NCBI GenBank assembly: GCA_964492495.1
Contig: CAZBKJ010000003.1
Coordinates: 1 to 54,422 of the forward strand
Direction: 5' to 3'
From: an uncultured Pseudomonadales bacterium
GTDB lineage: Bacteria; Patescibacteriota; Microgenomatia; UBA1400; UBA12028
Length of the DNA stretch: 54,422 nt
Part shown: positions 1 through 54,422 of the stretch, piece after piece
Position numbering within the stretch: the stretch's first letter is position 1
Layout of the letters: each line of letters opens with the position of its first letter
Notes under the pieces: generated by a model
The model's database searches: none
The model's input: only the letters and a program-made list of their open reading frames with translations
Told to the model about the DNA's origin: nothing
Made by a program: the position numbers and the translations under genes

Positions 1-1140
1 TACAAGGAAGCGATCCCAAAAAGTGATGTGATCATCATCGCAGTTGGAACCCCGTCGGCAAAAGATGGTCAAGCAGACTTGAAGTTTGTGTTTTCGGTGG
101 CAGAAAGTATCGCACCATACCTCAAAGAACATACCGTTGTAGCGATCAAATCAACTGTTCCCCCTGGAACATGTGACAAGGTACGAGAGCTGATACAAAA
201 ATCCAAAATCCAAAATCCAAATTCCAAGAGTAAAAATTCTGAAAGGAGTTTCTTTGTAGCATCTTTGCCTGAATTTTTACGTGAAGGAAGTGCTGTTCAC
301 GATACACTTCATCCTGATCGAATCATCATTGGAGCGACAGAGCAAAAGGCGATTGCCACCTTAAAAACACTACACGAATCATTTGATGCTCCGATTCTTA
401 TTATGAAGCCCGAAAGTGCACAGATGACAAAGTATGCAGCAAATAGTTATCTGGCCACAAGAATTACCTTTATCAATCAAATTGCGAACCTCTGTGAGGC
501 AAATGGTGCAGAGATCACTGAAGTTATCAAAGGGATTGGGATGGATAAACGAATTGGTAGCCATTACTGGTATCCCGGCCTTGGATATGGTGGAAGTTGC
601 TTTCCAAAGGATGTAAAGGAACTTGCTGCCTATGCGAAAGGGATTGGGCAAGAAAATAATTTGATGGTTACGGTAAGTAACCTCAATGAAGAACGAGTAA
701 GCTCACTACTTTCCAAGTTTGAAAAAAAAGTCGGTGGCTGGAACGGAAAAAAAGTCGCAGTCCTTGGACTTTCTTTCAAACCAAATACCGATGATATCCG
801 CGAAGCCCCTAGTACAAAAATTGTTCCAATTCTTCTTCGCAAAGGGGCTGTCGTCACTGCCTATGATCCAATGGCAAATACTGTCTTTGCGAACTGGGGA
901 AAATCTCAAGAAAAACTCTCATCCACACATTTGACGATCTCCCAATCTCTTGAGGAAGCAGTACAAAAAGCAGATGTTGTCATGATTCTTGTGGAGTGGA
1001 AAGACTTTGCAACAATGAGTCTTCAGGATCTTTCAAAAAAAATGTCACCGAATGCATTTTTTATTGATATGAGAAACCTTTACACGAAGGACACAGTAGA
1101 AGAGCATGGTTTTCACTACATTGGAATTGGGATACAATAA
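1..1140 (+). CDS. ugd: UDP-glucose 6-dehydrogenase, 5'-truncated by the window edge
   Basis: Frame 1 is open from base 1 (YKEAIPKSDVIIIAVGTP...), so the listed ATG at 28 is internal. Family motifs PEFLREG, the catalytic-Cys motif GGSCFPKD and FKPNTDDIREAP are present. Stop TAA at 1138-1140. Confidence 0.9.
   Translation, partial: YKEAIPKSDVIIIAVGTPSAKDGQADLKFVFSVAESIAPYLKEHTVVAIKSTVPPGTCDKVRELIQKSKIQNPNSKSKNSERSFFVASLPEFLREGSAVHDTLHPDRIIIGATEQKAIATLKTLHESFDAPILIMKPESAQMTKYAANSYLATRITFINQIANLCEANGAEITEVIKGIGMDKRIGSHYWYPGLGYGGSCFPKDVKELAAYAKGIGQENNLMVTVSNLNEERVSSLLSKFEKKVGGWNGKKVAVLGLSFKPNTDDIREAPSTKIVPILLRKGAVVTAYDPMANTVFANWGKSQEKLSSTHLTISQSLEEAVQKADVVMILVEWKDFATMSLQDLSKKMSPNAFFIDMRNLYTKDTVEEHGFHYIGIGIQ
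198..225 (+). repeat. Heptanucleotide tandem repeat (AAAATCC)x3 plus AAATTCC inside ugd
   Basis: Read directly from the sequence: aaaatcc aaaatcc aaaatcc aaattcc. It encodes the KSKIQNPNS loop. Confidence 0.95.
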
Positions 1141-1144
1141 GATC

Positions 1145-2104
1145 ATGGATATACAAAAGCAACCAAAGATTGTCGTCACTGGAGGAACAGGGTTTGCTGG
1201 CTCCCACTTGATTGAGCAACTTTTAGCCAAAGGCTATACAAACATTTTTTCCACAACTTTTTCTGCCGTCGATCCAAGTCTTCGATTCTTGCCTGATGAT
1301 CACTACCGCAAAGTTGATCTCAGCAGTCCCGAAGCTACTGAGGAATTTTTCAAAGAGATTCAACCTGACTGGGTGTTTCATTTAGCATCGTTTGCATACG
1401 TTGGAAAGAGTTTTGATAAAGCCCGTGAGCTCTTTGCAAACAACATCAATCTGCAGCTTAATGTTTTGGAAAGTATTAAAAATCATGCTAAAAACGCAAA
1501 AATTCTGACTATTGGTTCTGCAGAAGAGTATGGTATGGTGACTCCACCTTTAGAAAAGATTGATGAATCAGTCGGTCTCTTCCCGGTTAATCCATACGCA
1601 GTCTCTAAAGTTACTCAAGATTTGTTAGCACACAGTTATTTTTTGTCATTTAATCTACATATTGTCAGAGCTCGACCGTTTAATCATATTGGGACAAGAC
1701 AAACAGGCGATTTTGCTGTCCCCGCATTTGTAAAACAAATTGTGGCTATAGAAAAGGGCGAACAAAAAACACTGCGAGTGGGCAACTTGGATGCGGTTCG
1801 AGATTTTTCAAGTGTTGTTGATGTTGTTCAGGCGTACATACTACTCATGGAAAAAGGTGTAGAAGGCGAGGTATACAACATTGGCTCGGGAGTGGGAATT
1901 CAAATTGAGGCTGTTGTACAGAAACTTTCTTCTATGGCAAACGTGCCAATTGTTGTAGAAACTGACCCAGGGCGAATCCGACCGCTTGACGTACCGGGCT
2001 TAATTGCTGACAATGGAAAGATGAGGTCGCTCGGTTGGGAACCAAAAGTATCGATTGATGAAGAACTACAAAATGTACTGGATGAGTGGAGAAAGAAGGA
2101 GTAG
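1145..2104 (+). CDS. rmd: SDR-family NAD(P)-dependent sugar reductase, probable GDP-4-dehydro-6-deoxy-D-mannose reductase (GDP-D-rhamnose forming)
   Basis: Start moved to ATG 1145 (MDIQKQPKIVVTGGTGFAGSHL) because the listed 1106 start overlaps ugd. It has a Rossmann GxxGxxG and a catalytic YAVSK. The blocks ILTIGSAEEYGM, FNHIGTRQ and VGNLDAVRDFSSVVDVVQAY match Rmd-type reductases as I recall them. It lies directly upstream of gmd. Confidence 0.7.
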   Translation: MDIQKQPKIVVTGGTGFAGSHLIEQLLAKGYTNIFSTTFSAVDPSLRFLPDDHYRKVDLSSPEATEEFFKEIQPDWVFHLASFAYVGKSFDKARELFANNINLQLNVLESIKNHAKNAKILTIGSAEEYGMVTPPLEKIDESVGLFPVNPYAVSKVTQDLLAHSYFLSFNLHIVRARPFNHIGTRQTGDFAVPAFVKQIVAIEKGEQKTLRVGNLDAVRDFSSVVDVVQAYILLMEKGVEGEVYNIGSGVGIQIEAVVQKLSSMANVPIVVETDPGRIRPLDVPGLIADNGKMRSLGWEPKVSIDEELQNVLDEWRKKE

Positions 2105-2106
2105 GA

Positions 2107-2139
2107 GACTAGTAAGACTAGTAAGATTAGTGGATTAGA
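2107..2139. repeat. TAG/TAA-rich 8-9-nt tandem array (GAYYAGTRR)x4 starting 3 nt after the rmd-like stop
   Basis: gactagtaa gactagtaa gattagtg gattaga. Confidence 0.9.
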
Positions 2140-2214
2140 TCAATACAGAAGAATGAATGGATTCCCATAGACATGGGAATGACAATAGAGGCAAGAGAAA
2201 CAGAAAGGGTTTTT

Positions 2215-3186
2215 ATGAAAAAGGCATTTATTACTGGAGTTACCGGACAAGATGGCTCCTACTTAGCTGAGTTGCTGTTGGAAAAAGGTTACATCGTCTA
2301 CGGAATGAACCGACGAAGTAGTACACAAAACTACTCTCGTATTGAACATATTATTCATCAAAACAACTTCGAACTGGTGTCAGGAGACTTGACTGATGAA
2401 CACTCCATCACCAGTGCGCTGGCGGAGATCCAGCCAGATGAAGTCTATAACCTAGCTGCTCAGTCATTTGTTCATGCTTCATGGAAACAACCGGTGCTTA
2501 CCGGAGAATACACTGGCCTTGGAGTCACACGTATGCTTGAAGCTGTACGTTATGTCTGTCCAAATACACGCTTTTATCAAGCAAGCTCGTCAGAAATGTT
2601 TGGAAAAGTCCAAGAAGTTCCACAAAAAGAATCAACCCCATTCTATCCTCGCTCACCGTATGGTGTAGCCAAAGTATATGGTCACTGGATTACTGTAAAC
2701 TACCGAGAGTCGTTTGATTTGTTCGCTGTTTCTGGGATTCTATTCAATCATGAATCACCTCGTCGAGGGCTTGAGTTTGTTACAAGAAAAATTGCCAATG
2801 CAGTTGCCCGAATCAAATATGGAAAACAGGAAAAAGTAAAACTTGGAAATATGGATGCGAAGCGAGACTGGGGATATGCAAAAGACTATGTGGAAGCCAT
2901 GTGGTTGATGCTGCAACAAGAAACACCTGAGGATTTTGTTATCTCAACCGGTGAAACACACTCTGTCAGGGAATTCCTCGAAGAAGCATGTAAAGTTGCA
3001 AAAATTTCTGACTGGGAAAGTATCATTGAGCACGATCCGAAGTACGATCGACCAGCAGAAGTCGATCTCTTGATCGGCGATGCGTCAAAAGCGAAAAAAA
3101 TCCTGGGATGGGAACCTAAAACAAGCTTTAAGGAACTGGTGAAGATCATGGTTGAGGCAGAACTGGAAGCGGAGAAAGATAAGTAG
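2215..3186 (+). CDS. gmd: GDP-mannose 4,6-dehydratase
   Basis: [44 protein letters not shown] (YxxxK) and NHESPRRG are classic Gmd blocks. The start is taken at ATG 2215 rather than the 14-codon upstream extension. Confidence 0.92.
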
Positions 3187-3235
3187 ATCAGTAAGACTAG
3201 TAGATTAGTAGGACTAGTGAGATTAGTGGATTAGA
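3186..3235. repeat. TAG/TAA-rich 8-9-nt tandem array (GAYYAGTRR)x6 starting at the gmd stop codon
   Basis: gatcagtaa gactagta gattagtag gactagtga gattagtg gattaga. It belongs to the same unit family and has the same 3' end (gattagtggattaga) as 2107-2139. Confidence 0.9.
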
Positions 3236-3260
3236 ACAGGCAAACGATAACAAGGACAAA

Positions 3261-3417
3261 GGTTCAAGGTTTCATGGGTCAGAGCTTCTCCACTCCATGT
3301 TGCCTCAACGGCAACTTGGGTAGTCGAAGAATAAAAGGGAGAGGTTCAAGGTATCAGAGGTCAGAGCTTCTCCACTCCATGTTGCCTCAACGGCAACTTG
3401 GGTAGTTTAAAGAATAA
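3261..3417. repeat. Two tandem copies (82-nt period) of a hairpin-containing intergenic element
   Basis: The 48-nt core ggtcagagcttctccactccatgttgcctcaacggcaacttgggtagt is identical at 3277-3324 and 3359-3406. It includes the stem ccatgttgcc/ggcaacttgg around the loop tcaac. Confidence 0.9.
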
Positions 3418-3449
3418 TAGCGAAATAGAGACGAGAAAACAGAAGTTTT

Positions 3450-4604
3450 ATGAAAAAAGCAATCATTATTATTCCGACATATAACGAACGAGAGAATGTT
3501 TCTGCGCTCATTCCTGTATTGCTTGAGATTTTTTCGTCGATTCCCAACTGGGACATGGAGATTTTAGTGGTCGATGACACAAGTCCTGATGGAACAGCAG
3601 AGGCAGTCGAAGCTCTCAAAAAGAAAAACAAGAAAATTCACTTACTTGTAAATAAAGAGAAAGCAGGTCTTGGGAGTGCATACCTTAAAGGAATGGAAGA
3701 GGCATTTGATCGCTTGGGAGCCGATGTTGTGTTTGAGATGGATGCTGATTTTTCTCATGATCCATTAAAAGTTCCAACATTTCTTGCAGAAATTGAAAAA
3801 GGTGCCGACCTTGTTGTTGGATCTCGGTATATCAAAGGTGGCTCTATTCCAAGTGACTGGGGCTTTAGTCGCAAGTTTTTAAGTATTGTTGGCAATCTGG
3901 TAAACATGGTTGTATTAACAAATTTTCAGATTCATGACTGGACCACTGGATATCGAGCAATCACCAAAGAGGTTTTCTTGGCAATTCGCGGTGAAATGGA
4001 TACGAAGCAGTTTAGTGGGTATACATTTCAGATAGGCTTTTTGCATAAGACTCTGCGCAAGGGTTTTAGGATTGTTGAAGTTCCTATCCAGTTTATTGAT
4101 CGTAAAGTTGGTCAATCAAAGCTCGGGCCTGATTATATTAAAAGTGCACTCCAATATATTCTAGTTGCAAGAGCAAAAGAAATTGTGGCGAGCCATGTGT
4201 TTAAGTTCGGTATCGTTGGTGGAATTGGGTTTGTTATCAATGCAACAGCCCTGGGCGTACTGAGTTCACAGCGTATTGGCTTTTCGCCTGGAGATGCATC
4301 TGCAATAGGTGCAGAGGTCGCAATTGTCTCAAACTTCATGTTCAATAACTTTTGGACATTCTCAGAGCGTCAAGTGAGGACACCAGTTGCCCTTATCAAA
4401 AAGTTCGTTCAGTTTAATATTGCATCGCTTGGAGCAGTTGTTATTCAGAAAGTGGTTGTGGGCTTTGGAACACACTACACATCAGATGACTTAAAGTTTG
4501 TCTGGTTTATACTTGCGGTCATTATCGGAATGTTTGTAAACTTTGTTATCTACTCAAAAATCATTTGGAAAAAAACGGCAAACGAGCAAGTTGTGAAACA
4601 ATAG
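3450..4604 (+). CDS. GT2 polyprenol-phosphate mannosyl/glycosyl-transferase (DPM1/Ppm-like) fused to a C-terminal GtrA-like membrane domain
   Basis: The N-terminal part has IIIPTYNERENV, VVDDTSPDGT, EMDADFSHDP and GSRYIKGG, a DPM1-like GT2 pattern. The C-terminal roughly 130 aa has 4 TM segments with FKFGIVGGIGFVIN and FNNFWTF, typical of GtrA-family proteins. Confidence 0.85.
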   Translation: MKKAIIIIPTYNERENVSALIPVLLEIFSSIPNWDMEILVVDDTSPDGTAEAVEALKKKNKKIHLLVNKEKAGLGSAYLKGMEEAFDRLGADVVFEMDADFSHDPLKVPTFLAEIEKGADLVVGSRYIKGGSIPSDWGFSRKFLSIVGNLVNMVVLTNFQIHDWTTGYRAITKEVFLAIRGEMDTKQFSGYTFQIGFLHKTLRKGFRIVEVPIQFIDRKVGQSKLGPDYIKSALQYILVARAKEIVASHVFKFGIVGGIGFVINATALGVLSSQRIGFSPGDASAIGAEVAIVSNFMFNNFWTFSERQVRTPVALIKKFVQFNIASLGAVVIQKVVVGFGTHYTSDDLKFVWFILAVIIGMFVNFVIYSKIIWKKTANEQVVKQ

Positions 4605-4657
4605 AAGTAGCGTGGCTACCACAATGACGGTGATTTTGTGCTCGATCTGATTACAGT

Positions 4658-6160
4658 ATGCAGAAAATCCTGAGACAAAAATCACTTCTTCTGTTTATCT
4701 TCCTGCTACTCATAGGTACTTTTTTCCGTTTTTATAAGATTCGTCATACCATGCAGTTTTTGGGTGATCAGGGTAGAGATGCTCTGATTGCCAGACGCAT
4801 CATGTTTGAACGGCAACCAGCATTAATAGGCCCGGTGACAAGTGTTGGGAATATGTATCTTGGCCCGTTTTACTACTACTTCATGGTGTTTCCGCTTCTG
4901 CTTTCGTATCCTGATCCAATCGGTCCAACATTGGCTGTGGCGTTTGTGGGGGTCATGACGCTCGCTCTCATATATGTTGTTGGGAAAAAAATGTTTGGGA
5001 AAGAAATCGCATTCATTAGTATGGCGATCTACGCGATCAGTCCCATCGTTGTTACAAATGTACGCTTTTCATGGAATCCGAATATCGTTCCTTTTTTTAG
5101 TGTTCTTTTAGTGTACTGTTTGTATCTCTCATTGAAGGGAAACAGAAAAATTTGGGGATGGGTTGGACTTTTATGTGCGATACTTTTGCAACTTCACTAC
5201 ATCACACTCATACTGATCATGAGCGCATTTTTTGTATGGATTTTTGATTTAGGCAAACAGCTTCGATCAAAAAACTTCTCCCGTGATTTTTTCGTAACTA
5301 CACTGATTGGAATTTTGATTGGTATTGCCTCACTCTTCCCACTTGTCGCTTTTGATTTTCGACATGATCACTCAATTGCAAAGGCGTTTCAGTCTTTTTT
5401 TGACAAGCCTGCTGGTGAGTCACATTTTCGAAAAGTAAGCGAGCTGTCAGCACTCTTTTATGCAAGTGTCGGACTATACCTTCGAAATATATTTGAAGGA
5501 TTTGGATTAAAGCTTCCTCAAAACGGGGGATATATTGGCATTCTCGTATCACTCTACCTACTTATTCGGGGAGCTTTCTTTGGGCAAGAAAAAAAATACA
5601 AACGCAGCAAGGTATTTATATCGCTTGTCTTTTTGTTCTCACTTTTCATCTTTAGCTTTTACCGAGAATCTATCTTTGATCACTACTTAGGATTCATGTT
5701 CCCGATTGGCACGTTTGTGCTTGCGATCATGATTTATGCGCTTTGGGAAAATATATTTTTGCGTCCATTTGCTATTTCGGTTCTAGCGCTGATCGTGATT
5801 TTTTCGCTACGAAACTATCCAGGACAACACACACTTGGCTTAAATGTTGATGTATTTCGGGAAACAGCAGAACAGATTCAATCTCGAGTGCAAGATGGTC
5901 AAAGTTATGACATCCTTCTTTTGACAGAGAACAATGACTTTCTTGGGATGAATTACCGTTACTTTTTAACTACAATGAAGTACGTACCAGCAAAGGAAGA
6001 GGATATTTGGACATTTAAGCGATTGTTTGTGATAGATGAGCGTCGATCAAAAAACCCGCTTGATACACCGCAGTATAAAGTTGCAGTCTGGCCAAATCGA
6101 GATATTGTCGATGAGTTTACTATTGAAAATGGAGCGCATGTTGTCGTTTTAGAACGATAA
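4658..6160 (+). CDS. Polytopic membrane protein, putative GT-C glycosyltransferase (GT39/ArnT-PMT-like), DQGRD subfamily
   Basis: 500 aa with more than 10 predicted TM segments. The first-loop acidic motif is FLGDQGRDALIARRI followed by GPxTSxGxxYLGPFYYY. It is a clear paralogue of the next gene and of 34243-35481 (-). Confidence 0.7.
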   Translation: MQKILRQKSLLLFIFLLLIGTFFRFYKIRHTMQFLGDQGRDALIARRIMFERQPALIGPVTSVGNMYLGPFYYYFMVFPLLLSYPDPIGPTLAVAFVGVMTLALIYVVGKKMFGKEIAFISMAIYAISPIVVTNVRFSWNPNIVPFFSVLLVYCLYLSLKGNRKIWGWVGLLCAILLQLHYITLILIMSAFFVWIFDLGKQLRSKNFSRDFFVTTLIGILIGIASLFPLVAFDFRHDHSIAKAFQSFFDKPAGESHFRKVSELSALFYASVGLYLRNIFEGFGLKLPQNGGYIGILVSLYLLIRGAFFGQEKKYKRSKVFISLVFLFSLFIFSFYRESIFDHYLGFMFPIGTFVLAIMIYALWENIFLRPFAISVLALIVIFSLRNYPGQHTLGLNVDVFRETAEQIQSRVQDGQSYDILLLTENNDFLGMNYRYFLTTMKYVPAKEEDIWTFKRLFVIDERRSKNPLDTPQYKVAVWPNRDIVDEFTIENGAHVVVLER

Positions 6161-6170
6161 CAAGTGAACT

Positions 6171-7706
6171 ATGAAATTTTTTGCTAAAAGGAAGGTGGAA
6201 ATAGGACTCCTTCTTTTTTTATGTATTGTCGCTTTTTACTTGCGCTCCTACGGACTATACCGTGATCTTTTGTTTGCGTATGACCAAGGACGAGATGCGT
6301 TCGCAACTCAAAAAATTCTTCAAGGTGATATTACGCTCATCGGTCCAACGACAGGACTTACGGGAGTATTCCTTGGTCCATTTTGGTTTTACTTTATCAC
6401 TCCGTTGTATTTGATTGGATCGGGTAGTCCCATGGTCGCGGCATACGTGATGGCACTCTTTCATGTTGGGGTCGTCCTTCTTTTGTATCTCTTTGCGTCA
6501 AAAGTTGCAGGAAAAACAGCAGGTTTTGCAACAAGCATCCTCTATACCTTTTCCTTCTCCAATATTTTGTTCTCTCGTTGGTTATCAAATCCGACTACAC
6601 TGCCATTTTTTGCGTTGCTTGGCTTTTATTTACTCTGGAAAGCGATAGAAGAAAAAAAGCTGAAATTTTTTGTCCTTTCCGGCGTCGTTTTTGGTATTTG
6701 TTTGCAGTTGGAAGCTGCAAATGCAGTATGGTTTATCCCAACAGTTGCACTCATCGTACTCTACGAGTACGTAATCCTATCCTGGAAAAACATACAAGAA
6801 TTTCGATCTCATAAACTCCAGCCGTTACTTCAAAATCTTTTTGGTCTAGGACTGGGTGGTGTGATGACGCTTGTACCTCAATTTATTTTTGAGCTAAAAC
6901 ACAATTTTTTGGTAACAAAGAATCTCATTGCTGCCTTTCAGACAACTCATGAGAAAACGCTCTCAGATATTTTCGTTGATAGAGTGGAGCTTCTCTATGA
7001 ATTATACGCAAGGGGGCTTTTTGTAAACCATCACTGGCTATTTGGTGTAACCCTCATCTTCCTGCTTGGTTGTATCGCTTTCTATTGGAAACAGCTTTGG
7101 AGTTCGCGTGGATGGCGAATGATATTTTTGTGGTTTGTTGTGCCGTTGGTGTTTCATGCGACATACACTGGGAATCATGGAAATTTCTGGGATTACTATA
7201 TTCTTTCGCAACATCTAGTTTTGTATCTCCTTCTCGTGACTACATTTGTAATTGTGCTTCAACAGAATCCAAAGAATGTGATTCTAAAACTTGGGCTTGG
7301 CGTGTTTGTTGTCGTTTCGGCTATGCTAAATTTTGCAAAATGGACAGAAATACTGCAACCATACGAGAACCGGTATTCACTCCAGATGCAAGTTGATGAA
7401 ACACATTGGATGATCGAACAGGCAAGTGGTGAAGACTATGGTGTATGGGTCTACGCCCCAAACTATCAGGATGACCCGCATCGTTATGTATTTTCCTGGA
7501 TCGGGAAGAAAACAGGCATACAGCCAAAAGAGCATGTAGAACAACAACCACTCATCTTCCTTGCCGTGGAAGAAGATGGCTATTTCCCAGCTCGAAGAGA
7601 AGCATGGATTCGAGAAAAAATGGCGTTCGGTGAGCTTCTTGCCACAAAAAAATTTGGAGCGATAACTGTGTATAAACTCAAAAACACCTTTATTCAAAAG
7701 CAGTAG
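6171..7706 (+). CDS. Polytopic membrane protein, putative GT-C glycosyltransferase, DQGRD subfamily paralogue
   Basis: 511 aa. The YDQGRDAFATQKIL...GPTTGLTGVFLGPFWFYF block is collinear with 4658-6160, and the protein is multi-TM throughout. Confidence 0.7.
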   Translation: MKFFAKRKVEIGLLLFLCIVAFYLRSYGLYRDLLFAYDQGRDAFATQKILQGDITLIGPTTGLTGVFLGPFWFYFITPLYLIGSGSPMVAAYVMALFHVGVVLLLYLFASKVAGKTAGFATSILYTFSFSNILFSRWLSNPTTLPFFALLGFYLLWKAIEEKKLKFFVLSGVVFGICLQLEAANAVWFIPTVALIVLYEYVILSWKNIQEFRSHKLQPLLQNLFGLGLGGVMTLVPQFIFELKHNFLVTKNLIAAFQTTHEKTLSDIFVDRVELLYELYARGLFVNHHWLFGVTLIFLLGCIAFYWKQLWSSRGWRMIFLWFVVPLVFHATYTGNHGNFWDYYILSQHLVLYLLLVTTFVIVLQQNPKNVILKLGLGVFVVVSAMLNFAKWTEILQPYENRYSLQMQVDETHWMIEQASGEDYGVWVYAPNYQDDPHRYVFSWIGKKTGIQPKEHVEQQPLIFLAVEEDGYFPARREAWIREKMAFGELLATKKFGAITVYKLKNTFIQKQ

Positions 7707-7761
7707 GCGTGAATTTTCAGGCTCATGCGCTACAATATGTGAATACACTGTATTCATCCCT

Positions 7762-8511
7762 ATGCTAGTATCAATCATTTTTCCTTCCTATAACGAAATG
7801 TCTAATGTCAAAAAGGGTGTTCTTGATGACGTTATCACCTACTTAGGCACCGTAGACTGGGCTTGGGAGGTGTTACTGGCTGATGATGGATCCACCGATG
7901 GAACAGCAAGAGAACTTGAAAAATTTGCCTCGTCACATCCAAACGTTCGATATATTCCGCTTCCACATAGAGGGAAAGGTCCGACCGTTCTTGAAGCACT
8001 TCAAAAAGCAAAAGGAGATATTCGATTGTTTTCTGATTTTGATCAGGCAACCCCGCTCACGGAGATTGAAAAACTTCTTCCGTTTGTTGAAAAAGACTAT
8101 GATGTTGTGATTGGTTCTCGTGAAGTTCAGGGAGCTGAACGAAAGAGAGAGCCAATACATCGACATTTAATGGGAAAAGGATTTAATTTTTTGGTAAAAA
8201 TCATCGCGATTGGTGGAATTGCAGACACACAGTGCGGATTTAAGCTTTTTACCAAGAAAGCTGTTGACCTTTTGGCACCAAAAGTTTATGTGTACTCTGG
8301 AAAAGGCGAGCTCTCGGGAGCATTTACTGGAGCGTTTGATGTTGAGCTACTGTATCTTGCAAAGAAGTATAAACTGAAGATTGCAGAAGTGCCGGTATTT
8401 TGGAAGTATGTGAAAACATCTCGAGTTGATCCGGTCATTGACTCAATTAAAATGCTCAAAGATATTATTCGAATTCGAGTTGCAGATTTGAACGGGTTGT
8501 ACAAAGACTGA
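7762..8511 (+). CDS. GT2 polyprenol-phosphate beta-glycosyltransferase (ALG5/dolichyl-phosphate glucosyltransferase-like)
   Basis: IIFPSYNE, LADDGSTDGT, SDFDQATP and DTQCGFKLF form the ALG5/GtrB-like pattern. It is a 249-aa soluble GT2. Confidence 0.8.
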   Translation: MLVSIIFPSYNEMSNVKKGVLDDVITYLGTVDWAWEVLLADDGSTDGTARELEKFASSHPNVRYIPLPHRGKGPTVLEALQKAKGDIRLFSDFDQATPLTEIEKLLPFVEKDYDVVIGSREVQGAERKREPIHRHLMGKGFNFLVKIIAIGGIADTQCGFKLFTKKAVDLLAPKVYVYSGKGELSGAFTGAFDVELLYLAKKYKLKIAEVPVFWKYVKTSRVDPVIDSIKMLKDIIRIRVADLNGLYKD

Positions 8512-8554
8512 TAGTTTCTGCAAATACTTTCTTTTTTCTCCAGGGGCGGATACT

Positions 8555-9799
8555 ATGGAACGAATGAAGTATTTTCTGTATTATTTTGCCTTGATTTTCA
8601 CATCTGTATCACTGTTCTTTTGGAGTTTTACACAGACAGATAAAAATCTCTATTTCTTTTCCCATCCGTTGTTTGTGCAGTTTCAAGAGCGTATGTGGAT
8701 GGTTTCGAGGTCAACGAACTCGTGGGTCTATATACTTCTTATTCTTTTGTCTTTTGCTTTGTACGTGTTCTATCTTCGCGAGAAGAATGCCTCTTCGGAA
8801 AACAAGCAGTTACGCATCGCAGTGTTTGCCTGCTGTGCCGCTCTGTTACTTTTTTCAAACAACGCTCTTTCCCATGATTTGTTTAACTATATGTTTAATG
8901 CCAAAGCGGTTCTTGTGTATGGACAAGATCCACATGTACGCAGCGCACTTGAAATAGCACCTTCGGATGAATGGGTTCGTTTTATGCATAATGTCCATAC
9001 GACTGCTCCATACGGGTATGTGTGGACGTACCTTTCTCTTGTTCCAAGTATGCTAGGCTTTGACAAATTTATTACCACATTTCTTGCATTTAAGCTCAGC
9101 ATGGTACTTGGTTTTTTTGTTTTACTTTGGCTTCAGTTTCAGGTGTATCTCCAACAAAAAAAGAATGGAATCAAAAAAAATGTGGTATTTTCCCTCATTC
9201 CTTTTGCACTCAATCCCTTGGTCGTCATTGAAACATGTATGAATGGTCACAACGACGTGTGGATGATGGTCTTTGCTTTCGGATCTTTTTGGCTTTTGTT
9301 TCAATCAAGAAAACTCTTTTCTTTTCAGAGCATCATTTCGCTAGTCTTGCTTTTTATCTCTATTCAAATAAAAGAAGCCACACTTGTCCTTGTTCCAATT
9401 TGGGGACTCCTACTGTTTTGGAAGCTTGAGAAAAAAACTGTACTCCATCCACTTCTAAAAAAGTGTCTTCGCTTTTTTGGTGAAAACTGGGCAGAACTAT
9501 CTGCATTGGCATTGCTTCTTCCACTTGTAACTGAGAGGTCTCAGCAGTTTAATCCTTGGTATCTGATATGGTCGCTGACATTTCTTCCGTTTCTCTCATC
9601 CAAGATGTTGCGATACTTTCTCTTGACCTTGTCATTTACAAGTTGCCTGCGATATCTTCCTTTTTTGCTCGAAGGTGGGTATAGCGATACAATACAACTT
9701 CAAATGAGACTCATTACCTGGTCAGCGGTTCCGATATTTTTTCTTCTCTATTTTGGTATACAGTTTAGAAGTAGTAGAAAAACAAAAAATGCGACGTAA
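8555..9799 (+). CDS. Polytopic membrane protein, possible GT-C glycosyltransferase (GT87/DUF2029/PimE-like)
   Basis: 414 aa and multi-TM. The loop motif SHDLFNYMFNAKAVLVYGQDPH resembles the D..Y...G.nPY loop of GT87/DUF2029 mannosyltransferases. The family call is tentative. Confidence 0.55.
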   Translation: MERMKYFLYYFALIFTSVSLFFWSFTQTDKNLYFFSHPLFVQFQERMWMVSRSTNSWVYILLILLSFALYVFYLREKNASSENKQLRIAVFACCAALLLFSNNALSHDLFNYMFNAKAVLVYGQDPHVRSALEIAPSDEWVRFMHNVHTTAPYGYVWTYLSLVPSMLGFDKFITTFLAFKLSMVLGFFVLLWLQFQVYLQQKKNGIKKNVVFSLIPFALNPLVVIETCMNGHNDVWMMVFAFGSFWLLFQSRKLFSFQSIISLVLLFISIQIKEATLVLVPIWGLLLFWKLEKKTVLHPLLKKCLRFFGENWAELSALALLLPLVTERSQQFNPWYLIWSLTFLPFLSSKMLRYFLLTLSFTSCLRYLPFLLEGGYSDTIQLQMRLITWSAVPIFFLLYFGIQFRSSRKTKNAT

Positions 9800-11342
9800 A
9801 CTAGCACAGCTACCAAACTGGATCTGGCTGAGTCTACTGTATTGTGTAACTCATGTTCCATTCTTAACACTCTTACCGGTGTTTGCGGATGAAGCGATCT
9901 ATATTCGTTGGGCACAACTGATCATTGATGATGCTTCTCGATATGCGTTTTTTTCACTTGCTGATGGCAAACCTCCTCTTTTCATCTGGATTTTATCGCT
10001 TACTCTTCGTCTTTTTTCTGATCCGCTCTGGATTGCTCGACTGACTTCTGTAGCTATTGGTCTTGCGACTGTATTTGCAGTAGGCAAGCTTGCGACGATC
10101 CTTTCTGGACGAAAAAGCGTTGTCCTTTTCTCCCAGTTATTTACGATATTTCTCCCATTTTGGTGGTTTTACCATCGAATGGCACTGATGGATGGTTTAC
10201 TCACGCTGTGTATAACACTAGCTATCTACTTTTCACTCAAAATTGCTCGCGCCTGCCAGAGAGAGCGAAAAATTGCATACGATACAATCCCTGATATTTT
10301 ATTGTTGGCTGTAAGTTTTGGAGGAGCTCTCCTTACAAAAACACCTGCAATGTTTGCAGTGCCTGTGATTGCGAGTACGTCATTTTTTGCACTGATTCGG
10401 GTTCAAAAGAATACCAAGTCAACAATACAAAAGCTGTATGAGTCTGTACTCTTCATTGGAATTGGGGGTCTTTTGGGTGGAGTGCTTTTCCTTCTGCTAC
10501 GAATCTCTCCTTTTTTTGGTGCATTATTTTCAAGAAGTAGCGAGTACCGATTTACTATCCAAGAACTTTTGGGTGGAGAATGGAAGTATGTATTGTTCTC
10601 AAGCCTTCCAAGAGAGATTGTATGGACAAGTGCGTATCTCACTGTCGGGGCAATACTTCTCTCACTTTTTGGTTTGTACGAAAGAAGGACTCGAAAAACA
10701 GTCGCATTTTTATTGGGCTCTGCATTTATTTTTGCAATTCCACTGATTGCATTTGGACGGGTACTCTATCCACGGTATTTTCTGCCAATCGCGCCTTTTG
10801 TCACGATTGCTGCCGCTATCGGACTTGAAAGTTTGCTTTCAAAAGCCAAAGGAAAGTTCATTGGCTGGTTCCTTTTGCTCTTCTGTGGAATTCAAAGTAT
10901 GTTGTTTATCATTCCTGGTGTGAGTGATGTCGGAAAAATTCCTTTTGTGGCGATTGACCGAACTCAATATATTGAGGAATGGTCAGCCGGTTTTGGAAAT
11001 AGAGAAGTGTACGACTTTATTGTCAAAAGACACGGTGAACTTCGTGGAGAGAAGCGAATTATTGTCCTAACTGAAGGCTCATTTGGAACACTTCCAGATG
11101 GTCTATTTATGTATTTCTACGGCCCGCAAGCACTTGAAGGTGTGGAAATCCATGGTATTGGTGTTGCGCCAAACACACTCCCACAAAAGTACCTAGAGCA
11201 ACAACAAACTGCAGAACTGTACTACGCTGTGAATAGTCACCGTTTCGCTCTCATAGAAACTCAAAACCTTGAAAAAATTCTCGAGATACCACGTCCAGGA
11301 AATGCGCCATCACTTGTATTGTACCGGGTACGAAGCCTGTGA
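9789..11342 (+). CDS. ArnT/PMT-like GT-C glycosyltransferase (GT39/83-like)
   Basis: Start set at ATG 9789 (MRRKLAQ...), which overlaps the upstream stop. It has the FADEAIYIRWAQ acidic first loop, DGKPPLF, and many TM segments with a C-terminal soluble domain. Confidence 0.7.
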   Translation: MRRKLAQLPNWIWLSLLYCVTHVPFLTLLPVFADEAIYIRWAQLIIDDASRYAFFSLADGKPPLFIWILSLTLRLFSDPLWIARLTSVAIGLATVFAVGKLATILSGRKSVVLFSQLFTIFLPFWWFYHRMALMDGLLTLCITLAIYFSLKIARACQRERKIAYDTIPDILLLAVSFGGALLTKTPAMFAVPVIASTSFFALIRVQKNTKSTIQKLYESVLFIGIGGLLGGVLFLLLRISPFFGALFSRSSEYRFTIQELLGGEWKYVLFSSLPREIVWTSAYLTVGAILLSLFGLYERRTRKTVAFLLGSAFIFAIPLIAFGRVLYPRYFLPIAPFVTIAAAIGLESLLSKAKGKFIGWFLLLFCGIQSMLFIIPGVSDVGKIPFVAIDRTQYIEEWSAGFGNREVYDFIVKRHGELRGEKRIIVLTEGSFGTLPDGLFMYFYGPQALEGVEIHGIGVAPNTLPQKYLEQQQTAELYYAVNSHRFALIETQNLEKILEIPRPGNAPSLVLYRVRSL

Positions 11343-13042
11343 ACTTCTTACGACACCTCACCAGTCGTCTGTCTCTCCCAGTTTTTTTTGGGGTGTTATG
11401 TATAGTTTTTACGAGTTTTTCTATATTTCGTTCTGATTTTTTTCGACCTCATGACTTTACCCATGCGGCACGAATTGTTGAGATGAATAGATCGCTTCGT
11501 AGTGGTGAGTTTCCAGTCAGGTGGTCAGAAAACTTTGGTTTCGGATTTGGCATGCCATTGTTTAATTTTTATGCTCCTTTACCGTACTATGTTGCTCAAA
11601 TTCCGTATGTATTTACACAAAATGCAATCTACTCTATCAAATTTTTGTATCTACTCAACGCAGTATTGGCTTTTGCAGGAGTGTATGTATGCACAAAAGA
11701 GTTGATGCAAAAGGAAACTCACGATCTATCGACGTACGCAGGGATTATTGCTGCGACTGCTTTTTCATTTTCCTCGTACCGTGGTGTTGATTTATTTGTA
11801 CGAGGGGCAGTAGGTGAAGCGATGGCAATGGTACTTCTTCCTTTTGCGTTGTATGGAATTATCATCACTCAGAAGAATTACAAAATTGGAGTTAGTGTTA
11901 CCTCGCTTTCACTAGCTGCGATTCTTCTTTCTCACAATTTGACGGGGATGATCGCGCTCGTTATTTGCTTCGTTTTTGGAGTATTTTACTATCACAGCAA
12001 AAAGAATTTTTTGACATTCTTTGTAAGTATTCTGCTCGCAGTTGGACTTTCCAGCTTTTATATCCTGCCTGCTTTTTTTGAAAAGGACTTCACACGAATT
12101 GAAGAAACAATAACTGTTGGCTATTTTGACTATCACAATCACTTCGTAGCACTTCGCCAACTACTCTTTGGTACATGGGGGTATGGTGGATCACAACCAG
12201 GGCTTGAAGACGGAATCAGCTTTGCTCTGGGATGGATTCCATTGGGTCTTTTCGCTATTGGATTCTGTCGCTTTGTGTATACCACAAAGAAAATTTCTGT
12301 TTCCACCGTCAAGTATCTTCTTCTTGTCGCACTCTTTACTGGAAGTGTATTCATGACAACCAATAAATCTGTGTTGGTGTGGGAGAGAATCTCACTGCTT
12401 ACGTTTATGCAGTTTCCATGGCGATTTTTTACCTTCGCACATGTATTCTTGGCCATCCTATCAGGTTACGCTATTCTCCTCCTTTCAAACTACAAAAAAC
12501 TGCAAGTGATTAGTGTATGTTTGGTGTTTGTTGCTTTTGCTGTACTTCAGGCTCGATTTTTTTTACCAGAGAAATTTATTACAAACACTGATGAGTTTTA
12601 TCGAACTGACCCAGACTATATACAAAGAGAGTTAAGTAAGACACTCAATGACTATCTTCCAAAAGGAATTGAGACCAGAGGGTTTCCAGAACCATATCCT
12701 CGCCTCACAGGCAATTCTGAAACGCAGATCGAAGTAATAAAAAACACTCCAACACGTATCGAAGCAGTCGCATCCTGCCAAAAACCTTGTGGGATTACTG
12801 TAGGGATATTTACATTTCCTGGATGGAGGGTTTGGATAAACGGAGAAGAGAAGACATTACTTGTAAATCCAACATTTCCTGTGTATCAACTACCTCTCCC
12901 TTCAGGTTTTTCCTCGATTCGGATACAATTGACTGATACTCCGATTCGAAAGTTTGCAAATGTCGTAAGTATTGTTTCAGTATTTGTTCTCTTGGGGATT
13001 GGTATGAAAGATTTTCGATGGAAAAAACTATGGAAGAAGTAA
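11339..13042 (+). CDS. Large polytopic membrane protein (PTPS-related/YfhO-like architecture), putative membrane glycosyltransferase
   Basis: The GTG start overlaps the upstream TGA (GTGA). It has the HDFTHAARIVEM...FPVRWSENFGFGFGMPLFNFYAPLPYY N-terminal block, more than 10 TM segments and a C-terminal beta-rich domain. The function is inferred from context only. Confidence 0.55.
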   Translation: MNFLRHLTSRLSLPVFFGVLCIVFTSFSIFRSDFFRPHDFTHAARIVEMNRSLRSGEFPVRWSENFGFGFGMPLFNFYAPLPYYVAQIPYVFTQNAIYSIKFLYLLNAVLAFAGVYVCTKELMQKETHDLSTYAGIIAATAFSFSSYRGVDLFVRGAVGEAMAMVLLPFALYGIIITQKNYKIGVSVTSLSLAAILLSHNLTGMIALVICFVFGVFYYHSKKNFLTFFVSILLAVGLSSFYILPAFFEKDFTRIEETITVGYFDYHNHFVALRQLLFGTWGYGGSQPGLEDGISFALGWIPLGLFAIGFCRFVYTTKKISVSTVKYLLLVALFTGSVFMTTNKSVLVWERISLLTFMQFPWRFFTFAHVFLAILSGYAILLLSNYKKLQVISVCLVFVAFAVLQARFFLPEKFITNTDEFYRTDPDYIQRELSKTLNDYLPKGIETRGFPEPYPRLTGNSETQIEVIKNTPTRIEAVASCQKPCGITVGIFTFPGWRVWINGEEKTLLVNPTFPVYQLPLPSGFSSIRIQLTDTPIRKFANVVSIVSVFVLLGIGMKDFRWKKLWKK

Positions 13043-14547
13043 ATTCACAAAAAGATTTCGATGTGTCAGCTGATGGCTCTGGTGCAAAACTGCAAGGTCA
13101 GGAAGGCATGGATATCGAAACGGTAAAAAAGCGCTCACTTATCGGTGTTGTTTCTTTTTTCTCTCGAACTATTCTCCTTACAGGAGTTACGCTGGTTGCT
13201 CAGCTACTCCTAGCGGCTAAACTTTCCCCTGAAGATTTCGGTATCTATGGAATTGTGGTTACGATTACAAACTTTTTTACTATTATTTCTGATATTGGAT
13301 TGGCTGCATCACTTATTCAAAAGAAGACCGCTCCAACAGTAACGGAGCTTCGCACGACATTTACCGTGCAACAGACACTCTCATGGTTTATTTTTGTGTT
13401 GATTGCAGCAACAAGTAGTCTGCTGCATTCCTACGGAAAACTCGATACCCAAGGTGTGTATCTAGCACTGGCTTTTGGGTTATCATTTCCGATCGTATCC
13501 TTAAAAACCATTTCAAGTATTTTACTTGAACGAGAGTTGGCATTTGGCAAGCTTGTTATACCTGCGATCATTGAAACAATTGTGTTTAATATCATCGCGG
13601 TTACTTTAGCGTTCAATGGCTATGGGGTGATGAGCTTTACGATCGCTGTTCTGGTAAAAGCGATTGTAGGTGTATTGGTTATGTTTTGTATTAAGCGCTG
13701 GGAGATGGGAATCGCTCTCTCACTCTCGTCACTCAAAGAGTTGTTGAAAGTAGGAGGGGCTTTTCAGTTAAATGACATGCTCGCGAAAGCGAAAGACGAC
13801 GTGTTCTACATCACTGTGGCAATTCTTATTCCGGCTCGCGAATATGGATATGTTACCTGGGCAAAACAATGGTCAAGACTTCCGTATAGTCTCACTGTTG
13901 ATAATGTAACTGCACTGACGTTTCCAGCCTTTTCTCGTCTGCAACACGATAAAAATTTACTTCGACGAGCGATCGAAAAGAGTTTATTTTTTATTACATT
14001 ACTTGCGTTCCCACTCTTTGCAGGAATATCCGTGATGATTTTTCCAATTTTGGTTCTAGTTCCTGAATATGAGAAATGGCGACCGGCGATTTTGTCACTT
14101 ATTCTTTTTTGTATTAGTCTTGCATTCGCCGCGTTCTCAACTCCACTGATAAACACACTCAATGCGATTGGAAAGATTAGTGAATCTTTGCGAATGATGA
14201 TTTTTTGGACGATTTCTCAGTGGATGCTGTTTCCATTCTTTTTTCGTTGGTTTGGGTATGAATCGGTCGCAATTATCGGCGTAGTGCTTGCCCTCACGTC
14301 ACTTTTTGTGGTGTTGCTTGTTAAAAAGTATGTTGAGTTTTCTTTCCTTGAGAATATCTGGAGGCAAGTATTTGCCACACTCGTTATGGCAGTGACATTG
14401 TTTAGTACACAAGCGATTTGGCAGATTTCTTTCATGCACTTTTTTATTGGAGTGTTGGTCGGTGTATGCGTGTACACTGCAATGATCCTGCTTTTAGGAT
14501 ATAGTACAGTCAAACGAGAAGTGTTTTCGTTGCTTAAAAAACAGTAG
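13018..14547 (+). CDS. wzx: Wzx-type oligosaccharide/polysaccharide flippase (MOP superfamily)
   Basis: About 12-14 TM segments. The N-terminal block KKRSLIGVVSFFSRTILLTGVTLVAQLLLAAKLSPEDFGIYGIV...DIGLAASLIQKK is typical of RfbX/Wzx. The true start may be 13030 or 13108. Confidence 0.8.
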   Translation: MEKTMEEVNSQKDFDVSADGSGAKLQGQEGMDIETVKKRSLIGVVSFFSRTILLTGVTLVAQLLLAAKLSPEDFGIYGIVVTITNFFTIISDIGLAASLIQKKTAPTVTELRTTFTVQQTLSWFIFVLIAATSSLLHSYGKLDTQGVYLALAFGLSFPIVSLKTISSILLERELAFGKLVIPAIIETIVFNIIAVTLAFNGYGVMSFTIAVLVKAIVGVLVMFCIKRWEMGIALSLSSLKELLKVGGAFQLNDMLAKAKDDVFYITVAILIPAREYGYVTWAKQWSRLPYSLTVDNVTALTFPAFSRLQHDKNLLRRAIEKSLFFITLLAFPLFAGISVMIFPILVLVPEYEKWRPAILSLILFCISLAFAAFSTPLINTLNAIGKISESLRMMIFWTISQWMLFPFFFRWFGYESVAIIGVVLALTSLFVVLLVKKYVEFSFLENIWRQVFATLVMAVTLFSTQAIWQISFMHFFIGVLVGVCVYTAMILLLGYSTVKREVFSLLKKQ

Positions 14548-14562
14548 TATTAGTCATATTGT

Positions 14563-15447
14563 ATGCCTACAATTACAGCCTTAGTTCATACCAAAAACTC
14601 AGCAAAAACCTTGGATCTTTGTTTGAGCTCACTTCGTTTCTGCGACGAGGTGTTTGTTATTGATATGGAGAGCAGTGATGAGACCCTTGCGATCGCAAAA
14701 AAACATAAAGAAAAACAAATTCAATTCGCTGATCCAATTCGCAATCACTATATAAAAAAGGTGAAAACAGACTGGACACTGATAGTCGATAGTGATGAAG
14801 AGGTACCTGAAACACTCGCAAAGAAATTTCAGGAACTGATGACTATATCAGGGGTCAACGGTTACAAGGTTCCAAGAGCAAATATTATCTTTGGGAAGTG
14901 GATGGAGCATAGCGGTTTTTGGCCAGATTATATTGTGCGTTTTTTTCGTACTGGTACTTGTAGCTATCCATCGTACGTTCACTCGCAACCGGTTATTGAA
15001 GGAGTTACCGCAGAAATTGAAGCTCTACAAGAGTTTGCACTGATTCATCATCACTACGATAGCGTTGAACAGTATCTTTTACGCCTCAACGTCTACACAA
15101 CACTTGAAACACAAAAAATTGAGGCTCAAGGAATTACTCCTAGTGATGAAAGCTTTCTTCAGACTTTTTTTGCGGAGTTTCATCGTCGATTTTTTGCACA
15201 AGAAGGCTATAAAGATGGAAAGCATGGACTCGTTGTATCCTTGCTTCAAGCAATATACATGTTAGTTGTGCAAATGAAGCTATGGGAGAAAGCAAAACAC
15301 AATACAGAAACGTCCCTAGATAGTATTGAGCTTTCCGTCAATGATGCATGCAGAGCGACTAGTTACTGGGTCGCAAATGAAAAAGTAAAAAAATCGCGAG
15401 GATTGTCTGCCCTCGTACAAAAGGTACGACGTAAACTTGTAACGTAA
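14563..15447 (+). CDS. GT2 glycosyltransferase (WaaE/KdtX-like subfamily), paralogue 1
   Basis: ITALVHTKN, VIDMESSDET, IVDSDEEV and FGKWMEHSGFWPDYIVRFFR are collinear with 16464-17315 and 24886-25740. Confidence 0.75.
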   Translation: MPTITALVHTKNSAKTLDLCLSSLRFCDEVFVIDMESSDETLAIAKKHKEKQIQFADPIRNHYIKKVKTDWTLIVDSDEEVPETLAKKFQELMTISGVNGYKVPRANIIFGKWMEHSGFWPDYIVRFFRTGTCSYPSYVHSQPVIEGVTAEIEALQEFALIHHHYDSVEQYLLRLNVYTTLETQKIEAQGITPSDESFLQTFFAEFHRRFFAQEGYKDGKHGLVVSLLQAIYMLVVQMKLWEKAKHNTETSLDSIELSVNDACRATSYWVANEKVKKSRGLSALVQKVRRKLVT

Positions 15448-15450
15448 TGT

Positions 15451-16503
15451 ATGTCTACTATTGCGATCATCCTCTTAAACTACAACTCAACACGCTTGAC
15501 AAAAAAATGCGTCCAATCACTTTTATCATTCAAGGATGAAAAAGATTCCTACCAAATAGTCATTTGGGATAACGCATCGAAAAATCCTCCGAAACCTGAA
15601 GAGTTTCCAAAAGCTAAACTAGTTCTTTCAAAAGAAAACTATGGCTTTGCAGAAGGAAATAACAAAGCTGTAGACTGGGTTATCAAAAACTCAAAAATCG
15701 AAAAACAAGAGATAGAGTATCTTTTGTTTTTAAATAACGATACGAGAGTAACAAAAGGTATGGTGCGTCAGCTTGTTGAGACTTTTCAAAGCAATAGAGA
15801 GACAGGCATTGTTGTTCCAAAAATTTATTTTGAAAAAGGAAATGAGTTTCACAAAAAAAGTTATAAGGAACATGAACGTGGAAAGGTGGTGTGGTATGGA
15901 GGTGGTGGGATTGATTGGAAGAACATGATTTTATTTCATAAAGGTGTTGATGAAGTAGATAGAGGGCAGTTTGCTACTGATACATCTATTTCTCTTGCCT
16001 CGCGCCATCAATCACAAACATTCTTGTCACGAATTGAAAGAGTTTTCTTTGAGATAGTTGAGAAAATTGATCTCACATCACCCCTTATACAAAAACCATA
16101 TACAACTGAGTTTGCGACCGGATGTTGTATGCTGACGACTCCCAAAATTTGGAAATCTGTAAAAGGTTTTGATCAACGATATTTTTTGTATTATGAAGAT
16201 GCTGATCTGTCGATGAGAATTTTGCAAAAGAGAAAAGAAATAGTGTTTGAACCCAACGCAGTTCTGTATCACAGTAATGCTGGCTCTTCAGATGGGAGTG
16301 GCTCCTCACTTCATTCCTACTATCAAACGCGAAACAGGATTCGTTTTGGCTTAACCTATGCCTCAAAGAAGACAAAACTTGCACTTCTCAATGAAGCTCG
16401 ACGATTGTTTCTCACTGGCAATCACGCTGTACGCCTTGGTATACTGCATGCACTAGGAGGTCAATGGGGCAATCAACATCACAAACTTCAAAACAAACAA
16501 TAA
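15451..16503 (+). CDS. GT2 glycosyltransferase (rhamnosyltransferase/WbbL-like)
   Basis: IAIILLNYNS, WDNASKN, NYGFAEGNNKA, FLNNDT and YYEDADLSMR form a GT2 pattern. Confidence 0.8.
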   Translation: MSTIAIILLNYNSTRLTKKCVQSLLSFKDEKDSYQIVIWDNASKNPPKPEEFPKAKLVLSKENYGFAEGNNKAVDWVIKNSKIEKQEIEYLLFLNNDTRVTKGMVRQLVETFQSNRETGIVVPKIYFEKGNEFHKKSYKEHERGKVVWYGGGGIDWKNMILFHKGVDEVDRGQFATDTSISLASRHQSQTFLSRIERVFFEIVEKIDLTSPLIQKPYTTEFATGCCMLTTPKIWKSVKGFDQRYFLYYEDADLSMRILQKRKEIVFEPNAVLYHSNAGSSDGSGSSLHSYYQTRNRIRFGLTYASKKTKLALLNEARRLFLTGNHAVRLGILHALGGQWGNQHHKLQNKQ

Positions 16504-17315
16504 GTGCTGTCATCATCACCAAAGATGAAGAAGCCATGATTGCGAATTGTTTGGCTTCACTGCGCTTCACTGATGAAATTATTGTGGTGGATTCCGGCTC
16601 AAGCGACAATACTGTAGGTATCGCAAACAGAGAGGGAACAAAAATTATTCAAGTGACAGGTGGAAGTTTTAAGGATTGGCGAAACGCTGGTATGGATGCA
16701 AGCACCATGGATTGGATTTTGTATATCGATGCTGATGAACGAGTGACACCGAAGCTCGCTGATGAGATCGTGAAATCAATTCAGTTTACTTCAAACGCAG
16801 CATACGCTCTTGCGAGGAATAATATCCACTTTGGGAAATGGATGGAGCATGGAGGATGGGAAGAAGATAAAATAGTTAGACTTTTTAAGCGCTCTCATCT
16901 AAAAAAATGGTCAGGTGATGTTCACGAAAGTGCAAGTGTTGAGGGAGTTGTAGGACTGTTACAAGAACCACTTGCTCATTTAACGCATAGAAATATACGG
17001 GATGGACTCATCAAGTCCTATACGTGGACTGATATCGAAGCAAAGCTACTTCTTGATGCTGGCACAAAGCCAGTGAAGCCATTTACCCTCGTTCGTAAGT
17101 TTTTAATGGAGTTTATCCGAAGGCTCATCATAAAAAAGGGTTACAAAGATGGAATGGAGGGATGGATTGAATCTTTTCAGCAGGCAATCAATCGCTTTTT
17201 TGTGTATGAAAGACTCTGGGAGTTGCAACAGAAACCGTCACTCGATGAGAGGTATCAGGCAATTGAAAAAGAAATTGTACGTTCCTGGAATCAAAAAAAT
17301 AAAAAGGGAAAATAG
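16464..17315 (+). CDS. GT2 glycosyltransferase (WaaE/KdtX-like subfamily), paralogue 2
   Basis: ISAVIITKDEE, VVDSGSSDNT, YIDADERV and FGKWMEHGGWEEDKIVRLFKR. The listed start overlaps the upstream gene by 40 nt, and there is no later in-frame ATG before the conserved N-terminus. Confidence 0.78.
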   Translation: MGQSTSQTSKQTISAVIITKDEEAMIANCLASLRFTDEIIVVDSGSSDNTVGIANREGTKIIQVTGGSFKDWRNAGMDASTMDWILYIDADERVTPKLADEIVKSIQFTSNAAYALARNNIHFGKWMEHGGWEEDKIVRLFKRSHLKKWSGDVHESASVEGVVGLLQEPLAHLTHRNIRDGLIKSYTWTDIEAKLLLDAGTKPVKPFTLVRKFLMEFIRRLIIKKGYKDGMEGWIESFQQAINRFFVYERLWELQQKPSLDERYQAIEKEIVRSWNQKNKKGK

Positions 17316-17338
17316 GAGACAGAGGACAGAGGCAAGGG

Positions 17339-17412
17339 ACGAGATAGTAGATACGAAAGGGATCCTTCGACTACGGCCAGCTTAGCTAGCCCACGCTCAG
17401 GATGACACACAC
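17339..17412. repeat. 74-nt intergenic element, copy 1 (hairpin with GGATCC...AGGATGACA flanks)
   Basis: It matches 22702-22775 at 70 of 74 positions and has a central palindrome ggccagc tta gctagcc. Confidence 0.9.
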
Positions 17413-17496
17413 GGGGCGAGGGACGAGGTACAAGGTACAAGGGACGAGAAGATAGCAGGGGCAAGGTACAAGGTTTCAGGGGTCAGGAGATAGCAG
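17413..17496. repeat. Degenerate 7-nt-periodic purine-rich array
   Basis: ggggcga gggacga ggtacaa ggtacaa gggacga gaagata gcagggg caaggta caaggtt tcagggg tcaggag atagcag. Confidence 0.8.
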
Positions 17497-17529
17497 TTCA
17501 TTGTTTTTAGAACAATAGCAAGAATGCCT

Positions 17530-17582
17530 GGATCCCCGACGCAGGCTATCACGCTAAGCGTGATGCCTCCTCGAGGATGACA
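17530..17582. repeat. Hairpin element sharing flanks with 17360-17408 but with a different stem
   Basis: ggatcc-ccgac-gc-AGGCtATCACGC-taa-GCGTGATGCCT-cctcg-aggatgaca. The flanks GGATCCyCGAC and CTC(G)AGGATGACA are conserved, while the stem sequence is unrelated. Confidence 0.8.
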
Positions 17583-17588
17583 GAAGGT

Positions 17589-17617
17589 TTGACAAAGCAG
17601 AGTAGTTGATTAGAGAA
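17589..17617 (+). promoter_or_regulatory. Candidate sigma70-type promoter (-35 TTGACA) at the end of the repeat-rich spacer
   Basis: A perfect TTGACA at 17589-17594 is followed 16 nt later by a weak -10 (TAGAGA). A parallel ttgacaaa(c/g)(g/c)agag box occurs at 22904-22920 before the next gene block. The -10 elements are poor and lie very close to the start codons. Confidence 0.3.
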
Positions 17618-17625
17618 AGTAGACG

Positions 17626-18732
17626 ATGAAAACAGTTGCGCTGTATTCCCCATATATCCCCAAACATAGCGGAGGCGGTGAAAGATACTTGCTTTCTATT
17701 GCTGAAAGCTCTAGCAGATCGGCTGATACCTTCCTACTCGTTTCAAAAGCGCAAGTTGTGCAGACTGAAAAGAAGCTGCGCGTGTATGAAAAAACGTTTG
17801 GTCTTGATCTTTCAAAGGTACAAGTGCGAAGTACAGTCATTGGTTCTCCCCGCTCAAGTGTGCAGATTTTCCAAGAAACAAGAAAATACGATGTACTTTT
17901 TGCGATGACGGATGGAAGTTTTTTTGCCAGTGGTGCGAAAAAATCTCACCTGATTATTCAGGTGCCATGGATGCGAAAACTTTCTGTTTTTGAATCACTC
18001 AAACTGTCGACCTGGAAGAGTATTATCGTATACTCCGATTTTGTCGGGGAAATACTCAAAAAATCTTGGAAAACATCAAAAATTCAGGTTCTTTCTCCGT
18101 ATGTGGATGTTCATGACTTCCACCCACTCGAAAGTGTACAAAAAGAGAAACTGATTATCTCAGTTGGGCGCTTTTTTTCACATGCCAAGAGTAATAGCAA
18201 AAAACAAGATATCCTCATTGAAGCGTTTAAGCTGTTTAGCGACACCCACCCAAAGGATCAGTGGCACTTGGCACTTTTGGGATCAGTTGATCCTAACCCA
18301 GATAGTTATGCGTATATAAAAAAATTGAAAGAACATGCAAGAGGATATAGTGTGAGTATTCATACTGATTTGTCCTACGATGCACTTCGGTCGTTTTATC
18401 AGCGTGCAAGCATGTATTGGCATGCTGCAGGATATGAAGTGAATGAATCCACGCATCCTGAGAATACGGAACACTTTGGAATCACTACCTTGGAAGCGAT
18501 GGCATCTGGGTGTATTCCTATCGTCGTTCCAAAAGGAGGCCAACAAGAGGTTGTGGATGACCCTACTCTGTACTGGAATACTCCAACAGAATTACTTCAA
18601 AAAACTCAAACTGTCCTAACGCATCTTGAAAGAAAAGATGAAGAATTTGATAGGATTAGTACGAAAATGCAGTCCCAGGTTCACAAATACACAAAAGAGG
18701 TGTTTGCAAATCAAGTTAAAAAAATACTATGA
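17626..18732 (+). CDS. GT4 (group 1, GT-B fold) glycosyltransferase
   Basis: The C-terminal E-x7-E region EHFGITTLEAMASGCIPIV is present, at a typical GT4 length of 368 aa. Confidence 0.85.
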   Translation: MKTVALYSPYIPKHSGGGERYLLSIAESSSRSADTFLLVSKAQVVQTEKKLRVYEKTFGLDLSKVQVRSTVIGSPRSSVQIFQETRKYDVLFAMTDGSFFASGAKKSHLIIQVPWMRKLSVFESLKLSTWKSIIVYSDFVGEILKKSWKTSKIQVLSPYVDVHDFHPLESVQKEKLIISVGRFFSHAKSNSKKQDILIEAFKLFSDTHPKDQWHLALLGSVDPNPDSYAYIKKLKEHARGYSVSIHTDLSYDALRSFYQRASMYWHAAGYEVNESTHPENTEHFGITTLEAMASGCIPIVVPKGGQQEVVDDPTLYWNTPTELLQKTQTVLTHLERKDEEFDRISTKMQSQVHKYTKEVFANQVKKIL

Positions 18733-19634
18733 ATGTTTCCGTTGTCATTCCTACCTACAGTGGGAAAGCCCAGCTTTCAAAAAACCTTCCTTCAGTCTTT
18801 GACGCGCTTTTAAAAGGAGATGAGCTACTCATTGTCGAGGACGCAGGAACGGATGATACTGTTTCATTTTTGACAAAGACTTACTCACTGCATAGATCAA
18901 AAGATCCTGCTCCAGCTGCCTCAAACGTCTCTGTCGGTTCACACCACGGTGTATCTATCGTTCTTATTGAAAGTGAGCAAAACAGAAGATTTGCAGCTAC
19001 CTGCAATCTTGGTGTGTCGCTGGCAAAACATGCGGTGATTATATTGCTCAATAATGACGTGTCAGTTCAAAAGAACTTTCGACAACCATTACTCACTCAT
19101 TTTGCAGAAAACAGCGTGTTCGCTGTTGGATGTAAAGAAATCGCCACTTCTGAAGGCAATAAAGAGTATGGTCGAGCAGAAGGTTGGTTTGAGCGAGGGT
19201 TTTTTGTGCATAAGCGTGCTGATAATCAGAATGGATCAGATACTGCCTGGGTAGCGGGAGGTAGTGGAGCATTTCGAAAGAGTATGTGGGATGAGCTTGA
19301 GGGTTTTGACACTGACTATAAGCCTGCGTATTGGGAAGATATTGATTTGTCGTATAGAGCACAACAAAAGGGATGGAAGACGCTCTTTGAACCACAATCT
19401 ATTGTGTTTCATAATCATGAATCGACAAATAGTAGTGTTTTTGGAAAAAAACAAATGGAAATAATGGCATACAAGAATCAGATTCTGTTTATGTGGAAGA
19501 ATGCGTCATCCTCTCAACTCATCAGTCATTTTGCCTGGTTACCATATCACCTAGTCTTTACGACCTTGAGGTCTCATGGTACCTTTCTTCATGGTCTAGT
19601 AAAAGCACTCCAAACAACGCTAGGTTTCTCATGA
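18729..19634 (+). CDS. GT2 glycosyltransferase
   Basis: VSVVIPTYSG, VEDAGTDDT, LLNNDVSV and YWEDIDLSYRAQQKGWK. It has an ATGA overlap with the upstream stop. Confidence 0.8.
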   Translation: MNVSVVIPTYSGKAQLSKNLPSVFDALLKGDELLIVEDAGTDDTVSFLTKTYSLHRSKDPAPAASNVSVGSHHGVSIVLIESEQNRRFAATCNLGVSLAKHAVIILLNNDVSVQKNFRQPLLTHFAENSVFAVGCKEIATSEGNKEYGRAEGWFERGFFVHKRADNQNGSDTAWVAGGSGAFRKSMWDELEGFDTDYKPAYWEDIDLSYRAQQKGWKTLFEPQSIVFHNHESTNSSVFGKKQMEIMAYKNQILFMWKNASSSQLISHFAWLPYHLVFTTLRSHGTFLHGLVKALQTTLGFS

Positions 19635-20257
19635 AAACAATTATTTGTTCTGATATTCATCTAACGGCTGTATTTGAAGAGGCAAAGTATGCCTATTTAG
19701 AAAAGCTATTTTCATCATGCGATCAACTCATCATCAATGGAGATTTTTGGGATGGATATGAAACCACGTTTACAAAATTTTCACGCTCAGCGTGGAAAGA
19801 ACTATTCCCACTGATGAAACAGAAAAACGCCATCTATTTGTATGGTAATCATGACAAAGAGGAATGGACAAAAGATGCTACATTATTTTCAATGAAGCAG
19901 GTGGACGTCTACACGATTCAAGCAGGAAAAGCAGTTCTTCACATCGAGCATGGTCATCGGATCGCACCGAGTTTCGATATGATGTATCCCAAACTCGCAA
20001 ATTTTTTAAGCACCTTTTTTTCTGGGCGACGGTTTCGTTTTGCATATGGACTTCGCGCTTGGGAAAACATCCAGATGAAGCAGTACGCAGCCAACCAGTT
20101 ACCAGAAAATCAGATCCTTGTCTGTGGACATTCACATATCGCGGAGTTTAATAAAAAACGCAGATTTATCAACCTGGGTGCCATTGACTCAGGCATCGCA
20201 TCGTACGTCTTGATCTCTGGATCAAACATCAAGCTCGTACTAGAAACGTACGGTTAG
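19631..20257 (+). CDS. Calcineurin-like metallophosphoesterase
   Basis: Start set to ATG 19631 (ATGA overlap), because the upstream 46 codons of the listed ORF overlap the GT2 gene. Motifs are CSDIHL (DxH), INGDFWD (GD), GNHD, EHGH and GHSH. Confidence 0.75.
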   Translation: MKTIICSDIHLTAVFEEAKYAYLEKLFSSCDQLIINGDFWDGYETTFTKFSRSAWKELFPLMKQKNAIYLYGNHDKEEWTKDATLFSMKQVDVYTIQAGKAVLHIEHGHRIAPSFDMMYPKLANFLSTFFSGRRFRFAYGLRAWENIQMKQYAANQLPENQILVCGHSHIAEFNKKRRFINLGAIDSGIASYVLISGSNIKLVLETYG

Positions 20258-20259
20258 TC

Positions 20260-20859
20260 TTATGACCAACGCTTCTCGACTTCAAGCCAATTGATAACGT
20301 TCCACCATGCTGCAATGTAATCTGGTCTCTTGTTTTGGTATTTCAGATAGTACGCATGCTCCCAAACATCTATCCCGAGCAGAGGTGTTGCCTTTTCCAT
20401 ATATGGTGAGTCTTGGTTTGGGTATGACTTCACTTCAAGTTTTCCGTCTGCTGTTTTGATCAACCACACCCAACCTGAACCAAAGTGATTTGTCGCTAAG
20501 AGCGTAAATTTTTCAACGAACGCTTGCCAAGTTTTGAATTCTTTTTCAATATCACTTTTTATCATGGATGAAGGTTCTAGCTTTTCACCTGTCAAAATTG
20601 TCCAGAAAATTGAGTGATTACTATGGCCTCCACCATGGTTTTTGATCATCGGTTTACTATCCTCTGGCACTTTATCAATATTTTGAAGTAATTCTTCAAC
20701 TGTGGGATAGGAAATTTCTGGATGGAGCGCTAAAGCTGCATTGAGCTTATCAACGTAGGTTTGATGATGTTTGTCATGATGAAGCTTCATCGTTTCTGCA
20801 TCTATGAAAGGTTCCAATGCGTTGAATTCGTATGGAAGTGCTGGAAGTGAATACTGCAT
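20260..20859 (-). CDS. sod: Fe/Mn-family superoxide dismutase
   Basis: LPALPYEFNALEPFID..TMKLHHDKHHQTYV and the metal-ligand block DVWEHAYYLKYQNKRPDYI are present. A GGAGA Shine-Dalgarno lies 6 nt upstream (20866-20870 on the - strand). Confidence 0.93.
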   Translation of the reverse strand: MQYSLPALPYEFNALEPFIDAETMKLHHDKHHQTYVDKLNAALALHPEISYPTVEELLQNIDKVPEDSKPMIKNHGGGHSNHSIFWTILTGEKLEPSSMIKSDIEKEFKTWQAFVEKFTLLATNHFGSGWVWLIKTADGKLEVKSYPNQDSPYMEKATPLLGIDVWEHAYYLKYQNKRPDYIAAWWNVINWLEVEKRWS

Positions 20860-20997
20860 AGAGTTTCTCCTAAATATTAATACAATGAATATCCTGATTC
20901 TGTTAGCAAACTATACGAACAAATGGATCAAGATTCAATTATCAGATCGTCCTGTGATATCCAAGAAAATTGAAGGTAATAGATCTGTAAGAGGTTT

Positions 20998-22581
20998 ATG
21001 CAGTACAATGGAATTATTGTGAAAGTTACACTACTGTTGTTCTGTATCATTATTCTGGCTTTTCTCAGCCGATTCTATCAACTCGGCTCTTTTCCATCGG
21101 GAATGACTTGGGATGAAACAGCTATAGGATATAACGCATACGGTTTGGTGGTCAATCATCGAGATGAGTGGCTCAAAAGAACGCCGGTTGTTTTCCAATC
21201 ATTTGGCGACTATAAATCTCCGCTTTTGATCTATCTCACTTCACTCCCTGTTGCTCTTTTTGGCTTAAACGCATTGTCTGTCCGACTACCTGTGGCAATC
21301 TCTGGGCTTGGTCTTGTGGTTGTTACCTACTTTTTATCAAAAGAAATTTTTTTGCTCCATGAGAAGAAAGAAAACCGTTTCGGGTGGGTGTATCCACTTT
21401 TTGCCACTTTTTGCATAACTATTTCCCCTTGGGCAGTTCATTTTTCACGAATGGGATTTGAATCAATGCTGTCTGCGTTCTTGGTAAGTCTGGGGGTTTT
21501 GGGGCTCTTGCTTTGGAAAAGAACTCAGGCTGTGCGTCTTTCGATTCTTTTTCTTGTTGGTGGGTGTTTGAGTTTTGTTTTGGCTCTCTACGCATACCAT
21601 AGTGCAAAAGTTGTCGTACCGCTGACTATGCTTATTTTAATTCCTGTTTTTTGGACGAAAGCTGCGACACATTTCAAACAGATAGCTCTTGCAGTAGTTG
21701 TTTCCTGTGTTGCTATCTCACCACTCATCTATGTAACGGTGTATGGCAAAGCAAATGAGCGTGCGCTTTCAACAACAATTTTTAGTAAGCCAAATGCGCT
21801 CAGTCAGTTTGTTCAAAACTACGGGGAGCATCTTTCTTTGGAGTTTTTACTCAAAGGGAAGGACGTAACGTTTCGGCATGGTACGAAAGAGATGGGAGTT
21901 TCATTTCCCATTGAACTCATTCTTTTTTGTGTCGGTCTTCTTTCTATATTGCTCAAGAAAGACAAAAGATCAATGTGGTGGATCCCTGCATTGTTTTTCA
22001 CTGGATTGATTCCTGCGGCTCTTGGGACAGACATTCCGCACGCGAATCGATCCTTGTTATCTTTGCCATGGTTACAGATAACTGCAGCAATCGGTTTGTC
22101 TTCAGTTGCTACACAAGTATCTTCCTGCGTTGAGAAAAGAAACATCCACCTACGTACCTATAGTGTGTATACAGTTTTCTTTCTGGTGTTTTTATTTGTG
22201 AGTCACAGTTTTTATAACTATGTTCGAACGTACAAAAGAGTTTTTACCTCTGTCGCGCCGTTGTCTGAGATGGGATATGGCTATAAAGAAGCGATAGCGT
22301 ACGCAATTGAGCATGAAAACGAAGTCGATACTGTCTATTTTACGAATTTTTATGGACAGGCATATATTTATTTGTTGTTTTTCAAACAACTTACACCCAT
22401 AGAATACAGAGGTGGTGCGCTCGCTAACTACACAATCACGGACAAACCGTATGAAGATTCCAGAGGTCGATCGCGAGTCCTTCTCATTGGAACAGGTGAT
22501 CAAATCCCTACAACTGGCAATGTTGTGAAGGAAATACTGTATCCTGATGGGAAAGTGGCGTTTCGGATTGTGAAACAGTGA
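20998..22581 (+). CDS. GT-C glycosyltransferase (GT39/PMT-ArnT-like), WDE...FGDYK subfamily
   Basis: The MTWDETAIGYNAYGL...HRDEWL...FQSFGDYKSPLLIY first loop, AISPWAVHFSR and many TM segments are present. It is paralogous to 23180-24889 and 25742-27411 (-). Confidence 0.75.
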   Translation: MQYNGIIVKVTLLLFCIIILAFLSRFYQLGSFPSGMTWDETAIGYNAYGLVVNHRDEWLKRTPVVFQSFGDYKSPLLIYLTSLPVALFGLNALSVRLPVAISGLGLVVVTYFLSKEIFLLHEKKENRFGWVYPLFATFCITISPWAVHFSRMGFESMLSAFLVSLGVLGLLLWKRTQAVRLSILFLVGGCLSFVLALYAYHSAKVVVPLTMLILIPVFWTKAATHFKQIALAVVVSCVAISPLIYVTVYGKANERALSTTIFSKPNALSQFVQNYGEHLSLEFLLKGKDVTFRHGTKEMGVSFPIELILFCVGLLSILLKKDKRSMWWIPALFFTGLIPAALGTDIPHANRSLLSLPWLQITAAIGLSSVATQVSSCVEKRNIHLRTYSVYTVFFLVFLFVSHSFYNYVRTYKRVFTSVAPLSEMGYGYKEAIAYAIEHENEVDTVYFTNFYGQAYIYLLFFKQLTPIEYRGGALANYTITDKPYEDSRGRSRVLLIGTGDQIPTTGNVVKEILYPDGKVAFRIVKQ

Positions 22582-22593
22582 GGAGAGGACAGA

Positions 22594-22649
22594 GGCAAGG
22601 GGCAAGGGGTCAGAGGCAAGGGGCAAGGTATCAGAGGTCAGGTTTCAGG
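22594..22649. repeat. Clean heptad array (8 units) with a 21-nt super-repeat
   Basis: ggcaagg ggcaagg ggtcaga ggcaagg ggcaagg tatcaga ggtcagg tttcagg. A weaker 7-nt periodicity continues to about 22701. Confidence 0.9.
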
Positions 22650-22701
22650 GACGATGCATACGAAGACGATAGCGGGTACTAGGTACGAGTAGATAGCAGG
22701 A

Positions 22702-22775
22702 ACGAGATAGTAGATACGAAAGGGATCCTTCGACTACGGCTAGCTGAGCTAGCCTGCGCTCAGGATGACACACAC
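22702..22775. repeat. 74-nt intergenic element, copy 2
   Basis: 70 of 74 positions are identical to 17339-17412. The central palindrome ggctagc tga gctagcc is perfect. Confidence 0.9.
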
Positions 22776-22820
22776 AGAGAAGTTGAAAAAGTCTAGGTAC
22801 GAGTAATGAGTGAAGAGAGA

Positions 22821-22899
22821 ACTTCTCGACTGCGGCTAGCTGAGCTAGCCTGCGCTCGAAGAATAAAAAGAATGCGCCTCATCGCTCGAAGAATAAAAT
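22821..22899. repeat. Hairpin element with CTTCTCGACTGC...GCTCGAAGAATAAAA flanks, plus a second partial tail copy
   Basis: acttctcgactgc-GGCTAGC-tga-GCTAGCC-tgcgctcgaagaataaaaag is followed by gcgcctcatcgctcgaagaataaaatg. The flanks resemble those of the 3277-3335 element (gcttctccactcc...gtagtcgaagaataaaagg), but the stem differs. Confidence 0.8.
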
Positions 22900-22930
22900 G
22901 GGATTGACAAACGAGAGGAAAAAAATAAAA

Positions 22931-22936
22931 AGGAGG
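22931..22936 (+). promoter_or_regulatory. Shine-Dalgarno AGGAGG for the DUF1653-like gene
   Basis: A perfect AGGAGG lies 5 nt upstream of ATG 22942. Confidence 0.6.
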
Positions 22937-22941
22937 ATTCT

Positions 22942-23175
22942 ATGGAAGATCAGAACAGAAAAATAGTTGTTGGAGGCACATACAAGCACTTCAAAGGAAA
23001 TAGATACTTTGTTCTGGCAGTTGGAAAACACAGTGAGACGCAGGAAGATCTCGTTGTGTATCTGCCTTTATACGTATCAGATCATACGCAGGTCTGGGTA
23101 CGTCCACTCTCGATGTTTTTGGAAGAGATTGAGCTTGATGGAAAAAAAATTGAGCGTTTCATGCTTGTGAAGTAA
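22942..23175 (+). CDS. DUF1653-like small protein
   Basis: 77 aa. The YKHFKGNRYFVLAVGKHSETQEDLVVYLPLY...VWVRPLSMF pattern matches the DUF1653 family as I recall it. A strong AGGAGG Shine-Dalgarno lies 5 nt upstream. Confidence 0.65.
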   Translation: MEDQNRKIVVGGTYKHFKGNRYFVLAVGKHSETQEDLVVYLPLYVSDHTQVWVRPLSMFLEEIELDGKKIERFMLVK

Positions 23176-23179
23176 TCGT

Positions 23180-24889
23180 ATGATTGAAAAAATACTCCAT
23201 ATTTTTCAAAAGCAACATATTTTGTTGGTATTTTTTATTATTTTTCTTGCAGGATTTTTTCGTATCTACAGACTTGACCAAGTTCCTCCCTCACCATATT
23301 GGGAAGAGGTAGCACTAGGTTACGATGCATATTCAATACGAACAACAGGCAAGGATCATCATGGAAATTCCTATCCAATGATCGCATTTCCATCATTTGG
23401 AGATTACAAACCCAGCGGGTATTTCTATGCAATCGTTCCTTTTGTCAGAGCTCTTGGCCTAAACATCTGGTCAGTGCGATTGCCTTCAGCGATCGCTGGA
23501 ATACTTTCGGTGGGGTTTGTGTATCTGATTGGCAAGGAGTTATTTGGTAAAAATACTGCAGTTATTTCATCCTTCGTATTCGCCATTTCGCCCTGGGCTA
23601 TTCAGTTTTCTCGAGGAGGGTGGGAGGTAAACCTGTCCATGACCATGATTCTTGCTGGAAGCTGGTTTTTACTTCTTGCCAAGAAAAAGCCACAGTTCCT
23701 GCTCCTTGCGGCAGTCTTTTTTGGTCTTTCAATGTATACGTATCATGCAGCTCGATTATTTGCTCCCATCGTTGGAGGCGTAGGTGGACTGGCCGTGTTG
23801 TACGGATGGTTTTTAGAAAAGAATCAAAATTCAAAATTCAAAATTCAAACCTTCGTACTCATTCATACAAAAAAATTGGGAGTCTTATTCTTATCTTTAA
23901 TCATTGCTTTTATTTTTGTGTTTCCATTCATTGCGAATGTCCAAAATAAAGAAGTTTCGTCTCGCTTTAGTGACACCAGTATTTTTTCTGATATCTCACC
24001 TATACTTCTAAGCAACGCTAAGAAAGAAGAGTACGGAAATTCAGTTTTTGCACGCTTGGTGTATCATCGCTATCGATACTTTGCGCAGATTATTTTCTCT
24101 CAGTGGTCATCTCACTTTTCTCCAAGCTTTTTATTTGTTCGCGGCGATGGAAACTTGAGACACTGGAATGGGAATACGGGAGAATTGTATCCCTTTGATG
24201 CTCTGTTTATTATCGTTTCTCTGCTATGTATTCTTTTCTTCCTGTACAGAAAAATCCAAAATCCAAAATCCAAACTCCAAAACGCACAAATACTTCTTAT
24301 CGTATGGATAATGGTTGCAGCAATTGCTCCATCTCTGGTTACACCGGCACCTCATGCACTGCGATTTTTATACGCTGCACCAGCATTTTCATTGCTTGTT
24401 GCTGTGGGGATCACTCAGTTTTCTGCGCTCCTGACCAAAAAACATCGTCTCGTATTTCTTTTTGTTGTTTTTGTCATCTATCTTTTTTCCTGTAGTCGAT
24501 ACTTTAGTTTGTACATGACAGCCTACCCAGTACAAGCATCTGCGGATTGGCAGTATGGGTATGAACAGCTCTACAGTTGGATCTTTCTACACAAGCAAGC
24601 CAATGAGCAAGTCTACATTTCTCGAAAGCTTGGAAGGCCAGCGATGTATTATCTGTTCTATTCGCACTATGATCCAAGCACGCTACAAGCAATTGAACCG
24701 ACCTTGCCAAAAGACCAACTAGAATTGTTACGAATTGATGACTATCATTTTACCGATAACCCTCCTTTGGATTCTTCTGGAATCTACGCGGTGCTACCTG
24801 GGGCGGTTATAGAAGGCGGCAAGATAATGACAACTATCCTTGACCAAAGTGACAATGCAGTCTGGGTTATTTGGAGAAAAATACTATGA
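23180..24889 (+). CDS. GT-C glycosyltransferase (GT39/PMT-ArnT-like), WEE...FGDYK subfamily
   Basis: PYWEEVALGYDAYSIRTTGKDHHGNSYPMIAFPSFGDYKPSGYFY, AISPWAIQFSR and a multi-TM layout. It contains two heptanucleotide tracts (23825-23852 and 24251-24285). Confidence 0.75.
   Translation: MIEKILHIFQKQHILLVFFIIFLAGFFRIYRLDQVPPSPYWEEVALGYDAYSIRTTGKDHHGNSYPMIAFPSFGDYKPSGYFYAIVPFVRALGLNIWSVRLPSAIAGILSVGFVYLIGKELFGKNTAVISSFVFAISPWAIQFSRGGWEVNLSMTMILAGSWFLLLAKKKPQFLLLAAVFFGLSMYTYHAARLFAPIVGGVGGLAVLYGWFLEKNQNSKFKIQTFVLIHTKKLGVLFLSLIIAFIFVFPFIANVQNKEVSSRFSDTSIFSDISPILLSNAKKEEYGNSVFARLVYHRYRYFAQIIFSQWSSHFSPSFLFVRGDGNLRHWNGNTGELYPFDALFIIVSLLCILFFLYRKIQNPKSKLQNAQILLIVWIMVAAIAPSLVTPAPHALRFLYAAPAFSLLVAVGITQFSALLTKKHRLVFLFVVFVIYLFSCSRYFSLYMTAYPVQASADWQYGYEQLYSWIFLHKQANEQVYISRKLGRPAMYYLFYSHYDPSTLQAIEPTLPKDQLELLRIDDYHFTDNPPLDSSGIYAVLPGAVIEGGKIMTTILDQSDNAVWVIWRKIL
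23825..23852 (+). repeat. Heptanucleotide tandem repeat (CAAAATT)x3 plus CAAACCT inside the GT-C gene
   Basis: caaaatt caaaatt caaaatt caaacct. It encodes the NSKFKIQT loop. Confidence 0.95.
24251..24285 (+). repeat. Heptanucleotide tandem repeat (AAAATCC)x3 plus AAACTCC plus AAAACGC inside the GT-C gene
   Basis: aaaatcc aaaatcc aaaatcc aaactcc aaaacgc. The interval 24250-24280 matches 197-227 in ugd at 30 of 31 nt. Confidence 0.95.
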
Positions 24890-25740
24890 AACCGCATACT
24901 CTTTCAGTTGTCATCGCGACGCATAATGAAGAAGCATCGATTGGGAAGTGTCTTGATTCTGTGAAAAGTATCGCGAATGAAGTTTTGGTTGCTGATGGGG
25001 AAAGTACTGATAACACGGTCAAAATTGCCAAGGAAAAAGGCGCAACCGTACTCCCAATGAGTAATAAAAGAATGTTTCACAAGAACAAGGAAGAGGCGAA
25101 GAAACATGCAAAAAGTGAATGGATACTTTTTTTGGATGCTGATGAAATCATCACAACAAAACTTGCTAAAGAAATTCAGGCAGTGGTTAGTGGTACATAC
25201 GTACAAGTTTCACAGCCAAACCGTCTTTTTGCTCTACACATGCGAAATATTGAAGTTCGCGACAAGATTTCGTTTTCACAATCAGCGCCAATGTATGGAT
25301 ACTTTATCGCTCGAAAAAACTATTTTTTAGGACGTTTTCTTATGCACTCAGGAGTGTATCCTGATGGCGTCATACGCCTGGTGAAAAATGGCCACGGATA
25401 CTGGCCTTGTAAAGATGTCCACGAAACAATGATTGTGGATGGAGGTGTTTCATGGCTTCAAGAACCGATGATACATATGGCTGATCCAAGCTTTGCACGG
25501 TATCTTGCTCGTGCGAACAGGTACACGACGCTTACAGCAGACAATCTGCGTACGCGACAAGTTGGAACCTCCATTTTCACAGTATTGCAATTTATGGTTT
25601 GGCTCCCAGTCAAAACGTTTGTAGTGCTTTTTATCAGACACAAAGGGTTTTTGGATGGGTTTAGTGGTTTCGTGTGGTCACTGATGAGTGGACTGCATTT
25701 TCCTATCGCCTATTTGAAGTACCTCCAAAACAAAACATAA
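24886..25740 (+). CDS. GT2 glycosyltransferase (WaaE/KdtX-like subfamily), paralogue 3
   Basis: Start at ATG 24886 (ATGA overlap with the upstream stop). Motifs are LSVVIATHNEE, VADGESTDNT, FLDADEII and GRFLMHSGVYPDGVIRLVKNG. The C-terminus has TM-like segments. Confidence 0.8.
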   Translation: MKPHTLSVVIATHNEEASIGKCLDSVKSIANEVLVADGESTDNTVKIAKEKGATVLPMSNKRMFHKNKEEAKKHAKSEWILFLDADEIITTKLAKEIQAVVSGTYVQVSQPNRLFALHMRNIEVRDKISFSQSAPMYGYFIARKNYFLGRFLMHSGVYPDGVIRLVKNGHGYWPCKDVHETMIVDGGVSWLQEPMIHMADPSFARYLARANRYTTLTADNLRTRQVGTSIFTVLQFMVWLPVKTFVVLFIRHKGFLDGFSGFVWSLMSGLHFPIAYLKYLQNKT

Positions 25741-25741
25741 G

Positions 25742-27411
25742 TTATTTTTCATCGGGAACTGCGATGCTATAGGCTTTATAGGTCGCATTCTGAAGTACCG
25801 TGCTTTTCTCTGGTTTGTACTGAAGGTTCGCATCACAGTGTGCCATATCAACAATGAGCGTCTTTTGGGTACTTGGTTGGATATCAATAGAGGATGGACA
25901 GTCTGAATCAATAAAGCGCAGATTATCAACAAAAGGAAGAATGAGATTTTTTTGAAACTGGCCGGCAAGTTCTGGACTATAGTTATCTGTGTAAAAAAGA
26001 TAATAAATCACAAATATTTCTCTGGGGACGATAATTGTTTCGTAGTCTGATCTGATCTCGATCAAACGTTTTGCAAGCTTTGTTCGATCATCATAGCGTG
26101 TAAAGGCTTGAGCTGAGGGAGAGAGAACAATGTAGTGATGGAAAAAGTAGAGAGTCTCTCCTGCAAACACGAGCCAGAATGCCACTATAAGTAGTTTCCA
26201 ATATTTTTTGAGACTTGAAAAACGGTAGTACAAGAAAGAGAACAAGAGGACAAGTGCTGATCCAAACACTGCACTTCTGTGCACATTGGGTATTTCATCG
26301 AGGGTCACTGCTGCAGAAAGTGGGGTAATAAGTACAAGCCAGAGAATCAACAGAAGGAGAGTAGGGTTCCAGTTTTGCGCTTGCAACTCCTCACGATTGG
26401 CTAGCACAAGCCCACCAACAAAGAGTGTTAAAGCAAGCAGAGCAATGGGAAAGAGACCTTGATCAGGAACCAAGTATCGAAAAGGCCTTCCACCATCGAG
26501 GAACAAAAAACTTGGTGACCAGTAGGAAAAATACTGTCTGATAATCTCTCGTGAGTAGACGAGCGGTTTGTTTGCAAAAATTTTCAGATCCAAATTGTGG
26601 CCTTCACCGGCAGCGGGTGCATAGGCATCAATACGGTTTTGTACTGCGTTATTAAAATAAAATACAGATGTTTGCTTAAATCGTGCAGAGCCCCAGTATG
26701 TCAAGCTGATTGATATGGTCAAGCCAAAAAACAAAATTGTTAAGGCTGTCAGGATCTTTAAGCTTGCAGACTTCCAGTACAAAACGACCATAGCGACAAA
26801 AAGCAGCGGAAAGTCAAAAAAGGTTTTTCCAGGATTAACCGAAATGGCTGATATAAAAAATACGACAACACAAAAAGTGCTGTCGAAATCAAATAGTTTC
26901 TTCGCTGATTTATGCCATCAGCAGCTTGCGTTAGAAGAAAAAAACCAGTTAGTATGACGGTTGATCCTGTAACAGCTTCCGCTGTAGAGCGCGACAACAC
27001 AATATTCCAGGGGGAAAATGCCATGAACACAGCGGACGCGAGACTCGCTTCGATGGAGTTGGTGAGCTTTCGTATCAGTAGATAGACAGGAAAAACTGAT
27101 AGTGCTCCCATAAGGGCTATTGGAAACCTGATCGCGAACTCAGACTTCCCGAGCAGGTAGGTAAATACTCCAGAGAAATACATCGGAATAATATTTGGGT
27201 AGTCACCAAAGTTGTCAAAATAGAACACAGGCCAAGAATTGTTGTAGAGATCCTTCCCATTTTCAAGAGTAAATCGTCCCACATACCCATTCATAATTTC
27301 GTCTTGATGCAGATGCCGGGGAAGAGATCCCAACATGAATACGCGAACAAAAAATGCAAGAAAAAAAATGAAAAACAACAAAAAATACTGTTTTTTGAAA
27401 AATAAACGCAT
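25742..27411 (-). pseudogene. GT-C glycosyltransferase (same subfamily as 20998 and 23180) interrupted by a frameshift
   Basis: Two overlapping - strand ORFs in different frames (27411/27447-26758 and 26791-25742) together reconstitute one paralogue-length protein. The N-terminal part has HQDEIMNGYVG...FDNFGDYPNIIPMY and AFSPWNIVLSR. The C-terminal part has YFSYWSPSFLFLDGG, collinear with SSHFSPSFLFVRGDG in 23180. The break maps to about 26791-26862, which is rich in A/T homopolymers. Confidence 0.6.
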
Positions 27412-27541
27412 AGAGTTGTAACGACTAGAGTGTGTTGAAAGGAACACGAATCAAGGCATTATTTCATGGTAGTTCCAAGATGAGAAGTGCCTGATCTGAA
27501 GTCTTGTCATTCCACCAGCCAAAGGGTAGAGTAGGATCACA

Positions 27542-28576
27542 ATGAATATACGTATTGATACCTCACCGTTAGCAAATAGCAATGCAGTGCGTGGTGTCGG
27601 AAGATACACAAGAGAGTTGGTGCAGTCCCTTCAAGCGCTCGGGTCTTCACACTCTTTTTTCACTTCTGAAAACTCACCAGATACAGTCGATATCGTTCAT
27701 TATCCATTTTTTGATTTTTTCTTCGCAACACTTCCCTTTTTTAAAAAAGCCAAAACAATCGTGACTATCCATGATGTGATCCCACTATTGTTTCCAAAAC
27801 ACTATCCCATGGGAATTCGAGGTCGACTACGGTTTCTGCGTCAACGACTTGCACTTCGCTCTGTCTCACACGTTATTACCGACTCAGAAGTGTCAAAACG
27901 AGATATTGTTGACCATTTAAAGATAAGTAGTGAAAAAGTAAGTGTTGTGCCTCTGGCTGCTGGCCAAGACATTAAGCGTCCGCTTCAACCTGTATTGGAT
28001 GCTGTTCGCAAGAAATACAACTTGCCTAAAAACTTTGTGCTGTATGTGGGAGATATTAATTACAATAAAAATTTGCCATTCCTTATTCATGTCATGAAAA
28101 AAATTCCCACGCACACACTCGTCTTTGTTGGATCATCTTTCAATAACACACAGATTCCAGAAGGAAGAGCAATACACTCAACAATAGAATCCTTAGGGAT
28201 GCAGAAAAGAGTTCGCTGTATAGACAATGTTGTGGGTGAGAATGCGACTGATCTACCAGCTATCTATGCGCTCGCAAGTGTCTACGTGCAACCATCGTTG
28301 TATGAAGGCTTTGGACTCCCAGTGCTTGAAGCGATGCAGTGTAAAACTCCAGTCGTTTGTTCAAAAGCAGGGAGTCTTCCGGAAGTGGGAGGCTCTGCTG
28401 CTTTGTATTTTCACCCAATGGAAGAGCAGGATTGTAAAGATGCGATCATGAAGGTACTTCGAGCCTCGGGTACTGTCAGGGCGCGCATGGTGCGAAAAGG
28501 CGTCGAGCAAGCAGAGCAGTTTACCTGGAAAAAAACAGCTCAAAACACGCTTTCGGTCTATGAATCGGTAGGTTAA
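27542..28576 (+). CDS. GT4 (group 1) glycosyltransferase
   Basis: The SLYEGFGLPVLEAMQCKTPVVCS E-x7-E block and an N-terminal RGVGRYTREL typical of mannosyl/glucosyl GT4 enzymes are present. Confidence 0.85.
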   Translation: MNIRIDTSPLANSNAVRGVGRYTRELVQSLQALGSSHSFFTSENSPDTVDIVHYPFFDFFFATLPFFKKAKTIVTIHDVIPLLFPKHYPMGIRGRLRFLRQRLALRSVSHVITDSEVSKRDIVDHLKISSEKVSVVPLAAGQDIKRPLQPVLDAVRKKYNLPKNFVLYVGDINYNKNLPFLIHVMKKIPTHTLVFVGSSFNNTQIPEGRAIHSTIESLGMQKRVRCIDNVVGENATDLPAIYALASVYVQPSLYEGFGLPVLEAMQCKTPVVCSKAGSLPEVGGSAALYFHPMEEQDCKDAIMKVLRASGTVRARMVRKGVEQAEQFTWKKTAQNTLSVYESVG

Positions 28577-28610
28577 AAAGCGTAGACTAGAAGTACACAT
28601 ATACAGTGCT

Positions 28611-30620
28611 ATGAACTCTCTTTTTGATCTGAACTTTTTGCTGAACTCAGTTCTTTTTTGTATCGGCATACTTGCCTTCTTTTTTGTCCCTGGTTTTGTT
28701 TTCCTACAAAAAATTCGTTTTTCCTATTCGAGTTTGGCAACGCTCGTGCTTTCGTTTGGCATAGGGATGTGTTTGTGGGGAATTCAAGGATATATCTTTG
28801 GATATCTTCAAATCCGAAGTTACACCTATGTGTATATGTTGTTTTGTGTTTTGTATGCAGTTTTATTTGGCGATGAGCTATGGGTGTTTGTAAAACACAG
28901 TGTAAGTCGTTTAAAGAGAATGGATACTGTGCTTTTAGTTCTTTTGTGTATTGGTGTTTTCATTCAGTCAGTCCAAATGTTTGGATCAGGAATCCAAACC
29001 CAAGAAGGCATGTCTTTGTATCGGGTACATGGTCAGGATGGAATGTTTCATTTAAGTCTCATCCAAAGCATCGTTGCGTCGTTTCCGCCAGTTGAACCAG
29101 GAGCAGTTGGTGTGCCAGTGGTAAACTATCACTACTGGTCAGATCTTATTATTGCTGAAGTTTCACGTACTCTAGCCATTCCAATTCCAGAACTGTTTTT
29201 TCAGTTCTTCCCAATTTTTATTTCGCTGCTCACTGCACTCGCTTTGCTAGTATTTTTGAGCTTATTCGGACAAAAGGAGAGCGTTTTTAAAAAAACATTT
29301 TCAAGACTCAGCGTGTTTTTTCTGTTTGCTGGTTCTGATCTCGCGTACATAGTCATGCTATGGCTGCGCCAAGTGTGGGGATTTCATACATCGGCGATTG
29401 ATAACGGGGCAACACAGTTTCTCAATATGCCACATGCAATGGCGAAATTTTTGTTTTTTTGCGCACTGTTTAGTTTTGTGTACTGGACACGAGACAAAAG
29501 AAAAATCTTTGCTATCACACCAATTGTTTTAGGAGCAGTTTTATTTGGGGTGAAAATATATTTCGCGCTTCTTTTTTGTCTAATTATCGCAGTGTATGGT
29601 ATCTGTCTCTTTATTGTTGAAATTTTTCGCAAAGGATTTCAGACCTTTCGACCGCAGTCCTTTGTGATGGAGTATATTGGTTTTTGTATCGTTTTGATTG
29701 GGTTTGCACTTTGTATCTATTTGCCTGCAAATAAAAATGCTGGAGGTCTTGGGTACTATCCATTGGAATGGCCGAAACTCTTTTTATCTCAAGAAAACCT
29801 TGATTGGACGACTCTTCGATATAAGAAAGCGATCGCAGAGTATGTACATAACACTCCGAAAATTGTGTACTACGATCTAATTGCGATTTTTGTAACAATG
29901 CTTTGTGTCCATGGAACGCGAGCCATTGGATTTCTTCCAACAAAAAAGATGATTACTTTTTTTGGAAAAAAGTTGACTGCAGCTTTTTTTGTTTCATCGT
30001 TTATTTTCACTTTTTTGGGTTTGTATACACTCCAAGTTAGTGGAAGTTTTAATGTATTTAACTTCTTCGCATCAAGTCTTTCTATTCTTGCTGTAACTAC
30101 GGCGTTTGTACTGTCACAGTTTTGGGAATCAAAAAGAATATTTTTAAAAGGAGTTGTGGTCATCATCGTTCTCTTGACGTTACCAAGAATTATTTTTGAA
30201 ACACACAAAATACTGTATTCATACCAAGCTAGGATAGACCGCACCCTTATACCAAGTGAGGAGATACAAGCGCTCACTGTCGTTGCCAATGTACAGGAAA
30301 AAAACTGTGTCATTCAGTCCCATCCAGAGAATCAATATGATTTTGCATCACCGTATGTCTCATACTTTTCCAACTGCAATTCATATATAGCGGGACAAAA
30401 AGTTCTTGAGACACATAACCAACCAACTGAAATTCGGGTGAAAGAACTCCGAGAGATATTTTCATATTCAGATCCCAATCGATTCCAATCGGCACTGAAA
30501 GCAAAAGGCATCGTATTTTTGTACCTCACAAAAGGACAATTGCTCCCAGTAGACCCGTCACTTGCAAATATGAGTCTTCTCTATGAGAATAGTTCTGCTC
30601 AGCTCTATAGAATTAATTGA
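28611..30620 (+). CDS. Large polytopic membrane protein of unknown function (candidate polymerase or GT-C-like enzyme)
   Basis: 669 aa with about 14 TM segments and a soluble C-terminal roughly 130 aa. I cannot assign any diagnostic motif. The coding call is supported by length and strong TM periodicity. Confidence 0.5.
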   Translation: MNSLFDLNFLLNSVLFCIGILAFFFVPGFVFLQKIRFSYSSLATLVLSFGIGMCLWGIQGYIFGYLQIRSYTYVYMLFCVLYAVLFGDELWVFVKHSVSRLKRMDTVLLVLLCIGVFIQSVQMFGSGIQTQEGMSLYRVHGQDGMFHLSLIQSIVASFPPVEPGAVGVPVVNYHYWSDLIIAEVSRTLAIPIPELFFQFFPIFISLLTALALLVFLSLFGQKESVFKKTFSRLSVFFLFAGSDLAYIVMLWLRQVWGFHTSAIDNGATQFLNMPHAMAKFLFFCALFSFVYWTRDKRKIFAITPIVLGAVLFGVKIYFALLFCLIIAVYGICLFIVEIFRKGFQTFRPQSFVMEYIGFCIVLIGFALCIYLPANKNAGGLGYYPLEWPKLFLSQENLDWTTLRYKKAIAEYVHNTPKIVYYDLIAIFVTMLCVHGTRAIGFLPTKKMITFFGKKLTAAFFVSSFIFTFLGLYTLQVSGSFNVFNFFASSLSILAVTTAFVLSQFWESKRIFLKGVVVIIVLLTLPRIIFETHKILYSYQARIDRTLIPSEEIQALTVVANVQEKNCVIQSHPENQYDFASPYVSYFSNCNSYIAGQKVLETHNQPTEIRVKELREIFSYSDPNRFQSALKAKGIVFLYLTKGQLLPVDPSLANMSLLYENSSAQLYRIN

Positions 30621-30636
30621 GTGAAAAAGGAATACT

Positions 30637-31539
30637 ATGAACATACTAGTTACGGGTGGTGCAGGTTTTTTGGGGAAGCATCTGTGTAGAGCGCTCGCCA
30701 AAGCAGGTCACACTGTGCGAGTGCTTGATATAAGAGAAAATTCGGAGTTTGAAACAGTTCTTGGAGATATCAGTGATGCAAGTATCGTATCGCAATCTCT
30801 CTCTGGAGTTGAAACTGTATTTCATCTTGCAAGCTCGATAGAAGCCGGTGAATCTGTCAAAAAACCATTGGAGTACACAAAAAACAATGTGCTTGGAAGT
30901 ATTGTGCTTTTGGAAGAGATGCGAAAACTTGGAGTGAAAACGTTTATTTTTAGCTCCAGTGCCGCCGTGTACGGTGAACCGCTACGAGTTCCAATATTTG
31001 AAGATGATCGCACCATGCCAATTAACCCGTATGGCATGACGAAACTTGCCATGGAGGCTTTGGCAAGTTCATATAGCTACAATCACGGATTTACCTGTGT
31101 TGCACTTCGATACTTTAATCTGTACGGTCCTGAAGAAAACCATGATCCAGAAACGCATGCCATTCCCCGATTCATTTCGCAAATTACCAAAGGAGAAGAA
31201 GTAACAGTTTGGGGAGAAGGTGAGCACCAACGTGATTTTGTGTATGTCCATGACATTGTGGATGCACATATACAGGCACTCTCTCTTCCGAAAGAACAGT
31301 TTCACTACATAAATCTTTCAGGGAAAAATGCAACGAAAGTCATTGATATCATTGCGATGATTTCGAAATTACTTGGCAAAGAAGCGAAAATTAAGTTTTT
31401 CCCAGCGCGACCGGGTGATCCGCTCCTCTTATTTGCTGATGGAACGAAAGCAAAAGAACAACTTCACTGGACATCGGCAACGAGCTTAGAAGAAGGCTTG
31501 AAAAAAACAGTCGAGTACTTTACGAGTCACCCGTTATGA
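30637..31539 (+). CDS. NAD-dependent sugar-nucleotide epimerase (GalE-like SDR)
   Basis: [33 protein letters not shown] (YxxxK) and RYFNLYGP are present. Confidence 0.8.
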   Translation: MNILVTGGAGFLGKHLCRALAKAGHTVRVLDIRENSEFETVLGDISDASIVSQSLSGVETVFHLASSIEAGESVKKPLEYTKNNVLGSIVLLEEMRKLGVKTFIFSSSAAVYGEPLRVPIFEDDRTMPINPYGMTKLAMEALASSYSYNHGFTCVALRYFNLYGPEENHDPETHAIPRFISQITKGEEVTVWGEGEHQRDFVYVHDIVDAHIQALSLPKEQFHYINLSGKNATKVIDIIAMISKLLGKEAKIKFFPARPGDPLLLFADGTKAKEQLHWTSATSLEEGLKKTVEYFTSHPL

Positions 31540-32198
31540 ACACTGACACTTGGGTAATTGTTCCAGGCTTTAATGAAGAAACGTACATTGATACAGTGCT
31601 TTTAAAAATTGGAAAAGAAACATCCAACATCATTTATGTTGATGATGGATCCAGTGACCAAAGCGTCTTTATAGCAAAAAAACGAGCAAAACACGTACTG
31701 GCTCATCAAACAAATCTTGGTAAAGGGGCTGCATTAAAAACCGGATGTGAGTTCGCGTTTGAAACACTGCAGGCAAAAGCCGTCATCTTCATGGATGCTG
31801 ACGATCAGCATGATCCGAAAGAAATTCCAAAGTTTATCTTCGAGCTTACAAGGTACGACATGGTATTTGGCGTACGAAAACTTGACGCTGCAATGCCGGT
31901 ATTAAAGTTTTTACAAAATAAAGGTGCTTCAATTTTATTAAACCTTTTGTACGGTGGATACATCCCAGATATTCCGTCAGGATACAAAGCCATGACAAAA
32001 AAAGGCTATCAAAAGGTTCGCTGGAAATCTCCAGGTTATGAAGTAGAGACTGAGATTGCGATGCGAGTCGCGAAAGAGAAAGTCTCATTTACCACAATTG
32101 ATATCGAGACAATCTATCACGATAGTGATAAAGGAATGACGATGCTTGATGCACTTCATATCTGCTCTTGTCTGATACAATGGAGATTAGGAATATGA
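31536..32198 (+). CDS. Small GT2 glycosyltransferase (GtrB/polyprenol-phosphate glycosyltransferase-like)
   Basis: VIVPGFNEE, VDDGSSDQS, FMDADDQHDP and DIPSGYKAM. It has an ATGA overlap with the upstream stop. Confidence 0.78.
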   Translation: MNTDTWVIVPGFNEETYIDTVLLKIGKETSNIIYVDDGSSDQSVFIAKKRAKHVLAHQTNLGKGAALKTGCEFAFETLQAKAVIFMDADDQHDPKEIPKFIFELTRYDMVFGVRKLDAAMPVLKFLQNKGASILLNLLYGGYIPDIPSGYKAMTKKGYQKVRWKSPGYEVETEIAMRVAKEKVSFTTIDIETIYHDSDKGMTMLDALHICSCLIQWRLGI

Positions 32199-32533
32199 TG
32201 TTACTTCAGATAATTTCGGTCGTTTTTGGACTTTTCATGCTGTATGTCGTGAGAATTCACCATAAAAAGCGTCATTTAGAAAATTTTGAGTTTGGAATCT
32301 GGATAGCACTCTGGAGCTTGTTTATTTTTCTCGCAATGTTTCCTCAAACCGTTCAAGGAATCACGCAAACACTTCGTATTGCGAGAGTTTTTGATCTTCT
32401 TGTGGTCATCGCATTGATGATAATGATTTTCCTGACGTATTTTAATCGCATTGAGCATAAAACTCTGGAAAAGAAACTTGAACGTATTGTCCGCAAACAA
32501 GCTATCGATGAAACTACAAAATCCAACACTTAG
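32195..32533 (+). CDS. Small 3-4 TM membrane protein, DUF2304-like GT2 partner
   Basis: Start set to ATG 32195 (ATGA overlap). It is about 112 aa with hydrophobic helices and a charged C-terminal tail (LEKKLERIVRKQAI). DUF2304-type proteins typically sit next to small GT2 genes. The family call is from memory of the general pattern. Confidence 0.5.
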   Translation: MMLLQIISVVFGLFMLYVVRIHHKKRHLENFEFGIWIALWSLFIFLAMFPQTVQGITQTLRIARVFDLLVVIALMIMIFLTYFNRIEHKTLEKKLERIVRKQAIDETTKSNT

Positions 32534-33284
32534 TGTTATTACACCTTCATTCAATCAAGGACACTTTATCAAGCAAACGATCGACAGTGTCTTGGGACAA
32601 AGTCATGCACCACTTGAGTACATTGTCATGGACGGGCAAAGTCAGGATACGACCGTTTCAATCTTGAAAACATACGCTAAACGACTGTCATGGACGAGTG
32701 AAAAAGATAGAGGACAGACACATGCAATTAATAAAGGCCTTGCACAGTGCCGCGGTGATATTGTGTGTTATATCAACTCCGATGACTATTTCCTTCCTGA
32801 TGCATTCAAGACAGTTCTGACTTTCTTTCGTAGCCACCCAGATGAAAATTGGGTTGTTGGGGATGCGGTCATCGTCAATGAAACAGGAAAAGAAATCCAA
32901 GGGTATGTTCGGTGGTATAAGAAATTGATTCGGGAGTTTTTGCCAAGCTTTTTGTTGTATATTCTCAATCCCTATCCGCAACCATCGGTGTTTATTAAAA
33001 AATCTGCGCTAAAGCAGATTGGATTGTTTGATGAATCCTTACGATTTACAATGGACTATGACTGTTGGCTCAAGCTGTACCGACAATTTGGCGCTCCCTC
33101 TATACTTTCAACTTCACTTTCAGCGTTTCGCATTCACTCCACGTCAAAGGGAAGTCTTTCGTACAAAAAACAGTTTTCAGAAGAATTGTCTGTGCTTGAA
33201 CGATATAGTGCAAATCCTGTTGTGATTGGCTTGCATAAGCTTCATAACCAATGTATTCTTTGGTCGTACGCGCTGATTAAGTAG
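32508..33284 (+). CDS. GT2 glycosyltransferase (WcaA-like)
   Basis: Start set to ATG 32508 (MKLQNPTLSVITPSFNQG...). Motifs are EYIVMDGQSQDTT and YINSDDYF. Confidence 0.8.
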   Translation: MKLQNPTLSVITPSFNQGHFIKQTIDSVLGQSHAPLEYIVMDGQSQDTTVSILKTYAKRLSWTSEKDRGQTHAINKGLAQCRGDIVCYINSDDYFLPDAFKTVLTFFRSHPDENWVVGDAVIVNETGKEIQGYVRWYKKLIREFLPSFLLYILNPYPQPSVFIKKSALKQIGLFDESLRFTMDYDCWLKLYRQFGAPSILSTSLSAFRIHSTSKGSLSYKKQFSEELSVLERYSANPVVIGLHKLHNQCILWSYALIK

Positions 33285-33296
33285 TCAAGGATATGT

Positions 33297-34241
33297 ATGA
33301 AAAAAAGAGATCTTTCTTCAAAGAAAATACTGGTGACTGGTGGAGCTGGTTTTTTGGGATCGTACGTCGTGAAGGAGTTACTCAAAAGTGGTGCTCTAGG
33401 GCGAAATATTACGATACCTCGTTCAAAAGACTATGACCTGCGTAGTCAAACAGTGGTCGCCAAGTTGGTGAAGGGTATGGATATTGTCATTCATTTGGCT
33501 GCAAATGTTGGTGGAATTGGGTACAACCAAAAAAACCCCGGAAGTTTGTTTTATGACAACCTCGTAATGGGGGTTCATCTTATGGAAGAGTCACGAGTTG
33601 CAGGAGTAGAGAAATTTGTCGCTGTAGGAACAATCTGTGCGTATCCAAAGTACACACCGGTTCCATTTAAGGAAGAAGATCTTTGGAACGGATATCCGGA
33701 AGAAACAAATGCTCCGTACGGACTGGCAAAAAAGATGATGTTGGTGCAAGCGCAAAGTTACAGAGTGCAGTACAACTTCAACGCGATATACTTACTACCT
33801 GTTAATCTCTATGGTCCTGGTGATAACTTTAATCCTGACTCATCACATGTGATTCCAGCATTGATCAAAAAATTTGTTGAGGCAAAAAAAGAAAATGCCC
33901 CTACTGTTGAAATTTGGGGTACTGGAAAACCAACTCGAGAATTTTTATATGTAGAAGATGCAGCCCGCGCGATCACACTCGCGACCCTGTCCTATGATCA
34001 GTCAGATCCTGTGAATATTGGCTCAAGTTTTGAGATTAGTATCAAGGAACTCGCAACACTCATCAAAAAGCTTGTAGGGTTTTCGGGAAAAATTGTATTT
34101 GATGCGTCAAAACCTGATGGACAACCAAGAAGAAAGCTTGATGTCTCAAAAGCGAAGAACTATTTTGACTTCGAGTCTCAGGTATCCTTTACCAAAGGGT
34201 TACAAGAAACAATCGAGTGGTACACACAGCAAAAATCATAG
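33297..34241 (+). CDS. fcl: GDP-L-fucose synthase (GDP-4-keto-6-deoxy-D-mannose 3,5-epimerase/4-reductase)
   Basis: [28 protein letters not shown] (YxxxK), [28 protein letters not shown] and [10 protein letters not shown] are typical Fcl/WcaG blocks. Confidence 0.88.
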
Positions 34242-34242
34242 C

Positions 34243-35481
34243 TTATTTTTCAAGTAAATACAGTCGATACGTTTCGTTTATTGTCCATTCCTTGGAAGGT
34301 TTGATACCTTCAAAGTTTCTCACTTCATACGCCTGCGTTCGTGCTCTGTCCTCTGGCTTTCCAATGATAAATAGTGCGTCGTTTTCGTTATAGTTGCTAG
34401 TTGAGCCCTGCACATTTTCTTTGTGTAAAAGGAAATACATGACAGATGCCTTTGTCTCGTATGCTAAGTTAACAACAGCAAAGTTGGTTTGCTGTTCGTT
34501 TCGGATAATTTCTACTACTTTGATCTCATCGATAACATTCCAGTCTGGCACCATACCAAATGCATGAGAGGGCTTTTGTGTAAAAAAGAGGATCGATGTA
34601 CACAAAATGCCTAGCGATAGAACCAGACTCAATTTTTTTGGTAACTCTTTTTTTGACAAGAAGAGACTCAAGAGAAGAAACGATATTGTGAGGAAGTAGT
34701 ATGTCTGCAAACTTCCTGTTTTTCCGACTGCTTCTCCTTGATTTGAAAGAAGTAACAACACTGTGCGGATATTATAGAAATTGCTATTGAGTTCATAGGC
34801 AATCATCGGGGCATAGCCCACAATAAGTCCAAAAAAGTACATCAATGAATTTTTTATCGACATTTTTTCTCCAACGATCAAATAGATGGTCAATACAAGG
34901 ATTCCCAATACCATTTGATAATGAAAAAGCAGCAGAAAAGAAGCCCAGAATCCACACAAAAATGCAGATCGTCGGTGTCTTTTTTCTCTAAAATGCCCCA
35001 AAAAGACCACTAGTAGTGGTGACAGAATAAACTGAATGTTTGGGTTCCACAAAAATCGGGAGTACTGGACGTAAAATGGGAACAAGCAGTACATACACAC
35101 AAGTAAAAGGGCATTATGTCTAGACATAAGTTTCTTGGCACCAACATACAACGGGATAGCCATTAGACACCCAAAAAGGGTCAGTAGCCACGAGGCAATG
35201 ACAGGATCAAAGTTACTTGGAACGAGAAATAGTAACAAAACATAGTAAATAGCACTGCTTTGGATGAGATATCTTCCCTGTACATTAAATGAGGCTGTAG
35301 GACCTGGTAGCGTGTGTTCTTTGGCTTTCCAGAGATCATAGGCTTGATGTGAGAAATATCCCTGATCTGTTGAAAAATTCAGGCTTTCAGTAAAAAAAAG
35401 AGTTTTTAGAACTAAAGAAGTACAAATCAAGAAAATGAGAATATAAAATGGAAGTGTTTTGGAGTGTTGTGTTTCTTTCAT
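34243..35481 (-). CDS. Polytopic membrane protein, putative GT-C glycosyltransferase, third member of the DQG(R/Y) subfamily
   Basis: STDQGYFSHQAYDLW...LPGPTASF...YY and SRFLWNPNIQF parallel DQGRD...GPVTS and RFSWNPNIVPF of 4658-6160. Confidence 0.65.
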   Translation of the reverse strand: MKETQHSKTLPFYILIFLICTSLVLKTLFFTESLNFSTDQGYFSHQAYDLWKAKEHTLPGPTASFNVQGRYLIQSSAIYYVLLLFLVPSNFDPVIASWLLTLFGCLMAIPLYVGAKKLMSRHNALLLVCMYCLFPFYVQYSRFLWNPNIQFILSPLLVVFLGHFREKRHRRSAFLCGFWASFLLLFHYQMVLGILVLTIYLIVGEKMSIKNSLMYFFGLIVGYAPMIAYELNSNFYNIRTVLLLLSNQGEAVGKTGSLQTYYFLTISFLLLSLFLSKKELPKKLSLVLSLGILCTSILFFTQKPSHAFGMVPDWNVIDEIKVVEIIRNEQQTNFAVVNLAYETKASVMYFLLHKENVQGSTSNYNENDALFIIGKPEDRARTQAYEVRNFEGIKPSKEWTINETYRLYLLEK

Positions 35482-35483
35482 AG

Positions 35484-37073
35484 TTATTTTCTTGAGATTG
35501 ATTGAAGCAATCCTGCTGGTGAAGTCTGATATGAAAAATGTGAGAGTACTGTTTCATCTGGTATGCACAGCGGGTGTGCCGTTCCACAGCGGTCATCACC
35601 AGATACTGGAGTGGTATAGCTAAAAAGGTCTTTGTATAGACGTTTTGAGGCTGTGAAGTTGTAGACTGTTTCAACCGGAAAAAGCGCCTGACTTTTTCGC
35701 AGAGGTAGACGACTTGGAATTGCAAGATACAGTGAGCTTGCTACAAGAAGGAGAAGCGAGAGTGTAGGAATAAAGCGTGTAGTTTCGTTTGAAAACGCAG
35801 CTGCAGCGAGTACGCCCAGTGAGAGTGTCCCAAATGGCCAAAGCAAGCGGAGGTCAGGTGCTTGCGAATACGCAAGTACAGTAACTGTCCAAAAGGAAAC
35901 GACGAGAAATACCAGCGGTTTTTTCTCGTGAATGTTAAATGTCCGTACAATTAGGGAATGAAGAAAGGTAAGACAGATCAGAAGAACTACCAACTGCACA
36001 GAAGGTGGAATCGTGGGTAAAAACTTGCGAACAAACCAAGCACTTTCAGGCTCTATCCGATCTGTGTATGGTGAAAATCGTGCCCAAGAGTAGATCGTTG
36101 ATCGAAGCTCACGTACATCCTCTTTTGGAAGAGCAGACCCAGATAGAAGAGGAGCATACGTACTTTCCACAGGAAACAACAGATATCCAGTCTGTATGGA
36201 TGAAGTAATGAAAAAGACGATGCAGAGGAGACTTGCTAGAAGGAGTACAATTTTCTGTGAAAACGCTTTGTAGTAGAGAAGTGCTACAAAAAAGATGCCA
36301 ACGAACAGAAAGGCAGATGATTTTGTGGCAAATGCGAGGATACTCGCAAGAAACGCGAACGCGTAGTTTTTTTCTAAAAAAAACAGTACGGCGACGAGTA
36401 ACCAAAAAAATACACCAAGTTCAGGAGCAAGTGTCGGTATAAGGCTCATGCCATTGATGCAAAACGCAGTTACCGCTGCAAAAGTCAGAACTGTCATTTG
36501 AGAAAGCGAACGTATGTTCTTTTTGACAAAAGCAAGAAACACAGCACAACAAATCCAAAGTGCATACATAGTATTCATGATCGTAAACGACTGATCGTTT
36601 CCAGGAAGAAGAGTGTGTAAGGAAGACACGGAAAAAGTCGAACTGGTAAAGCCAAAACGACTATGAACAAGTGCGATTCCAGGAATCAAGTGGTTGTACA
36701 CATAGAGTTTTGTGAAGGGAATGTGGTACAAGAGCGAATCATACCAATCAACTGGAAAAGAACCTTCATAGAGAATACGACCACCAAGCAAAAGGAATAA
36801 AAAGAGCAGAAGTTTTGAAGGATTGATAGCGTTTCGTATGGAAAGCAGCTCGAGATGTAGTTTCTTTTGAAAAAAAACAAAAATCCCGACACCTGCGAGT
36901 ACAATGTACAAACCTATCGAAACCGGAGCGAAGAAATGAGTGAGATGGATGGAAAGAAGTACAATCGAAAAACCCAGTGTCATTTTTTCTCGGACAGTTG
37001 TACTCGAAAAAACTGAACCTAAACCGATGATGGTAAAAGAAAATAAGAAAAATATAACGGCTAAATACAGCAT
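35484..37073 (-). CDS. Large polytopic membrane protein, unknown function
   Basis: 529 aa with at least 12 TM segments. The loop FPVDWYDSLLYHIPF contains acidic and aromatic residues. No firm family assignment is possible. Confidence 0.5.
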   Translation of the reverse strand: MLYLAVIFFLFSFTIIGLGSVFSSTTVREKMTLGFSIVLLSIHLTHFFAPVSIGLYIVLAGVGIFVFFQKKLHLELLSIRNAINPSKLLLFLFLLLGGRILYEGSFPVDWYDSLLYHIPFTKLYVYNHLIPGIALVHSRFGFTSSTFSVSSLHTLLPGNDQSFTIMNTMYALWICCAVFLAFVKKNIRSLSQMTVLTFAAVTAFCINGMSLIPTLAPELGVFFWLLVAVLFFLEKNYAFAFLASILAFATKSSAFLFVGIFFVALLYYKAFSQKIVLLLASLLCIVFFITSSIQTGYLLFPVESTYAPLLSGSALPKEDVRELRSTIYSWARFSPYTDRIEPESAWFVRKFLPTIPPSVQLVVLLICLTFLHSLIVRTFNIHEKKPLVFLVVSFWTVTVLAYSQAPDLRLLWPFGTLSLGVLAAAAFSNETTRFIPTLSLLLLVASSLYLAIPSRLPLRKSQALFPVETVYNFTASKRLYKDLFSYTTPVSGDDRCGTAHPLCIPDETVLSHFSYQTSPAGLLQSISRK

Positions 37074-37096
37074 TTGTGTAGTATAACGTAGAAACC

Positions 37097-38026
37097 ATGC
37101 AGAATTTTCGTCTATTCATTACGCAATCACTTTTTTTAGGCGGTCTTTGTGGACTTGCTCTCTTCTACCCTGAATTTTCAAGTGTAGTTCTCAGCATTGC
37201 TATCGTGTGTATGCTTATTTTGTCACCCAAAGAAAGTGAATCACGATCAGTACTCCTGATTTTTAAACTGCTCACGATCGTGCTCTGCTCTGTGTATAGT
37301 GTTGGTGTGTCACTTGGATTTACATCTTCACCTCCCGTTTTCTCACTCTTTTCGACACTCAAACTCCAGCGATTTTTCACACTCCCATCATGGTTTTTTG
37401 TGGTGTTATTTCTTTTGTATATTTTTCCAGGACAGAAAGGACTTCGATCATTGGCACAGGCGATGTACTCAGAGGTCTTCTTTCGAAAAAAAGTTCTGAC
37501 ACTTTGTGTATTTGTTGTTCTTCTTTCTCAAGGAATCATCGTAGGTTCGCAAGTGGTTGAGCAGGGTACATGGACGATCCATCATATTCAGACACTCAAA
37601 GATGAGCGGTATGCGGTAAAGAAATTTGGAGTAGGAGAAGCTTTATGGTTTTACCGCGTGGGGCAGTTTTGGGACAGGGAAATTTCTGATAAAGCACATG
37701 CAGTTCTCGGGATACCTCCCCAAGGAGAGCCATGGATTCAATCAAGTAATCCATCGTATGTGTCCTCGTTTGTATTTCCGGCAAAAACGTATTCACTCTC
37801 TACACATTTTGAAACTATTCCATCAGAGATTACGCACATCGTTATTGTCCGTGGTGAAACTGACCAAGGTGATTTTGGATGGCCAAAGGCGTCAATTTCT
37901 CGGGATACAATAGCAAGACTTGTGCTATTTAATCCGTTCACTGGAGAACGGCAGGATAAAACCGGCTCAGACTATTTGCCAAAAGAATTTGAAGGGATGT
38001 ACGGACTGATTACCCTGAAACAATAA
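37097..38026 (+). CDS. Membrane protein with an N-terminal multi-TM region and a C-terminal soluble domain, unknown function
   Basis: 309 aa. There are about 5 TM segments in the first 170 aa, followed by a hydrophilic domain. No motif was recognised. Confidence 0.45.
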   Translation: MQNFRLFITQSLFLGGLCGLALFYPEFSSVVLSIAIVCMLILSPKESESRSVLLIFKLLTIVLCSVYSVGVSLGFTSSPPVFSLFSTLKLQRFFTLPSWFFVVLFLLYIFPGQKGLRSLAQAMYSEVFFRKKVLTLCVFVVLLSQGIIVGSQVVEQGTWTIHHIQTLKDERYAVKKFGVGEALWFYRVGQFWDREISDKAHAVLGIPPQGEPWIQSSNPSYVSSFVFPAKTYSLSTHFETIPSEITHIVIVRGETDQGDFGWPKASISRDTIARLVLFNPFTGERQDKTGSDYLPKEFEGMYGLITLKQ

Positions 38027-38029
38027 TCT

Positions 38030-39367
38030 ATGTCACTACTAAGCATTCTGCTACTTCTACTGTTACAACCTACAGGATTTGTAATTTTTGGATTGCTCAG
38101 AGTCTCACAAAGCATTCTCTCCTTTTCCCTCTCTTGGTTTATAGGAAGTGCAGTAGCAACCGGCGTCTTGTTTTTTCTTTTAGTCATGGGACTTCGTGCT
38201 ACTGAAAGCTTCTGGATTACGACAGTGGGTATTATTGTTGCAGCAATATGGGGAATGAAAAGCGCAGAGTACCAAAAGCTTCTTGTGCAAAGCTGGAAAT
38301 CTTTACTCCCAGATACATCAGTTCAACGAATGCTCTGTATCTCCATCGTATTTTTACTATGCTTTATTTTTGTGATGAATCAGTTCTGGCCCCATACCGA
38401 TTGGGATGCGATGACGCTCTATGATTTTCGCGCAAAAGCAGTTATTGAGACTTCGTATCTCTCACCTCTTCTTACCGGGATACAAGATGTATATCTCATT
38501 AGTTATCCCTGGTATACATCAGGGTTATTTATCCTTGCCTACTTTTCGACATCGTGGAATATTCTCGGTGTTTTTAGTTTCATGACGTTTTTTTTTCTTT
38601 GTAGTATCTATCAACTCTGTTCAAATGCAGGAGAAAAAAAACTGTCTGGATATGTCGCATCGCTGTCAGTTCTGACAATTCCTATCATCTTTTCTCATAC
38701 AATGATCGCGTACACCAACTTGGCTTTTATGATGTATTGGGCACTTGGAATCGTGCTTCTGCTTTCGTGGATTCGTTTTGGTGATGACAATCATGGAATA
38801 CTAGGCGCAACTCTATTTGGTCTTTCATCCTGGGTTCGCTCGAGTGAACCGTTTTGGGTCATCGGGGTTGGTGTGCTCATACTGGGCATCCTACTTGCAA
38901 AAAAACCAACTGCTGCTTTTTGGATTTCACTCATTTTGCTCCCCAAAATTTTGTGGAAATACTATGTCGGTTGGGTGTTGGTTCATATTCTGCCAGAATC
39001 ATCGCCTGAACTTCTAACCTTTCAAAAAGGAGGGGAAACCTCACTGCAGTTCCTCCATATCTTTGCTGATTTGGAAAAGTGGAAAGATGTCAGTATTCAT
39101 ATTCTGCGCTTTGCAGGACCTCTCTGGGGTGCGTGGTCGATTATTGTTTTTTTACTCCTGCTTGGTAGAAAATGGAGTTATAGAGAACTCACACCTTTTT
39201 CCGTCATTTTTGTAAGCATGAGTATGATTTTTGTCGGGACATTTTTATTCACTGCAAACCCATACTGGAACACGATCATCGATTCGTTTCAACGGCTTCT
39301 GCTATTCTTACTTCCTGTTTTTGTGTATACAGTATGTAGTTCACCAACTACCTATGAAAAACACTAA
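38030..39367 (+). CDS. Polytopic membrane protein, unknown function (GT-C-like size and topology)
   Basis: 445 aa with about 11 TM segments. It starts 3 nt after the upstream stop. Confidence 0.5.
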   Translation: MSLLSILLLLLLQPTGFVIFGLLRVSQSILSFSLSWFIGSAVATGVLFFLLVMGLRATESFWITTVGIIVAAIWGMKSAEYQKLLVQSWKSLLPDTSVQRMLCISIVFLLCFIFVMNQFWPHTDWDAMTLYDFRAKAVIETSYLSPLLTGIQDVYLISYPWYTSGLFILAYFSTSWNILGVFSFMTFFFLCSIYQLCSNAGEKKLSGYVASLSVLTIPIIFSHTMIAYTNLAFMMYWALGIVLLLSWIRFGDDNHGILGATLFGLSSWVRSSEPFWVIGVGVLILGILLAKKPTAAFWISLILLPKILWKYYVGWVLVHILPESSPELLTFQKGGETSLQFLHIFADLEKWKDVSIHILRFAGPLWGAWSIIVFLLLLGRKWSYRELTPFSVIFVSMSMIFVGTFLFTANPYWNTIIDSFQRLLLFLLPVFVYTVCSSPTTYEKH

Positions 39368-40187
39368 GCGTTGCACAGCGTGCAAAACCTCAAAAATTCA
39401 AGAATACTTTCAGGCAAAAACTATCACGTATTTTCTTTGCTCAGTGTGTAGTCATGTGTTTTCCTTTACTGTCCTTGAAACACCATATGAAGAGTACAAG
39501 CACGAAGATAAGTATGAGAAATGGAAAGAGTATTTACATAATGTGTTTGAAAAACGGGTGGACGATATACAAAAGTTTAAAAAGAACGGGAAGGTGCTCG
39601 AAGTTGGATGCTCACTTGGGTACTTTATGGATAAACTGATCGAAGCAGGATTTCAGACCGAAGGACTTGAGCCATCAAAAGATGCGGTGTTGCTTGGGAG
39701 AAAAAGAGGTCTTACTATTCACAAAGGGTATTTGGAGAAAAATGCGCTGACAAAAGCAAGCTATGATGTGGTTATTCTGAATCATGTGATGGAACACGTC
39801 AAAGATCTTCAAAAAGCTTGCGAATCTATTCGATCACTGCTTCGTCCTGGTGGCATCGTGTTTATTGAAAGCCCAAATTTTGGATCGATTGAAGGTCAGT
39901 TTTTTAAGTCTTCGTGGCGATACTTGTACCCAACAGAACACTATTCTCAGTTTTCACCTTCGTCACTTCAAACACTGCTTTCAAAAAATGGATTTACGGT
40001 TCTTTCTACGAAAACATCTGCAACCCCGTACGATTTTGCAAGTTTTCCAAGAGAACTTGCACGTTGCGTTCGTTTGCTTGATTGGAAGAGACTGGTTGTC
40101 TATGCTATTGAACTTCCACTTTCAACAATTGAGGTACTTACAAATAGAGGCACAGCGGTGCAGTGTATAGCAAAAAAATCTAAGTGA
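39354..40187 (+). CDS. Class I SAM-dependent methyltransferase with an N-terminal CxxC...CxxC zinc-ribbon
   Basis: Start set to ATG 39354 (MKNTKRCTACKT...CSVCSHVF), because the listed upstream extension overlaps the previous gene. It has motif I VLEVGCSLGYF, VVILNHVMEHV and LLRPGGIVFIE. Confidence 0.8.
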   Translation: MKNTKRCTACKTSKIQEYFQAKTITYFLCSVCSHVFSFTVLETPYEEYKHEDKYEKWKEYLHNVFEKRVDDIQKFKKNGKVLEVGCSLGYFMDKLIEAGFQTEGLEPSKDAVLLGRKRGLTIHKGYLEKNALTKASYDVVILNHVMEHVKDLQKACESIRSLLRPGGIVFIESPNFGSIEGQFFKSSWRYLYPTEHYSQFSPSSLQTLLSKNGFTVLSTKTSATPYDFASFPRELARCVRLLDWKRLVVYAIELPLSTIEVLTNRGTAVQCIAKKSK

Positions 40188-40728
40188 TTTTTCGAACGAC
40201 TTTTGCAGGAGAGCCAACGGCAACTGAAAAATCAGGAATTGAGGTATTCACAACACTTCCTGCTCCAATCACACAGTTCTTCCCGATCGTTACTCCAGGC
40301 AAAATAACAGAGTTGATTCCAATCCATGTACCACTTCCGATTCGTACCGGTAAAGGCTTAGTCATCCCTTGCAAAACGATAGGGACTTTTTTGTCATCAT
40401 ATCGGTGAGAGTGATCTGAAATATAGACATTAGGAGCGAGAAGAACATAGTCTTCAAGAGTAATTTCTTGTTTGGCACTTAAAAAACTATTTCTTCCAAT
40501 GTCGCAATTCTTTCCAATCGTGAGCACCTTTTTTACTTCTGGCTCAACGACATTGAGCCACACATTTTCTTGTAGATGTACATAGTCTCCAATTGAGATG
40601 TCGCGCGGATTATAAATGCGAACCCATCGATCAATTGCCACATTTTTTCCTAAGAAATAGTATGGCAAAAACATCTTGTGATAGTAGTACCGAAGTCCGT
40701 GGATGATGAGCTCAAAGAATCTTTGCAT
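40180..40728 (-). CDS. Hexapeptide-repeat (LbH) sugar O-acetyltransferase
   Basis: The left-handed beta-helix repeats IGSGTWIGINSVILPGVTIGKNCVIGAGSVV are present, and the size fits WbbJ/maltose-acetyltransferase-like enzymes. Confidence 0.8.
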   Translation of the reverse strand: MQRFFELIIHGLRYYYHKMFLPYYFLGKNVAIDRWVRIYNPRDISIGDYVHLQENVWLNVVEPEVKKVLTIGKNCDIGRNSFLSAKQEITLEDYVLLAPNVYISDHSHRYDDKKVPIVLQGMTKPLPVRIGSGTWIGINSVILPGVTIGKNCVIGAGSVVNTSIPDFSVAVGSPAKVVRKIT

Positions 40729-41530
40729 AGCGGAGTTTCCCTACGTTGTAGCATACCATCCCGTAGTACATTCCCATAAAAAGCGAGCTTTTCACCCCAA
40801 TACTTCCTTGTGACAGTCCTCCCAAGACAAGGGAAGCAGTCGTGTGATACAACGCCAAAAAGGGAGCACTCCATGGGGCAAAGTTCATCCAGGTGCTGTA
40901 GTGAATCTGCAAAAGCTGCTCAGGATCATGAAATCGTTGGAGTGCTGAGGAGTCTTGTAGGTAATACGCTGCATGAATTCGTGCCCAAGCAGTCCACTTG
41001 GTACGAAAGGTATTCCAACGCAGATTGTCGTAGGTTGGTTTGTGCTCCAGAACATACGGTGTATCAAGAACGGTTCCTTGGACTCGCACTGATTCATGTG
41101 GAACACCAAGTAACGAGATCGCAGTCATCTTGTAGAGAAAAAGTTTTCGTGGCCAAGTAGCCGTTTGGTATTTTTTTCCATCCCAGTATGGCCAGATGGC
41201 GGTATATCCATCTGCATTTTGATCAAGTAAACGAGGTATATGCGAAACGAGCTCTTCTGATAAATATTCATCTGCATCGATTTGCAGGCAGTATGGAGTA
41301 GTCACTTTGCCAAAGAGCCATGGCCGATGAGGTTCTGCCTCACCTATAAATGGCCGAATAAACACATGACAGCCAAACGTTCTGGCAATTTGTAGCGAGT
41401 TGTCTGTACACTCACCATCGTGAACCACCAGAATTGTAGAAGTTATTTTTGTCAAACTCTGAAGGCACCTCGCAAGAACTTTTTCTTCGTTATGAATGAT
41501 AAGGCACGCGGTAACACGATCAGTGGTCAT
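40712..41530 (-). CDS. GT2 glycosyltransferase
   Basis: VTACLIIHNEEKVLARCLQSL, VVHDGECTDNS and QIDADEYL are present. Confidence 0.75.
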   Translation of the reverse strand: MTTDRVTACLIIHNEEKVLARCLQSLTKITSTILVVHDGECTDNSLQIARTFGCHVFIRPFIGEAEPHRPWLFGKVTTPYCLQIDADEYLSEELVSHIPRLLDQNADGYTAIWPYWDGKKYQTATWPRKLFLYKMTAISLLGVPHESVRVQGTVLDTPYVLEHKPTYDNLRWNTFRTKWTAWARIHAAYYLQDSSALQRFHDPEQLLQIHYSTWMNFAPWSAPFLALYHTTASLVLGGLSQGSIGVKSSLFMGMYYGMVCYNVGKLRYAKIL

Positions 41531-41575
41531 GAATCGTATTGTACAAGAAAAGAGGGTTGTTTTTTTTCTACAATC

Positions 41576-41740
41576 CTACACAAGTGCTGTTTTGTCGTCT
41601 GAGAAAGTAATTGCAATCGCAAAGGTGTTTTCTGCAGAATCAACACCTTTTACAACAATCGGTACAGACTCAATACTTTTCACTGTTACAGGTTCTGGTG
41701 CGCTATCTTGGTTTTGTGGTTTTTGTTTTTCTTGACTCAT
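41576..41740 (-). CDS. Hypothetical 54-aa protein (unlisted small ORF)
   Basis: ATG at 41738-41740 (- strand) is preceded by AAGGA 7 nt upstream. It translates to MSQEKQKPQNQDSAPEPVTVKSIESVPIVVKGVDSAENTFAIAITFSDDKTALV with stop TAG at 41576-41578. There is no homology evidence. Confidence 0.25.
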   Translation of the reverse strand: MSQEKQKPQNQDSAPEPVTVKSIESVPIVVKGVDSAENTFAIAITFSDDKTALV

Positions 41741-41839
41741 ATTCGTCCTTTCAACAGAGTTTGCTTATTTATTCGCAGATATCACTCGGATTTTATCACA
41801 GCGGTATCTTCAAGGTGTTATTCGGATTTACCGAAATTT

Positions 41840-42760
41840 CTATATGAACTGACGGATGGTGGCACAAGAAGCTTTAAACTGCTCTGCTTCTTTTTGTGAG
41901 AGTTCAATTTTTAAAATCTTTTCAGCTCCATTTCTCCCTACAATACACGGAACGCTTATGGAGATATCTGACTCTCCATAGTAATCTGAAATCGGAACCG
42001 ATACGGGCAGGACTGATTTTTGGTCTTGGAGTATTGCCTTGGCAAGTTGAGAGATGACAACACCAATCGCGTAGTATGTGGCACCCTTTGCTTGAATAAT
42101 TTTGCCTGCAGCCTCGCGAGTCTTTGTGTACGCATCAAGGGCAAGCTGCGTTGAAAATTCCGGGAAGTTCTCCAAAAGTTGTCCTCCAACAGATGCTGAC
42201 GCGATAGCTGGAAACGAACTATCACCATGTTCACCTAAAACGTACGCATGGATGCTTCGAGGATTTACCTTTAAAAATTCACTTAAGTGAAACCGGAATC
42301 GTGCGGTATCAAGCATTGTTCCAGATCCAATAACTCTTCCTTGGGGAAGATTAAGAAGTTTTGCAAGTCTGTATGTCAACACATCGACTGGGTTACTGAC
42401 AACGACCATGACACTCTCTTTGACGAATGGCGCAATTTGTGGGGCTAACTCATCGATAATTTTCTTGTTCTCTTCGACAAGATCAAGTCGGGATTGCCCT
42501 GGCTTCTGGGCAACTCCAGCCGTAACGATGACGACATCAGAGCCTTCAAGAAGTGCATAGTCTTCTGTCGCTACGATCTTTGTACTTTCCAAAAAGGGGA
42601 GCCCATGTTCAAGATCTAGCTTTTCTCCTTCACTTTTTTCAATAGACCGAGACACAAGAACGAGTTCATCCACCCGATGTCGAAGAAGGAGCGCGTATGC
42701 AGCGGTAATACCAACTTTGCCAAGTCCGACGATCGACACTTTATGTGAGTCAGTGTTCAT
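41840..42760 (-). CDS. ldh: L-lactate dehydrogenase
   Basis: IVGLGKVGITAAY (GxGxxG), AGVAQKPGQSRLDL (a Gln at the LDH-specifying position rather than the Arg of MDH), GSGTMLDTARFRF and GEHGDS are present. Confidence 0.88.
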   Translation of the reverse strand: MNTDSHKVSIVGLGKVGITAAYALLLRHRVDELVLVSRSIEKSEGEKLDLEHGLPFLESTKIVATEDYALLEGSDVVIVTAGVAQKPGQSRLDLVEENKKIIDELAPQIAPFVKESVMVVVSNPVDVLTYRLAKLLNLPQGRVIGSGTMLDTARFRFHLSEFLKVNPRSIHAYVLGEHGDSSFPAIASASVGGQLLENFPEFSTQLALDAYTKTREAAGKIIQAKGATYYAIGVVISQLAKAILQDQKSVLPVSVPISDYYGESDISISVPCIVGRNGAEKILKIELSQKEAEQFKASCATIRQFI

Positions 42761-42814
42761 AAAAATCCTTTACGTAGTGTGTATGATCTATACATCAAGT
42801 ATATACTACAGAGT

Positions 42815-43483
42815 ATGATAGCCAGAACGAGTGAGTCTCACGGTGATCTTCATCACAAGATAGTGCGTTTTTTTGAAAACCATATTCCTTTTTCTGTACC
42901 ACCTGAAACAATCCTGATTTCATCTACAACCAGGCCAAGTTTTATTTTTTTTCTGCGAGAAGGGGTCGTACAACAAACAGTCACAACCATCAAGGGTAAT
43001 GAGCTTTGTTTGAATTTGTATAAACCAGGAAGTTTTTTCTCTCTCATGGATGGATTAGCAGATATTCCGAATTCATATACGTTCACGAGTATTCTTTCCT
43101 CTTCAGGATGGAAAGCACCAATTGAAGAAGTAAAACACTTTATCGCACAAAATCCGGATGTCTCAACTGATCTCACAATCAGACTTCTCAAAGGTCTACA
43201 TGGTTTGCTTTCAAAAACTGAAAAGCTTATGGAAGGAAATGCACTTGGACTGCTGGTTCAGACACTACTGTCATTAGGAACACGGTTTTCACTTGCTGGA
43301 AGTAGTGATGTGATTATCACTGTCCCATTTACACATCAAAAACTTGCAGAGCTTACAGGGCTTTCACGAGAAACAGTGACAAGAGAGCTCTCGTTTCTAA
43401 AAAGTAAGCATCTGGTCTCGATTGATGCACAGCACATTACTCTTCACAATGTAGATCAGCTGCAGTCACTGTTGGATGTGTGA
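42815..43483 (+). CDS. Crp/Fnr-family transcriptional regulator (no FNR-type Cys cluster)
   Basis: It has the C-terminal HTH HQKLAELTGLSRETVTRELSFLKSKHLV and an N-terminal cNMP-binding-like beta-roll (FFLREGVVQQ...G). The start is taken at ATG 42815, while the listed GTG 42779 lies in the ldh-divergent promoter region. Confidence 0.75.
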   Translation: MIARTSESHGDLHHKIVRFFENHIPFSVPPETILISSTTRPSFIFFLREGVVQQTVTTIKGNELCLNLYKPGSFFSLMDGLADIPNSYTFTSILSSSGWKAPIEEVKHFIAQNPDVSTDLTIRLLKGLHGLLSKTEKLMEGNALGLLVQTLLSLGTRFSLAGSSDVIITVPFTHQKLAELTGLSRETVTRELSFLKSKHLVSIDAQHITLHNVDQLQSLLDV

Positions 43484-43494
43484 CAGAGATCACT
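43479..43494. promoter_or_regulatory. CRP-type inverted repeat TGTGA-N6-TCACT upstream of the VKOR-DHODH gene
   Basis: tgtga cagaga tcact matches the TGTGA-N6-TCACA consensus at 9 of 10 positions. It straddles the stop codon of the Crp-family gene and lies 34 nt upstream of ATG 43528. Confidence 0.4.
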
Positions 43495-43527
43495 GTCTGA
43501 TTCTTCATTTTTTCGTACACTTTCTTT

Positions 43528-45081
43528 ATGAAACAGAAGCTTCTTGGACTCTTCATTGTTATTGTTGCATTTTTGGGCATACTGGACGCGACATATGTAA
43601 CGTACCAAGAAAGCCAAGGAATAATTCCACCTTGTACTCCACCTTTTTCCTGTGGACAGGTACTTGAAAGTAAGTGGTCACATATAGGGCCTGTGCCGAT
43701 ATCTGCAATTGGAGTTCTGTACTACAGTTTTGTTTTTGGTTTTGGAGTTGTTTTGTTCCTTGGAACACGAATTATTCACTATCCCAAAAAAGTTTCTGTG
43801 TATGTTGAAGACCTCCTTTTGACGTTCACATCGTGTGGTCTGCTTTTTTCCATGTACTTGATTTTTATTATGGCATTTGTTTTGCAGGCATGGTGCCTCT
43901 ATTGTCTTTTGTCTGCAAGTTTTTGCATCTTGCTCTTTGGGATGAGTTTTTTGCTTCACCGTGAGCTTCGATCTTCCAGACAAAATCCACGGTTGCCGCT
44001 TCGACGCTCGCTCTTTCGTGCACTGTATCAGTGGTGTCTAAAACCGCTGTATTTTTTACTTGATGCGGAGTTTGTTCATACAAATATGACAACAATCGGC
44101 AATGTGATGGGAAAATTTTTGGTCCTTCGATCACTTACTGCCTGGCTGTTTGCATACAGTGACAAGAAACTAGAACAAACAATTGATGGGATTGTGTTCC
44201 CAAATCCAGTCGGACTTTCAGCAGGATTTGACTATAACGCAGAGCTTCCCGGGATACTTCCAAGTGTTGGTTTTGGATTCGCCACAATTGGAACGGTAAC
44301 GAACGAGCCGTATGAGGGAAATCGAAAGCCACGTCTTGGGCGCTTTCCAAAATCACAAGCTCTTGTTGTCAATAAAGGTTTTAAATCACTTGGTGCAAAA
44401 GCTATTATTAAGAAACTTGAAGGGCACTCATTTGCAATTCCGATTGGAATTAGCATTGGAAGTACAAATAAAAACTATGACTCACTTGGTCTCCAGATTG
44501 AAAATGTTGTTGCAGGCTTTAAGCAGTTTGAAGCGTCAAAAGTAGCGCATAGTTACTATGAACTCAATATCAGTTGCCCGAACACAGCAGGAGGGCAACC
44601 GTTTACGACTCCGGCTCGATTGAAGAAACTTCTTGTGGCGCTGCAAAAACTACATATTTCAAAACCCATCTACATAAAGATGCCGATTGATCTGCAGTTT
44701 TCAGAAGTGCTGCCACTTTTAGAGCTTGCTGATAGCTTTAACATTCACGGCGTTATTTTTGGAAACTTAACAAAAGATAAAAATAATCCTGATGTGCATC
44801 CAGCTGATAAGAAAAGTTGGAAAAATATTCAAGGAAATTTGAGTGGGAAACCAACATGGAATCGGTCAAACAATTTGATCCAGATGACGAAGAAGACTTT
44901 TGGATCTCGGTTTACGATCATTGGGGCAGGTGGAATTTTTACCCCAGAGGATGCACAATTTAAGTTGTCTTTGGGGGCGGATCTTGTAGAGCTTATTACC
45001 GGAATGATCTATGAAGGGCCACAATTGATTGGTGCAATCAATGAGTACATACGAGATACAAAGGTGTATCGTACAAAGTAA
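43528..45081 (+). CDS. pyrD: Fusion protein: N-terminal VKOR (vitamin K epoxide reductase-family) membrane domain plus dihydroorotate dehydrogenase (class-2-like)
   Basis: The VKOR part has 4 TM segments, a loop Cys pair PPCTPPFSCGQV, a conserved Ser (ESKWS) and CxxC (AWCLYCLL). The DHODH part has YFLLDAEFVH, NPVGLSAGFDYNAE, IGTVTNEPYEGNRKPRLGRF, VNKGFKSLG, YELNISCPNT, IIGAGGI and ELITGMIYEGP. Confidence 0.8.
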   Translation: MKQKLLGLFIVIVAFLGILDATYVTYQESQGIIPPCTPPFSCGQVLESKWSHIGPVPISAIGVLYYSFVFGFGVVLFLGTRIIHYPKKVSVYVEDLLLTFTSCGLLFSMYLIFIMAFVLQAWCLYCLLSASFCILLFGMSFLLHRELRSSRQNPRLPLRRSLFRALYQWCLKPLYFLLDAEFVHTNMTTIGNVMGKFLVLRSLTAWLFAYSDKKLEQTIDGIVFPNPVGLSAGFDYNAELPGILPSVGFGFATIGTVTNEPYEGNRKPRLGRFPKSQALVVNKGFKSLGAKAIIKKLEGHSFAIPIGISIGSTNKNYDSLGLQIENVVAGFKQFEASKVAHSYYELNISCPNTAGGQPFTTPARLKKLLVALQKLHISKPIYIKMPIDLQFSEVLPLLELADSFNIHGVIFGNLTKDKNNPDVHPADKKSWKNIQGNLSGKPTWNRSNNLIQMTKKTFGSRFTIIGAGGIFTPEDAQFKLSLGADLVELITGMIYEGPQLIGAINEYIRDTKVYRTK

Positions 45082-45089
45082 GGAGTATT

Positions 45090-45719
45090 ATGCTATTTTC
45101 AAAATCCGAGCTGGGAATATATGGAAGAGTTGTGTTTGTAAGTTTGGTTTTGTACGGAGCGTTGTATGCCTATACAAGCTACATGGGTATCCCCAATGTG
45201 ATGAATAAAAGTGTCGCAGATGCATCGATTGTCCTGATTGGACTTTCCATGTGGCTGTCATCCCTAAGTTACTTTTTTACCATCTTTGATCCGCTGATCA
45301 AGTATCGAAAACACCTCGGGCTCGTGGGTTTTGCGTATGGAGTGACCCATATCATTCTCTCGTTTTCTGCCTTACAGCTTCTCTTTGATATCAAAACTTG
45401 GCAAACAGGCACCATGTGGCCAGCGCTCACGGGTCTACTTGCGACAGTTATTTTTTCGGTGATGACGCTAATCTCAAATAGGCTGATGATGACAAAACTG
45501 GGTGTTGTGCTTTGGAGACAAATTCTTCGACTCGGATATATAGCCATGATTTTTGTGGTAGCGCATGTTGTGCTTTTAAAGTATGCACGTTGGGCGACCT
45601 GGGCGAGTGAACTCCAGTCACCACCGTCTACAAGCTTGATGGTGACTGTGTTCTCGTTGGTTGTGATCCTCATGCGACTACTTATGGAATGGAGAATTCG
45701 TCGTACTGCAATACGATAG
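45090..45719 (+). CDS. Six-TM ferric-reductase-domain / MsrQ(YedZ)-like putative heme-b membrane protein
   Basis: 209 aa with 6 TM segments. His residues sit in TM3 (RKHLGLVGFAYGVTHI) and TM5 (LWRQILRLGYIAMIFVVAHV), in the same pattern as E. coli MsrQ (R..LGL..F....H and W..LH..Y......H). It starts 8 nt after the VKOR-DHODH stop. Confidence 0.55.
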   Translation: MLFSKSELGIYGRVVFVSLVLYGALYAYTSYMGIPNVMNKSVADASIVLIGLSMWLSSLSYFFTIFDPLIKYRKHLGLVGFAYGVTHIILSFSALQLLFDIKTWQTGTMWPALTGLLATVIFSVMTLISNRLMMTKLGVVLWRQILRLGYIAMIFVVAHVVLLKYARWATWASELQSPPSTSLMVTVFSLVVILMRLLMEWRIRRTAIR

Positions 45720-45838
45720 AAAAAAGCAGAAACAGGAATTGCCACTTGAAAATGGGCGAGCTCCGGGGGAAAACATTTACTTCTTTCTCGACCAATTGTG
45801 AAGTATACCTGCGAAACCTGAAGATATGTGTTCATTTG

Positions 45839-46300
45839 TCATAGTGCTTTTTTGATTCTCTGAGCATACGGTAAACGTTCCTCAGGTGTTGTCTCTCTTT
45901 TGCTTGTCATGTGGGTATGAATCTCGTCATTTGTGTAACGTGGAAACAGATGAAGATGGTAATGAAACGCATGTTGTCCACTTGCAGGCTCGTTGTTTTG
46001 GAGTGTCATAACACCTTCACACTGATAGGCTTCTTTCATCGCGATTGCCATTTTTCTAGCAATAGCAAAGATATGTGAACCTATTTCGCCCGGAAGGTCA
46101 TATAGATTTTCGTAATGTATAAGTGGAACAATGATCAGGTGACCGGGATTATTTCCAATGAAATAGGAAGCGACAAAGACCATTACATGCTCATCTTTAT
46201 ATACGATGTCCTGCTTTTTAATTAAGGTCTTCTCGCTCTCAATTCCTTGTACTCCCAAGCAGATCGGACAAATGTATTCAGCTGGTGCGTGAGTATACAT
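45839..46300 (-). CDS. HIT-family (histidine triad) nucleotide hydrolase/transferase
   Basis: The histidine triad HAFHYHLHLFPR and an N-terminal CPIC zinc-motif-like pair are present, at a typical size of 153 aa. Confidence 0.85.
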   Translation of the reverse strand: MYTHAPAEYICPICLGVQGIESEKTLIKKQDIVYKDEHVMVFVASYFIGNNPGHLIIVPLIHYENLYDLPGEIGSHIFAIARKMAIAMKEAYQCEGVMTLQNNEPASGQHAFHYHLHLFPRYTNDEIHTHMTSKRETTPEERLPYAQRIKKAL

Positions 46301-46330
46301 AAAGTTGGAATAACGTAGATTTTTATCTAT

Positions 46331-46585
46331 CTATTTTCCTAGCTCTTCGTCAATTATTTTTTCAATATCAATCGCCGTGCTTGAATCAAAATTTGGATCG
46401 TCGCTTAGGTAGCTTACGAGTCTTACCTCACCTCCAGTGACTGTTTGATTGGCCTGAGGTATCACTGTACGTATGAGCTTGAACAGTTGAGCTTGCTCTT
46501 CATCCGTTAAACTTTCCTTAGATGCCTTTAATGTGAGTTCGTTTAACCGACTTTGTCCTGCTATAGAGTTTTCCGTCATATCCAT
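46331..46585 (-). CDS. Hypothetical acidic 84-aa protein
   Basis: A single clean ORF in an otherwise unassigned interval, lying upstream of the HIT gene on the same strand. No motif was recognised. Confidence 0.4.
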   Translation of the reverse strand: MDMTENSIAGQSRLNELTLKASKESLTDEEQAQLFKLIRTVIPQANQTVTGGEVRLVSYLSDDPNFDSSTAIDIEKIIDEELGK

Positions 46586-46677
46586 TCTCCTTTTTGTTCT
46601 TGAAGTATACCAACCTGATCAAGCACAGGGAAATCGAATGTCAATTGAATCAAGTCCCATGTGGTAGCATAGGATCT

Positions 46678-47754
46678 ATGGCGCTTATTGGCTTGAATAC
46701 ACTTTTTCTAGTTCCAAACCAGGTCGGTGGAACTGAGTACCTCACACGAGCGTTTATTGATGCTCTGCAAAAAGACACAACTCATCAGTACGTCCTTTTT
46801 TGTAACAGAGAGAATGCAGATACCTTTCAGGTTGATCCCACAAGAATGAAGAAGGTCGTGTGTCCTGTATCGGCATCAAATCGTATTGCCCGAATAGTGT
46901 ATGAGCAGTGTATTTTTCCTTTTGTGATACAAAAAGAACGGTGTGATCTCTTACATTCCTTCGGGTACACCGCACCTTTTTTTGCTTCATGTCCACAGAT
47001 AACAACGGTTCATGACACCAACTGGCTTGATCATCCTGAAGATTTTTCTCTGCTTTCTCGGTTTATGACGAATGTCCTGGTGAGAGGGGCAATCAAGAAA
47101 AGTGTAAAAGTCATCACTGATAGTGCATTTTCAAAATCCAGACTTTTGTTGCACTTCCCAGATCACGTAAAAAAAGTTGAGATTGTTCTTCCGATCATTG
47201 ATACAAAACTCTACAAATCTCCTTTTGTTGTCGTCCCAAAAGAGTTGTCAGGAAAGAAGTATTTCTTGTGTGTCAGTGCACTATATCCACACAAAAAAAT
47301 TCCGTTTCTTCTCAAGCTTTGGGAAGAAATTGAGCAGCAAGACACAAAGATCCCCTTGGTTTTGGTTGGAAGAAATGGGAGAGATGAAGAAGGTGTTACA
47401 GCGAAACTGAAATCCTTGCAGTCTGTTGTCTATTTTCCCAAGGTTTCCTTTGAAATGCTGCAGTCCTTGTACCACCATGCTTCTGGGTTTATTCACCCTA
47501 GCGTCTACGAAGGTTTCGGATACCCGGTCTATGAGGCGTACGGAGCCTCTCTACCAATCCTTGTGGGGAAAAAGAACATGTATGAACAAAGCATACAAGC
47601 AAATCTAGAAGAGCTGACGTTTGATAGCAAAAAGGACAGTACAATGGTGAAGCGAATACTAGAGCGTACAAAAACAAAAAAGCCAAACCATCTCTGGAGT
47701 GATACAGACTCACTACAAAACCTACTTATCGTGTATGCAAAAGCACTTCAATAA
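46678..47754 (+). CDS. GT4 (group 1) glycosyltransferase
   Basis: Start set to ATG 46678 (MALIGLNTLFLVPNQVGGTEYL). The E-x7-E block is SVYEGFGYPVYEAYGASLPILV. Confidence 0.8.
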   Translation: MALIGLNTLFLVPNQVGGTEYLTRAFIDALQKDTTHQYVLFCNRENADTFQVDPTRMKKVVCPVSASNRIARIVYEQCIFPFVIQKERCDLLHSFGYTAPFFASCPQITTVHDTNWLDHPEDFSLLSRFMTNVLVRGAIKKSVKVITDSAFSKSRLLLHFPDHVKKVEIVLPIIDTKLYKSPFVVVPKELSGKKYFLCVSALYPHKKIPFLLKLWEEIEQQDTKIPLVLVGRNGRDEEGVTAKLKSLQSVVYFPKVSFEMLQSLYHHASGFIHPSVYEGFGYPVYEAYGASLPILVGKKNMYEQSIQANLEELTFDSKKDSTMVKRILERTKTKKPNHLWSDTDSLQNLLIVYAKALQ

Positions 47755-49579
47755 ACTTACCCTAGAAATAGTCGTGCTCTTCTCAGGACTCTTTGTAGTT
47801 GGAAGCTCGTATGTGCTTTCATTTTTCAACGCATTCTCTCAAGTGTACCTTTCGATGGTCGCTGTCATCCTTTGTTTTTTTTGGATGGGTTTTATCTACT
47901 CGAAGTTCCCCAAAGTAAAGTACTCATCCATTTCATTTCGCCGTCACATCACACTGTGTGTCTTTGGAATTTTCGCTCTACTCACATTCTTTCAAGGGTT
48001 TTTGTCTCGGCCAACGACGACAGATGCTCATAACTACCATATTGCTCGTGCGATGTACTGGATGGCCGATAGAACAGTACTGCAAGATCAAGTCTATACT
48101 TCACATGACTTCATGGGTCCATTCCCAAGCATGCTCAATGCAGTTCTCTATAGTACTCTAGACGCCGATACACTCTTGTTTTTTGGACAATGGATTTCGT
48201 TTGTCTTGTGTTTCTTTTTGGTAGGAAGGCTTGCGGATTCACTATCGGCAACGCCTACCCAGAGAAAGATTGCACAACTTTTATTTCTTGCGATTCCCAT
48301 CGTCGTGCTTGAAGCAAGTAGTACGCAAGCAGACCTACTGGTCACTGTGTGGTCGCTTTTGACAGTTCTTTTTGCACTGCGCTACAGGTATCAAGCGAAG
48401 TCACATACTCTCATTTTTCTCTGTCTTGCTGTTGGCTTAGGGATTCTTACCAAAGCGACCATGTATATCTATGCGATCATTCCTTTTATCATTGTTGTGT
48501 GGTCTTTTTATCACAGCAAAGAGAAAGTGAAGAGCGTTTTGTTTGGAAGTGCTGGAATTCTGTGTCTGGTTTCACTCCTGCTTCCGATGGTGCTTCAAAA
48601 CAAACGGCTCTTTGACTCATATCTTGGGGATAGTTACAAAATAGAAGGAGGGAAAATACCCTTTACAGTCACTGAGTATACGATTGGTGGTGCCATTTTG
48701 AATGTCTATAGAAATATTGTGATGAATGTGCCATTTCTTGTCTTTGCTCCTCAAATTGATCGTATCGTCGAGCCTGTGTTCATTTCTCTTGGAACATCAT
48801 TTTCAGATAGGCGATATGCATGGTTTGAGCAGAAGTTTGAACATTTGTCGTTTCCAATCCCTCAAGAAGACATAGCTCCTGCTCCTATTCAGGTTGTATT
48901 GATCCTCACTGCGACAGCTTTTGTATGGAAGAGGAAAGGAAAGAAAGAGCTAGCAGTTCTTTTTTATGCTTCTGTCCTTTCGTTTGTAGTTTTCTCCGTT
49001 GTATTGCTTTGGCAGGAATATCATGTCCGACAACACATATCTCTCATGGTGATTTTCTTGCCAGTGGTTGCGCTCGTCATTCCTTTTTCACAATACATCT
49101 GGAAAATAATTGTTGCACTCTCAGTCTCATCTGCATTTGTTGTCCTTCTTGCCAATACATCAAGGCCTCTCATCTCGTACGAACATATATTCCCATATAT
49201 TTCATCCTATGCGCCAACGGGCTTTTCTCCGCCTGAATCCGTTTTGTATGGTAGAACTGACCAGCAACTGTTTTTGTCACGACCATACTGGTATACACCG
49301 TATACAGAAACAATCGCTCTACTGCGACAAAATAATATTCGTGTTGTCCGCCTACGTGTGGACGAAGGGTACATCTATCCCTTTATAGCGCTGGCAAAAG
49401 ACAAAGGAATAGTTGTTGTTTCAAATGCAACAACTCCAGTTGAAGCTGAAGTCTTTGCTGGACTGAGAGAAAAATATCAATTTGCTCCAGCCGATAGCTG
49501 CATTGCTGTCCAGGGTCAGCGACAGATTATGTGCGTTCGTTTTGCCGTACCAACAATACAGAAAATCTCCAGTCTATGA
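47735..49579 (+). CDS. Large polytopic membrane protein, putative GT-C-like glycosyltransferase
   Basis: Start set to ATG 47735 (MQKHFNKLTLEIVVLF). There are about 13 TM segments, the first large loop is TTDAHNYHIARAMYWMADR, and there is a C-terminal soluble domain. The family is not firmly assignable. Confidence 0.5.
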   Translation: MQKHFNKLTLEIVVLFSGLFVVGSSYVLSFFNAFSQVYLSMVAVILCFFWMGFIYSKFPKVKYSSISFRRHITLCVFGIFALLTFFQGFLSRPTTTDAHNYHIARAMYWMADRTVLQDQVYTSHDFMGPFPSMLNAVLYSTLDADTLLFFGQWISFVLCFFLVGRLADSLSATPTQRKIAQLLFLAIPIVVLEASSTQADLLVTVWSLLTVLFALRYRYQAKSHTLIFLCLAVGLGILTKATMYIYAIIPFIIVVWSFYHSKEKVKSVLFGSAGILCLVSLLLPMVLQNKRLFDSYLGDSYKIEGGKIPFTVTEYTIGGAILNVYRNIVMNVPFLVFAPQIDRIVEPVFISLGTSFSDRRYAWFEQKFEHLSFPIPQEDIAPAPIQVVLILTATAFVWKRKGKKELAVLFYASVLSFVVFSVVLLWQEYHVRQHISLMVIFLPVVALVIPFSQYIWKIIVALSVSSAFVVLLANTSRPLISYEHIFPYISSYAPTGFSPPESVLYGRTDQQLFLSRPYWYTPYTETIALLRQNNIRVVRLRVDEGYIYPFIALAKDKGIVVVSNATTPVEAEVFAGLREKYQFAPADSCIAVQGQRQIMCVRFAVPTIQKISSL

Positions 49580-50535
49580 AAAAGAAACGCCCAAGTGTGT
49601 GTTTTTTTGTGATTGCCTACGGACAGGAAGAAATTGTAGATGCGTGTTTGAAAAATCTCACGACTCTTTTTTCCCCCCAAGATATTTGGTTGATTGATAA
49701 TGCATCACCAACAAGTCTTGCAAAGATAGCAAAAAAATATGGGGTTCACTGTGACAGGCAGGTTGAGAATAAGGGATATTCAGGTGGATGCAATAGTGCC
49801 GTCTCAATTTTTCAAAAAAAGACAACTGCAGATGTCTGTTGTTTGCTCAACAGTGATGTGTTTTTTGATGGGCAGTTTGTTGCGCAGTTGCCATACGAGT
49901 TGTTACGTTTACAACACGACTTGAAACTTGCACTTATTCAGCCAGTACTCTATATGGATACCCAAAAGGGACGAGTTGAGAATAATGGAATACGATACTT
50001 TCAAAGCGGTCTCGCGTTTCAGTCGATGCGAGACAGTGGCAAGGTGGTCGTGAATGGTGCGTGCATGTTACTCAAGCGTGTAGCAGTAGAAGATATCATT
50101 TCTCAAGATGGGTTTTGTTTTGAAGAGATTTTTTGGAGCTATGCGGAAGATGTTGAGCTATCGTTGCGGTTACTCTCAAGAGGCTGGAAAATTGATGTGA
50201 GTCCCTTGCTCTCTGCACAGCACTTGGGCTCTGTTTCATTTGGGAGAGGCTCTAGCAGATCGAGGTATTTGTATGCTCGAAATCTTTTTTGGACAATACT
50301 TATAGCCTGGGATCGAAAAATGCTTGAAAAATACGTCTTGCACGTGTTTGTCGGTCAATTGCGCATCTTTGTTGAGTTTGCTGTTAGTGGAGAAATTGGA
50401 GGGTATATAAAACTCTTACGAGAATCCCAGGAAAAAAAGAATGTACTCTTGAAAAAAAGAGAAAATTTTCAAGGAAAGAAAACACATTCATTTGAAGCGT
50501 ATCTACAACCAGGAAGTTTCCCTGTCAGGCGTTAA
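49576..50535 (+). CDS. GT2 glycosyltransferase
   Basis: Start at ATG 49576 (ATGA overlap). Motifs are VCFFVIAYGQEE, IDNASPTS, NKGYSGGCNSA and LLNSDVFF. Confidence 0.75.
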   Translation: MKKKRPSVCFFVIAYGQEEIVDACLKNLTTLFSPQDIWLIDNASPTSLAKIAKKYGVHCDRQVENKGYSGGCNSAVSIFQKKTTADVCCLLNSDVFFDGQFVAQLPYELLRLQHDLKLALIQPVLYMDTQKGRVENNGIRYFQSGLAFQSMRDSGKVVVNGACMLLKRVAVEDIISQDGFCFEEIFWSYAEDVELSLRLLSRGWKIDVSPLLSAQHLGSVSFGRGSSRSRYLYARNLFWTILIAWDRKMLEKYVLHVFVGQLRIFVEFAVSGEIGGYIKLLRESQEKKNVLLKKRENFQGKKTHSFEAYLQPGSFPVRR

Positions 50536-52388
50536 AAGAACTCGTCGTACCATTTTGCCAGCATAAAGAATTTCCAGAGTTGAGCTGAGTAGTCACTCAC
50601 CCCATCCTGGTGATAGGTATACATCTTTTGGATTGTCGCAAAATCGAGCACAGTGAAGAGCTGGTGTGATGAATCGGTGAACACACGATCAAACTGTTTT
50701 TTTAGTGTCGTTTTCATCCATTCATTGACTGGTAAAACGAATCCTCGTTTGGGAAGCATTCGAATGTGTTCTGGAATGAGATCAGTACAGGCTTCTTTGA
50801 GAATCCATTTGGTTTCTCCATGCTTTTGTTTAAGCGACAATGGAATTGTGGCTGCAAACTCAACCAATCGGTAGTCAAGCAAGGGAGATCGTCCTTCAAG
50901 TGCCCACTGCATACTGGCAATGTCGATCTTGGTCATCAGTCCATCTGGTAAAACTGTCTGCAGATCCATTGAAAGTACCGAACTCACTGGATCACGACCG
51001 TTTGAAGGAAGATGTTTTTGCATTTCTTTTTGGATTGTGTTGCTGTGATCCTTCCACATATCGTTCATCTGTATACCATTGGTGTATCCTCTGGCATACA
51101 AAGGGTACGTTGAAAGCGGATCACCGGACATAAGGTGAGATACTCGCAGTATTCGCTGATACAGTTGGTTTGGCAAAAGTGTTGAAGCAAATGGAGACAC
51201 AAGCTGATAGATAAGTGAAGCAGGAAGCTTCAACCACGCAAGACGTGAAATAAACTGAAGCGTCGTATAGTTGCTGTATCCGAAAAAATTTTCATCGCCT
51301 CCATCGCCGTTTAATGCGACTGTCACGTGTTTTCGGGCTAGCTGGCTTACGTAGTACGACGGAATAGCAGATGAGTCTCCAAATGGCTCATCGTACGCTC
51401 TGACAATTTTTCCAAGGAGTTCATCTCCAACTTTGGGATGAATCTCTAACTGTGTATGTTTTGTGTGGTGAAACTCACTTGAAATTTTCGCATCTTGTCT
51501 CTCATCCATTCCCCAACTAGGAGAACCGACCGTAAACGTGCGAATAGGACGAGCTGACGCCCGACTCATTATTCCTGTCACGATACACGAATCAACACCA
51601 CCTGATAAAAAGGCTCCGATAGGTACGTCACTAATCATTCGTAAAGAGACCGCAGAATCTAACAGCGAGCGGAGTTCTTTTTTCGTTTCATGAATACTTC
51701 GATCAAGATTTGGTTGCATCTTCACAGACCAATACGACTGAATTGTGAGTGAACCATTGTGAAGCAGCAGAAATGATGCCGGAGGAAGTTTGAAGATGTT
51801 TTTGAAGCCAGTTTTTGGAGAAGGCACAAATCCCCAATAGATGTATGAAGCGATGGCGTCGTTATCAATCTCCTTTGGAATCTCATTTTGTGTGAAGAGA
51901 GCTTTGATCTCTGATGCAAAAGCAAATGTCTTTCCATCAAAAAAATACTTGAAGGGTTTTTTTCCTAGTCTGTCTCTGGCTGCAAACAGGACATCTTCTT
52001 TTTTGTCATAGATAACAAATGCAAACATGCCGTTAAAATACTCCACACACTTTGTTCCATACTCCTGATACATCGCAAGCATCACTTCAGTATCAGAGGA
52101 AGAAGTAAATCGGTACTTTTTTCGTTCAAGTCGTTCTTTAAGCTCTTGGAAGTTGTAGATTTCTCCATTAAACGTAATCCAAAACCGTCCGTTGGCATAA
52201 CTCATTGGTTGATGTCCTTTGGGGGAGAGATCAATGATTGCGAGCCTTTGCTGTGCGAGTCCGACATTCCCGATGATTTCTACACCGGCGTCATCTGGGC
52301 CTCGATGGTGTATTGCCTGATTCATCCTGCTAAGATCGGCTTTTTTTGGCACCTTCTGACTCGAGTATTTGCCACAAATTCCACACAT
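50532..52388 (-). CDS. asnB: Asparagine synthase (glutamine-hydrolysing)-family amidotransferase
   Basis: It has the N-terminal nucleophile MCGICG, the Ntn-amidotransferase block RGPDD...HQP and the PP-loop FLSGGVDSCIV, at 618 aa. Confidence 0.9.
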   Translation of the reverse strand: MCGICGKYSSQKVPKKADLSRMNQAIHHRGPDDAGVEIIGNVGLAQQRLAIIDLSPKGHQPMSYANGRFWITFNGEIYNFQELKERLERKKYRFTSSSDTEVMLAMYQEYGTKCVEYFNGMFAFVIYDKKEDVLFAARDRLGKKPFKYFFDGKTFAFASEIKALFTQNEIPKEIDNDAIASYIYWGFVPSPKTGFKNIFKLPPASFLLLHNGSLTIQSYWSVKMQPNLDRSIHETKKELRSLLDSAVSLRMISDVPIGAFLSGGVDSCIVTGIMSRASARPIRTFTVGSPSWGMDERQDAKISSEFHHTKHTQLEIHPKVGDELLGKIVRAYDEPFGDSSAIPSYYVSQLARKHVTVALNGDGGDENFFGYSNYTTLQFISRLAWLKLPASLIYQLVSPFASTLLPNQLYQRILRVSHLMSGDPLSTYPLYARGYTNGIQMNDMWKDHSNTIQKEMQKHLPSNGRDPVSSVLSMDLQTVLPDGLMTKIDIASMQWALEGRSPLLDYRLVEFAATIPLSLKQKHGETKWILKEACTDLIPEHIRMLPKRGFVLPVNEWMKTTLKKQFDRVFTDSSHQLFTVLDFATIQKMYTYHQDGVSDYSAQLWKFFMLAKWYDEFF

Positions 52389-52474
52389 AAAAGGTCTTTC
52401 GTACAGAGGATATAATGTAATTCCTTTGTATCATAGTTTTGACCAAACTTCGACTCGTGTGGTATAGAGAGAGG

Positions 52475-54022
52475 ATGTTTGCAAAAATACTGCAGCGTCG
52501 CTTTTTTTGGATTCTTTCTATCAGCCTGTTTCTCTCTGCGACACTGTTTTCCAATTTACAGTATGCGAAGTGGTCACCAATCGATGATCACGAGATCATG
52601 GTTTTTTTAAAAGGCGCGCAGAGAATTACACTCCATGACGCCTGGCAACTATGGACACGTGATCTATCTGGAACCAGGCGATTCCATCCTGCATACTCGT
52701 TCCTTCGAGTATTGGAAACGCTTTTGTGGGGTGACAATCTAACTCTGTGGTATAGCTTTCGTATACTCATATTTGGATGCACATTCGCGCTCACATGGTA
52801 TTTCTGCACTCCAGTACTGGGATTCGTATTATCCTTTCTCCTTACGCTAACATTCTTCACACAAGGATTCTGGGCAGATATTGTCGGGAGACTAGGGCCT
52901 GCTGAAATATATGCTGTTCTTGGTGCAACAATCACAGGCGTCGGATTCTTCCCACTGTACGTAAGCCTACTTCATGAGAGAACAATAGAAAAAAACTGGT
53001 GGAGATACGTGGCTCTTGGTACATGCATAACTGTGTTTTCAAAAGAAAACATGATCGTATTTGTGGTTCCGATTGTTTTTCTGTTCATCGTGACTATTGG
53101 CAAGCGAAGACTCACGCAAACAGCGCTCATTGCTTTTTTTCTTATTGGTCTTACAACCATAGGAACTGTAGTTGGAATCACTGATATTGCAAAAACCTAT
53201 GGCAGTGACGTGTATGGAAACTCATTGGGGGCACAGAGCCGGGTAGAACTCGTAAAGACGACAGTCATGCTAAAAACCTCACTTGTCTTGATTGCGTTCG
53301 TTGTCACTTCATTTATTTTCTTTCTTTTTTCTGATCACTCAAGAAAAAAGCTCTGGATTTCTGTATTTTTTGTCCTCCTATTTGCAGAAAGCTTGTTTAT
53401 TAGTCAATTTGTCTTCTATGTCGGAAAATGGCCTACACAAACTCGGTATGATTTTCCTGGGATACTTTTTTCTTTTTTCATGCTGATTGTAGCTTGTCGA
53501 GTGTTCTTACTTGGAAGAAAAATCTTTTCTCAAAGAAAAACATACCTTCAGCTTTCATACGCGCTGATCTGCTTCTTCGCTTTCTTCTACTTCGTAAAAA
53601 CCCAACAAATCCGATCACTACAGACCGATGTGTCTACCTATACTTCTATGACGAGAAGATATAGTGAAGGGGTAGAACGAATACTCCTCGCCTCTACATA
53701 CCCACCAGATAAAAATGTCATTATTGAATCCACTTCCACTAATGATTTGGAAACAATTCATGCAATCGGTGTGTATATCAGACAGTCAAATCTGCATCCC
53801 AAGCTATTCCTTCGAGTTCATCAAACGCCAGCGGATGTGTTCTTTGATCCTTTTCACACGTCTTTGCTTCTTAGCCTCCAAAAATCCTCCACTGAGGGAA
53901 CGGACATTTTTATGCCGCTTGAGAAACTGAATGAGAAATTGCCGTGCATTTCTTTTTTCCTCAATGAAAAAAAAGATACCGAGTGTGTGGAGTATTACAT
54001 CGTAGATACACAGTTTCGCTAA
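52475..54022 (+). CDS. Polytopic membrane protein, putative GT-C-like glycosyltransferase
   Basis: Start set to ATG 52475 (MFAKILQRRFFWIL). The acidic first loop is WSPIDDHEIMVFL. There are about 11 TM segments and a C-terminal soluble domain. Confidence 0.5.
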   Translation: MFAKILQRRFFWILSISLFLSATLFSNLQYAKWSPIDDHEIMVFLKGAQRITLHDAWQLWTRDLSGTRRFHPAYSFLRVLETLLWGDNLTLWYSFRILIFGCTFALTWYFCTPVLGFVLSFLLTLTFFTQGFWADIVGRLGPAEIYAVLGATITGVGFFPLYVSLLHERTIEKNWWRYVALGTCITVFSKENMIVFVVPIVFLFIVTIGKRRLTQTALIAFFLIGLTTIGTVVGITDIAKTYGSDVYGNSLGAQSRVELVKTTVMLKTSLVLIAFVVTSFIFFLFSDHSRKKLWISVFFVLLFAESLFISQFVFYVGKWPTQTRYDFPGILFSFFMLIVACRVFLLGRKIFSQRKTYLQLSYALICFFAFFYFVKTQQIRSLQTDVSTYTSMTRRYSEGVERILLASTYPPDKNVIIESTSTNDLETIHAIGVYIRQSNLHPKLFLRVHQTPADVFFDPFHTSLLLSLQKSSTEGTDIFMPLEKLNEKLPCISFFLNEKKDTECVEYYIVDTQFR

Positions 54023-54037
54023 AACGGGCGTGAAGAA

Positions 54038-54422
54038 TTATGGACACAAGGAATAGACTTCAAAGCGAACATTTCCCAATCTATCGATAATCGGGGTGGG
54101 GAAACTCCCTTGTGGCATGTTTTCCAAAATTTCTTGTCTCGCTGTAGAAAGCATGGTTTGATCCTCTGGTCGAAGAACGACATCTGCACATACAGTTTGT
54201 CCCTTTTGAAGCCTGTTTTTCACTTCTGATACGTTTCCAGCCTGTGCATCAAAACTTAATTCATCAATTTGTAGCTTGCCATCAGAGAAAAAGAGGAGGT
54301 TTGTTGCAATTCCCCAGTCTCCAGTAATTACCAGTTTCTTCCCTGCAACTTTATGATAGACATTCTCAATTGCACAACTATATGAACCTCGTCCACAAGT
54401 TTCTTCAAATCCGCTCTGAAAC
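54038..54422 (-). CDS. Hypothetical protein, 5'-truncated by the window edge (C-terminal 127 aa seen)
   Basis: The - strand frame that ends at TAA 54038-54040 stays open to base 54422 (...FQSGFEETCGRGSYSCAIENVYHKVAGKKLVITGDWGIATN...). The listed 61-aa ORF is only its tail. No motif was recognised. Confidence 0.4.
   Translation of the reverse strand, partial: FQSGFEETCGRGSYSCAIENVYHKVAGKKLVITGDWGIATNLLFFSDGKLQIDELSFDAQAGNVSEVKNRLQKGQTVCADVVLRPEDQTMLSTARQEILENMPQGSFPTPIIDRLGNVRFEVYSLCP

Follow-up and report, generated by a model that had tools for sequence, protein, structure and literature searches.

A GT-C-rich locus probably encoding an enlarged transmembrane glycosylation system in a Microgenomates-like CPR bacterium

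The window analysed here, a stretch of 54,422 bp, is a whole contig from a Microgenomates/Woesebacteria-like host, an ultra-small bacterium of the "candidate phyla radiation" (CPR), and most of it is filled by a single glycosylation locus of about 50 kb. The CPR affiliation is drawn from the names that homologous proteins carry. The ORF list and Pfam scans reproduced the gene counts of an earlier note, namely 11 GT2 and 3 GT4 glycosyltransferases, 14 polytopic membrane proteins, including one with a frameshift, and a single Wzx flippase; GT-C-like genes account for 41% of the contig. The earlier note had the locus start at 3450, but it begins at base 28, with three forward-strand genes upstream: a UDP-glucose 6-dehydrogenase (28..1140), truncated at its 5' end by the edge of the contig, in which all three Pfam UDPG_MGDP_dh domains were matched (N, central and C; E 1e-28 to 1e-34), an NAD-dependent sugar-nucleotide epimerase/dehydratase (1106..2104) that matches Pfam Epimerase and GDP_Man_Dehyd and reached no NCBIfam equivalog, and a GDP-mannose 4,6-dehydratase, Gmd (2173..3186; TIGR01472, 458 bits against a cut-off of 415). 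Further along the same strand lie a GalE-like sugar-nucleotide 4-epimerase (30637..31539; Epimerase 210 bits; TIGR01179 217 bits, below the cut-off of 262) and a GDP-L-fucose synthase-like reductase/epimerase (33297..34241; NF047922 283 bits, below the cut-off of 500). Together, these cytoplasmic enzymes would provide UDP-GlcA, a 4-epimerised UDP-sugar and a GDP-6-deoxyhexose (GDP-fucose or a different one). The glycan may then be tailored by O-methylation, O-acetylation and sugar amidation, through a SAM-dependent methyltransferase (39231..40187, +; Methyltransf_23 91 bits), a hexapeptide-repeat acyltransferase (40180..40728, -; Hexapep 69 bits) and an AsnB-type glutamine amidotransferase (50532..52388, -; Asn_synthase 300 bits), respectively; among NCBIfam models, the last of these comes closest to the EPS-associated amidotransferase TIGR03108 (511 bits, sub-threshold). 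The locus is broken up by housekeeping genes, namely SOD (20260-20859) and an LDH-to-HIT block (41840-46300).

Three of the GT2 enzymes, all encoded on the forward strand, look like polyprenyl-phosphate sugar synthases. In the first (3450..4604), a candidate polyprenyl-phosphate hexose synthase, the GT2 domain (Glycos_transf_2, 92 bits) is fused to a GtrA/DPMS transmembrane domain (GtrA_DPMS_TM, 61 bits), and the best NCBIfam matches, none of which reaches its cut-off, are AglJ, PgfS, Dol-P hexose transferase and ArnC. The second (7762..8511) has sub-threshold matches to PgfS, ArnC and Dol-P hexose transferase. The third (31536..32198), of the GacI/WpsA/PpgS/AglJ type (PpgS at 90 and AglJ at 89 bits, neither reaching its cut-off), is a candidate polyprenyl-monophosphate HexNAc/hexose synthase, and is directly followed, as its GacJ-type partner, by a gene for a small DUF2304 membrane protein of the GacJ/WpsB/Rv3632 family (32168..32533, +; 64 bits against a cut-off of 25.5). 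GacJ is itself a DUF2304 member and Rv3632 is paired with PpgS (10.1101/180810); the trio around the DUF2304 gene is kept in the related loci L004, L042 and L043. These enzymes, with the GacJ-like partner of the third, may charge polyprenyl monophosphate with single sugars, although all three fall far below the equivalog cut-offs, so that their sugar specificity, and even the lipid acceptor, are unproven. The other GT2 enzymes comprise three cytoplasmic Glycos_transf_2 proteins encoded in succession (14563-15447, 15451-16503 and 16464-17315, all +) and those at 18729..19634 (+; 54 bits), 24871..25740 (+; 74 bits), 32451..33284 (+; 86 bits, true start probably near 32508), 40712..41530 (-; 43 bits) and 49531..50535 (+; 43.5 bits). 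The GT4 enzymes, all on the forward strand, lie at 17626..18732, 27542..28576 and 46594..47754 (Glycos_transf_1, 61, 90 and 65 bits, respectively).

Some support for a GT-C identity was found for all 14 polytopic proteins (412-669 aa), six of which pass Pfam PMT_2; two are assigned by fold, and the remainder are tied to GT-C through paralogy, family-wide Pfam matches or profile comparison. In every GT-C protein of the locus, an early TM helix is followed by a conserved Asp/Glu/His motif, and the acidic motifs quoted previously for eight genes (4658, 6171, 8555, 9753, 20998, 23180, 25742-27447 and 34243-35481) are all present just after such a helix. Two PMT_2-type enzymes with a DQGRD motif (4658..6160 and 6171..7706, both +) score 35.6 and 26.6 bits against a cut-off of 26.1, and the first is paralogous to the second and to the DQGY-bearing PMT_2-type enzyme at 34243..35481 (-; 34.5 bits). 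ADEAIY occurs at residue 45 of a PMT_2/PMT-type enzyme (9753..11342, +; PMT_2 48 bits, PMT 35.6 bits) and WEE...FGDY in another (23180..24889, +; PMT_2 51 bits). The latter is a paralogue (phmmer 1e-35) of the PMT_2-like protein with WDE...FGDY at 20998..22581 (+), whose L043 orthologue has weak PMT/PMT_2 matches. The frameshifted gene (25742..27447, -; PMT_2 46 bits, N-terminal part) carries HQDE...FGDY; an intact 564-aa orthologue aligns with it in two frames, -3 as far as 26833 and -2 beginning at 26755, with the switch lying between these positions, so that not every GT-C copy need be functional. A divergent PMT_2-like GT-C (38030..39367, +), with the motif DWDAMTLYDFRAK, belongs to a family in which 7 of 19 members match PMT_2 (best 8.7e-7). 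It is conservedly adjoined by a gene for a 309-aa membrane protein with about six TM helices (37097..38026, +; DUF6044, 16 bits only), which has an orthologue in L004 and L042, and for which no PDB or profile link was found.

Two of the polytopic proteins reach the GT-C group through a chain of profile comparisons, and their support is moderate. The first, a LIC_10190/DUF8201-family protein with WYDSLLYH (35484..37073, -; NF047510 114 bits against a cut-off of 100), has an orthologue that carries PF26626, and its family aligns with that of 38030 at 93% hhalign probability, acidic motif included. The second, a probable LIC_10190-related GT-C with TTDAHNYH (47699..49579, +), has one region that matches both PMT_2, at a sub-threshold 21.7 bits, and LIC_10190, at 25.8 bits, and is linked to the 35484 family at 87.5% probability. 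Support is weakest for the probable GT87-like protein at 8555..9799 (+; HDLFNY...GQDP), in which TIGR03459 MptA is the sole match (E 1.1e-8, 34.5 bits) and no Pfam, PDB or profile link was found. For two further proteins the assignment is one of fold. At 28611..30620 (+), a protein with about 16 TM helices and a C-terminal globular domain matched no Pfam or NCBIfam family; its 92 homologues, all annotated 'hypothetical', were seen only in Microgenomates-type CPR. At 52439..54022 (+), a protein with IDDHE after TM1 (real start probably Met13) belongs to a family in which none of 18 members matched Pfam. Both gave confident AF2 models (pLDDT 92 and 86), and the top Foldseek PDB matches were GT-C enzymes in 19 of 19 cases for the former (DPY19, STT3, AglB, AftA, PglB, ArnT) and 22 of 22 for the latter (STT3, DPY19, ALG12, AftA, PglB, AglB, Pmt4); the TM-scores are moderate (0.36-0.48), though the match lists are purely GT-C. 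The core reading of the polytopic proteins as GT-C-type enzymes, rather than transporters or Wzy polymerases, thus holds on Pfam, paralogy, profile and structural comparisons, and none of the 14 was classified as either alternative. From what is known of the family, their donors would be lipid-phosphate-linked sugars.

A separate module is centred on a Wzx-type MOP flippase (13018..14547, +; Polysacc_synt_3 163 bits; best NCBIfam match PRK10459, 124 bits, below the cut-off of 273). It is preceded by a GT-C of the PTPS_related/YfhO type (11339..13042, +), whose family matches PTPS_related in 21 of 24 members (best 2e-19), YfhO in 5, PMT_2 in 5 and GT-C_AftD in 2, and aligns with the 28611 family at 89% hhalign probability. 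An 11339-type gene adjoins Wzx in L002, L006, L008, L009 and L011, and the order of the three GT2 genes at 14563-17315 is kept in L002, L007, L008 and L009. Conservation of the whole module (GT-C, Wzx, four GT2 and one GT4) across divergent genomes, with recurrences in L007, L008 and L009, implies that an oligosaccharide is also made in the cytoplasm and then flipped, making the pathway a hybrid. At least one lipid-linked sugar would probably be lengthened by the other GT2/GT4 enzymes before flipping by Wzx, and the 11339 product is the best candidate for handling or transferring the flipped oligosaccharide. The module could instead belong to an ordinary Und-PP pathway, with a phosphoglycosyltransferase (PGT), Wzy or Wzz encoded elsewhere in the genome, beyond the contig. 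As the earlier note had reported for the window, none of these was seen: contig ORFs of at least 150 aa gave no match to PF00953 (MraY/WecA), PF02397 (Bac_transf), Wzz or ABC-transporter families, and Pfam searches of the window and of the four annotated views of syntenic relatives (~85 kb) were negative for PGT, Wzy_C and Wzz, as was a motif scan of 43 loci. Since many bacteria encode wecA at a distance from the genes for the glycan, this absence is weak evidence. In the proposed pathway, priming would be on polyprenyl monophosphate.

Comparison with related genomes revealed gene order kept in at least three, with identities of 35-77%; the genes from 3450 to 23180 occur in the same order in L002 (46-76% identity), and the rest of the locus is kept in L004, L042 and L043. 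GC content is flat along the locus and no mobility genes were found within it, which, with the conserved synteny, argues against the "island" of the earlier note in the sense of horizontal transfer. Its description as exceptionally GT-C-rich is borne out in relation to model bacteria but not within the clade, where such arrays are common (3-5 GT-C-like genes per 10 kb in related CPR loci) and this richness is typical.

The family and fold assignments, gene order and its conservation, which are direct observations, suggest that the locus encodes an enlarged multi-component transmembrane glycosylation system, in which about 14 GT-C-fold enzymes outside the membrane would pass lipid-linked sugars or oligosaccharides to an acceptor, which may be a surface protein, a lipoglycan or a wall polymer, and to each other's products. 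The logic of charging lipid phosphate inside and glycosylating outside is well supported. The closest precedents are GacIJKL and the lactococcal Wps pathway, both from Gram-positive bacteria (PMC10821137), and the mycobacterial LAM/AG enzymes, with which the earlier note drew a parallel, are a looser analogue. Assembly primed on C55-P, followed by Wzx flipping and GT-C transfer, has a precedent in biochemical work (PMC10821137). Taken as a whole, it is reasonably probable that this is a vertically inherited locus for envelope glycosylation, an unusually large version of a kind of pathway that is already known.

The contig probably encodes an enlarged multi-component transmembrane glycosylation system, in which sugars carried on polyprenyl monophosphate would supply a battery of GT-C glycosyltransferases. 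Pfam scans covered all 47 window ORFs of at least 150 aa and reproduced the inventory of the earlier note: 11 GT2 enzymes (genes starting at 3450, 7762, 14563, 15451, 16464, 18729, 24871, 31536, 32451, 40712 on the reverse strand, and 49531), three GT4 enzymes (17626, 27542 and 46594), a single Wzx (13018-14547) and 14 polytopic proteins of 412-669 aa. The acidic loop motifs quoted there were each found in the gene named, and the flippase belongs to the Wzx (MOP) family (Polysacc_synt_3, 163 bits against a cut-off of 23). The proposed span of the locus began at 3450 and omitted three upstream genes (28-3186) encoding a UDP-glucose dehydrogenase, an epimerase/dehydratase and Gmd. Further locus genes identified by Pfam and NCBIfam are a GalE-like epimerase, a GDP-fucose-synthase-like gene, a methyltransferase, a hexapeptide acyltransferase and an AsnB-type amidotransferase. 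Coding density is 94% of the 54,422-bp window and GT-C genes occupy 41% of the contig; the locus would make up roughly 4-5% of a genome that is likely to be about 1 Mb, as judged from the contigs of relatives (1.08-1.19 Mb). Short purine-rich (G/A) tandem repeats occur in two of the few intergenic gaps, at 17419-17496 (38-nt unit, 2.1 copies) and 22590-22637 (21-nt unit, 2.3 copies), and an exact copy of the 3450 product is also recorded on a 1.3-kb Logan contig. On homology the host is placed as a Microgenomates-type CPR bacterium, because its lineage-specific proteins have their homologs in organisms named Woesebacteria, Cerribacteria, Roizmanbacteria or 'Patescibacteria group'.

The proposal that the polytopic proteins are GT-C enzymes was upheld by HMM classification and structure comparison, none of them resembling a transporter or a Wzy polymerase; support is moderate to strong for 13 of the 14 and weak for one. 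The proteins have at least eight transmembrane helices and, in the first loop of the core that faces outward, a conserved acidic residue, with topology taken from hydropathy and two AlphaFold models. Conserved first-loop residues include D143 in the 28611 family, D37/D38/H39 in the 52439 family, D39 in the 11339 family, D126/D132 in the 38030 family and D112 in the family of 35484 (reverse strand). Six genes exceed the Pfam PMT_2 cut-off of 26.1 bits, namely 4658 (35.6), 6171 (26.6), 9753 (48.2), 23180 (51.4), 26758-27447 (45.6) and 34243 on the reverse strand (34.5), and some of these also pass PMT. The 20998 product, which has no PMT_2 match itself, is clearly paralogous to that of 23180 (phmmer, 1e-35); 38030 likewise has none, and 7 of its 19 family relatives do. 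By analogy with their families, these enzymes would use lipid-phosphate-linked donors, for which candidate synthases are present.

Two of the 14 polytopic proteins were modelled with AlphaFold. The gene at 28611-30620 had no Pfam or NCBIfam match, and all of its 92 homologs are annotated 'hypothetical'; no Pfam match was found in any of the 18 family members of the gene at 52439-54022. The 28611 model (46 sequences; pLDDT 92.3, pTM 0.93) returned GT-C enzymes as its best 19 Foldseek matches in the PDB (DPY19, STT3, AglB, AftA, PglB, ArnT, EmbB and Pmt1), as did the best 22 matches of the 52439 model (pLDDT 86). The best E-values were 1.4e-7 for 28611 and 4.6e-4 for 52439, with TMq of 0.36-0.48. 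Oxidases and repeat or designed proteins matched 28611 only below a probability of approximately 0.4, and transporters at 0.1 or less. The models assign a predicted GT-C fold to two families that were annotated only as 'hypothetical' or had no database family.

These matches bear on an archaeal-type pathway of protein glycosylation, such as that of Haloferax volcanii, which employs AglJ/G/I/E, AglD, AglR, AglB and AglS. In such a pathway a GT2 would prime polyprenyl phosphate, cytoplasmic glycosyltransferases would extend the chain, a Wzx-like protein would flip it, 28611 or 52439 would act as the oligosaccharyltransferase onto S-layer protein or pilins, and PMT_2-type GT-Cs would add the last sugars. 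The likeness would extend to GT2 priming on polyprenyl monophosphate, Wzx-like flipping, GT-C transfer and the addition of a final sugar from a lipid-P-sugar by a PMT_2-like GT-C. Both models have STT3, AglB and PglB in the top group of their Foldseek matches, the C-terminal domain of 28611 matches that of AglB-S2 (3vu0, TMt 0.5), the GT2 genes match AglJ (among the best NCBIfam matches here) and a haloarchaeal Dol-P hexose transferase, and 20998 weakly matches Agl23. Nevertheless, the pathway is improbable here. The WWDYG-type signature motif of STT3/AglB occurs in none of the polytopic proteins; DPY19, AftA, ALG12 and ArnT reach scores similar to those of the oligosaccharyltransferases, which points to a generic GT-C fold match; the AglJ and Agl23 scores are far under their cut-offs; the locus holds no gene for an acceptor protein; and the host is a bacterium. 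Membership of 28611 and 52439 in the oligosaccharyltransferases was itself rejected, since, loop 1 apart, no polytopic protein contains a W[WYF]D motif. The family profiles of the two proteins gave no PDB sequence match, and profile searches of the PDB yielded nothing useful for any family.

The 11339 protein falls just short of PTPS_related (25.2 bits against 26.4), but among 24 family members from a metagenome scan 21 match this family (best 2e-19) and five match YfhO, some also matching PMT_2 and GT-C_AftD. Comparison of the 11339 and 28611 families by hhalign gave 89% probability in one of two runs, with HD and DG..H motifs aligned. The reverse-strand gene 35484 belongs to the NCBIfam family LIC_10190 (114 bits against a cut-off of 100), and its ortholog carries DUF8201, which is present in precomputed ortholog annotation and was not detected by the Pfam copy scanned. 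The 35484 and 38030 family profiles align at 93% probability, 'WYDT.LYH' being matched with 'DWDAL.LYDF'. The 47699 protein has sub-threshold matches to PMT_2 (21.7 bits against 26.1) and LIC_10190 over the same segment, and its alignment to the 35484 family has a probability of 87.5%; hhalign was uninformative for most family pairs, these three comparisons being the only ones with a signal. Support is weakest for 8555, which matches TIGR03459 (GT87/MptA) at an E-value of 1.1e-8 but with 34.5 bits where the equivalog cut-off is 439, and has no Pfam GT87 match even to an E-value of 1. Searches by jackhmmer with 8555, 37097 and 47699 against all fetched proteins added no homologs. The 37097 gene (37097-38026, forward strand) encodes an unassigned 309-aa membrane protein directly upstream of the divergent PMT_2-like GT-C gene 38030-39367 (forward strand), and the pair is kept in the related loci L004 and L042; its product may be a subunit or partner of the 38030 enzyme.

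That the polytopic proteins are instead transporters, Wzy polymerases, ligases or SEDS-type proteins is scarcely credible. Five of them (8555, 20998, 28611, 38030 and 52439) lack matches at scan thresholds, 35484 lacks a Pfam match, and 11339 has a weak Wzy_C match. However, transporters lie beneath every GT-C match of the two models, and profile links tie the remaining proteins to PMT_2-like families, so that together with the PTPS_related matches this possibility is largely refuted. A Wzy identity for 11339 was rejected, as its Wzy_C score of 18.5 bits is under the cut-off of 31.7, and Wzy_C is found in one of the 24 family members, versus 21 for PTPS_related.

On the donor side, polyprenyl-phosphate glycosyltransferases are the best NCBIfam families for three GT2 products, those of 3450, 7762 and 31536. 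The matches are to AglJ, PgfS, haloarchaeal Dol-P hexose transferase, ArnC and PpgS, and all are below cut-off; 31536, for example, scores 90 bits with PpgS (cut-off 370) and 89 bits with AglJ (cut-off 325). The 3450 product is a GT2 fused to a GtrA/DPMS membrane domain. The GT2 gene 31536-32198 is followed by a DUF2304 gene (32168-32533; 64 bits, cut-off 25.5) and then by another GT2 gene, and the GT2-DUF2304 pair is kept in L004, L042 and L043. DUF2304 proteins are known as partners of such enzymes: GacJ activates the Und-P-GlcNAc synthase GacI, and Rv3632 partners the mycobacterial PpgS (10.1101/180810). Genes 31536 and 32168 are therefore candidates for a GacI/GacJ-type monophosphate primer pair.

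An initiating phosphoglycosyltransferase (PGT), Wzy, Wzz and an ABC exporter had been reported missing, and this holds for the window but not as a genome-wide claim. The MraY/WecA (PF00953), Bac_transf (PF02397), Wzz and ABC-exporter families were absent from the 47 window ORFs, and no PGT, Wzy_C or Wzz occurred in the Pfam-annotated L004, L005, L042 and L043 (approximately 85 kb of syntenic relatives). A scan with PGT signature motifs found none in the window and 43 loci. The only Wzy_C profile match in the window was the sub-cut-off one in 11339, although Wzy is divergent, so that absence from a profile is not proof. The searches cover the window, which is the entire contig, and the loci of relatives; in Enterobacteria, the O-antigen cluster does not contain wecA or wzz. 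A conventional Wzx/Wzy locus is to be considered, in which a capsule, O-antigen-like or S-layer glycan would be assembled on Und-PP, the genes for its initiating PGT, polymerase and chain-length regulator would lie in other parts of the genome, and the GT-Cs would decorate side chains only. The run of four GT2 genes and one GT4 gene after Wzx resembles the cytoplasmic half of the textbook pathway, and the sugar-nucleotide and tailoring genes are usual in such loci. The conserved neighbour of Wzx, however, is a GT-C and not a Wzy, 14 GT-Cs far exceed the usual need for side-chain decoration, a candidate GacI/GacJ-type primer pair is present, and the missing families are lacking across both the 54 kb and the syntenic relatives; this arrangement is unlikely.

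The locus is shared with related genomes. L002 (GCA_964509365.1) carries orthologs of the genes from 3450 to 23180 in identical order at 46-76% identity, and the locus continues in L043 of the same genome. In a second genome (Logan SRR25168019; L004 and L042), the order is kept from 18729 to the last gene. A sub-module consisting of the 11339 GT-C, Wzx, GT2s, a GT4 and a GT2 also occurs in L007, L008 and L009 at 32-49% identity, the adjacent GT-C (11339-type) and Wzx pair occurs alone in L006 and L011, and the density of GT-C-type genes around homologs is commonly 3-5 per 10 kb. Synteny in three genomes and these dense arrays lead to the view, from comparative sequence data, that the locus is an ancient, vertically inherited feature of its clade, neither mobile nor unique to this genome. 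An origin as a horizontally acquired island was not borne out, given the flat GC content (0.39-0.43), the synteny, and the finding of no mobility genes, no tRNA and no RNA family in tRNA and Rfam scans of the window. Denser runs of GT-C-like genes are seen in other metagenomic and CPR loci: L005 has 10 polytopic genes in 22 kb, L013-L015 have eight or nine GT-C-like genes, and in L013 and L015 seven PMT_2 paralogs stand in tandem. A small DUF1653 gene (22942-23175, forward strand; 88 bits) separates two genes for PMT_2-type GT-Cs and keeps this position in L004. The metagenome-assembled genome GCA_964509365.1 (CAZDWN010000003.1, a 292-kb contig) is titled 'uncultured Pseudomonadales bacterium', although its locus is syntenic and its proteins cluster with Woesebacteria-type ones; the title is probably a mislabel, because all named homologs are from Woesebacteria, Cerribacteria, Roizmanbacteria or Patescibacteria.

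The housekeeping block 41840-46300 encodes LDH, a Crp-family regulator, a VKOR-DHODH fusion, a ferric-reductase-like protein and HIT, and is absent at L042 12699-14676. It is read as an indel inside the locus, because in the SRR25168019 genome the counterpart of the 40712 GT2 is directly followed by those of the GT4, GT-C and GT2 genes of window 46594-50535. Within the block, one ORF (43528-45719) joins a VKOR domain (residues 9-140) to dihydroorotate dehydrogenase (residues 215-508), followed by the gene for the ferric-reductase-like 7-TM protein; these genes form a quinone/haem-type electron module, unusual in a CPR genome. A 188-aa ORF antisense to the ferric-reductase-like gene (45269-45835, reverse strand) matches no family and is probably not a gene.

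Variation within the array raises the prospect of fast-evolving, partly redundant paralogous decorators that would diversify surface glycans for phage evasion or host matching, with copies gained, lost and inactivated and no single ordered line. There are two paralog groups, 4658/6171/34243 and 20998/23180/25742-27447, and the PMT_2-type gene of the latter (25742-27447, reverse strand) changes reading frame between 26833 and 26755 relative to an intact 564-aa ortholog, the SRR25168019 genome having an intact copy. Moreover, extra or missing copies distinguish the relatives (L004 carries an additional gene of 595 aa, L043 a second one of 677 aa, and L013 and L015 seven PMT_2 genes in tandem), and array orthologs are 33-55% identical compared with 65-77% for the adjoining soluble enzymes. 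Most genes nevertheless have 1:1 orthologs whose order is unchanged across three genomes, suggesting a stable core pathway, so that decoration alone is unlikely, albeit compatible with the multi-component system favoured here. The frameshift region contains A5, T6 and T5 runs and could reflect a true pseudogene or an assembly error; for phase variation to be suggested, the runs are too short.

Many GT-Cs served by few polyprenyl-phosphate donors, building and branching a glycan outside the membrane, are also a feature of mycobacterial LM/LAM and arabinogalactan assembly, in which PimE, MptA/B/C, EmbA-C and AftA-D act with Ppm1, PpgS/Rv3632 and Rv3779. The window shares with these a PpgS-like GT2 with DUF2304, the GT87-like candidate 8555, and AftA/AftD-like fold and profile matches. 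It differs in showing no sequence orthology to Emb, Aft or Mpt (the sole match being of 34 bits), in lacking genes for decaprenyl-phospho-arabinose, and in concentrating in one locus GT-C genes that are dispersed in mycobacteria. The mycobacterial comparison of the earlier note was right in kind (lipid-phosphate sugars and many GT-Cs) but not as a purely extracytoplasmic process: the pathway is better viewed as a hybrid, because a conserved Wzx/GT2 module is present, and the nearest documented systems are instead the Gram-positive multi-component transmembrane glycosylation systems. In the lactococcal PSP pathway, WpsA/B make GlcNAc-P-C55, WpsC extends it, a Wzx-type flippase exports it, and GT-C-fold enzymes polymerise and attach the product; this route is experimentally supported, and a PGT and classical Wzy are not needed for the WpsA/B-primed chain (PMC10821137). 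Both Streptococcus pyogenes GacI/GacJ/GacK/GacL and lactococcal WpsA/WpsB-WpsC..F-WpsG-WpsH/J prime polyprenyl monophosphate with a GT2 and its DUF2304 partner (PMC10821137; 10.1101/180810; PMC8035078), and the GT2-DUF2304-GT2 order of the locus is that of wpsA-wpsB-wpsC. However, Gac and Wps have one to three GT-Cs as against about 14 here together with three candidate lipid-sugar synthases, a distance of 17 kb separates Wzx from the GacI/J-like pair, the rhamnan (rgp/rml) scaffold genes are absent, and the organism is a CPR bacterium. Extracytoplasmic O-glycosylation by streptococcal GtrB/PgtC2 and PgfS/PgfM1/PgfM2 (PMC12041528) and by actinobacterial and eukaryotic PMT is similar in its PgfS-like GT2s (3450 and 7762) and its YfhO/PTPS_related and PMT_2/PMT-type GT-Cs, but the locus has no adhesin or Ser/Thr-rich acceptor gene and no PMT MIR domains, and its number of GT-Cs is far above the needs of monosaccharide O-glycosylation.

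Family and fold assignments and synteny are the basis for the following scheme. Sugar nucleotides would be produced in the cytoplasm, where the three GT2 enzymes would charge polyprenyl phosphate. The remaining eight GT2 enzymes and the three GT4 enzymes would extend at least one lipid-linked sugar, which Wzx would flip, and the GtrA domain may help monosaccharide carriers across the membrane. Outside, the GT-C battery would transfer, branch and possibly polymerise the glycan, 11339, the GT-C kept beside Wzx, being the likeliest handler of the flipped oligosaccharide, and methyl, acetyl and amide groups would be added in tailoring. YfhO-type and PMT-type GT-Cs elsewhere glycosylate teichoic acids, wall polysaccharides or Ser/Thr-rich protein segments (PMC8035078, PMC12041528). 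A bolder form of the scheme, put forward tentatively and more doubtful than not, is that in Microgenomates-type CPR bacteria the main surface glycoconjugate is assembled almost wholly outside the membrane by an independently evolved line of about 14 GT-Cs, fed by three or four polyprenyl-monophosphate donors, with neither PGT nor Wzy, and with the YfhO/PTPS_related GT-C performing the en-bloc transfer or polymerase step; and, jointly with this, that 28611, 52439 and the LIC_10190/DUF8201 group represent at least three GT-C families unrecognised as glycosyltransferases in current databases.

CPR bacteria are ultra-small, mostly uncultured and live attached to other cells, and therefore it is at their surface that recognition of the host, sensitivity to phage and visibility to the immune system are decided. 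To our knowledge, almost nothing has been established about the chemistry of that surface. Multi-copy 'dolichol-phosphate mannosyltransferases' in CPR receive passing mention (PMC4736985, PMC6031116), glycosylation in the group has been called unexplored (PMC11623550), and a literature search found nothing specific on GT-C enzymes or mannosyltransferases in CPR. What is new here is the scale of the array (about 14 GT-Cs), its CPR setting, two GT-C families without a database family, and the link of LIC_10190/DUF8201 to GT-C, which represents a gain in annotation far outside this contig. The share of the genome given to the locus, and of the locus to GT-C genes, points to a major envelope glycoconjugate.

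Follow-up and report, generated by a model that had tools for sequence, protein, structure and literature searches.

Hairpin repeats with shared flanks and unrelated stems in a glycosylation operon: CGTC-tagged REP-type elements and probable targets of a small GIY-YIG nuclease

Introduction

Why should a set of hairpins in one operon keep the same flanks and enclose stems of unrelated sequence? The question is raised by the element at positions 17530-17582 of the window, by which is meant the whole stretch of 54,422 nucleotides that was analysed. The initial annotation took this pattern to be the mark of a functional RNA or of a protein-recognised DNA hairpin, and not of decaying duplicates. 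The shared flanks around unrelated stems that it described were recovered, with all of the quoted sequences present at their coordinates. Here the copies are compared with each other, with copies in other organisms and with known repeat families, and the explanations that could account for them are weighed.

The locus and its hairpins

The window has a G+C content of ~41% and possesses a densely packed gene cluster on the plus strand, consisting of GT2, GT1 and PMT_2 glycosyltransferases and sugar-nucleotide enzymes. The window proteins are closest to those of Woesebacteria/Patescibacteria (50-77% identity), with no record being matched by exact-protein look-ups, and the DNA was found to be present in wastewater and activated-sludge metagenomes. 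A scan of the window for tRNA and tmRNA genes returned none. Four spacers within the cluster are atypically long (2105-2172, 3187-3449, 17316-17625 and 22582-22941), each of them containing hairpins and purine-rich tandem units of 7-9 nt.

Eight hairpin copies (E1 to E8, all described on the minus strand) were identified in 23 kb of the window. The first, E1 (17360-17408, GGATCCTTCGACTACGGCCAGCTTAGCTAGCCCACGCTCAGGATGACA), is a compound copy of class 1 which reads TGTC-ATCCT-GAGCG..[stem]..GTCGA-AGGAT-CC on the minus strand and has a single C·A mismatch in its inner stem, GGCCAGC/GCTAGCC. E2 (22723-22771) is a near-duplicate of E1 of the same class, with 94% identity over 78 nt (repeat family D2) and a perfect GGCTAGC/GCTAGCC stem. 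The element of the original observation, E3 (17530-17582, GGATCCCCGACGC-AGGCTATCACGC-TAA-GCGTGATGCCT-CCTCGAGGATGACA), has the class-1 tag, an outer stem beginning with AT (ATCC/GGAT) and a CCA tail; its body differs (CCGAC…CTCGA) and its 11-bp stem is unrelated to those of the other copies. On folding it was the most stable of the copies (-27.8 kcal/mol, z = -3.7), and it was found on at least six different Logan contigs with differing flanks.

Class 2 is represented by E4, E6 and E7. E4 (22820-22868, repeat family D8), of the 'G-type', agrees with E2 in body and stem, has an outer stem of CTTC/GAAG and the tail AATAAAA, and is a case of class-2 flanks enclosing the GGCTAGC/GCTAGCC stem. E6 (3285-3336, repeat family D5), of the 'C-type', reads CTTCTCCAC-(CCATGTTGCC tcaac GGCAACTTGG)-GTAGTCGAAGAATAAAA, a flank pattern common to many metagenomic copies with other stems. 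Its tandem duplicate E7 (3367-3419, D5, 95% identity) lies 82 nt downstream with the same CCATGTTGCC/GGCAACTTGG stem and a degenerate 3' flank (GTAGTTTAAAGAATAATA). Two further copies were absent from the initial annotation. E5 (22874-22898) is a solo 3' half copy (GCGCCTCATCGCTCGAAGAATAAAA); tandem half copies of this sort are typical of the repeat family, with comparable ones in loci L006 and L032. E8 (2159-2184) is a short canonical hairpin, GGATTCCCATAGACATGGGAATGACA, which reads TGTC-ATTCCCAT-GTCT-ATGGGAAT-CC(A) on the minus strand and folds at -9.6 kcal/mol (z = -2.7); its 3' arm contains the ATG at 2173 that is annotated as the start of a GDP-mannose dehydratase ORF. An exact 13-mer, TCGAAGAATAAAA, occurs three times in the window, more than chance would give.

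All of these copies are in direct orientation, sense, and between co-directional genes of one operon, with none lying wholly within an ORF. Apart from E8, the predicted window hairpins are stable at about -12 to -28 kcal/mol. The purine-rich tandem units accompany them closely: 9-mers (AGACTAGTA, repeat family D1) at 2094-2142 upstream of E8; 8-9-mers (AGATTAGT) followed by GGTTCAAGG-type units at 3173-3284, running into E6; units of the form GACAGAG… at 17314-17359, in the gap that separates the GT2 stop codon from E1; a 38-nt unit present 2.1 times with AGGTACA-type heptamers (repeat family D6) at 17409-17496, in the interval between E1 and E3; and further units (GGCAAGG ×5; AGATAGC…, repeat family D7) at 22577-22722 upstream of E2. 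The copy number of the units at 17314-17359 differs among strains, and a 14-nt insertion is present at 17317 in run X2.

Comparison with relatives

Fifteen genes were found to be colinear between the window and three relatives (L255, L256 and L257). The GT2-to-GT1 junction measures -4, -4 and +6 nt in the relatives compared with 310 nt, holding E1 and E3, in the window, while the PMT-to-PMT_2 junction measures 8 nt in L255 compared with 598 nt. A covariance model of the family (model R1, see below) gave one weak match only in 63 kb of these relatives. At the two junctions that are comparable with the relatives, the hairpin blocks are lineage-specific insertions. The initial annotation had assigned all of the elements to the 3' ends of plus-strand gene blocks; this assignment is too simple, since the copies lie between co-directional genes of one operon and, at the two comparable junctions, the flanking genes overlap or nearly abut in the relatives.

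Hairpin architecture and covariation

The flanks had been annotated as conserved and single-stranded, which folding contradicted. In class 1 ATCCT pairs with AGGAT and in class 2 CTTC pairs with GAAG, each forming the base of one long hairpin; of the flanks, nothing but a 5' GG and a 3' GACA or AATAAAA stays unpaired. Above the basal stem there is a short GA/TC step, followed by a largely unpaired conserved internal loop (TCGACTnCG / CTnCGCTC) and then by the variable stem. On the minus strand class 1 consists of a TGTC tag, the ATCCT…AGGAT stem, a GAGCG…GTCGA body, a variable apical stem and a C after the palindrome. Class 2 has the same body, with an outer stem of CTTC/GAAG (or GTTC/GAAC) and a TTTTATT head.

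Pairing was assessed over 51 aligned copies, all of them from other organisms and none from the window. Paired cells amounted to 88.2% (shuffles, 65.4%; partners slid, 25-39%), and 190 cells had changed on both sides compared with 61 in shuffles. Compensatory variants were identified for all five pairs of the outer stem (ATCTT/AAGAT, GTCCT/AGGAC, ATTCT/AGAAT, ATGCT/AGCAT and ATCCC/GGGAT), with GTTC/GAAC being the corresponding variant of class 2; these were scored in copies chosen without regard to the outer stem. The covariation-like pattern of the initial annotation was thereby borne out, and the covariation is real and family-wide. A proposed N14:N39 pair within the internal loop was unsupported, with 39 of 51 cells unpaired. 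Inner-stem mismatches were near-symmetric (G·T 22 and A·C 23; 16 and 11). A common outer-stem variant, GTCCT…AGGAT, gives G·T on the plus-type strand and A·C on the tag strand, and was found in ~9 copies compared with one of the opposite kind.

The initial annotation had proposed a covariance model search, and model R1 was built from copies of other organisms, with no window sequence included. In the window it recovered E4 (E = 9e-12), E2 (1e-11) and E1 (2e-10). Matches to E8 (E = 0.5, outer stem and tail only) and E6 were weak, and E3 had no match in the window. E3 and E6/E7, recovered weakly or not at all, are assigned to the family mainly by tag, outer stem and tail (E6 by its flank pattern).

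Distribution of the family

Further copies, as sought by the initial annotation, were found in abundance and across phyla. A pattern scan of species-representative genomes for class 1 returned at least 120 loci with at least 128 copies in at least eight phyla, the hosts including Acidobacteriota (among them the isolate Occallatibacter savannae), Fibrobacter, Faecousia/Oscillospiraceae, Coriobacteriaceae, Chthoniobacterales, Dormiibacterota, Binataceae, one gammaproteobacterium, a Patescibacteria MAG and a Roizmanbacteria MAG. In Acidobacterial genomes many copies have TAG in front of them, at the untagged end. A scan of metagenomes for class 2, including the 'C-type' of E6/E7, returned at least 120 loci with at least 125 copies. 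Both flank classes are very large cross-phylum families. In almost every copy the inner stem is unique and nearly perfect, and a stem-less form of 36 nt is shared unchanged by a MAG of Coriobacteriaceae and one of Roizmanbacteria.

Viral contigs hold true class-1 copies according to the pattern scan, with 12 of them on a 4.2-kb phage fragment (L006); the E3-type pattern was not found in viral contigs. Neither the PLSDB plasmids nor cultured phages yielded anything meaningful when consensus or composite units were used in BLAST, and a search of the literature for the repeat DNA and peptide strings gave matches to human primers or none.

Placement and behaviour of the copies

The orientation of the copies relative to neighbouring ORFs is varied. 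For class 1 the counts were 26 for >E<, 36 for <E<, 15 for >E> and 6 for <E>, with 32 copies inside ORFs; for class 2 they were 17, 15, 10 and 10, respectively, with 33 inside ORFs. Over ~250 copies the ORF-internal share is ~25%, as judged from crude ORF calls. At L071 a 36-nt copy lies in a PBP2 transpeptidase ORF with the frame intact and is translated as …SVILSERSESKDP…; alignment to PDB structures places it in a variable loop of PBP2, so that a clean insertion is not demonstrable by this alignment. Copies also traverse a terminase ORF of the phage fragment L006, and the MptA_B orthologue of L255 carries element-derived segments.

Some copies are arrayed as mosaics, others are paired as inverted dimers or repeated in tandem as half copies. 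In the source population the same hairpins occur on many contigs with different flanks and at raised depth, the copy number in the spacers is variable and stem-less forms are present. Among ORFs of at least 120 aa near the repeats no protein cluster was enriched, and none was transposase-like or a HUH gene; no pair of filled and empty sites was found among 240 loci. Taken together, the copies behave like DNA repeats and not like an RNA.

Relationship to tagged REPs and to Ssn nucleases

Two published repeat families are closely comparable. NTS of Neisseria, with the sequence CGTCATTCCCGCGMAVGCGGGAATCYRG, and the related 'SRM' repeats flank ssn genes, whose products are of the cd10448 type (Chenal et al., 2025; PMC11893778). 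SsnA, a single-domain GIY-YIG protein of 94 aa, binds the NTS-type hairpin with nanomolar affinity and cuts a few bases upstream; NTS is bound and cut only as ssDNA of the tag strand, dsDNA, RNA and the reverse strand not being bound, and the critical positions are the GTC triplet just upstream of the palindrome and the C that follows it (PMC11893778). The CGTC/TGTC-tagged REPs have the tag, A-T at the first two positions of a stem of 8-9 bp, a loop of 4-5 nt, a CCA tail and intragenic copies without a linked transposase, and their superfamily includes dRS3 of Neisseria and RPE-4 and RPE-6 of Rickettsia (Di Nocera et al., 2013; PMC3733652). In a survey of more than 80 species of eight phyla, CGTC repeats were reported only from Proteobacteria, Chlorobi, Bacteroidetes, Spirochaetes and Thermotogae (PMC3733652).

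On the minus strand E1, E2, E3 and E8 all read TGTC-AT…AT-C, with every SsnA-critical position present; E3 and E8 end in a CCA tail, E1 and E2 in CCC. E8, having an 8-bp stem (ATTCCCAT) and the loop GTCT, shows all of the listed features of CGTC-REPs, and its palindrome agrees with the dRS3 consensus ATTCCC-N8-GGGAAT. In E1, E2 and E3 the AT-first stem is just 4-5 bp long, and beyond it come an internal loop and then another stem, giving compound hairpins of 49-53 nt in place of the single stem and loop of the CGTC-REPs. The class-2 copies E4, E6 and E7 differ from CGTC-REPs in being without the TGTC tag. A further difference is that the window copies are direct and not head-to-head dimers, inverted dimers being common in other loci. 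What E1, E2, E3 and E8 share with the CGTC-REPs is the TGTC tag, A-T in the first two stem pairs and a 3-nt CC(A) tail. Intragenic copies of the present repeats occur at L071, L006 and L255, and a linked transposase is not known. The window elements are members, partly variant, of the CGTC-tagged REPs and Ssn-related motifs. As for known families, which the initial annotation had named as Rfam or REP, the REP half is essentially what was found, in the form of the CGTC/TGTC-tagged REPs, and the Rfam half is not.

The resemblance to SRM/NTS extends to hairpin repeats of 20-50 nt with an oriented, unpaired (C/T)GTC tag, an AT-first stem and a C immediately after the palindrome, to clusters of copies (here eight in 23 kb) that often lie beside envelope genes, and to a single-domain GIY-YIG gene flanked by repeats (here in ten other loci). 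Unlike SRM/NTS, class 1 has a basal stem of 5 bp, above which a conserved internal loop (GAGCG / GTCGA) leads to an apical stem that is hypervariable; in class 2 the head TTTTATT replaces HGTC, and a distinct GIY-YIG subfamily, of the WKWYVYI.EC type, accompanies it. The hosts differ as well (CPR, Acidobacteriota, Firmicutes and viral contigs), as does the ORF-internal share of ~25% by crude calls, compared with 2% for NTS copies, which are rarely intragenic (PMC11893778). The published SRM pattern HGTCWYN(0-2)YYVSBRHN(0-5)WNVSBRGN(0-2)RNCYNB had no match on either strand of the window (shuffles average 0.13). E8 misses it because its inner stem is A/T-rich, while E1, E2 and E3 miss it because they are too long; neither the compound body nor the class-2 head is covered by the pattern.

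When all ORFs were searched with a profile, ten independent loci proved to contain a small GIY-YIG ORF (89-109 aa), and on four of these Pfam PF01541 was checked. Repeats lie at the ends of these genes, with a tag-first copy from a few to ~110 nt upstream of the start codon, and the repeat motif was found near 8 of the 10 compared with 7% of 2771 control ORFs (P = 2e-8). The accompanying repeats are canonical TGTC hairpins at L141, L173 and L240, class-2 or hybrid copies at L221, L252, L202 and L244, C-type copies like E6 at L223, and class-1 copies at L027 and L134. Two sequence subtypes of the GIY-YIG proteins follow the repeat class, and a 34-nt insertion was found in GIY-YIG genes themselves. 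These repeat classes are linked to GIY-YIG genes in other organisms. Judging from sequence, these proteins agree with the Ssn type in PF01541 (on the four checked), in size and, for the L141 protein, in Y/Y/E spacing, Y9/Y20/E67 being spaced like Y6/Y17/E64 of SsnA. A profile search of the 54-kb window and of the relatives L255-L257 detected no GIY-YIG ORF, and the nuclease partner in this genome is therefore an assumed one.

Other known systems are less close. E. coli REP/BIME and REPIN/RAYT elements are likewise short extragenic palindromes in mosaic clusters, with a strand-specific tag beside a hairpin that is recognised as ssDNA and a preference for spacers of co-directional and convergent genes; unlike these, the present repeats are without a GTAG/GTGG tag, no RAYT gene was found with them, and their putative partner has the GIY-YIG fold and not HUH-Y1. 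Rickettsia palindromic elements are similar in having frame-preserving copies within conserved genes (here PBP2 of L071, terminase of L006 and MptA_B of L255) and dissimilar in that no window copy is fully ORF-internal. Integron attC sites also combine conserved paired flanks with a variable centre and are recognised as a folded single strand; the present elements lack their R/L core boxes, integrase and cassette organisation.

Proposed explanation and alternatives

The explanation that we regard as probable is that the hairpins belong to a cross-phylum superfamily of CGTC/TGTC-tagged REP-type repeats, that they are cut by an Ssn-type GIY-YIG nuclease encoded elsewhere and that they were inserted in a glycosylation operon. 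When the minus strand becomes single-stranded, a small single-domain enzyme of the Ssn type would bind the hairpin and cleave it a few bases upstream of the tag. Recognition would involve the tag, the stem base and the C that follows the palindrome, with the apical stem needing only to pair, which would explain why the same flanks enclose different stems. In this Woesebacteria-like CPR host, the repeats occupy four junctions of an operon for cell-envelope glycosylation, together with purine-rich microsatellite-like spacers, and any effect on the operon mRNA, such as a barrier to decay, would be a by-product. The genome would accordingly be expected to have a cognate nuclease that binds and cuts these copies. 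By analogy with Neisseria, the system may restrict incoming or recombining ssDNA near surface-glycan genes, or it may spread selfishly. Several observations weigh against this explanation: the window has neither a match to the published SRM pattern nor a GIY-YIG ORF, model R1 recovers E3 and E6/E7 poorly or not at all, the ORF-internal share exceeds that of NTS, the G·T excess of the outer stem falls on the strand opposite the tag, and the 240 loci gave no pair of filled and empty sites. Of the two readings in the initial annotation, a protein-recognised DNA hairpin fits best, given the tag, the AT-first stem, the trailing C and the GIY-YIG genes flanked by repeats in other organisms.

The other reading, a functional RNA, fared poorly, and it is quite unlikely that the copies are cis-acting structured RNAs, whether a terminator without a U-tract, a 3'-end stabiliser, or an RNase III or protein-binding site with the flanks as recognition element. 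Across ~250 copies the orientation to genes is variable, class 1 even favouring antisense (36 compared with 15), about a quarter of the copies lie within ORFs, and inner-stem G·T is no commoner than A·C. The blocks are also missing from the orthologous junctions of three relatives, whose genes there overlap or nearly abut. These observations have to be set against the sense orientation and stable folds of the window copies, the strong covariation, the excess of G·T over A·C (~9 to 1) in the outer stem on the window's plus-type strand, the family-wide preference for convergent over divergent spacers (26 compared with 6 in class 1) and the view that many REPs function as RNA (Di Nocera et al., 2013; PMC3733652). 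SsnA, however, does not bind RNA (PMC11893778), and comparison with Rfam, as the initial annotation advised, matched no family: Rfam 15 gave no window match at the gathering threshold, and with E relaxed to 5-10 no family fell on the elements of the window region or of L006 with its 12 copies; 14 element-rich loci were likewise without a match. As first annotated, neither strand has a T-tract after any of the copies, the downstream sequence being purine-rich or A-rich, which also speaks against such an RNA. Intrinsic terminators were rejected, as the 12 terminator-like sites found between 16000 and 24000 all lie apart from the elements, and readings of the flanks as kink-turn, hammerhead-like or CsrA sites were dropped since the motif positions are unfit and GGA is paired.

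If the copies are DNA repeats, they need not be the targets of a GIY-YIG enzyme. They could be REP/MITE-like repeats moved by a RAYT/HUH-Y1 or DDE transposase, or products of slippage, template switching or recombination, with the GIY-YIG genes as mere neighbours or targets; we regard this as unlikely. The REP/BIME-like mosaics, dimers and ORF-internal copies would suit such an origin, as would the 34-nt insertion into GIY-YIG genes and a repeat-gene-repeat layout like that of REPtrons and IS elements, and the near-perfect, copy-specific stems with symmetric mismatches are as expected of 'palindrome correction' by template switching. Yet no transposase-like cluster is enriched near the repeats among ORFs of at least 120 aa, CGTC-type REPs are without an associated transposase (PMC3733652), and the small GIY-YIG is the sole gene family consistently placed beside the repeats, its relative SsnA binding such hairpins at nanomolar affinity (PMC11893778). 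The window copies are also without a GTAG tag, and the Solibacter hairpins that are linked to class-3 HUH genes (CnGA foot) belong to another sequence family. GTAG REPs or REPINs with a RAYT were rejected, the window copies being preceded by AAAG or CCTG and not by GT[AG]G, with no HUH gene nearby. That the elements are integron attC sites delimiting gene cassettes is hardly conceivable: conserved flanks, variable imperfect hairpins and a position 3' of genes recall such sites, but the flanks (GGATCC…GATGACA or CTTCTC…GAATAAAA) hold no RYYYAAC/GTTRRRY cores, the window holds no integrase, the segments between hairpins comprise 1 to 13 genes and are colinear with hairpin-less relatives, and copies occur in ORFs and in both orientations. 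It is scarcely credible that the likeness is due to chance, or that these are local duplicates in decay without a common family. E1/E2 and E6/E7 are indeed near-identical duplicates, but a model built from other organisms finds E4, E2 and E1 at E = 9e-12 to 2e-10 and hundreds of copies in other phyla have the same flanks, in line with the initial annotation's denial of decay.

Significance

Under the preferred reading, that of nuclease-targeted REP-type repeats, what appeared to be a structured RNA becomes a testable and anchored object, namely target-type repeats of site-specific ssDNA nucleases. The range of Ssn/SRM and CGTC-REP repeats is widened to CPR (Woesebacteria-like), Acidobacteriota, gut Clostridia, Fibrobacter and viral contigs, and repeat classes are added which the published SRM search pattern missed. 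Pairs of nuclease and repeat specificity are suggested, and these could enlarge the toolbox for cutting ssDNA. For annotation, the repeats account for many spurious small ORFs and for odd peptide inserts (…VILSERSESKDP… in the PBP2 ORF of L071; …SLRMT…), and they counsel caution, covariation alone being no ground for calling such hairpins riboswitch-like RNAs.

It is also possible, although we put it forward tentatively and with some doubt, that compound class 1 and class 2 (head TTTTATTCTTCGAGCG…) represent uncatalogued SRM classes, each with its own subfamily of GIY-YIG ssDNA nuclease. The 'WKWYVYI.EC' subfamily may pair with class 2 and 'YYVYI..S.RNGTLYIGVTS' with the canonical TGTC hairpins, and the enzyme may read only the tag, the basal stem and the conserved internal loop, leaving the apical stem to vary freely. 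If this is true, repeat-nuclease pairs of CPR could gate the recombination of incoming ssDNA near genes for surface glycosylation; alternatively, such a pair could be a selfish element, seeding its own target sites even in ORFs and phages.

Association of Repeat Classes with GIY-YIG Nucleases

Two sequence subtypes of GIY-YIG protein were found to pair with two repeat classes. The subtype with the motif 'YYVYI..S.RNGTLYIGVTS' (loci L141, L173, and L240) occurs with canonical TGTC hairpins, whereas the 'WKWYVYI.EC.DG.YY.G.TW' subtype (L221, L223, L252, L244, and L202) is found with class-2 or hybrid elements.

Locus L158 possesses two paralogous GIY-YIG genes resembling the small single-domain Ssn nucleases, each of which carries the same 34-nt insertion, GTGAGCGGGACGCTCACGCAAGCTACGCTTAATA (6450-6483 and 8021-8054, the copies being identical). 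It splits the codons for the catalytic YIG motif precisely after Y-I and before G, breaking the reading frame. The observation also concerns L181, L192, and L254, and the reverse strand of L173. The L173 orthologue of one of the two gene copies is without the 34 nt, a clean presence/absence polymorphism.

Sequences Surrounding the Repeats

The hairpins of the window are always accompanied by purine-rich tandem units of 7-9 nt (AGACTAGTA, AGATTAGT, GACAGAG, AGGTACA, and GGCAAGG), located at 2094-2142, 3173-3284, 17314-17359, 17409-17496, and 22577-22722. The copy number of these units varies among strains, with sequencing run X2, for example, having an additional 14 nt at 17317. Comparable G-rich stretches follow the unpaired GACA end of the repeats in L006, L158, and L173. 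The viral contig L011 bears both hairpin repeats and two matches to the Acido-Lenti-1 RNA (RF01687), at 1824-1869 (-) and 2010-2055 (+).

Repeats and Coding Regions

Repeat copies are translated within conserved proteins, namely PBP2 of L071 (7253-7288, giving …SVILSERSESKDP…) and an MptA_B-family protein of L255 (1661-1706 and about 2335, giving …VLRMT… and …RSGQAVLRMT…). The listed start of the GDP-mannose 4,6-dehydratase ORF of the window, an ATG at 2173, falls within the 3' arm of the short hairpin E8 (2159-2184, minus strand). The Pfam match of this ORF begins only at residue 19, which suggests that the true start may be further downstream.

An ORF of 77 aa at 22942-23175, which we take to be DUF1653-like, adjoins a repeat block. 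None of the three syntenic loci (L255, L256, and L257) has a counterpart of it, and thus the ORF appears to have been inserted together with the block.

Heptamer tandem repeats were also observed within the coding regions of PMT_2-type genes at 198-227, 23824-23849, and 24251-24282, with units of AAAATCC (4.3-4.6 copies) and TCAAAAT (3.7 copies). Gain or loss of heptamer units would put the coding sequence out of frame, making phase variation of these genes possible.

Follow-up and report, generated by a model that had tools for sequence, protein, structure and literature searches.

Dihydroorotate dehydrogenase (DHODH, PyrD) carries out the sole redox step of pyrimidine synthesis, and its classes are set by the electron acceptor, which is fumarate, NAD+ or a respiratory quinone. 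The class 2 enzymes of E. coli (1f76), H. pylori (6b8s), M. tuberculosis (8ofw) and human possess an N-terminal quinone-tunnel domain and use a serine as catalytic base (E. coli Ser175, human Ser215), which lies within an SSPN motif in the class 2 structures. The class 1A and 1B enzymes, represented by PyrDa and PyrDb of Lactococcus lactis, are in contrast soluble, lack the N-terminal helical domain and use a cysteine base within an N-x-S-C-P-N motif. Bacterial VKORs, among them the Synechococcus protein (3kp9/4nv5) and stand-alone actinobacterial forms, consist of a four-helix core with a loop cysteine pair, a conserved serine and a CxxC at the start of TM4, orientated with the cysteines outside the cell. 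In the Synechococcus protein this core is joined through a fifth helix to an extracytoplasmic thioredoxin domain. Electrons that enter the DsbB/VKOR pathway pass from thiols to quinone and end in a bd or bo3 oxidase. MsrQ/YedZ, the haem-b subunit through which MsrPQ oxidises quinol, is a small polytopic membrane protein of the Ferric_reduct type that accompanies the molybdoenzyme MsrP. Respiration and quinone synthesis are believed to be missing from CPR/Patescibacteria, as is, for the most part, nucleotide synthesis.

Within the window, the whole 54,422-nucleotide stretch of DNA analysed here, a complete VKOR is fused in front of a DHODH of class 2 fold, in a host lineage that is not known to make quinones or respire. 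In the family to which this protein belongs, the fold is that of class 2 and the catalytic base that of class 1, and the DHODH is joined, physically or through operons, to VKOR, a flavodoxin and an MsrQ-like cytochrome b. Such a combination suggests a small quinone-based redox module, not described before, in ultra-small bacteria that are credited with almost no redox metabolism.

Domain architecture and predicted topology

The features of the locus are collected in Table 1. Both Pfam domains were recovered above cut-off on the full-length protein, with PF07884 (VKOR) matching residues 9–140 (E = 1e-21, 77.9 bits against a cut-off of 27.5; model positions 2–133 of 134) and PF01180 (DHO_dh) matching residues 215–508 (E = 7.8e-47, 160.3 bits against 27). 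Residues C36, C42, S48 and C123/C126 align with C50, C56, S62 and C130/C133 of the Synechococcus VKOR structure 4nv6. The sequence-only reading of this DNA had placed a VKOR signature of four transmembrane helices, loop cysteine pair, serine and CxxC at the N-terminus, and on this the PF07884 match and the 4nv6 alignment agree. It had also read the chain as PyrD from about residue 165 onward; all of the motifs that it quoted were found, the NCBIfam DHODH models begin to match at residues 162–172, and the class 2 structures 6b8s and 8ofw align from residue 171.

Table 1. Features of the VKOR-DHODH locus, in window coordinates.
Feature	Coordinates	Strand	Evidence or remark
NAD-dependent L-lactate dehydrogenase	41840..42760	-	TIGR01771, 337.5 bits against a cut-off of 303.55
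Crp/Fnr-family regulator, 234 aa	42779..43483	+	PF13545, PF00027
VKOR-DHODH fusion ORF, 517 aa	43528..45081	+	ATG start, single unbroken frame
VKOR domain, residues 1–148	43528..43971	+	PF07884; Synechococcus VKOR residues 20–152 aligned
Loop cysteine pair C36...C42	43633..43653	+	Predicted extracytoplasmic loop; invariant in alignment A1
Conserved S48, after the loop pair	43669..43671	+	Invariant in A1
C123-L-Y-C126 redox motif, outer end of TM4	43894..43905	+	Invariant in A1
Arg-rich cytoplasmic linker (predicted), residues 149–157	43972..43998	+	pLDDT ~70
Class 2 N-terminal helical (quinone-tunnel) domain, residues 158–207	43999..44148	+	Class 2 PDB alignments, NCBIfam, model
DHODH FMN-binding barrel, residues 208–512	44149..45063	+	PF01180; Foldseek
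Active-site motif N347-I-S-C350-P-N352	44566..44583	+	Cys at the E. coli S175 position; invariant in A1 and A2
MsrQ/YedZ-like (Ferric_reduct) haem-b membrane protein, 209 aa	45090..45719	+	PF01794, sub-threshold match

The AlphaFold2 model of the full fusion (pLDDT 91.2, pTM 0.83) consists of four long helices and three short helices followed by the barrel. The long helices (residues 2–29, 58–77, 93–119 and 124–148) are the four predicted transmembrane segments of the VKOR domain. The short helices (residues 158–175, 180–196 and 198–207) form the quinone-tunnel domain, which contains E181 and H184, the equivalents of E. coli E16 and H19. Foldseek comparison with the class 2 structures gave TM-scores of 0.81–0.89 (normalised to target length). 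By HMM the domain is assigned to class 2 (E = 6e-84) over class 1 (E = 3e-14). It passes TIGR01036 (pyrD_sub2; 208.7 against a cut-off of 200) and, marginally, the NCBIfam model for quinone-dependent DHODH, NF003652 (269 bits against 267), and it scores under the cut-offs of eight other class 2 NCBIfam sub-models. The class 1 models fail at ~52 bits (TIGR01037, 52.6 against 270; NF005574, 51.7 against 269). The proposal in the sequence-only reading that the VKOR bundle sits in place of the class 2 anchor is refuted by the retained N-terminal helices, which are apparent in the NCBIfam matches, the PDB alignments and the model; the anchor segment (approximately residues 158–207) is kept behind the VKOR domain.

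Both the N- and C-terminus of the VKOR domain are predicted to be cytoplasmic by a positive-inside tally, with seven Lys or Arg residues in the linker region (residues 144–166). The VKOR cysteines are predicted to lie outside the cell and the DHODH in the cytoplasm, which is the canonical VKOR orientation. A fifth transmembrane helix that would place the DHODH outside was ruled out by hydropathy, the Arg-rich linker and the AlphaFold2 helices. The fusion differs from that of Synechococcus in that a cytoplasmic flavoenzyme would follow straight after TM4. The two active sites are predicted to face opposite sides of the membrane, and any coupling between them must therefore pass through a diffusing quinone. 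Close to the domain junction, at 44029..44049, a terminator-like hairpin falls within a coding motif that is conserved, and it was taken as a chance feature.

Distribution of the fusion

The VKOR-DHODH gene is real and conserved in CPR/Patescibacteria, with the closest named relatives of the ORF in Woesebacteria, Cerribacteria and Pacebacteria. Members of the family are present in roughly 512 GTDB genomes. Both Pfam domains are present in 120/120 of the best database homologues, which are 49–73% identical to the window protein. The window protein itself has no record in the contig index that was searched. Fused homologues come from many independent assemblies with contigs of up to 1.37 Mb, and a single homologue was found on 28 contigs. 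Among the 160 family loci analysed, 88 are fused, drawn from GTDB genomes and the JGI, ENA and Logan assemblies, and a further 13 carry a separate VKOR gene nearby. The linker is alignable throughout the family, with a spacing of 43–54 aa (mode 53) between the CxxC and the DAExxH motif. Because the same architecture recurs in independent assemblies, an assembly chimera or a pair of frameshift-merged genes was rejected as vanishingly improbable. The in-frame fusion claimed from the sequence is upheld by this recurrence and by the Pfam and NCBIfam thresholds passed. Of the outcome that this reading named as telling against it, a common and already characterised architecture, the first half alone applies: the fusion is common in CPR bacteria, but neither a VKOR-DHODH fusion nor a class 2 DHODH with a cysteine base turned up in full-text literature searches.

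Fusion is one of several arrangements within the family. Separate VKOR and DHODH genes overlap by 4 bp in L051 and L055, and another overlapping pair occurs in L061. Operons of the order VKOR-LDH-DHODH and VKOR-flavodoxin-DHODH are also found among the loci with a separate VKOR gene. For 57/80 of the best metagenome relatives of the DHODH, a VKOR gene is absent within 4 kb. The fused, adjacent and unlinked forms are intermixed in the DHODH tree. Stand-alone VKORs of the same type are numerous, the top 150 representatives being mostly 145–170 aa in length.

Conservation of catalytic residues

Alignment A1 comprises 28 fused proteins, each 49–73% identical to the window protein. Residues C36, C42, S48, C123 and C126 are invariant in 28/28 of these, and all four cysteines are also retained in the unfused VKOR partners. 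In the DHODH domain the orotate and FMN residues N265, N347, N352, K384 and N413 are invariant in A1 and A2, the last four corresponding to N172, N177, K217 and N246 of E. coli. The quinone-site equivalents H184 and R272 (E. coli R102) are likewise conserved.

The similarity to class 2 breaks down at the catalytic base, where the E. coli serine is replaced by C350. The substitution is found in 160/160 family members, with the motif NISCPN in 159/160 and NVSCPN in 1/160, and E. coli Tyr318 is replaced by Ile. A cysteine in this position is shared with the class 1A and 1B enzymes, from which the fusion protein is set apart by its retained N-terminal helical domain. Comparison of VKOR-linked with unlinked DHODHs gave no strong signal at any residue (maximum JS divergence 0.45), and none of the differences falls in the quinone-tunnel helices. 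From the retained tunnel residues only, we infer that quinone is probably the physiological acceptor of the DHODH domain.

Gene neighbourhood

The fusion gene belongs to a recurring cluster of a Crp-like regulator, an L-lactate dehydrogenase (L-LDH), VKOR, sometimes a flavodoxin, DHODH and an MsrQ/YedZ-like haem-b protein. This cluster, the occurrence of VKOR and DHODH as separate but linked genes and the exchange of the class 2 serine for cysteine go beyond what the sequence-only reading had described. The order found in the window, with L-LDH divergent from the Crp/Fnr regulator and followed by VKOR-DHODH and the Ferric_reduct-type gene, is repeated in L005 and L170, and rearranged versions are present in L087, L168, L169 and KAm04TG8. 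The Crp/Fnr regulator couples a cNMP-binding-like domain to an HTH, contains one Cys only and adjoins the module in at least 14 other loci. The L-LDH gene adjoins it in 13 other loci of one neighbourhood set and in further loci of other sets. An assignment of this LDH-like neighbour as a malate dehydrogenase, which might supply fumarate, was rejected as the protein passes the L-LDH equivalog.

The MsrQ-like gene begins 8 nt past the stop codon of the fusion. Its product scores 24.7 bits against PF01794, under the cut-off of 28, and no solved structure was matched by sequence. It is similar to MsrQ of MsrPQ in being small and polytopic and in having two invariant histidines, whereas its gene is linked to Crp, VKOR and DHODH and no MsrP-like partner lies near it in the window. 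The 22 homologues recovered are named YedYZ haem-binding subunit by JGI. Residues H87 and H159 are invariant and lie in predicted transmembrane segments, the pattern that would be expected for a bis-His haem b. The gene sits beside the VKOR/DHODH module in L005, L006, L087, L168, L169, L170 and KAm04TG8, and in L062 and L114 it lies a few kb away at most. It is adjacent in only ~10 of ~165 loci.

No conserved DsbA- or thioredoxin-like neighbour emerged from clustering of neighbours across 81 and 57 loci, in contrast to the thioredoxin domain carried by the Synechococcus VKOR. A DsbD_2-type reductive-pathway gene adjoins the module in three relatives, and in these the VKOR would therefore not be needed as a reductase. 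The 54-kb window contains no pyrB, pyrC, pyrE or pyrF, and a search of the flanks of ~80 loci for pyr genes gave only an ornithine carbamoyltransferase (L083) and a weak, sub-threshold PyrE-like protein (L068).

Proposed mechanism and alternative readings

The reading that we favour, at a probability of roughly 0.4, is that of a bifunctional membrane redox enzyme in which a single scavenged quinone takes up electrons from both domains and a cytochrome b re-oxidises the quinol. The VKOR domain would work in its usual direction, taking electrons from an extracytoplasmic thioredoxin-fold partner and passing them through C36/C42 and C123/C126 to membrane quinone. The C-terminal cytoplasmic domain, with its class 2 (quinone-type) fold and its own tunnel helices, would be the PyrD of the organism, oxidising dihydroorotate with Cys350 as catalytic base and delivering electrons via FMN to the same quinone as that of the VKOR domain. 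This quinone is presumably scarce and, as quinone synthesis is not known from this group, presumably scavenged. Quinol would be re-oxidised by a separate component, for which the MsrQ/YedZ-like haem-b protein is the best candidate in the window, and this protein may hand the electrons to an outside acceptor, possibly O2. In running from thiols through quinone to a haem protein in the membrane, the proposed route resembles the DsbB/VKOR pathway; it differs in that a second quinone reductase, PyrD, is part of the same polypeptide and that the putative end point is an MsrQ-like single-haem protein in place of a terminal oxidase. The fusion may have arisen when two genes that lie side by side and often overlap, within a redox cluster under common regulation, were joined, and its effect would be to tether PyrD to the membrane beside the other quinone user. 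The analysis itself establishes the fusion, the conserved catalytic residues, the topology as a prediction and the recurrence of the gene cluster; from these we infer the activity of both domains, the shared quinone, its scavenged origin and the cytochrome b outlet. In keeping with this reading, CPR genomes lack quinone-biosynthesis genes, yet some contain quinol oxidases (PMC8407418).

Several observations count against this bifunctional enzyme. The MsrQ-like gene is rarely adjacent, is sub-threshold and has no MsrP-like partner nearby; no thioredoxin- or DsbA-like partner gene was present in any neighbourhood examined; and the VKOR is unlinked in the majority of the best metagenome relatives described above. 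De novo nucleotide synthesis is also absent from 93% of Patescibacteria genomes (bioRxiv 10.64898/2026.06.21.733656). In addition, being close together brings no kinetic benefit to two enzymes that both use up oxidised quinone, so that the fusion is explained only by tethering and co-regulation. Gene fusion and repeated operonic linkage usually denote consecutive steps, and in a consecutive arrangement the product of either domain would be the substrate of the other. Here the VKOR, running backwards, would serve as the outlet for the electrons of PyrD, with electrons passing from dihydroorotate through FMN to a locally retained quinone that flips to the outer leaflet, and from the quinol to the C123/C126 disulfide, then to C36/C42 and an extracytoplasmic disulfide acceptor. 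The protein would then be a dihydroorotate:protein-disulfide oxidoreductase that makes pyrimidine synthesis independent of any respiratory chain. The electron flow between dihydroorotate oxidation and the VKOR cysteines that the sequence-only reading offered as its second option would take this form. The four invariant cysteines and the retained tunnel helices fit this scheme, and by textbook potentials its overall thermodynamics are favourable, with orotate/dihydroorotate at about -258 mV and DsbA-type disulfides at about -120 mV. However, both enzymes normally reduce quinone, a point that the sequence-only reading did not follow through, so that direct coupling requires the VKOR to work backwards, and no VKOR or DsbB homologue is known to run physiologically from quinol to disulfide. 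With menaquinone, whose potential of about -74 mV is higher than that of most disulfide couples, the quinol-to-disulfide step is uphill unless the quinone is almost fully reduced. Such a loop would also oppose oxidative folding and require a constant external supply of disulfides, and it leaves the MsrQ-like and flavodoxin genes unexplained. The DsbD_2-type reductive pathway beside the module in relatives and the many family DHODHs without a linked VKOR count against it as well. We consider a reversed VKOR rather unlikely overall. It is consistent with the lack of respiratory chains and quinone synthesis in CPR bacteria (PMC8407418) and with the loss of nucleotide synthesis tracking that of redox functions (bioRxiv 10.64898/2026.06.21.733656). 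That it would form a self-contained loop, by which protein or small-molecule disulfides become the terminal acceptor of pyrimidine synthesis in non-respiring, quinone-auxotrophic CPR, is a shade more doubtful still. If true, disulfides would be an acceptor class not previously known for DHODH, and the VKOR would be the first to work in reverse under physiological conditions.

The direction of service may also be inverted, with the DHODH-like domain acting as a quinol oxidiser for the VKOR in a self-contained disulfide-forming machine, so that electrons move from outside thiols through VKOR, quinol and FMN to a cytoplasmic acceptor such as fumarate. The cysteine base resembles that of the fumarate-using class 1A enzymes, extracytoplasmic disulfides are needed in organisms with no known quinol sink, and stand-alone VKORs of this type abound. 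The reaction is nevertheless strongly uphill with orotate as acceptor and the use of fumarate is pure conjecture; the domain is clearly class 2 and not class 1 by its HMM scores, and the occurrence of the DHODH family without a linked VKOR is a poor fit to a VKOR accessory, all of which makes this inversion improbable. We give slightly less credence again to a neutral origin, in which two genes that were neighbours under shared regulation merged while the genome was shrinking, and the VKOR became an anchor without a redox role. Pairs overlapping by 4 bp, as in L051 and L055, are easily fused by loss of a stop codon, the predicted topology is compatible with fusion, and the DHODH tree interleaves all three forms. 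Against this, the catalytic cysteines and serine are invariant in fused proteins of 49–73% identity, the four cysteines are kept in the unfused partners as well, and the DHODH retains its own membrane-binding tunnel helices and so needs no anchor. The dedicated-anchor role offered by the sequence-only reading is disfavoured for the same reasons.

The family bears on how lineages with this PyrD dispose of dihydroorotate electrons, and on how CPR cells, reliant as they are on pili and surface proteins and with no known quinol sink, form disulfides. The conservative reading, with both domains reducing quinone, would if true describe a minimal module for electron transfer by way of quinone, together with a subclass of DHODH in which Cys replaces Ser and which is now annotated under 'quinone-dependent DHODH'. 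One ORF and one neighbouring gene make up a compact, expressible test object.

Architecture of the fusion protein

A VKOR membrane domain joined in frame to a dihydroorotate dehydrogenase (DHODH, PyrD), as proposed in the sequence-only reading, was borne out by a single open reading frame whose product matched both VKOR (PF07884; residues 9–140, E = 1e-21, 77.9 bits) and DHO_dh (PF01180; residues 215–508, E = 7.8e-47) in Pfam. The VKOR part aligned over the entire four-helix core of the crystallised Synechococcus VKOR, with C36, C42, S48, C123 and C126 corresponding to C50, C56, S62, C130 and C133, and the DHODH part aligned from residue 171 on with the class-2 structures of H. pylori and M. 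tuberculosis. The top NCBIfam matches were exclusively quinone-dependent (class 2) DHODH models, two of which passed their curated cut-offs (NF003652, 269 vs 267; TIGR01036, 208.7 vs 200), whereas class-1 models scored ~52 bits against cut-offs near 270. The AlphaFold2 model, built from 28 homologues (pLDDT 91.2, pTM 0.83), contained long helices at 2–29, 58–77, 93–119 and 124–148, in keeping with the four-helix bundle first noticed; a short linker of lower confidence leads from these to three short helices (158–207) and the barrel. Foldseek matched this model to class-2 DHODH structures with TM-scores of 0.81–0.89 normalised to the target.

The VKOR bundle had been thought to occupy the place of the class-2 anchor; it is instead added ahead of it. 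NCBIfam, alignment and AlphaFold2 showed that the protein keeps the helices of the class-2 N-terminus, which form the quinone tunnel and the surface that binds the membrane, and what is retained of class 2 includes H184 and R272, the equivalents of E. coli H19 and R102. The predicted catalytic base is Cys350, in the motif N-I-S-C-P-N. Cys is the base in class-1 enzymes, whereas class-2 enzymes have Ser at this position (SSPN in PDB relatives; E. coli S175), and Cys was found in 160/160 collected family DHODH domains. E. coli Tyr318 is also replaced, by Ile. By homology the DHODH is a class-2 enzyme that lacks one defining feature of that class.

C36, C42, S48, C123 and C126 were invariant across 28 aligned fusion proteins, all four cysteines are kept in separately encoded VKORs, and the Asn and Lys residues of the orotate/FMN site were invariant in 160/160 DHODH domains, a pattern indicating that both domains are probably selected as enzymes. 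The charges of the fusion obey the positive-inside rule, the tally placing the N-terminus, the TM2–TM3 loop and the linker, which is rich in Arg (7 Lys/Arg in the window protein), inside and the Cys-bearing VKOR loop outside, and the topology analysis found no fifth transmembrane helix. The VKOR cysteines are therefore predicted to face outward and the DHODH the cytoplasm. The two redox centres would thus lie on opposite membrane faces, able to communicate solely via diffusing quinone.

Occurrence and linkage in CPR bacteria

The same architecture recurs in related genomes. Both Pfam domains were present in 120/120 of the best homologues (49–73% identity), drawn from NCBI, JGI, ENA and Logan assemblies with contigs of up to 1.37 Mb, and lay within one ORF at 66 of the 80 best loci of a GTDB scan; one of the homologues by itself occurred on 28 contigs. 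GTDB species genomes held 512 loci encoding a relative, and the informative titles among them name Patescibacteria/CPR groups (Pace-, Woese-, Roizman-, Cerribacteria or Microgenomates). Recurrence in independent assemblies effectively rules out an assembly artefact.

Stand-alone VKOR (~150 aa) and Cys-type DHODH genes were encoded separately at about a dozen GTDB loci and on several metagenome contigs, in the arrangements listed in the table. Among 160 non-redundant family loci, 88 were fused, 13 had a VKOR gene nearby and 60, counting the E. coli outgroup, were unlinked. These states interleave in blocks in a crude neighbour-joining tree of the DHODH domain, suggesting that fusion or fission took place several times. 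Among the 80 top-ranking metagenome relatives of a DHODH without a fused VKOR, 57 (L094–L166) had neither a VKOR gene within 4 kb nor conserved neighbours. VKOR–DHODH linkage is accordingly strong, yet not obligatory, and because these 57 CPR proteins share the NISCPN motif, the Cys-base class-2-like PyrD family is broader than the fusion.

Family proteins are already annotated in databases, for example as "quinone-dependent dihydroorotate dehydrogenase". Full-text literature searches turned up no paper on the fusion, on the class-2 variant with a Cys base or on the gene cluster, and the only VKOR contexts named in a 2026 survey are fusions to DsbA/thioredoxin and neighbouring viral epoxidases. 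Of the earlier caution that the architecture might prove common and already characterised, the former part held: the fusion is common within one large, poorly studied radiation.

The surrounding gene cluster

The window order is L-LDH, Crp-family regulator, VKOR–DHODH and a Ferric_reduct-like gene starting 8 nt past the fusion's stop codon. The first two genes are divergent (41840..43483), with annotated starts only ~18 nt apart, and both are recurrent VKOR/DHODH neighbours in many relatives. This four-gene order also occurs at two relatives' loci (L005, L170), and reshuffled versions, typically DHODH<-(Fld)<-VKOR beside Crp->Ferric_reduct with or without LDH, at L087, L168, L169 and on the JGI contig KAm04TG8.

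For the Ferric_reduct-like protein 22 close homologues were found, named "YedYZ haem-binding subunit" in JGI. Its two invariant His, H87 and H159, are consistent with one bis-His haem b as in MsrQ/YedZ. No MsrP-like gene was found near the window's copy. One MsrQ-like homologue (P0278, L167:975-1888) does not adjoin VKOR/DHODH; its gene adjoins a sortase gene and lies ~3 kb from msrA (PMSR) and msrB (SelR).

In some relatives the cluster also has a short-chain flavodoxin gene (Fld), either placed after LDH or inserted between VKOR and DHO_dh so that start and stop codons overlap, which hints at a further electron carrier of the module. The window lacks this gene. In three relatives a copper-homeostasis cluster stands directly beside the module, each with a DsbD_2+cupredoxin fusion protein and an HMA Cu-ATPase, with DUF305 in L169 and L170 and an ArsR/YHS regulator in L170.

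Features of the window and of related loci
Feature	Location	Strand	Remarks
Glycan/cell-envelope island	28..41530 and 46594..50535		
Fe/Mn superoxide dismutase	20260..20859	-	
L-LDH	41840..42760	-	passes L-LDH equivalog model
Crp-family (Crp/Fnr) regulator	42779..43483	+	single Cys
VKOR-DHODH fusion	43528..45081	+	unbroken 517-codon frame
MsrQ/YedZ-like polytopic membrane protein	45090..45719	+	209 aa; sub-threshold Ferric_reduct match
Flavodoxin of module	L085:8453-8884; L169:3299-3724; also L045, L048, L057, L063		
Copper-homeostasis cluster	L085:1-2483; L169:6654-10303; L170:1-3247		
VKOR directly upstream of DHODH	L051, L055		4-bp overlap
VKOR directly upstream of DHODH	L061		longer apparent overlap
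VKOR-LDH-DHODH	L058, L087		
VKOR-LDH-flavodoxin-DHODH	L063		
VKOR-flavodoxin-DHODH	L085, L169, KAm04TG8		genes overlapping
DHODH, Crp, then VKOR-LDH	L045, L048, L052		

Models of electron flow

The favoured working model, given a probability of about 0.4, has both domains working in their canonical direction and reducing one shared membrane quinone. VKOR would be fed by thiols of an extracytoplasmic partner and the FMN of DHODH by cytoplasmic dihydroorotate, both would pass electrons to the same quinone, and the cluster's MsrQ-like cytochrome b would re-oxidise the resulting quinol. Since CPR genomes reportedly lack quinone-biosynthesis genes (PMC8407418), the quinone is presumably scavenged. 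The fusion would represent a merger of adjacent co-regulated genes that tethers PyrD beside the other quinone user. However, proximity gives no kinetic gain to two competitors for oxidised quinone, the cytochrome gene is adjacent in just ~10 of ~165 loci, and no thioredoxin-fold partner gene was found in the neighbourhoods. De novo nucleotide synthesis is reportedly absent from 93% of Patescibacteria genomes, its loss accompanied by loss of redox functions (2026 preprint, bioRxiv 10.64898/2026.06.21.733656).

The main rival makes explicit the earlier idea of electron flow between dihydroorotate oxidation and the VKOR cysteines: a reverse-running VKOR would re-oxidise the quinol of DHODH, spending an outside disulfide. 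Such a closed loop accounts best for the fusion, since each domain would consume what the other produces, and by textbook redox potentials it is favourable overall from dihydroorotate to disulfide. It is nevertheless considered unlikely: VKOR is not known to run in this direction, the quinol-to-disulfide step is uphill, a continuous disulfide source is required, and the DsbD_2-type reductive-pathway gene adjoining the module in three relatives fits oddly. Far less probable is the conjecture that the Cys-base DHODH domain acts as a quinol:fumarate-type sink for VKOR. Slightly lower still ranks the remaining sequence-only suggestion, a VKOR serving as a mere quinone-binding anchor, which is disfavoured by the conservation of redox and active-site residues in both domains, including the five VKOR residues invariant among the fusion proteins.

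Remainder of the window

No pyr, quinone-biosynthesis or respiratory genes were found in the rest of the 54-kb window, which comprises a long glycosylation and envelope island and a superoxide dismutase gene. The island encodes UDP-glucose dehydrogenase, several NDP-sugar epimerases/dehydratases, more than 12 GT2/GT4 glycosyltransferases, at least seven PMT_2/ArnT-like membrane proteins and a Wzx-like flippase, together with large ORFs lacking a Pfam match (8555..9799, 20998..22581, 25742..26791, 28611..30620, 35484..37073, 37097..38026 and 38030..39367). A terminator-like hairpin and T-run at 44029..44049 (+), ~10 codons past the VKOR/DHODH junction, falls inside the conserved coding motif YQWCLKPLYFLL and was taken as chance, with seven such sites in the region against 3.4 expected. 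The superoxide dismutase gene suggests that the organism meets oxygen, and bears on models in which quinol or the haem-b protein finally reduces O2.
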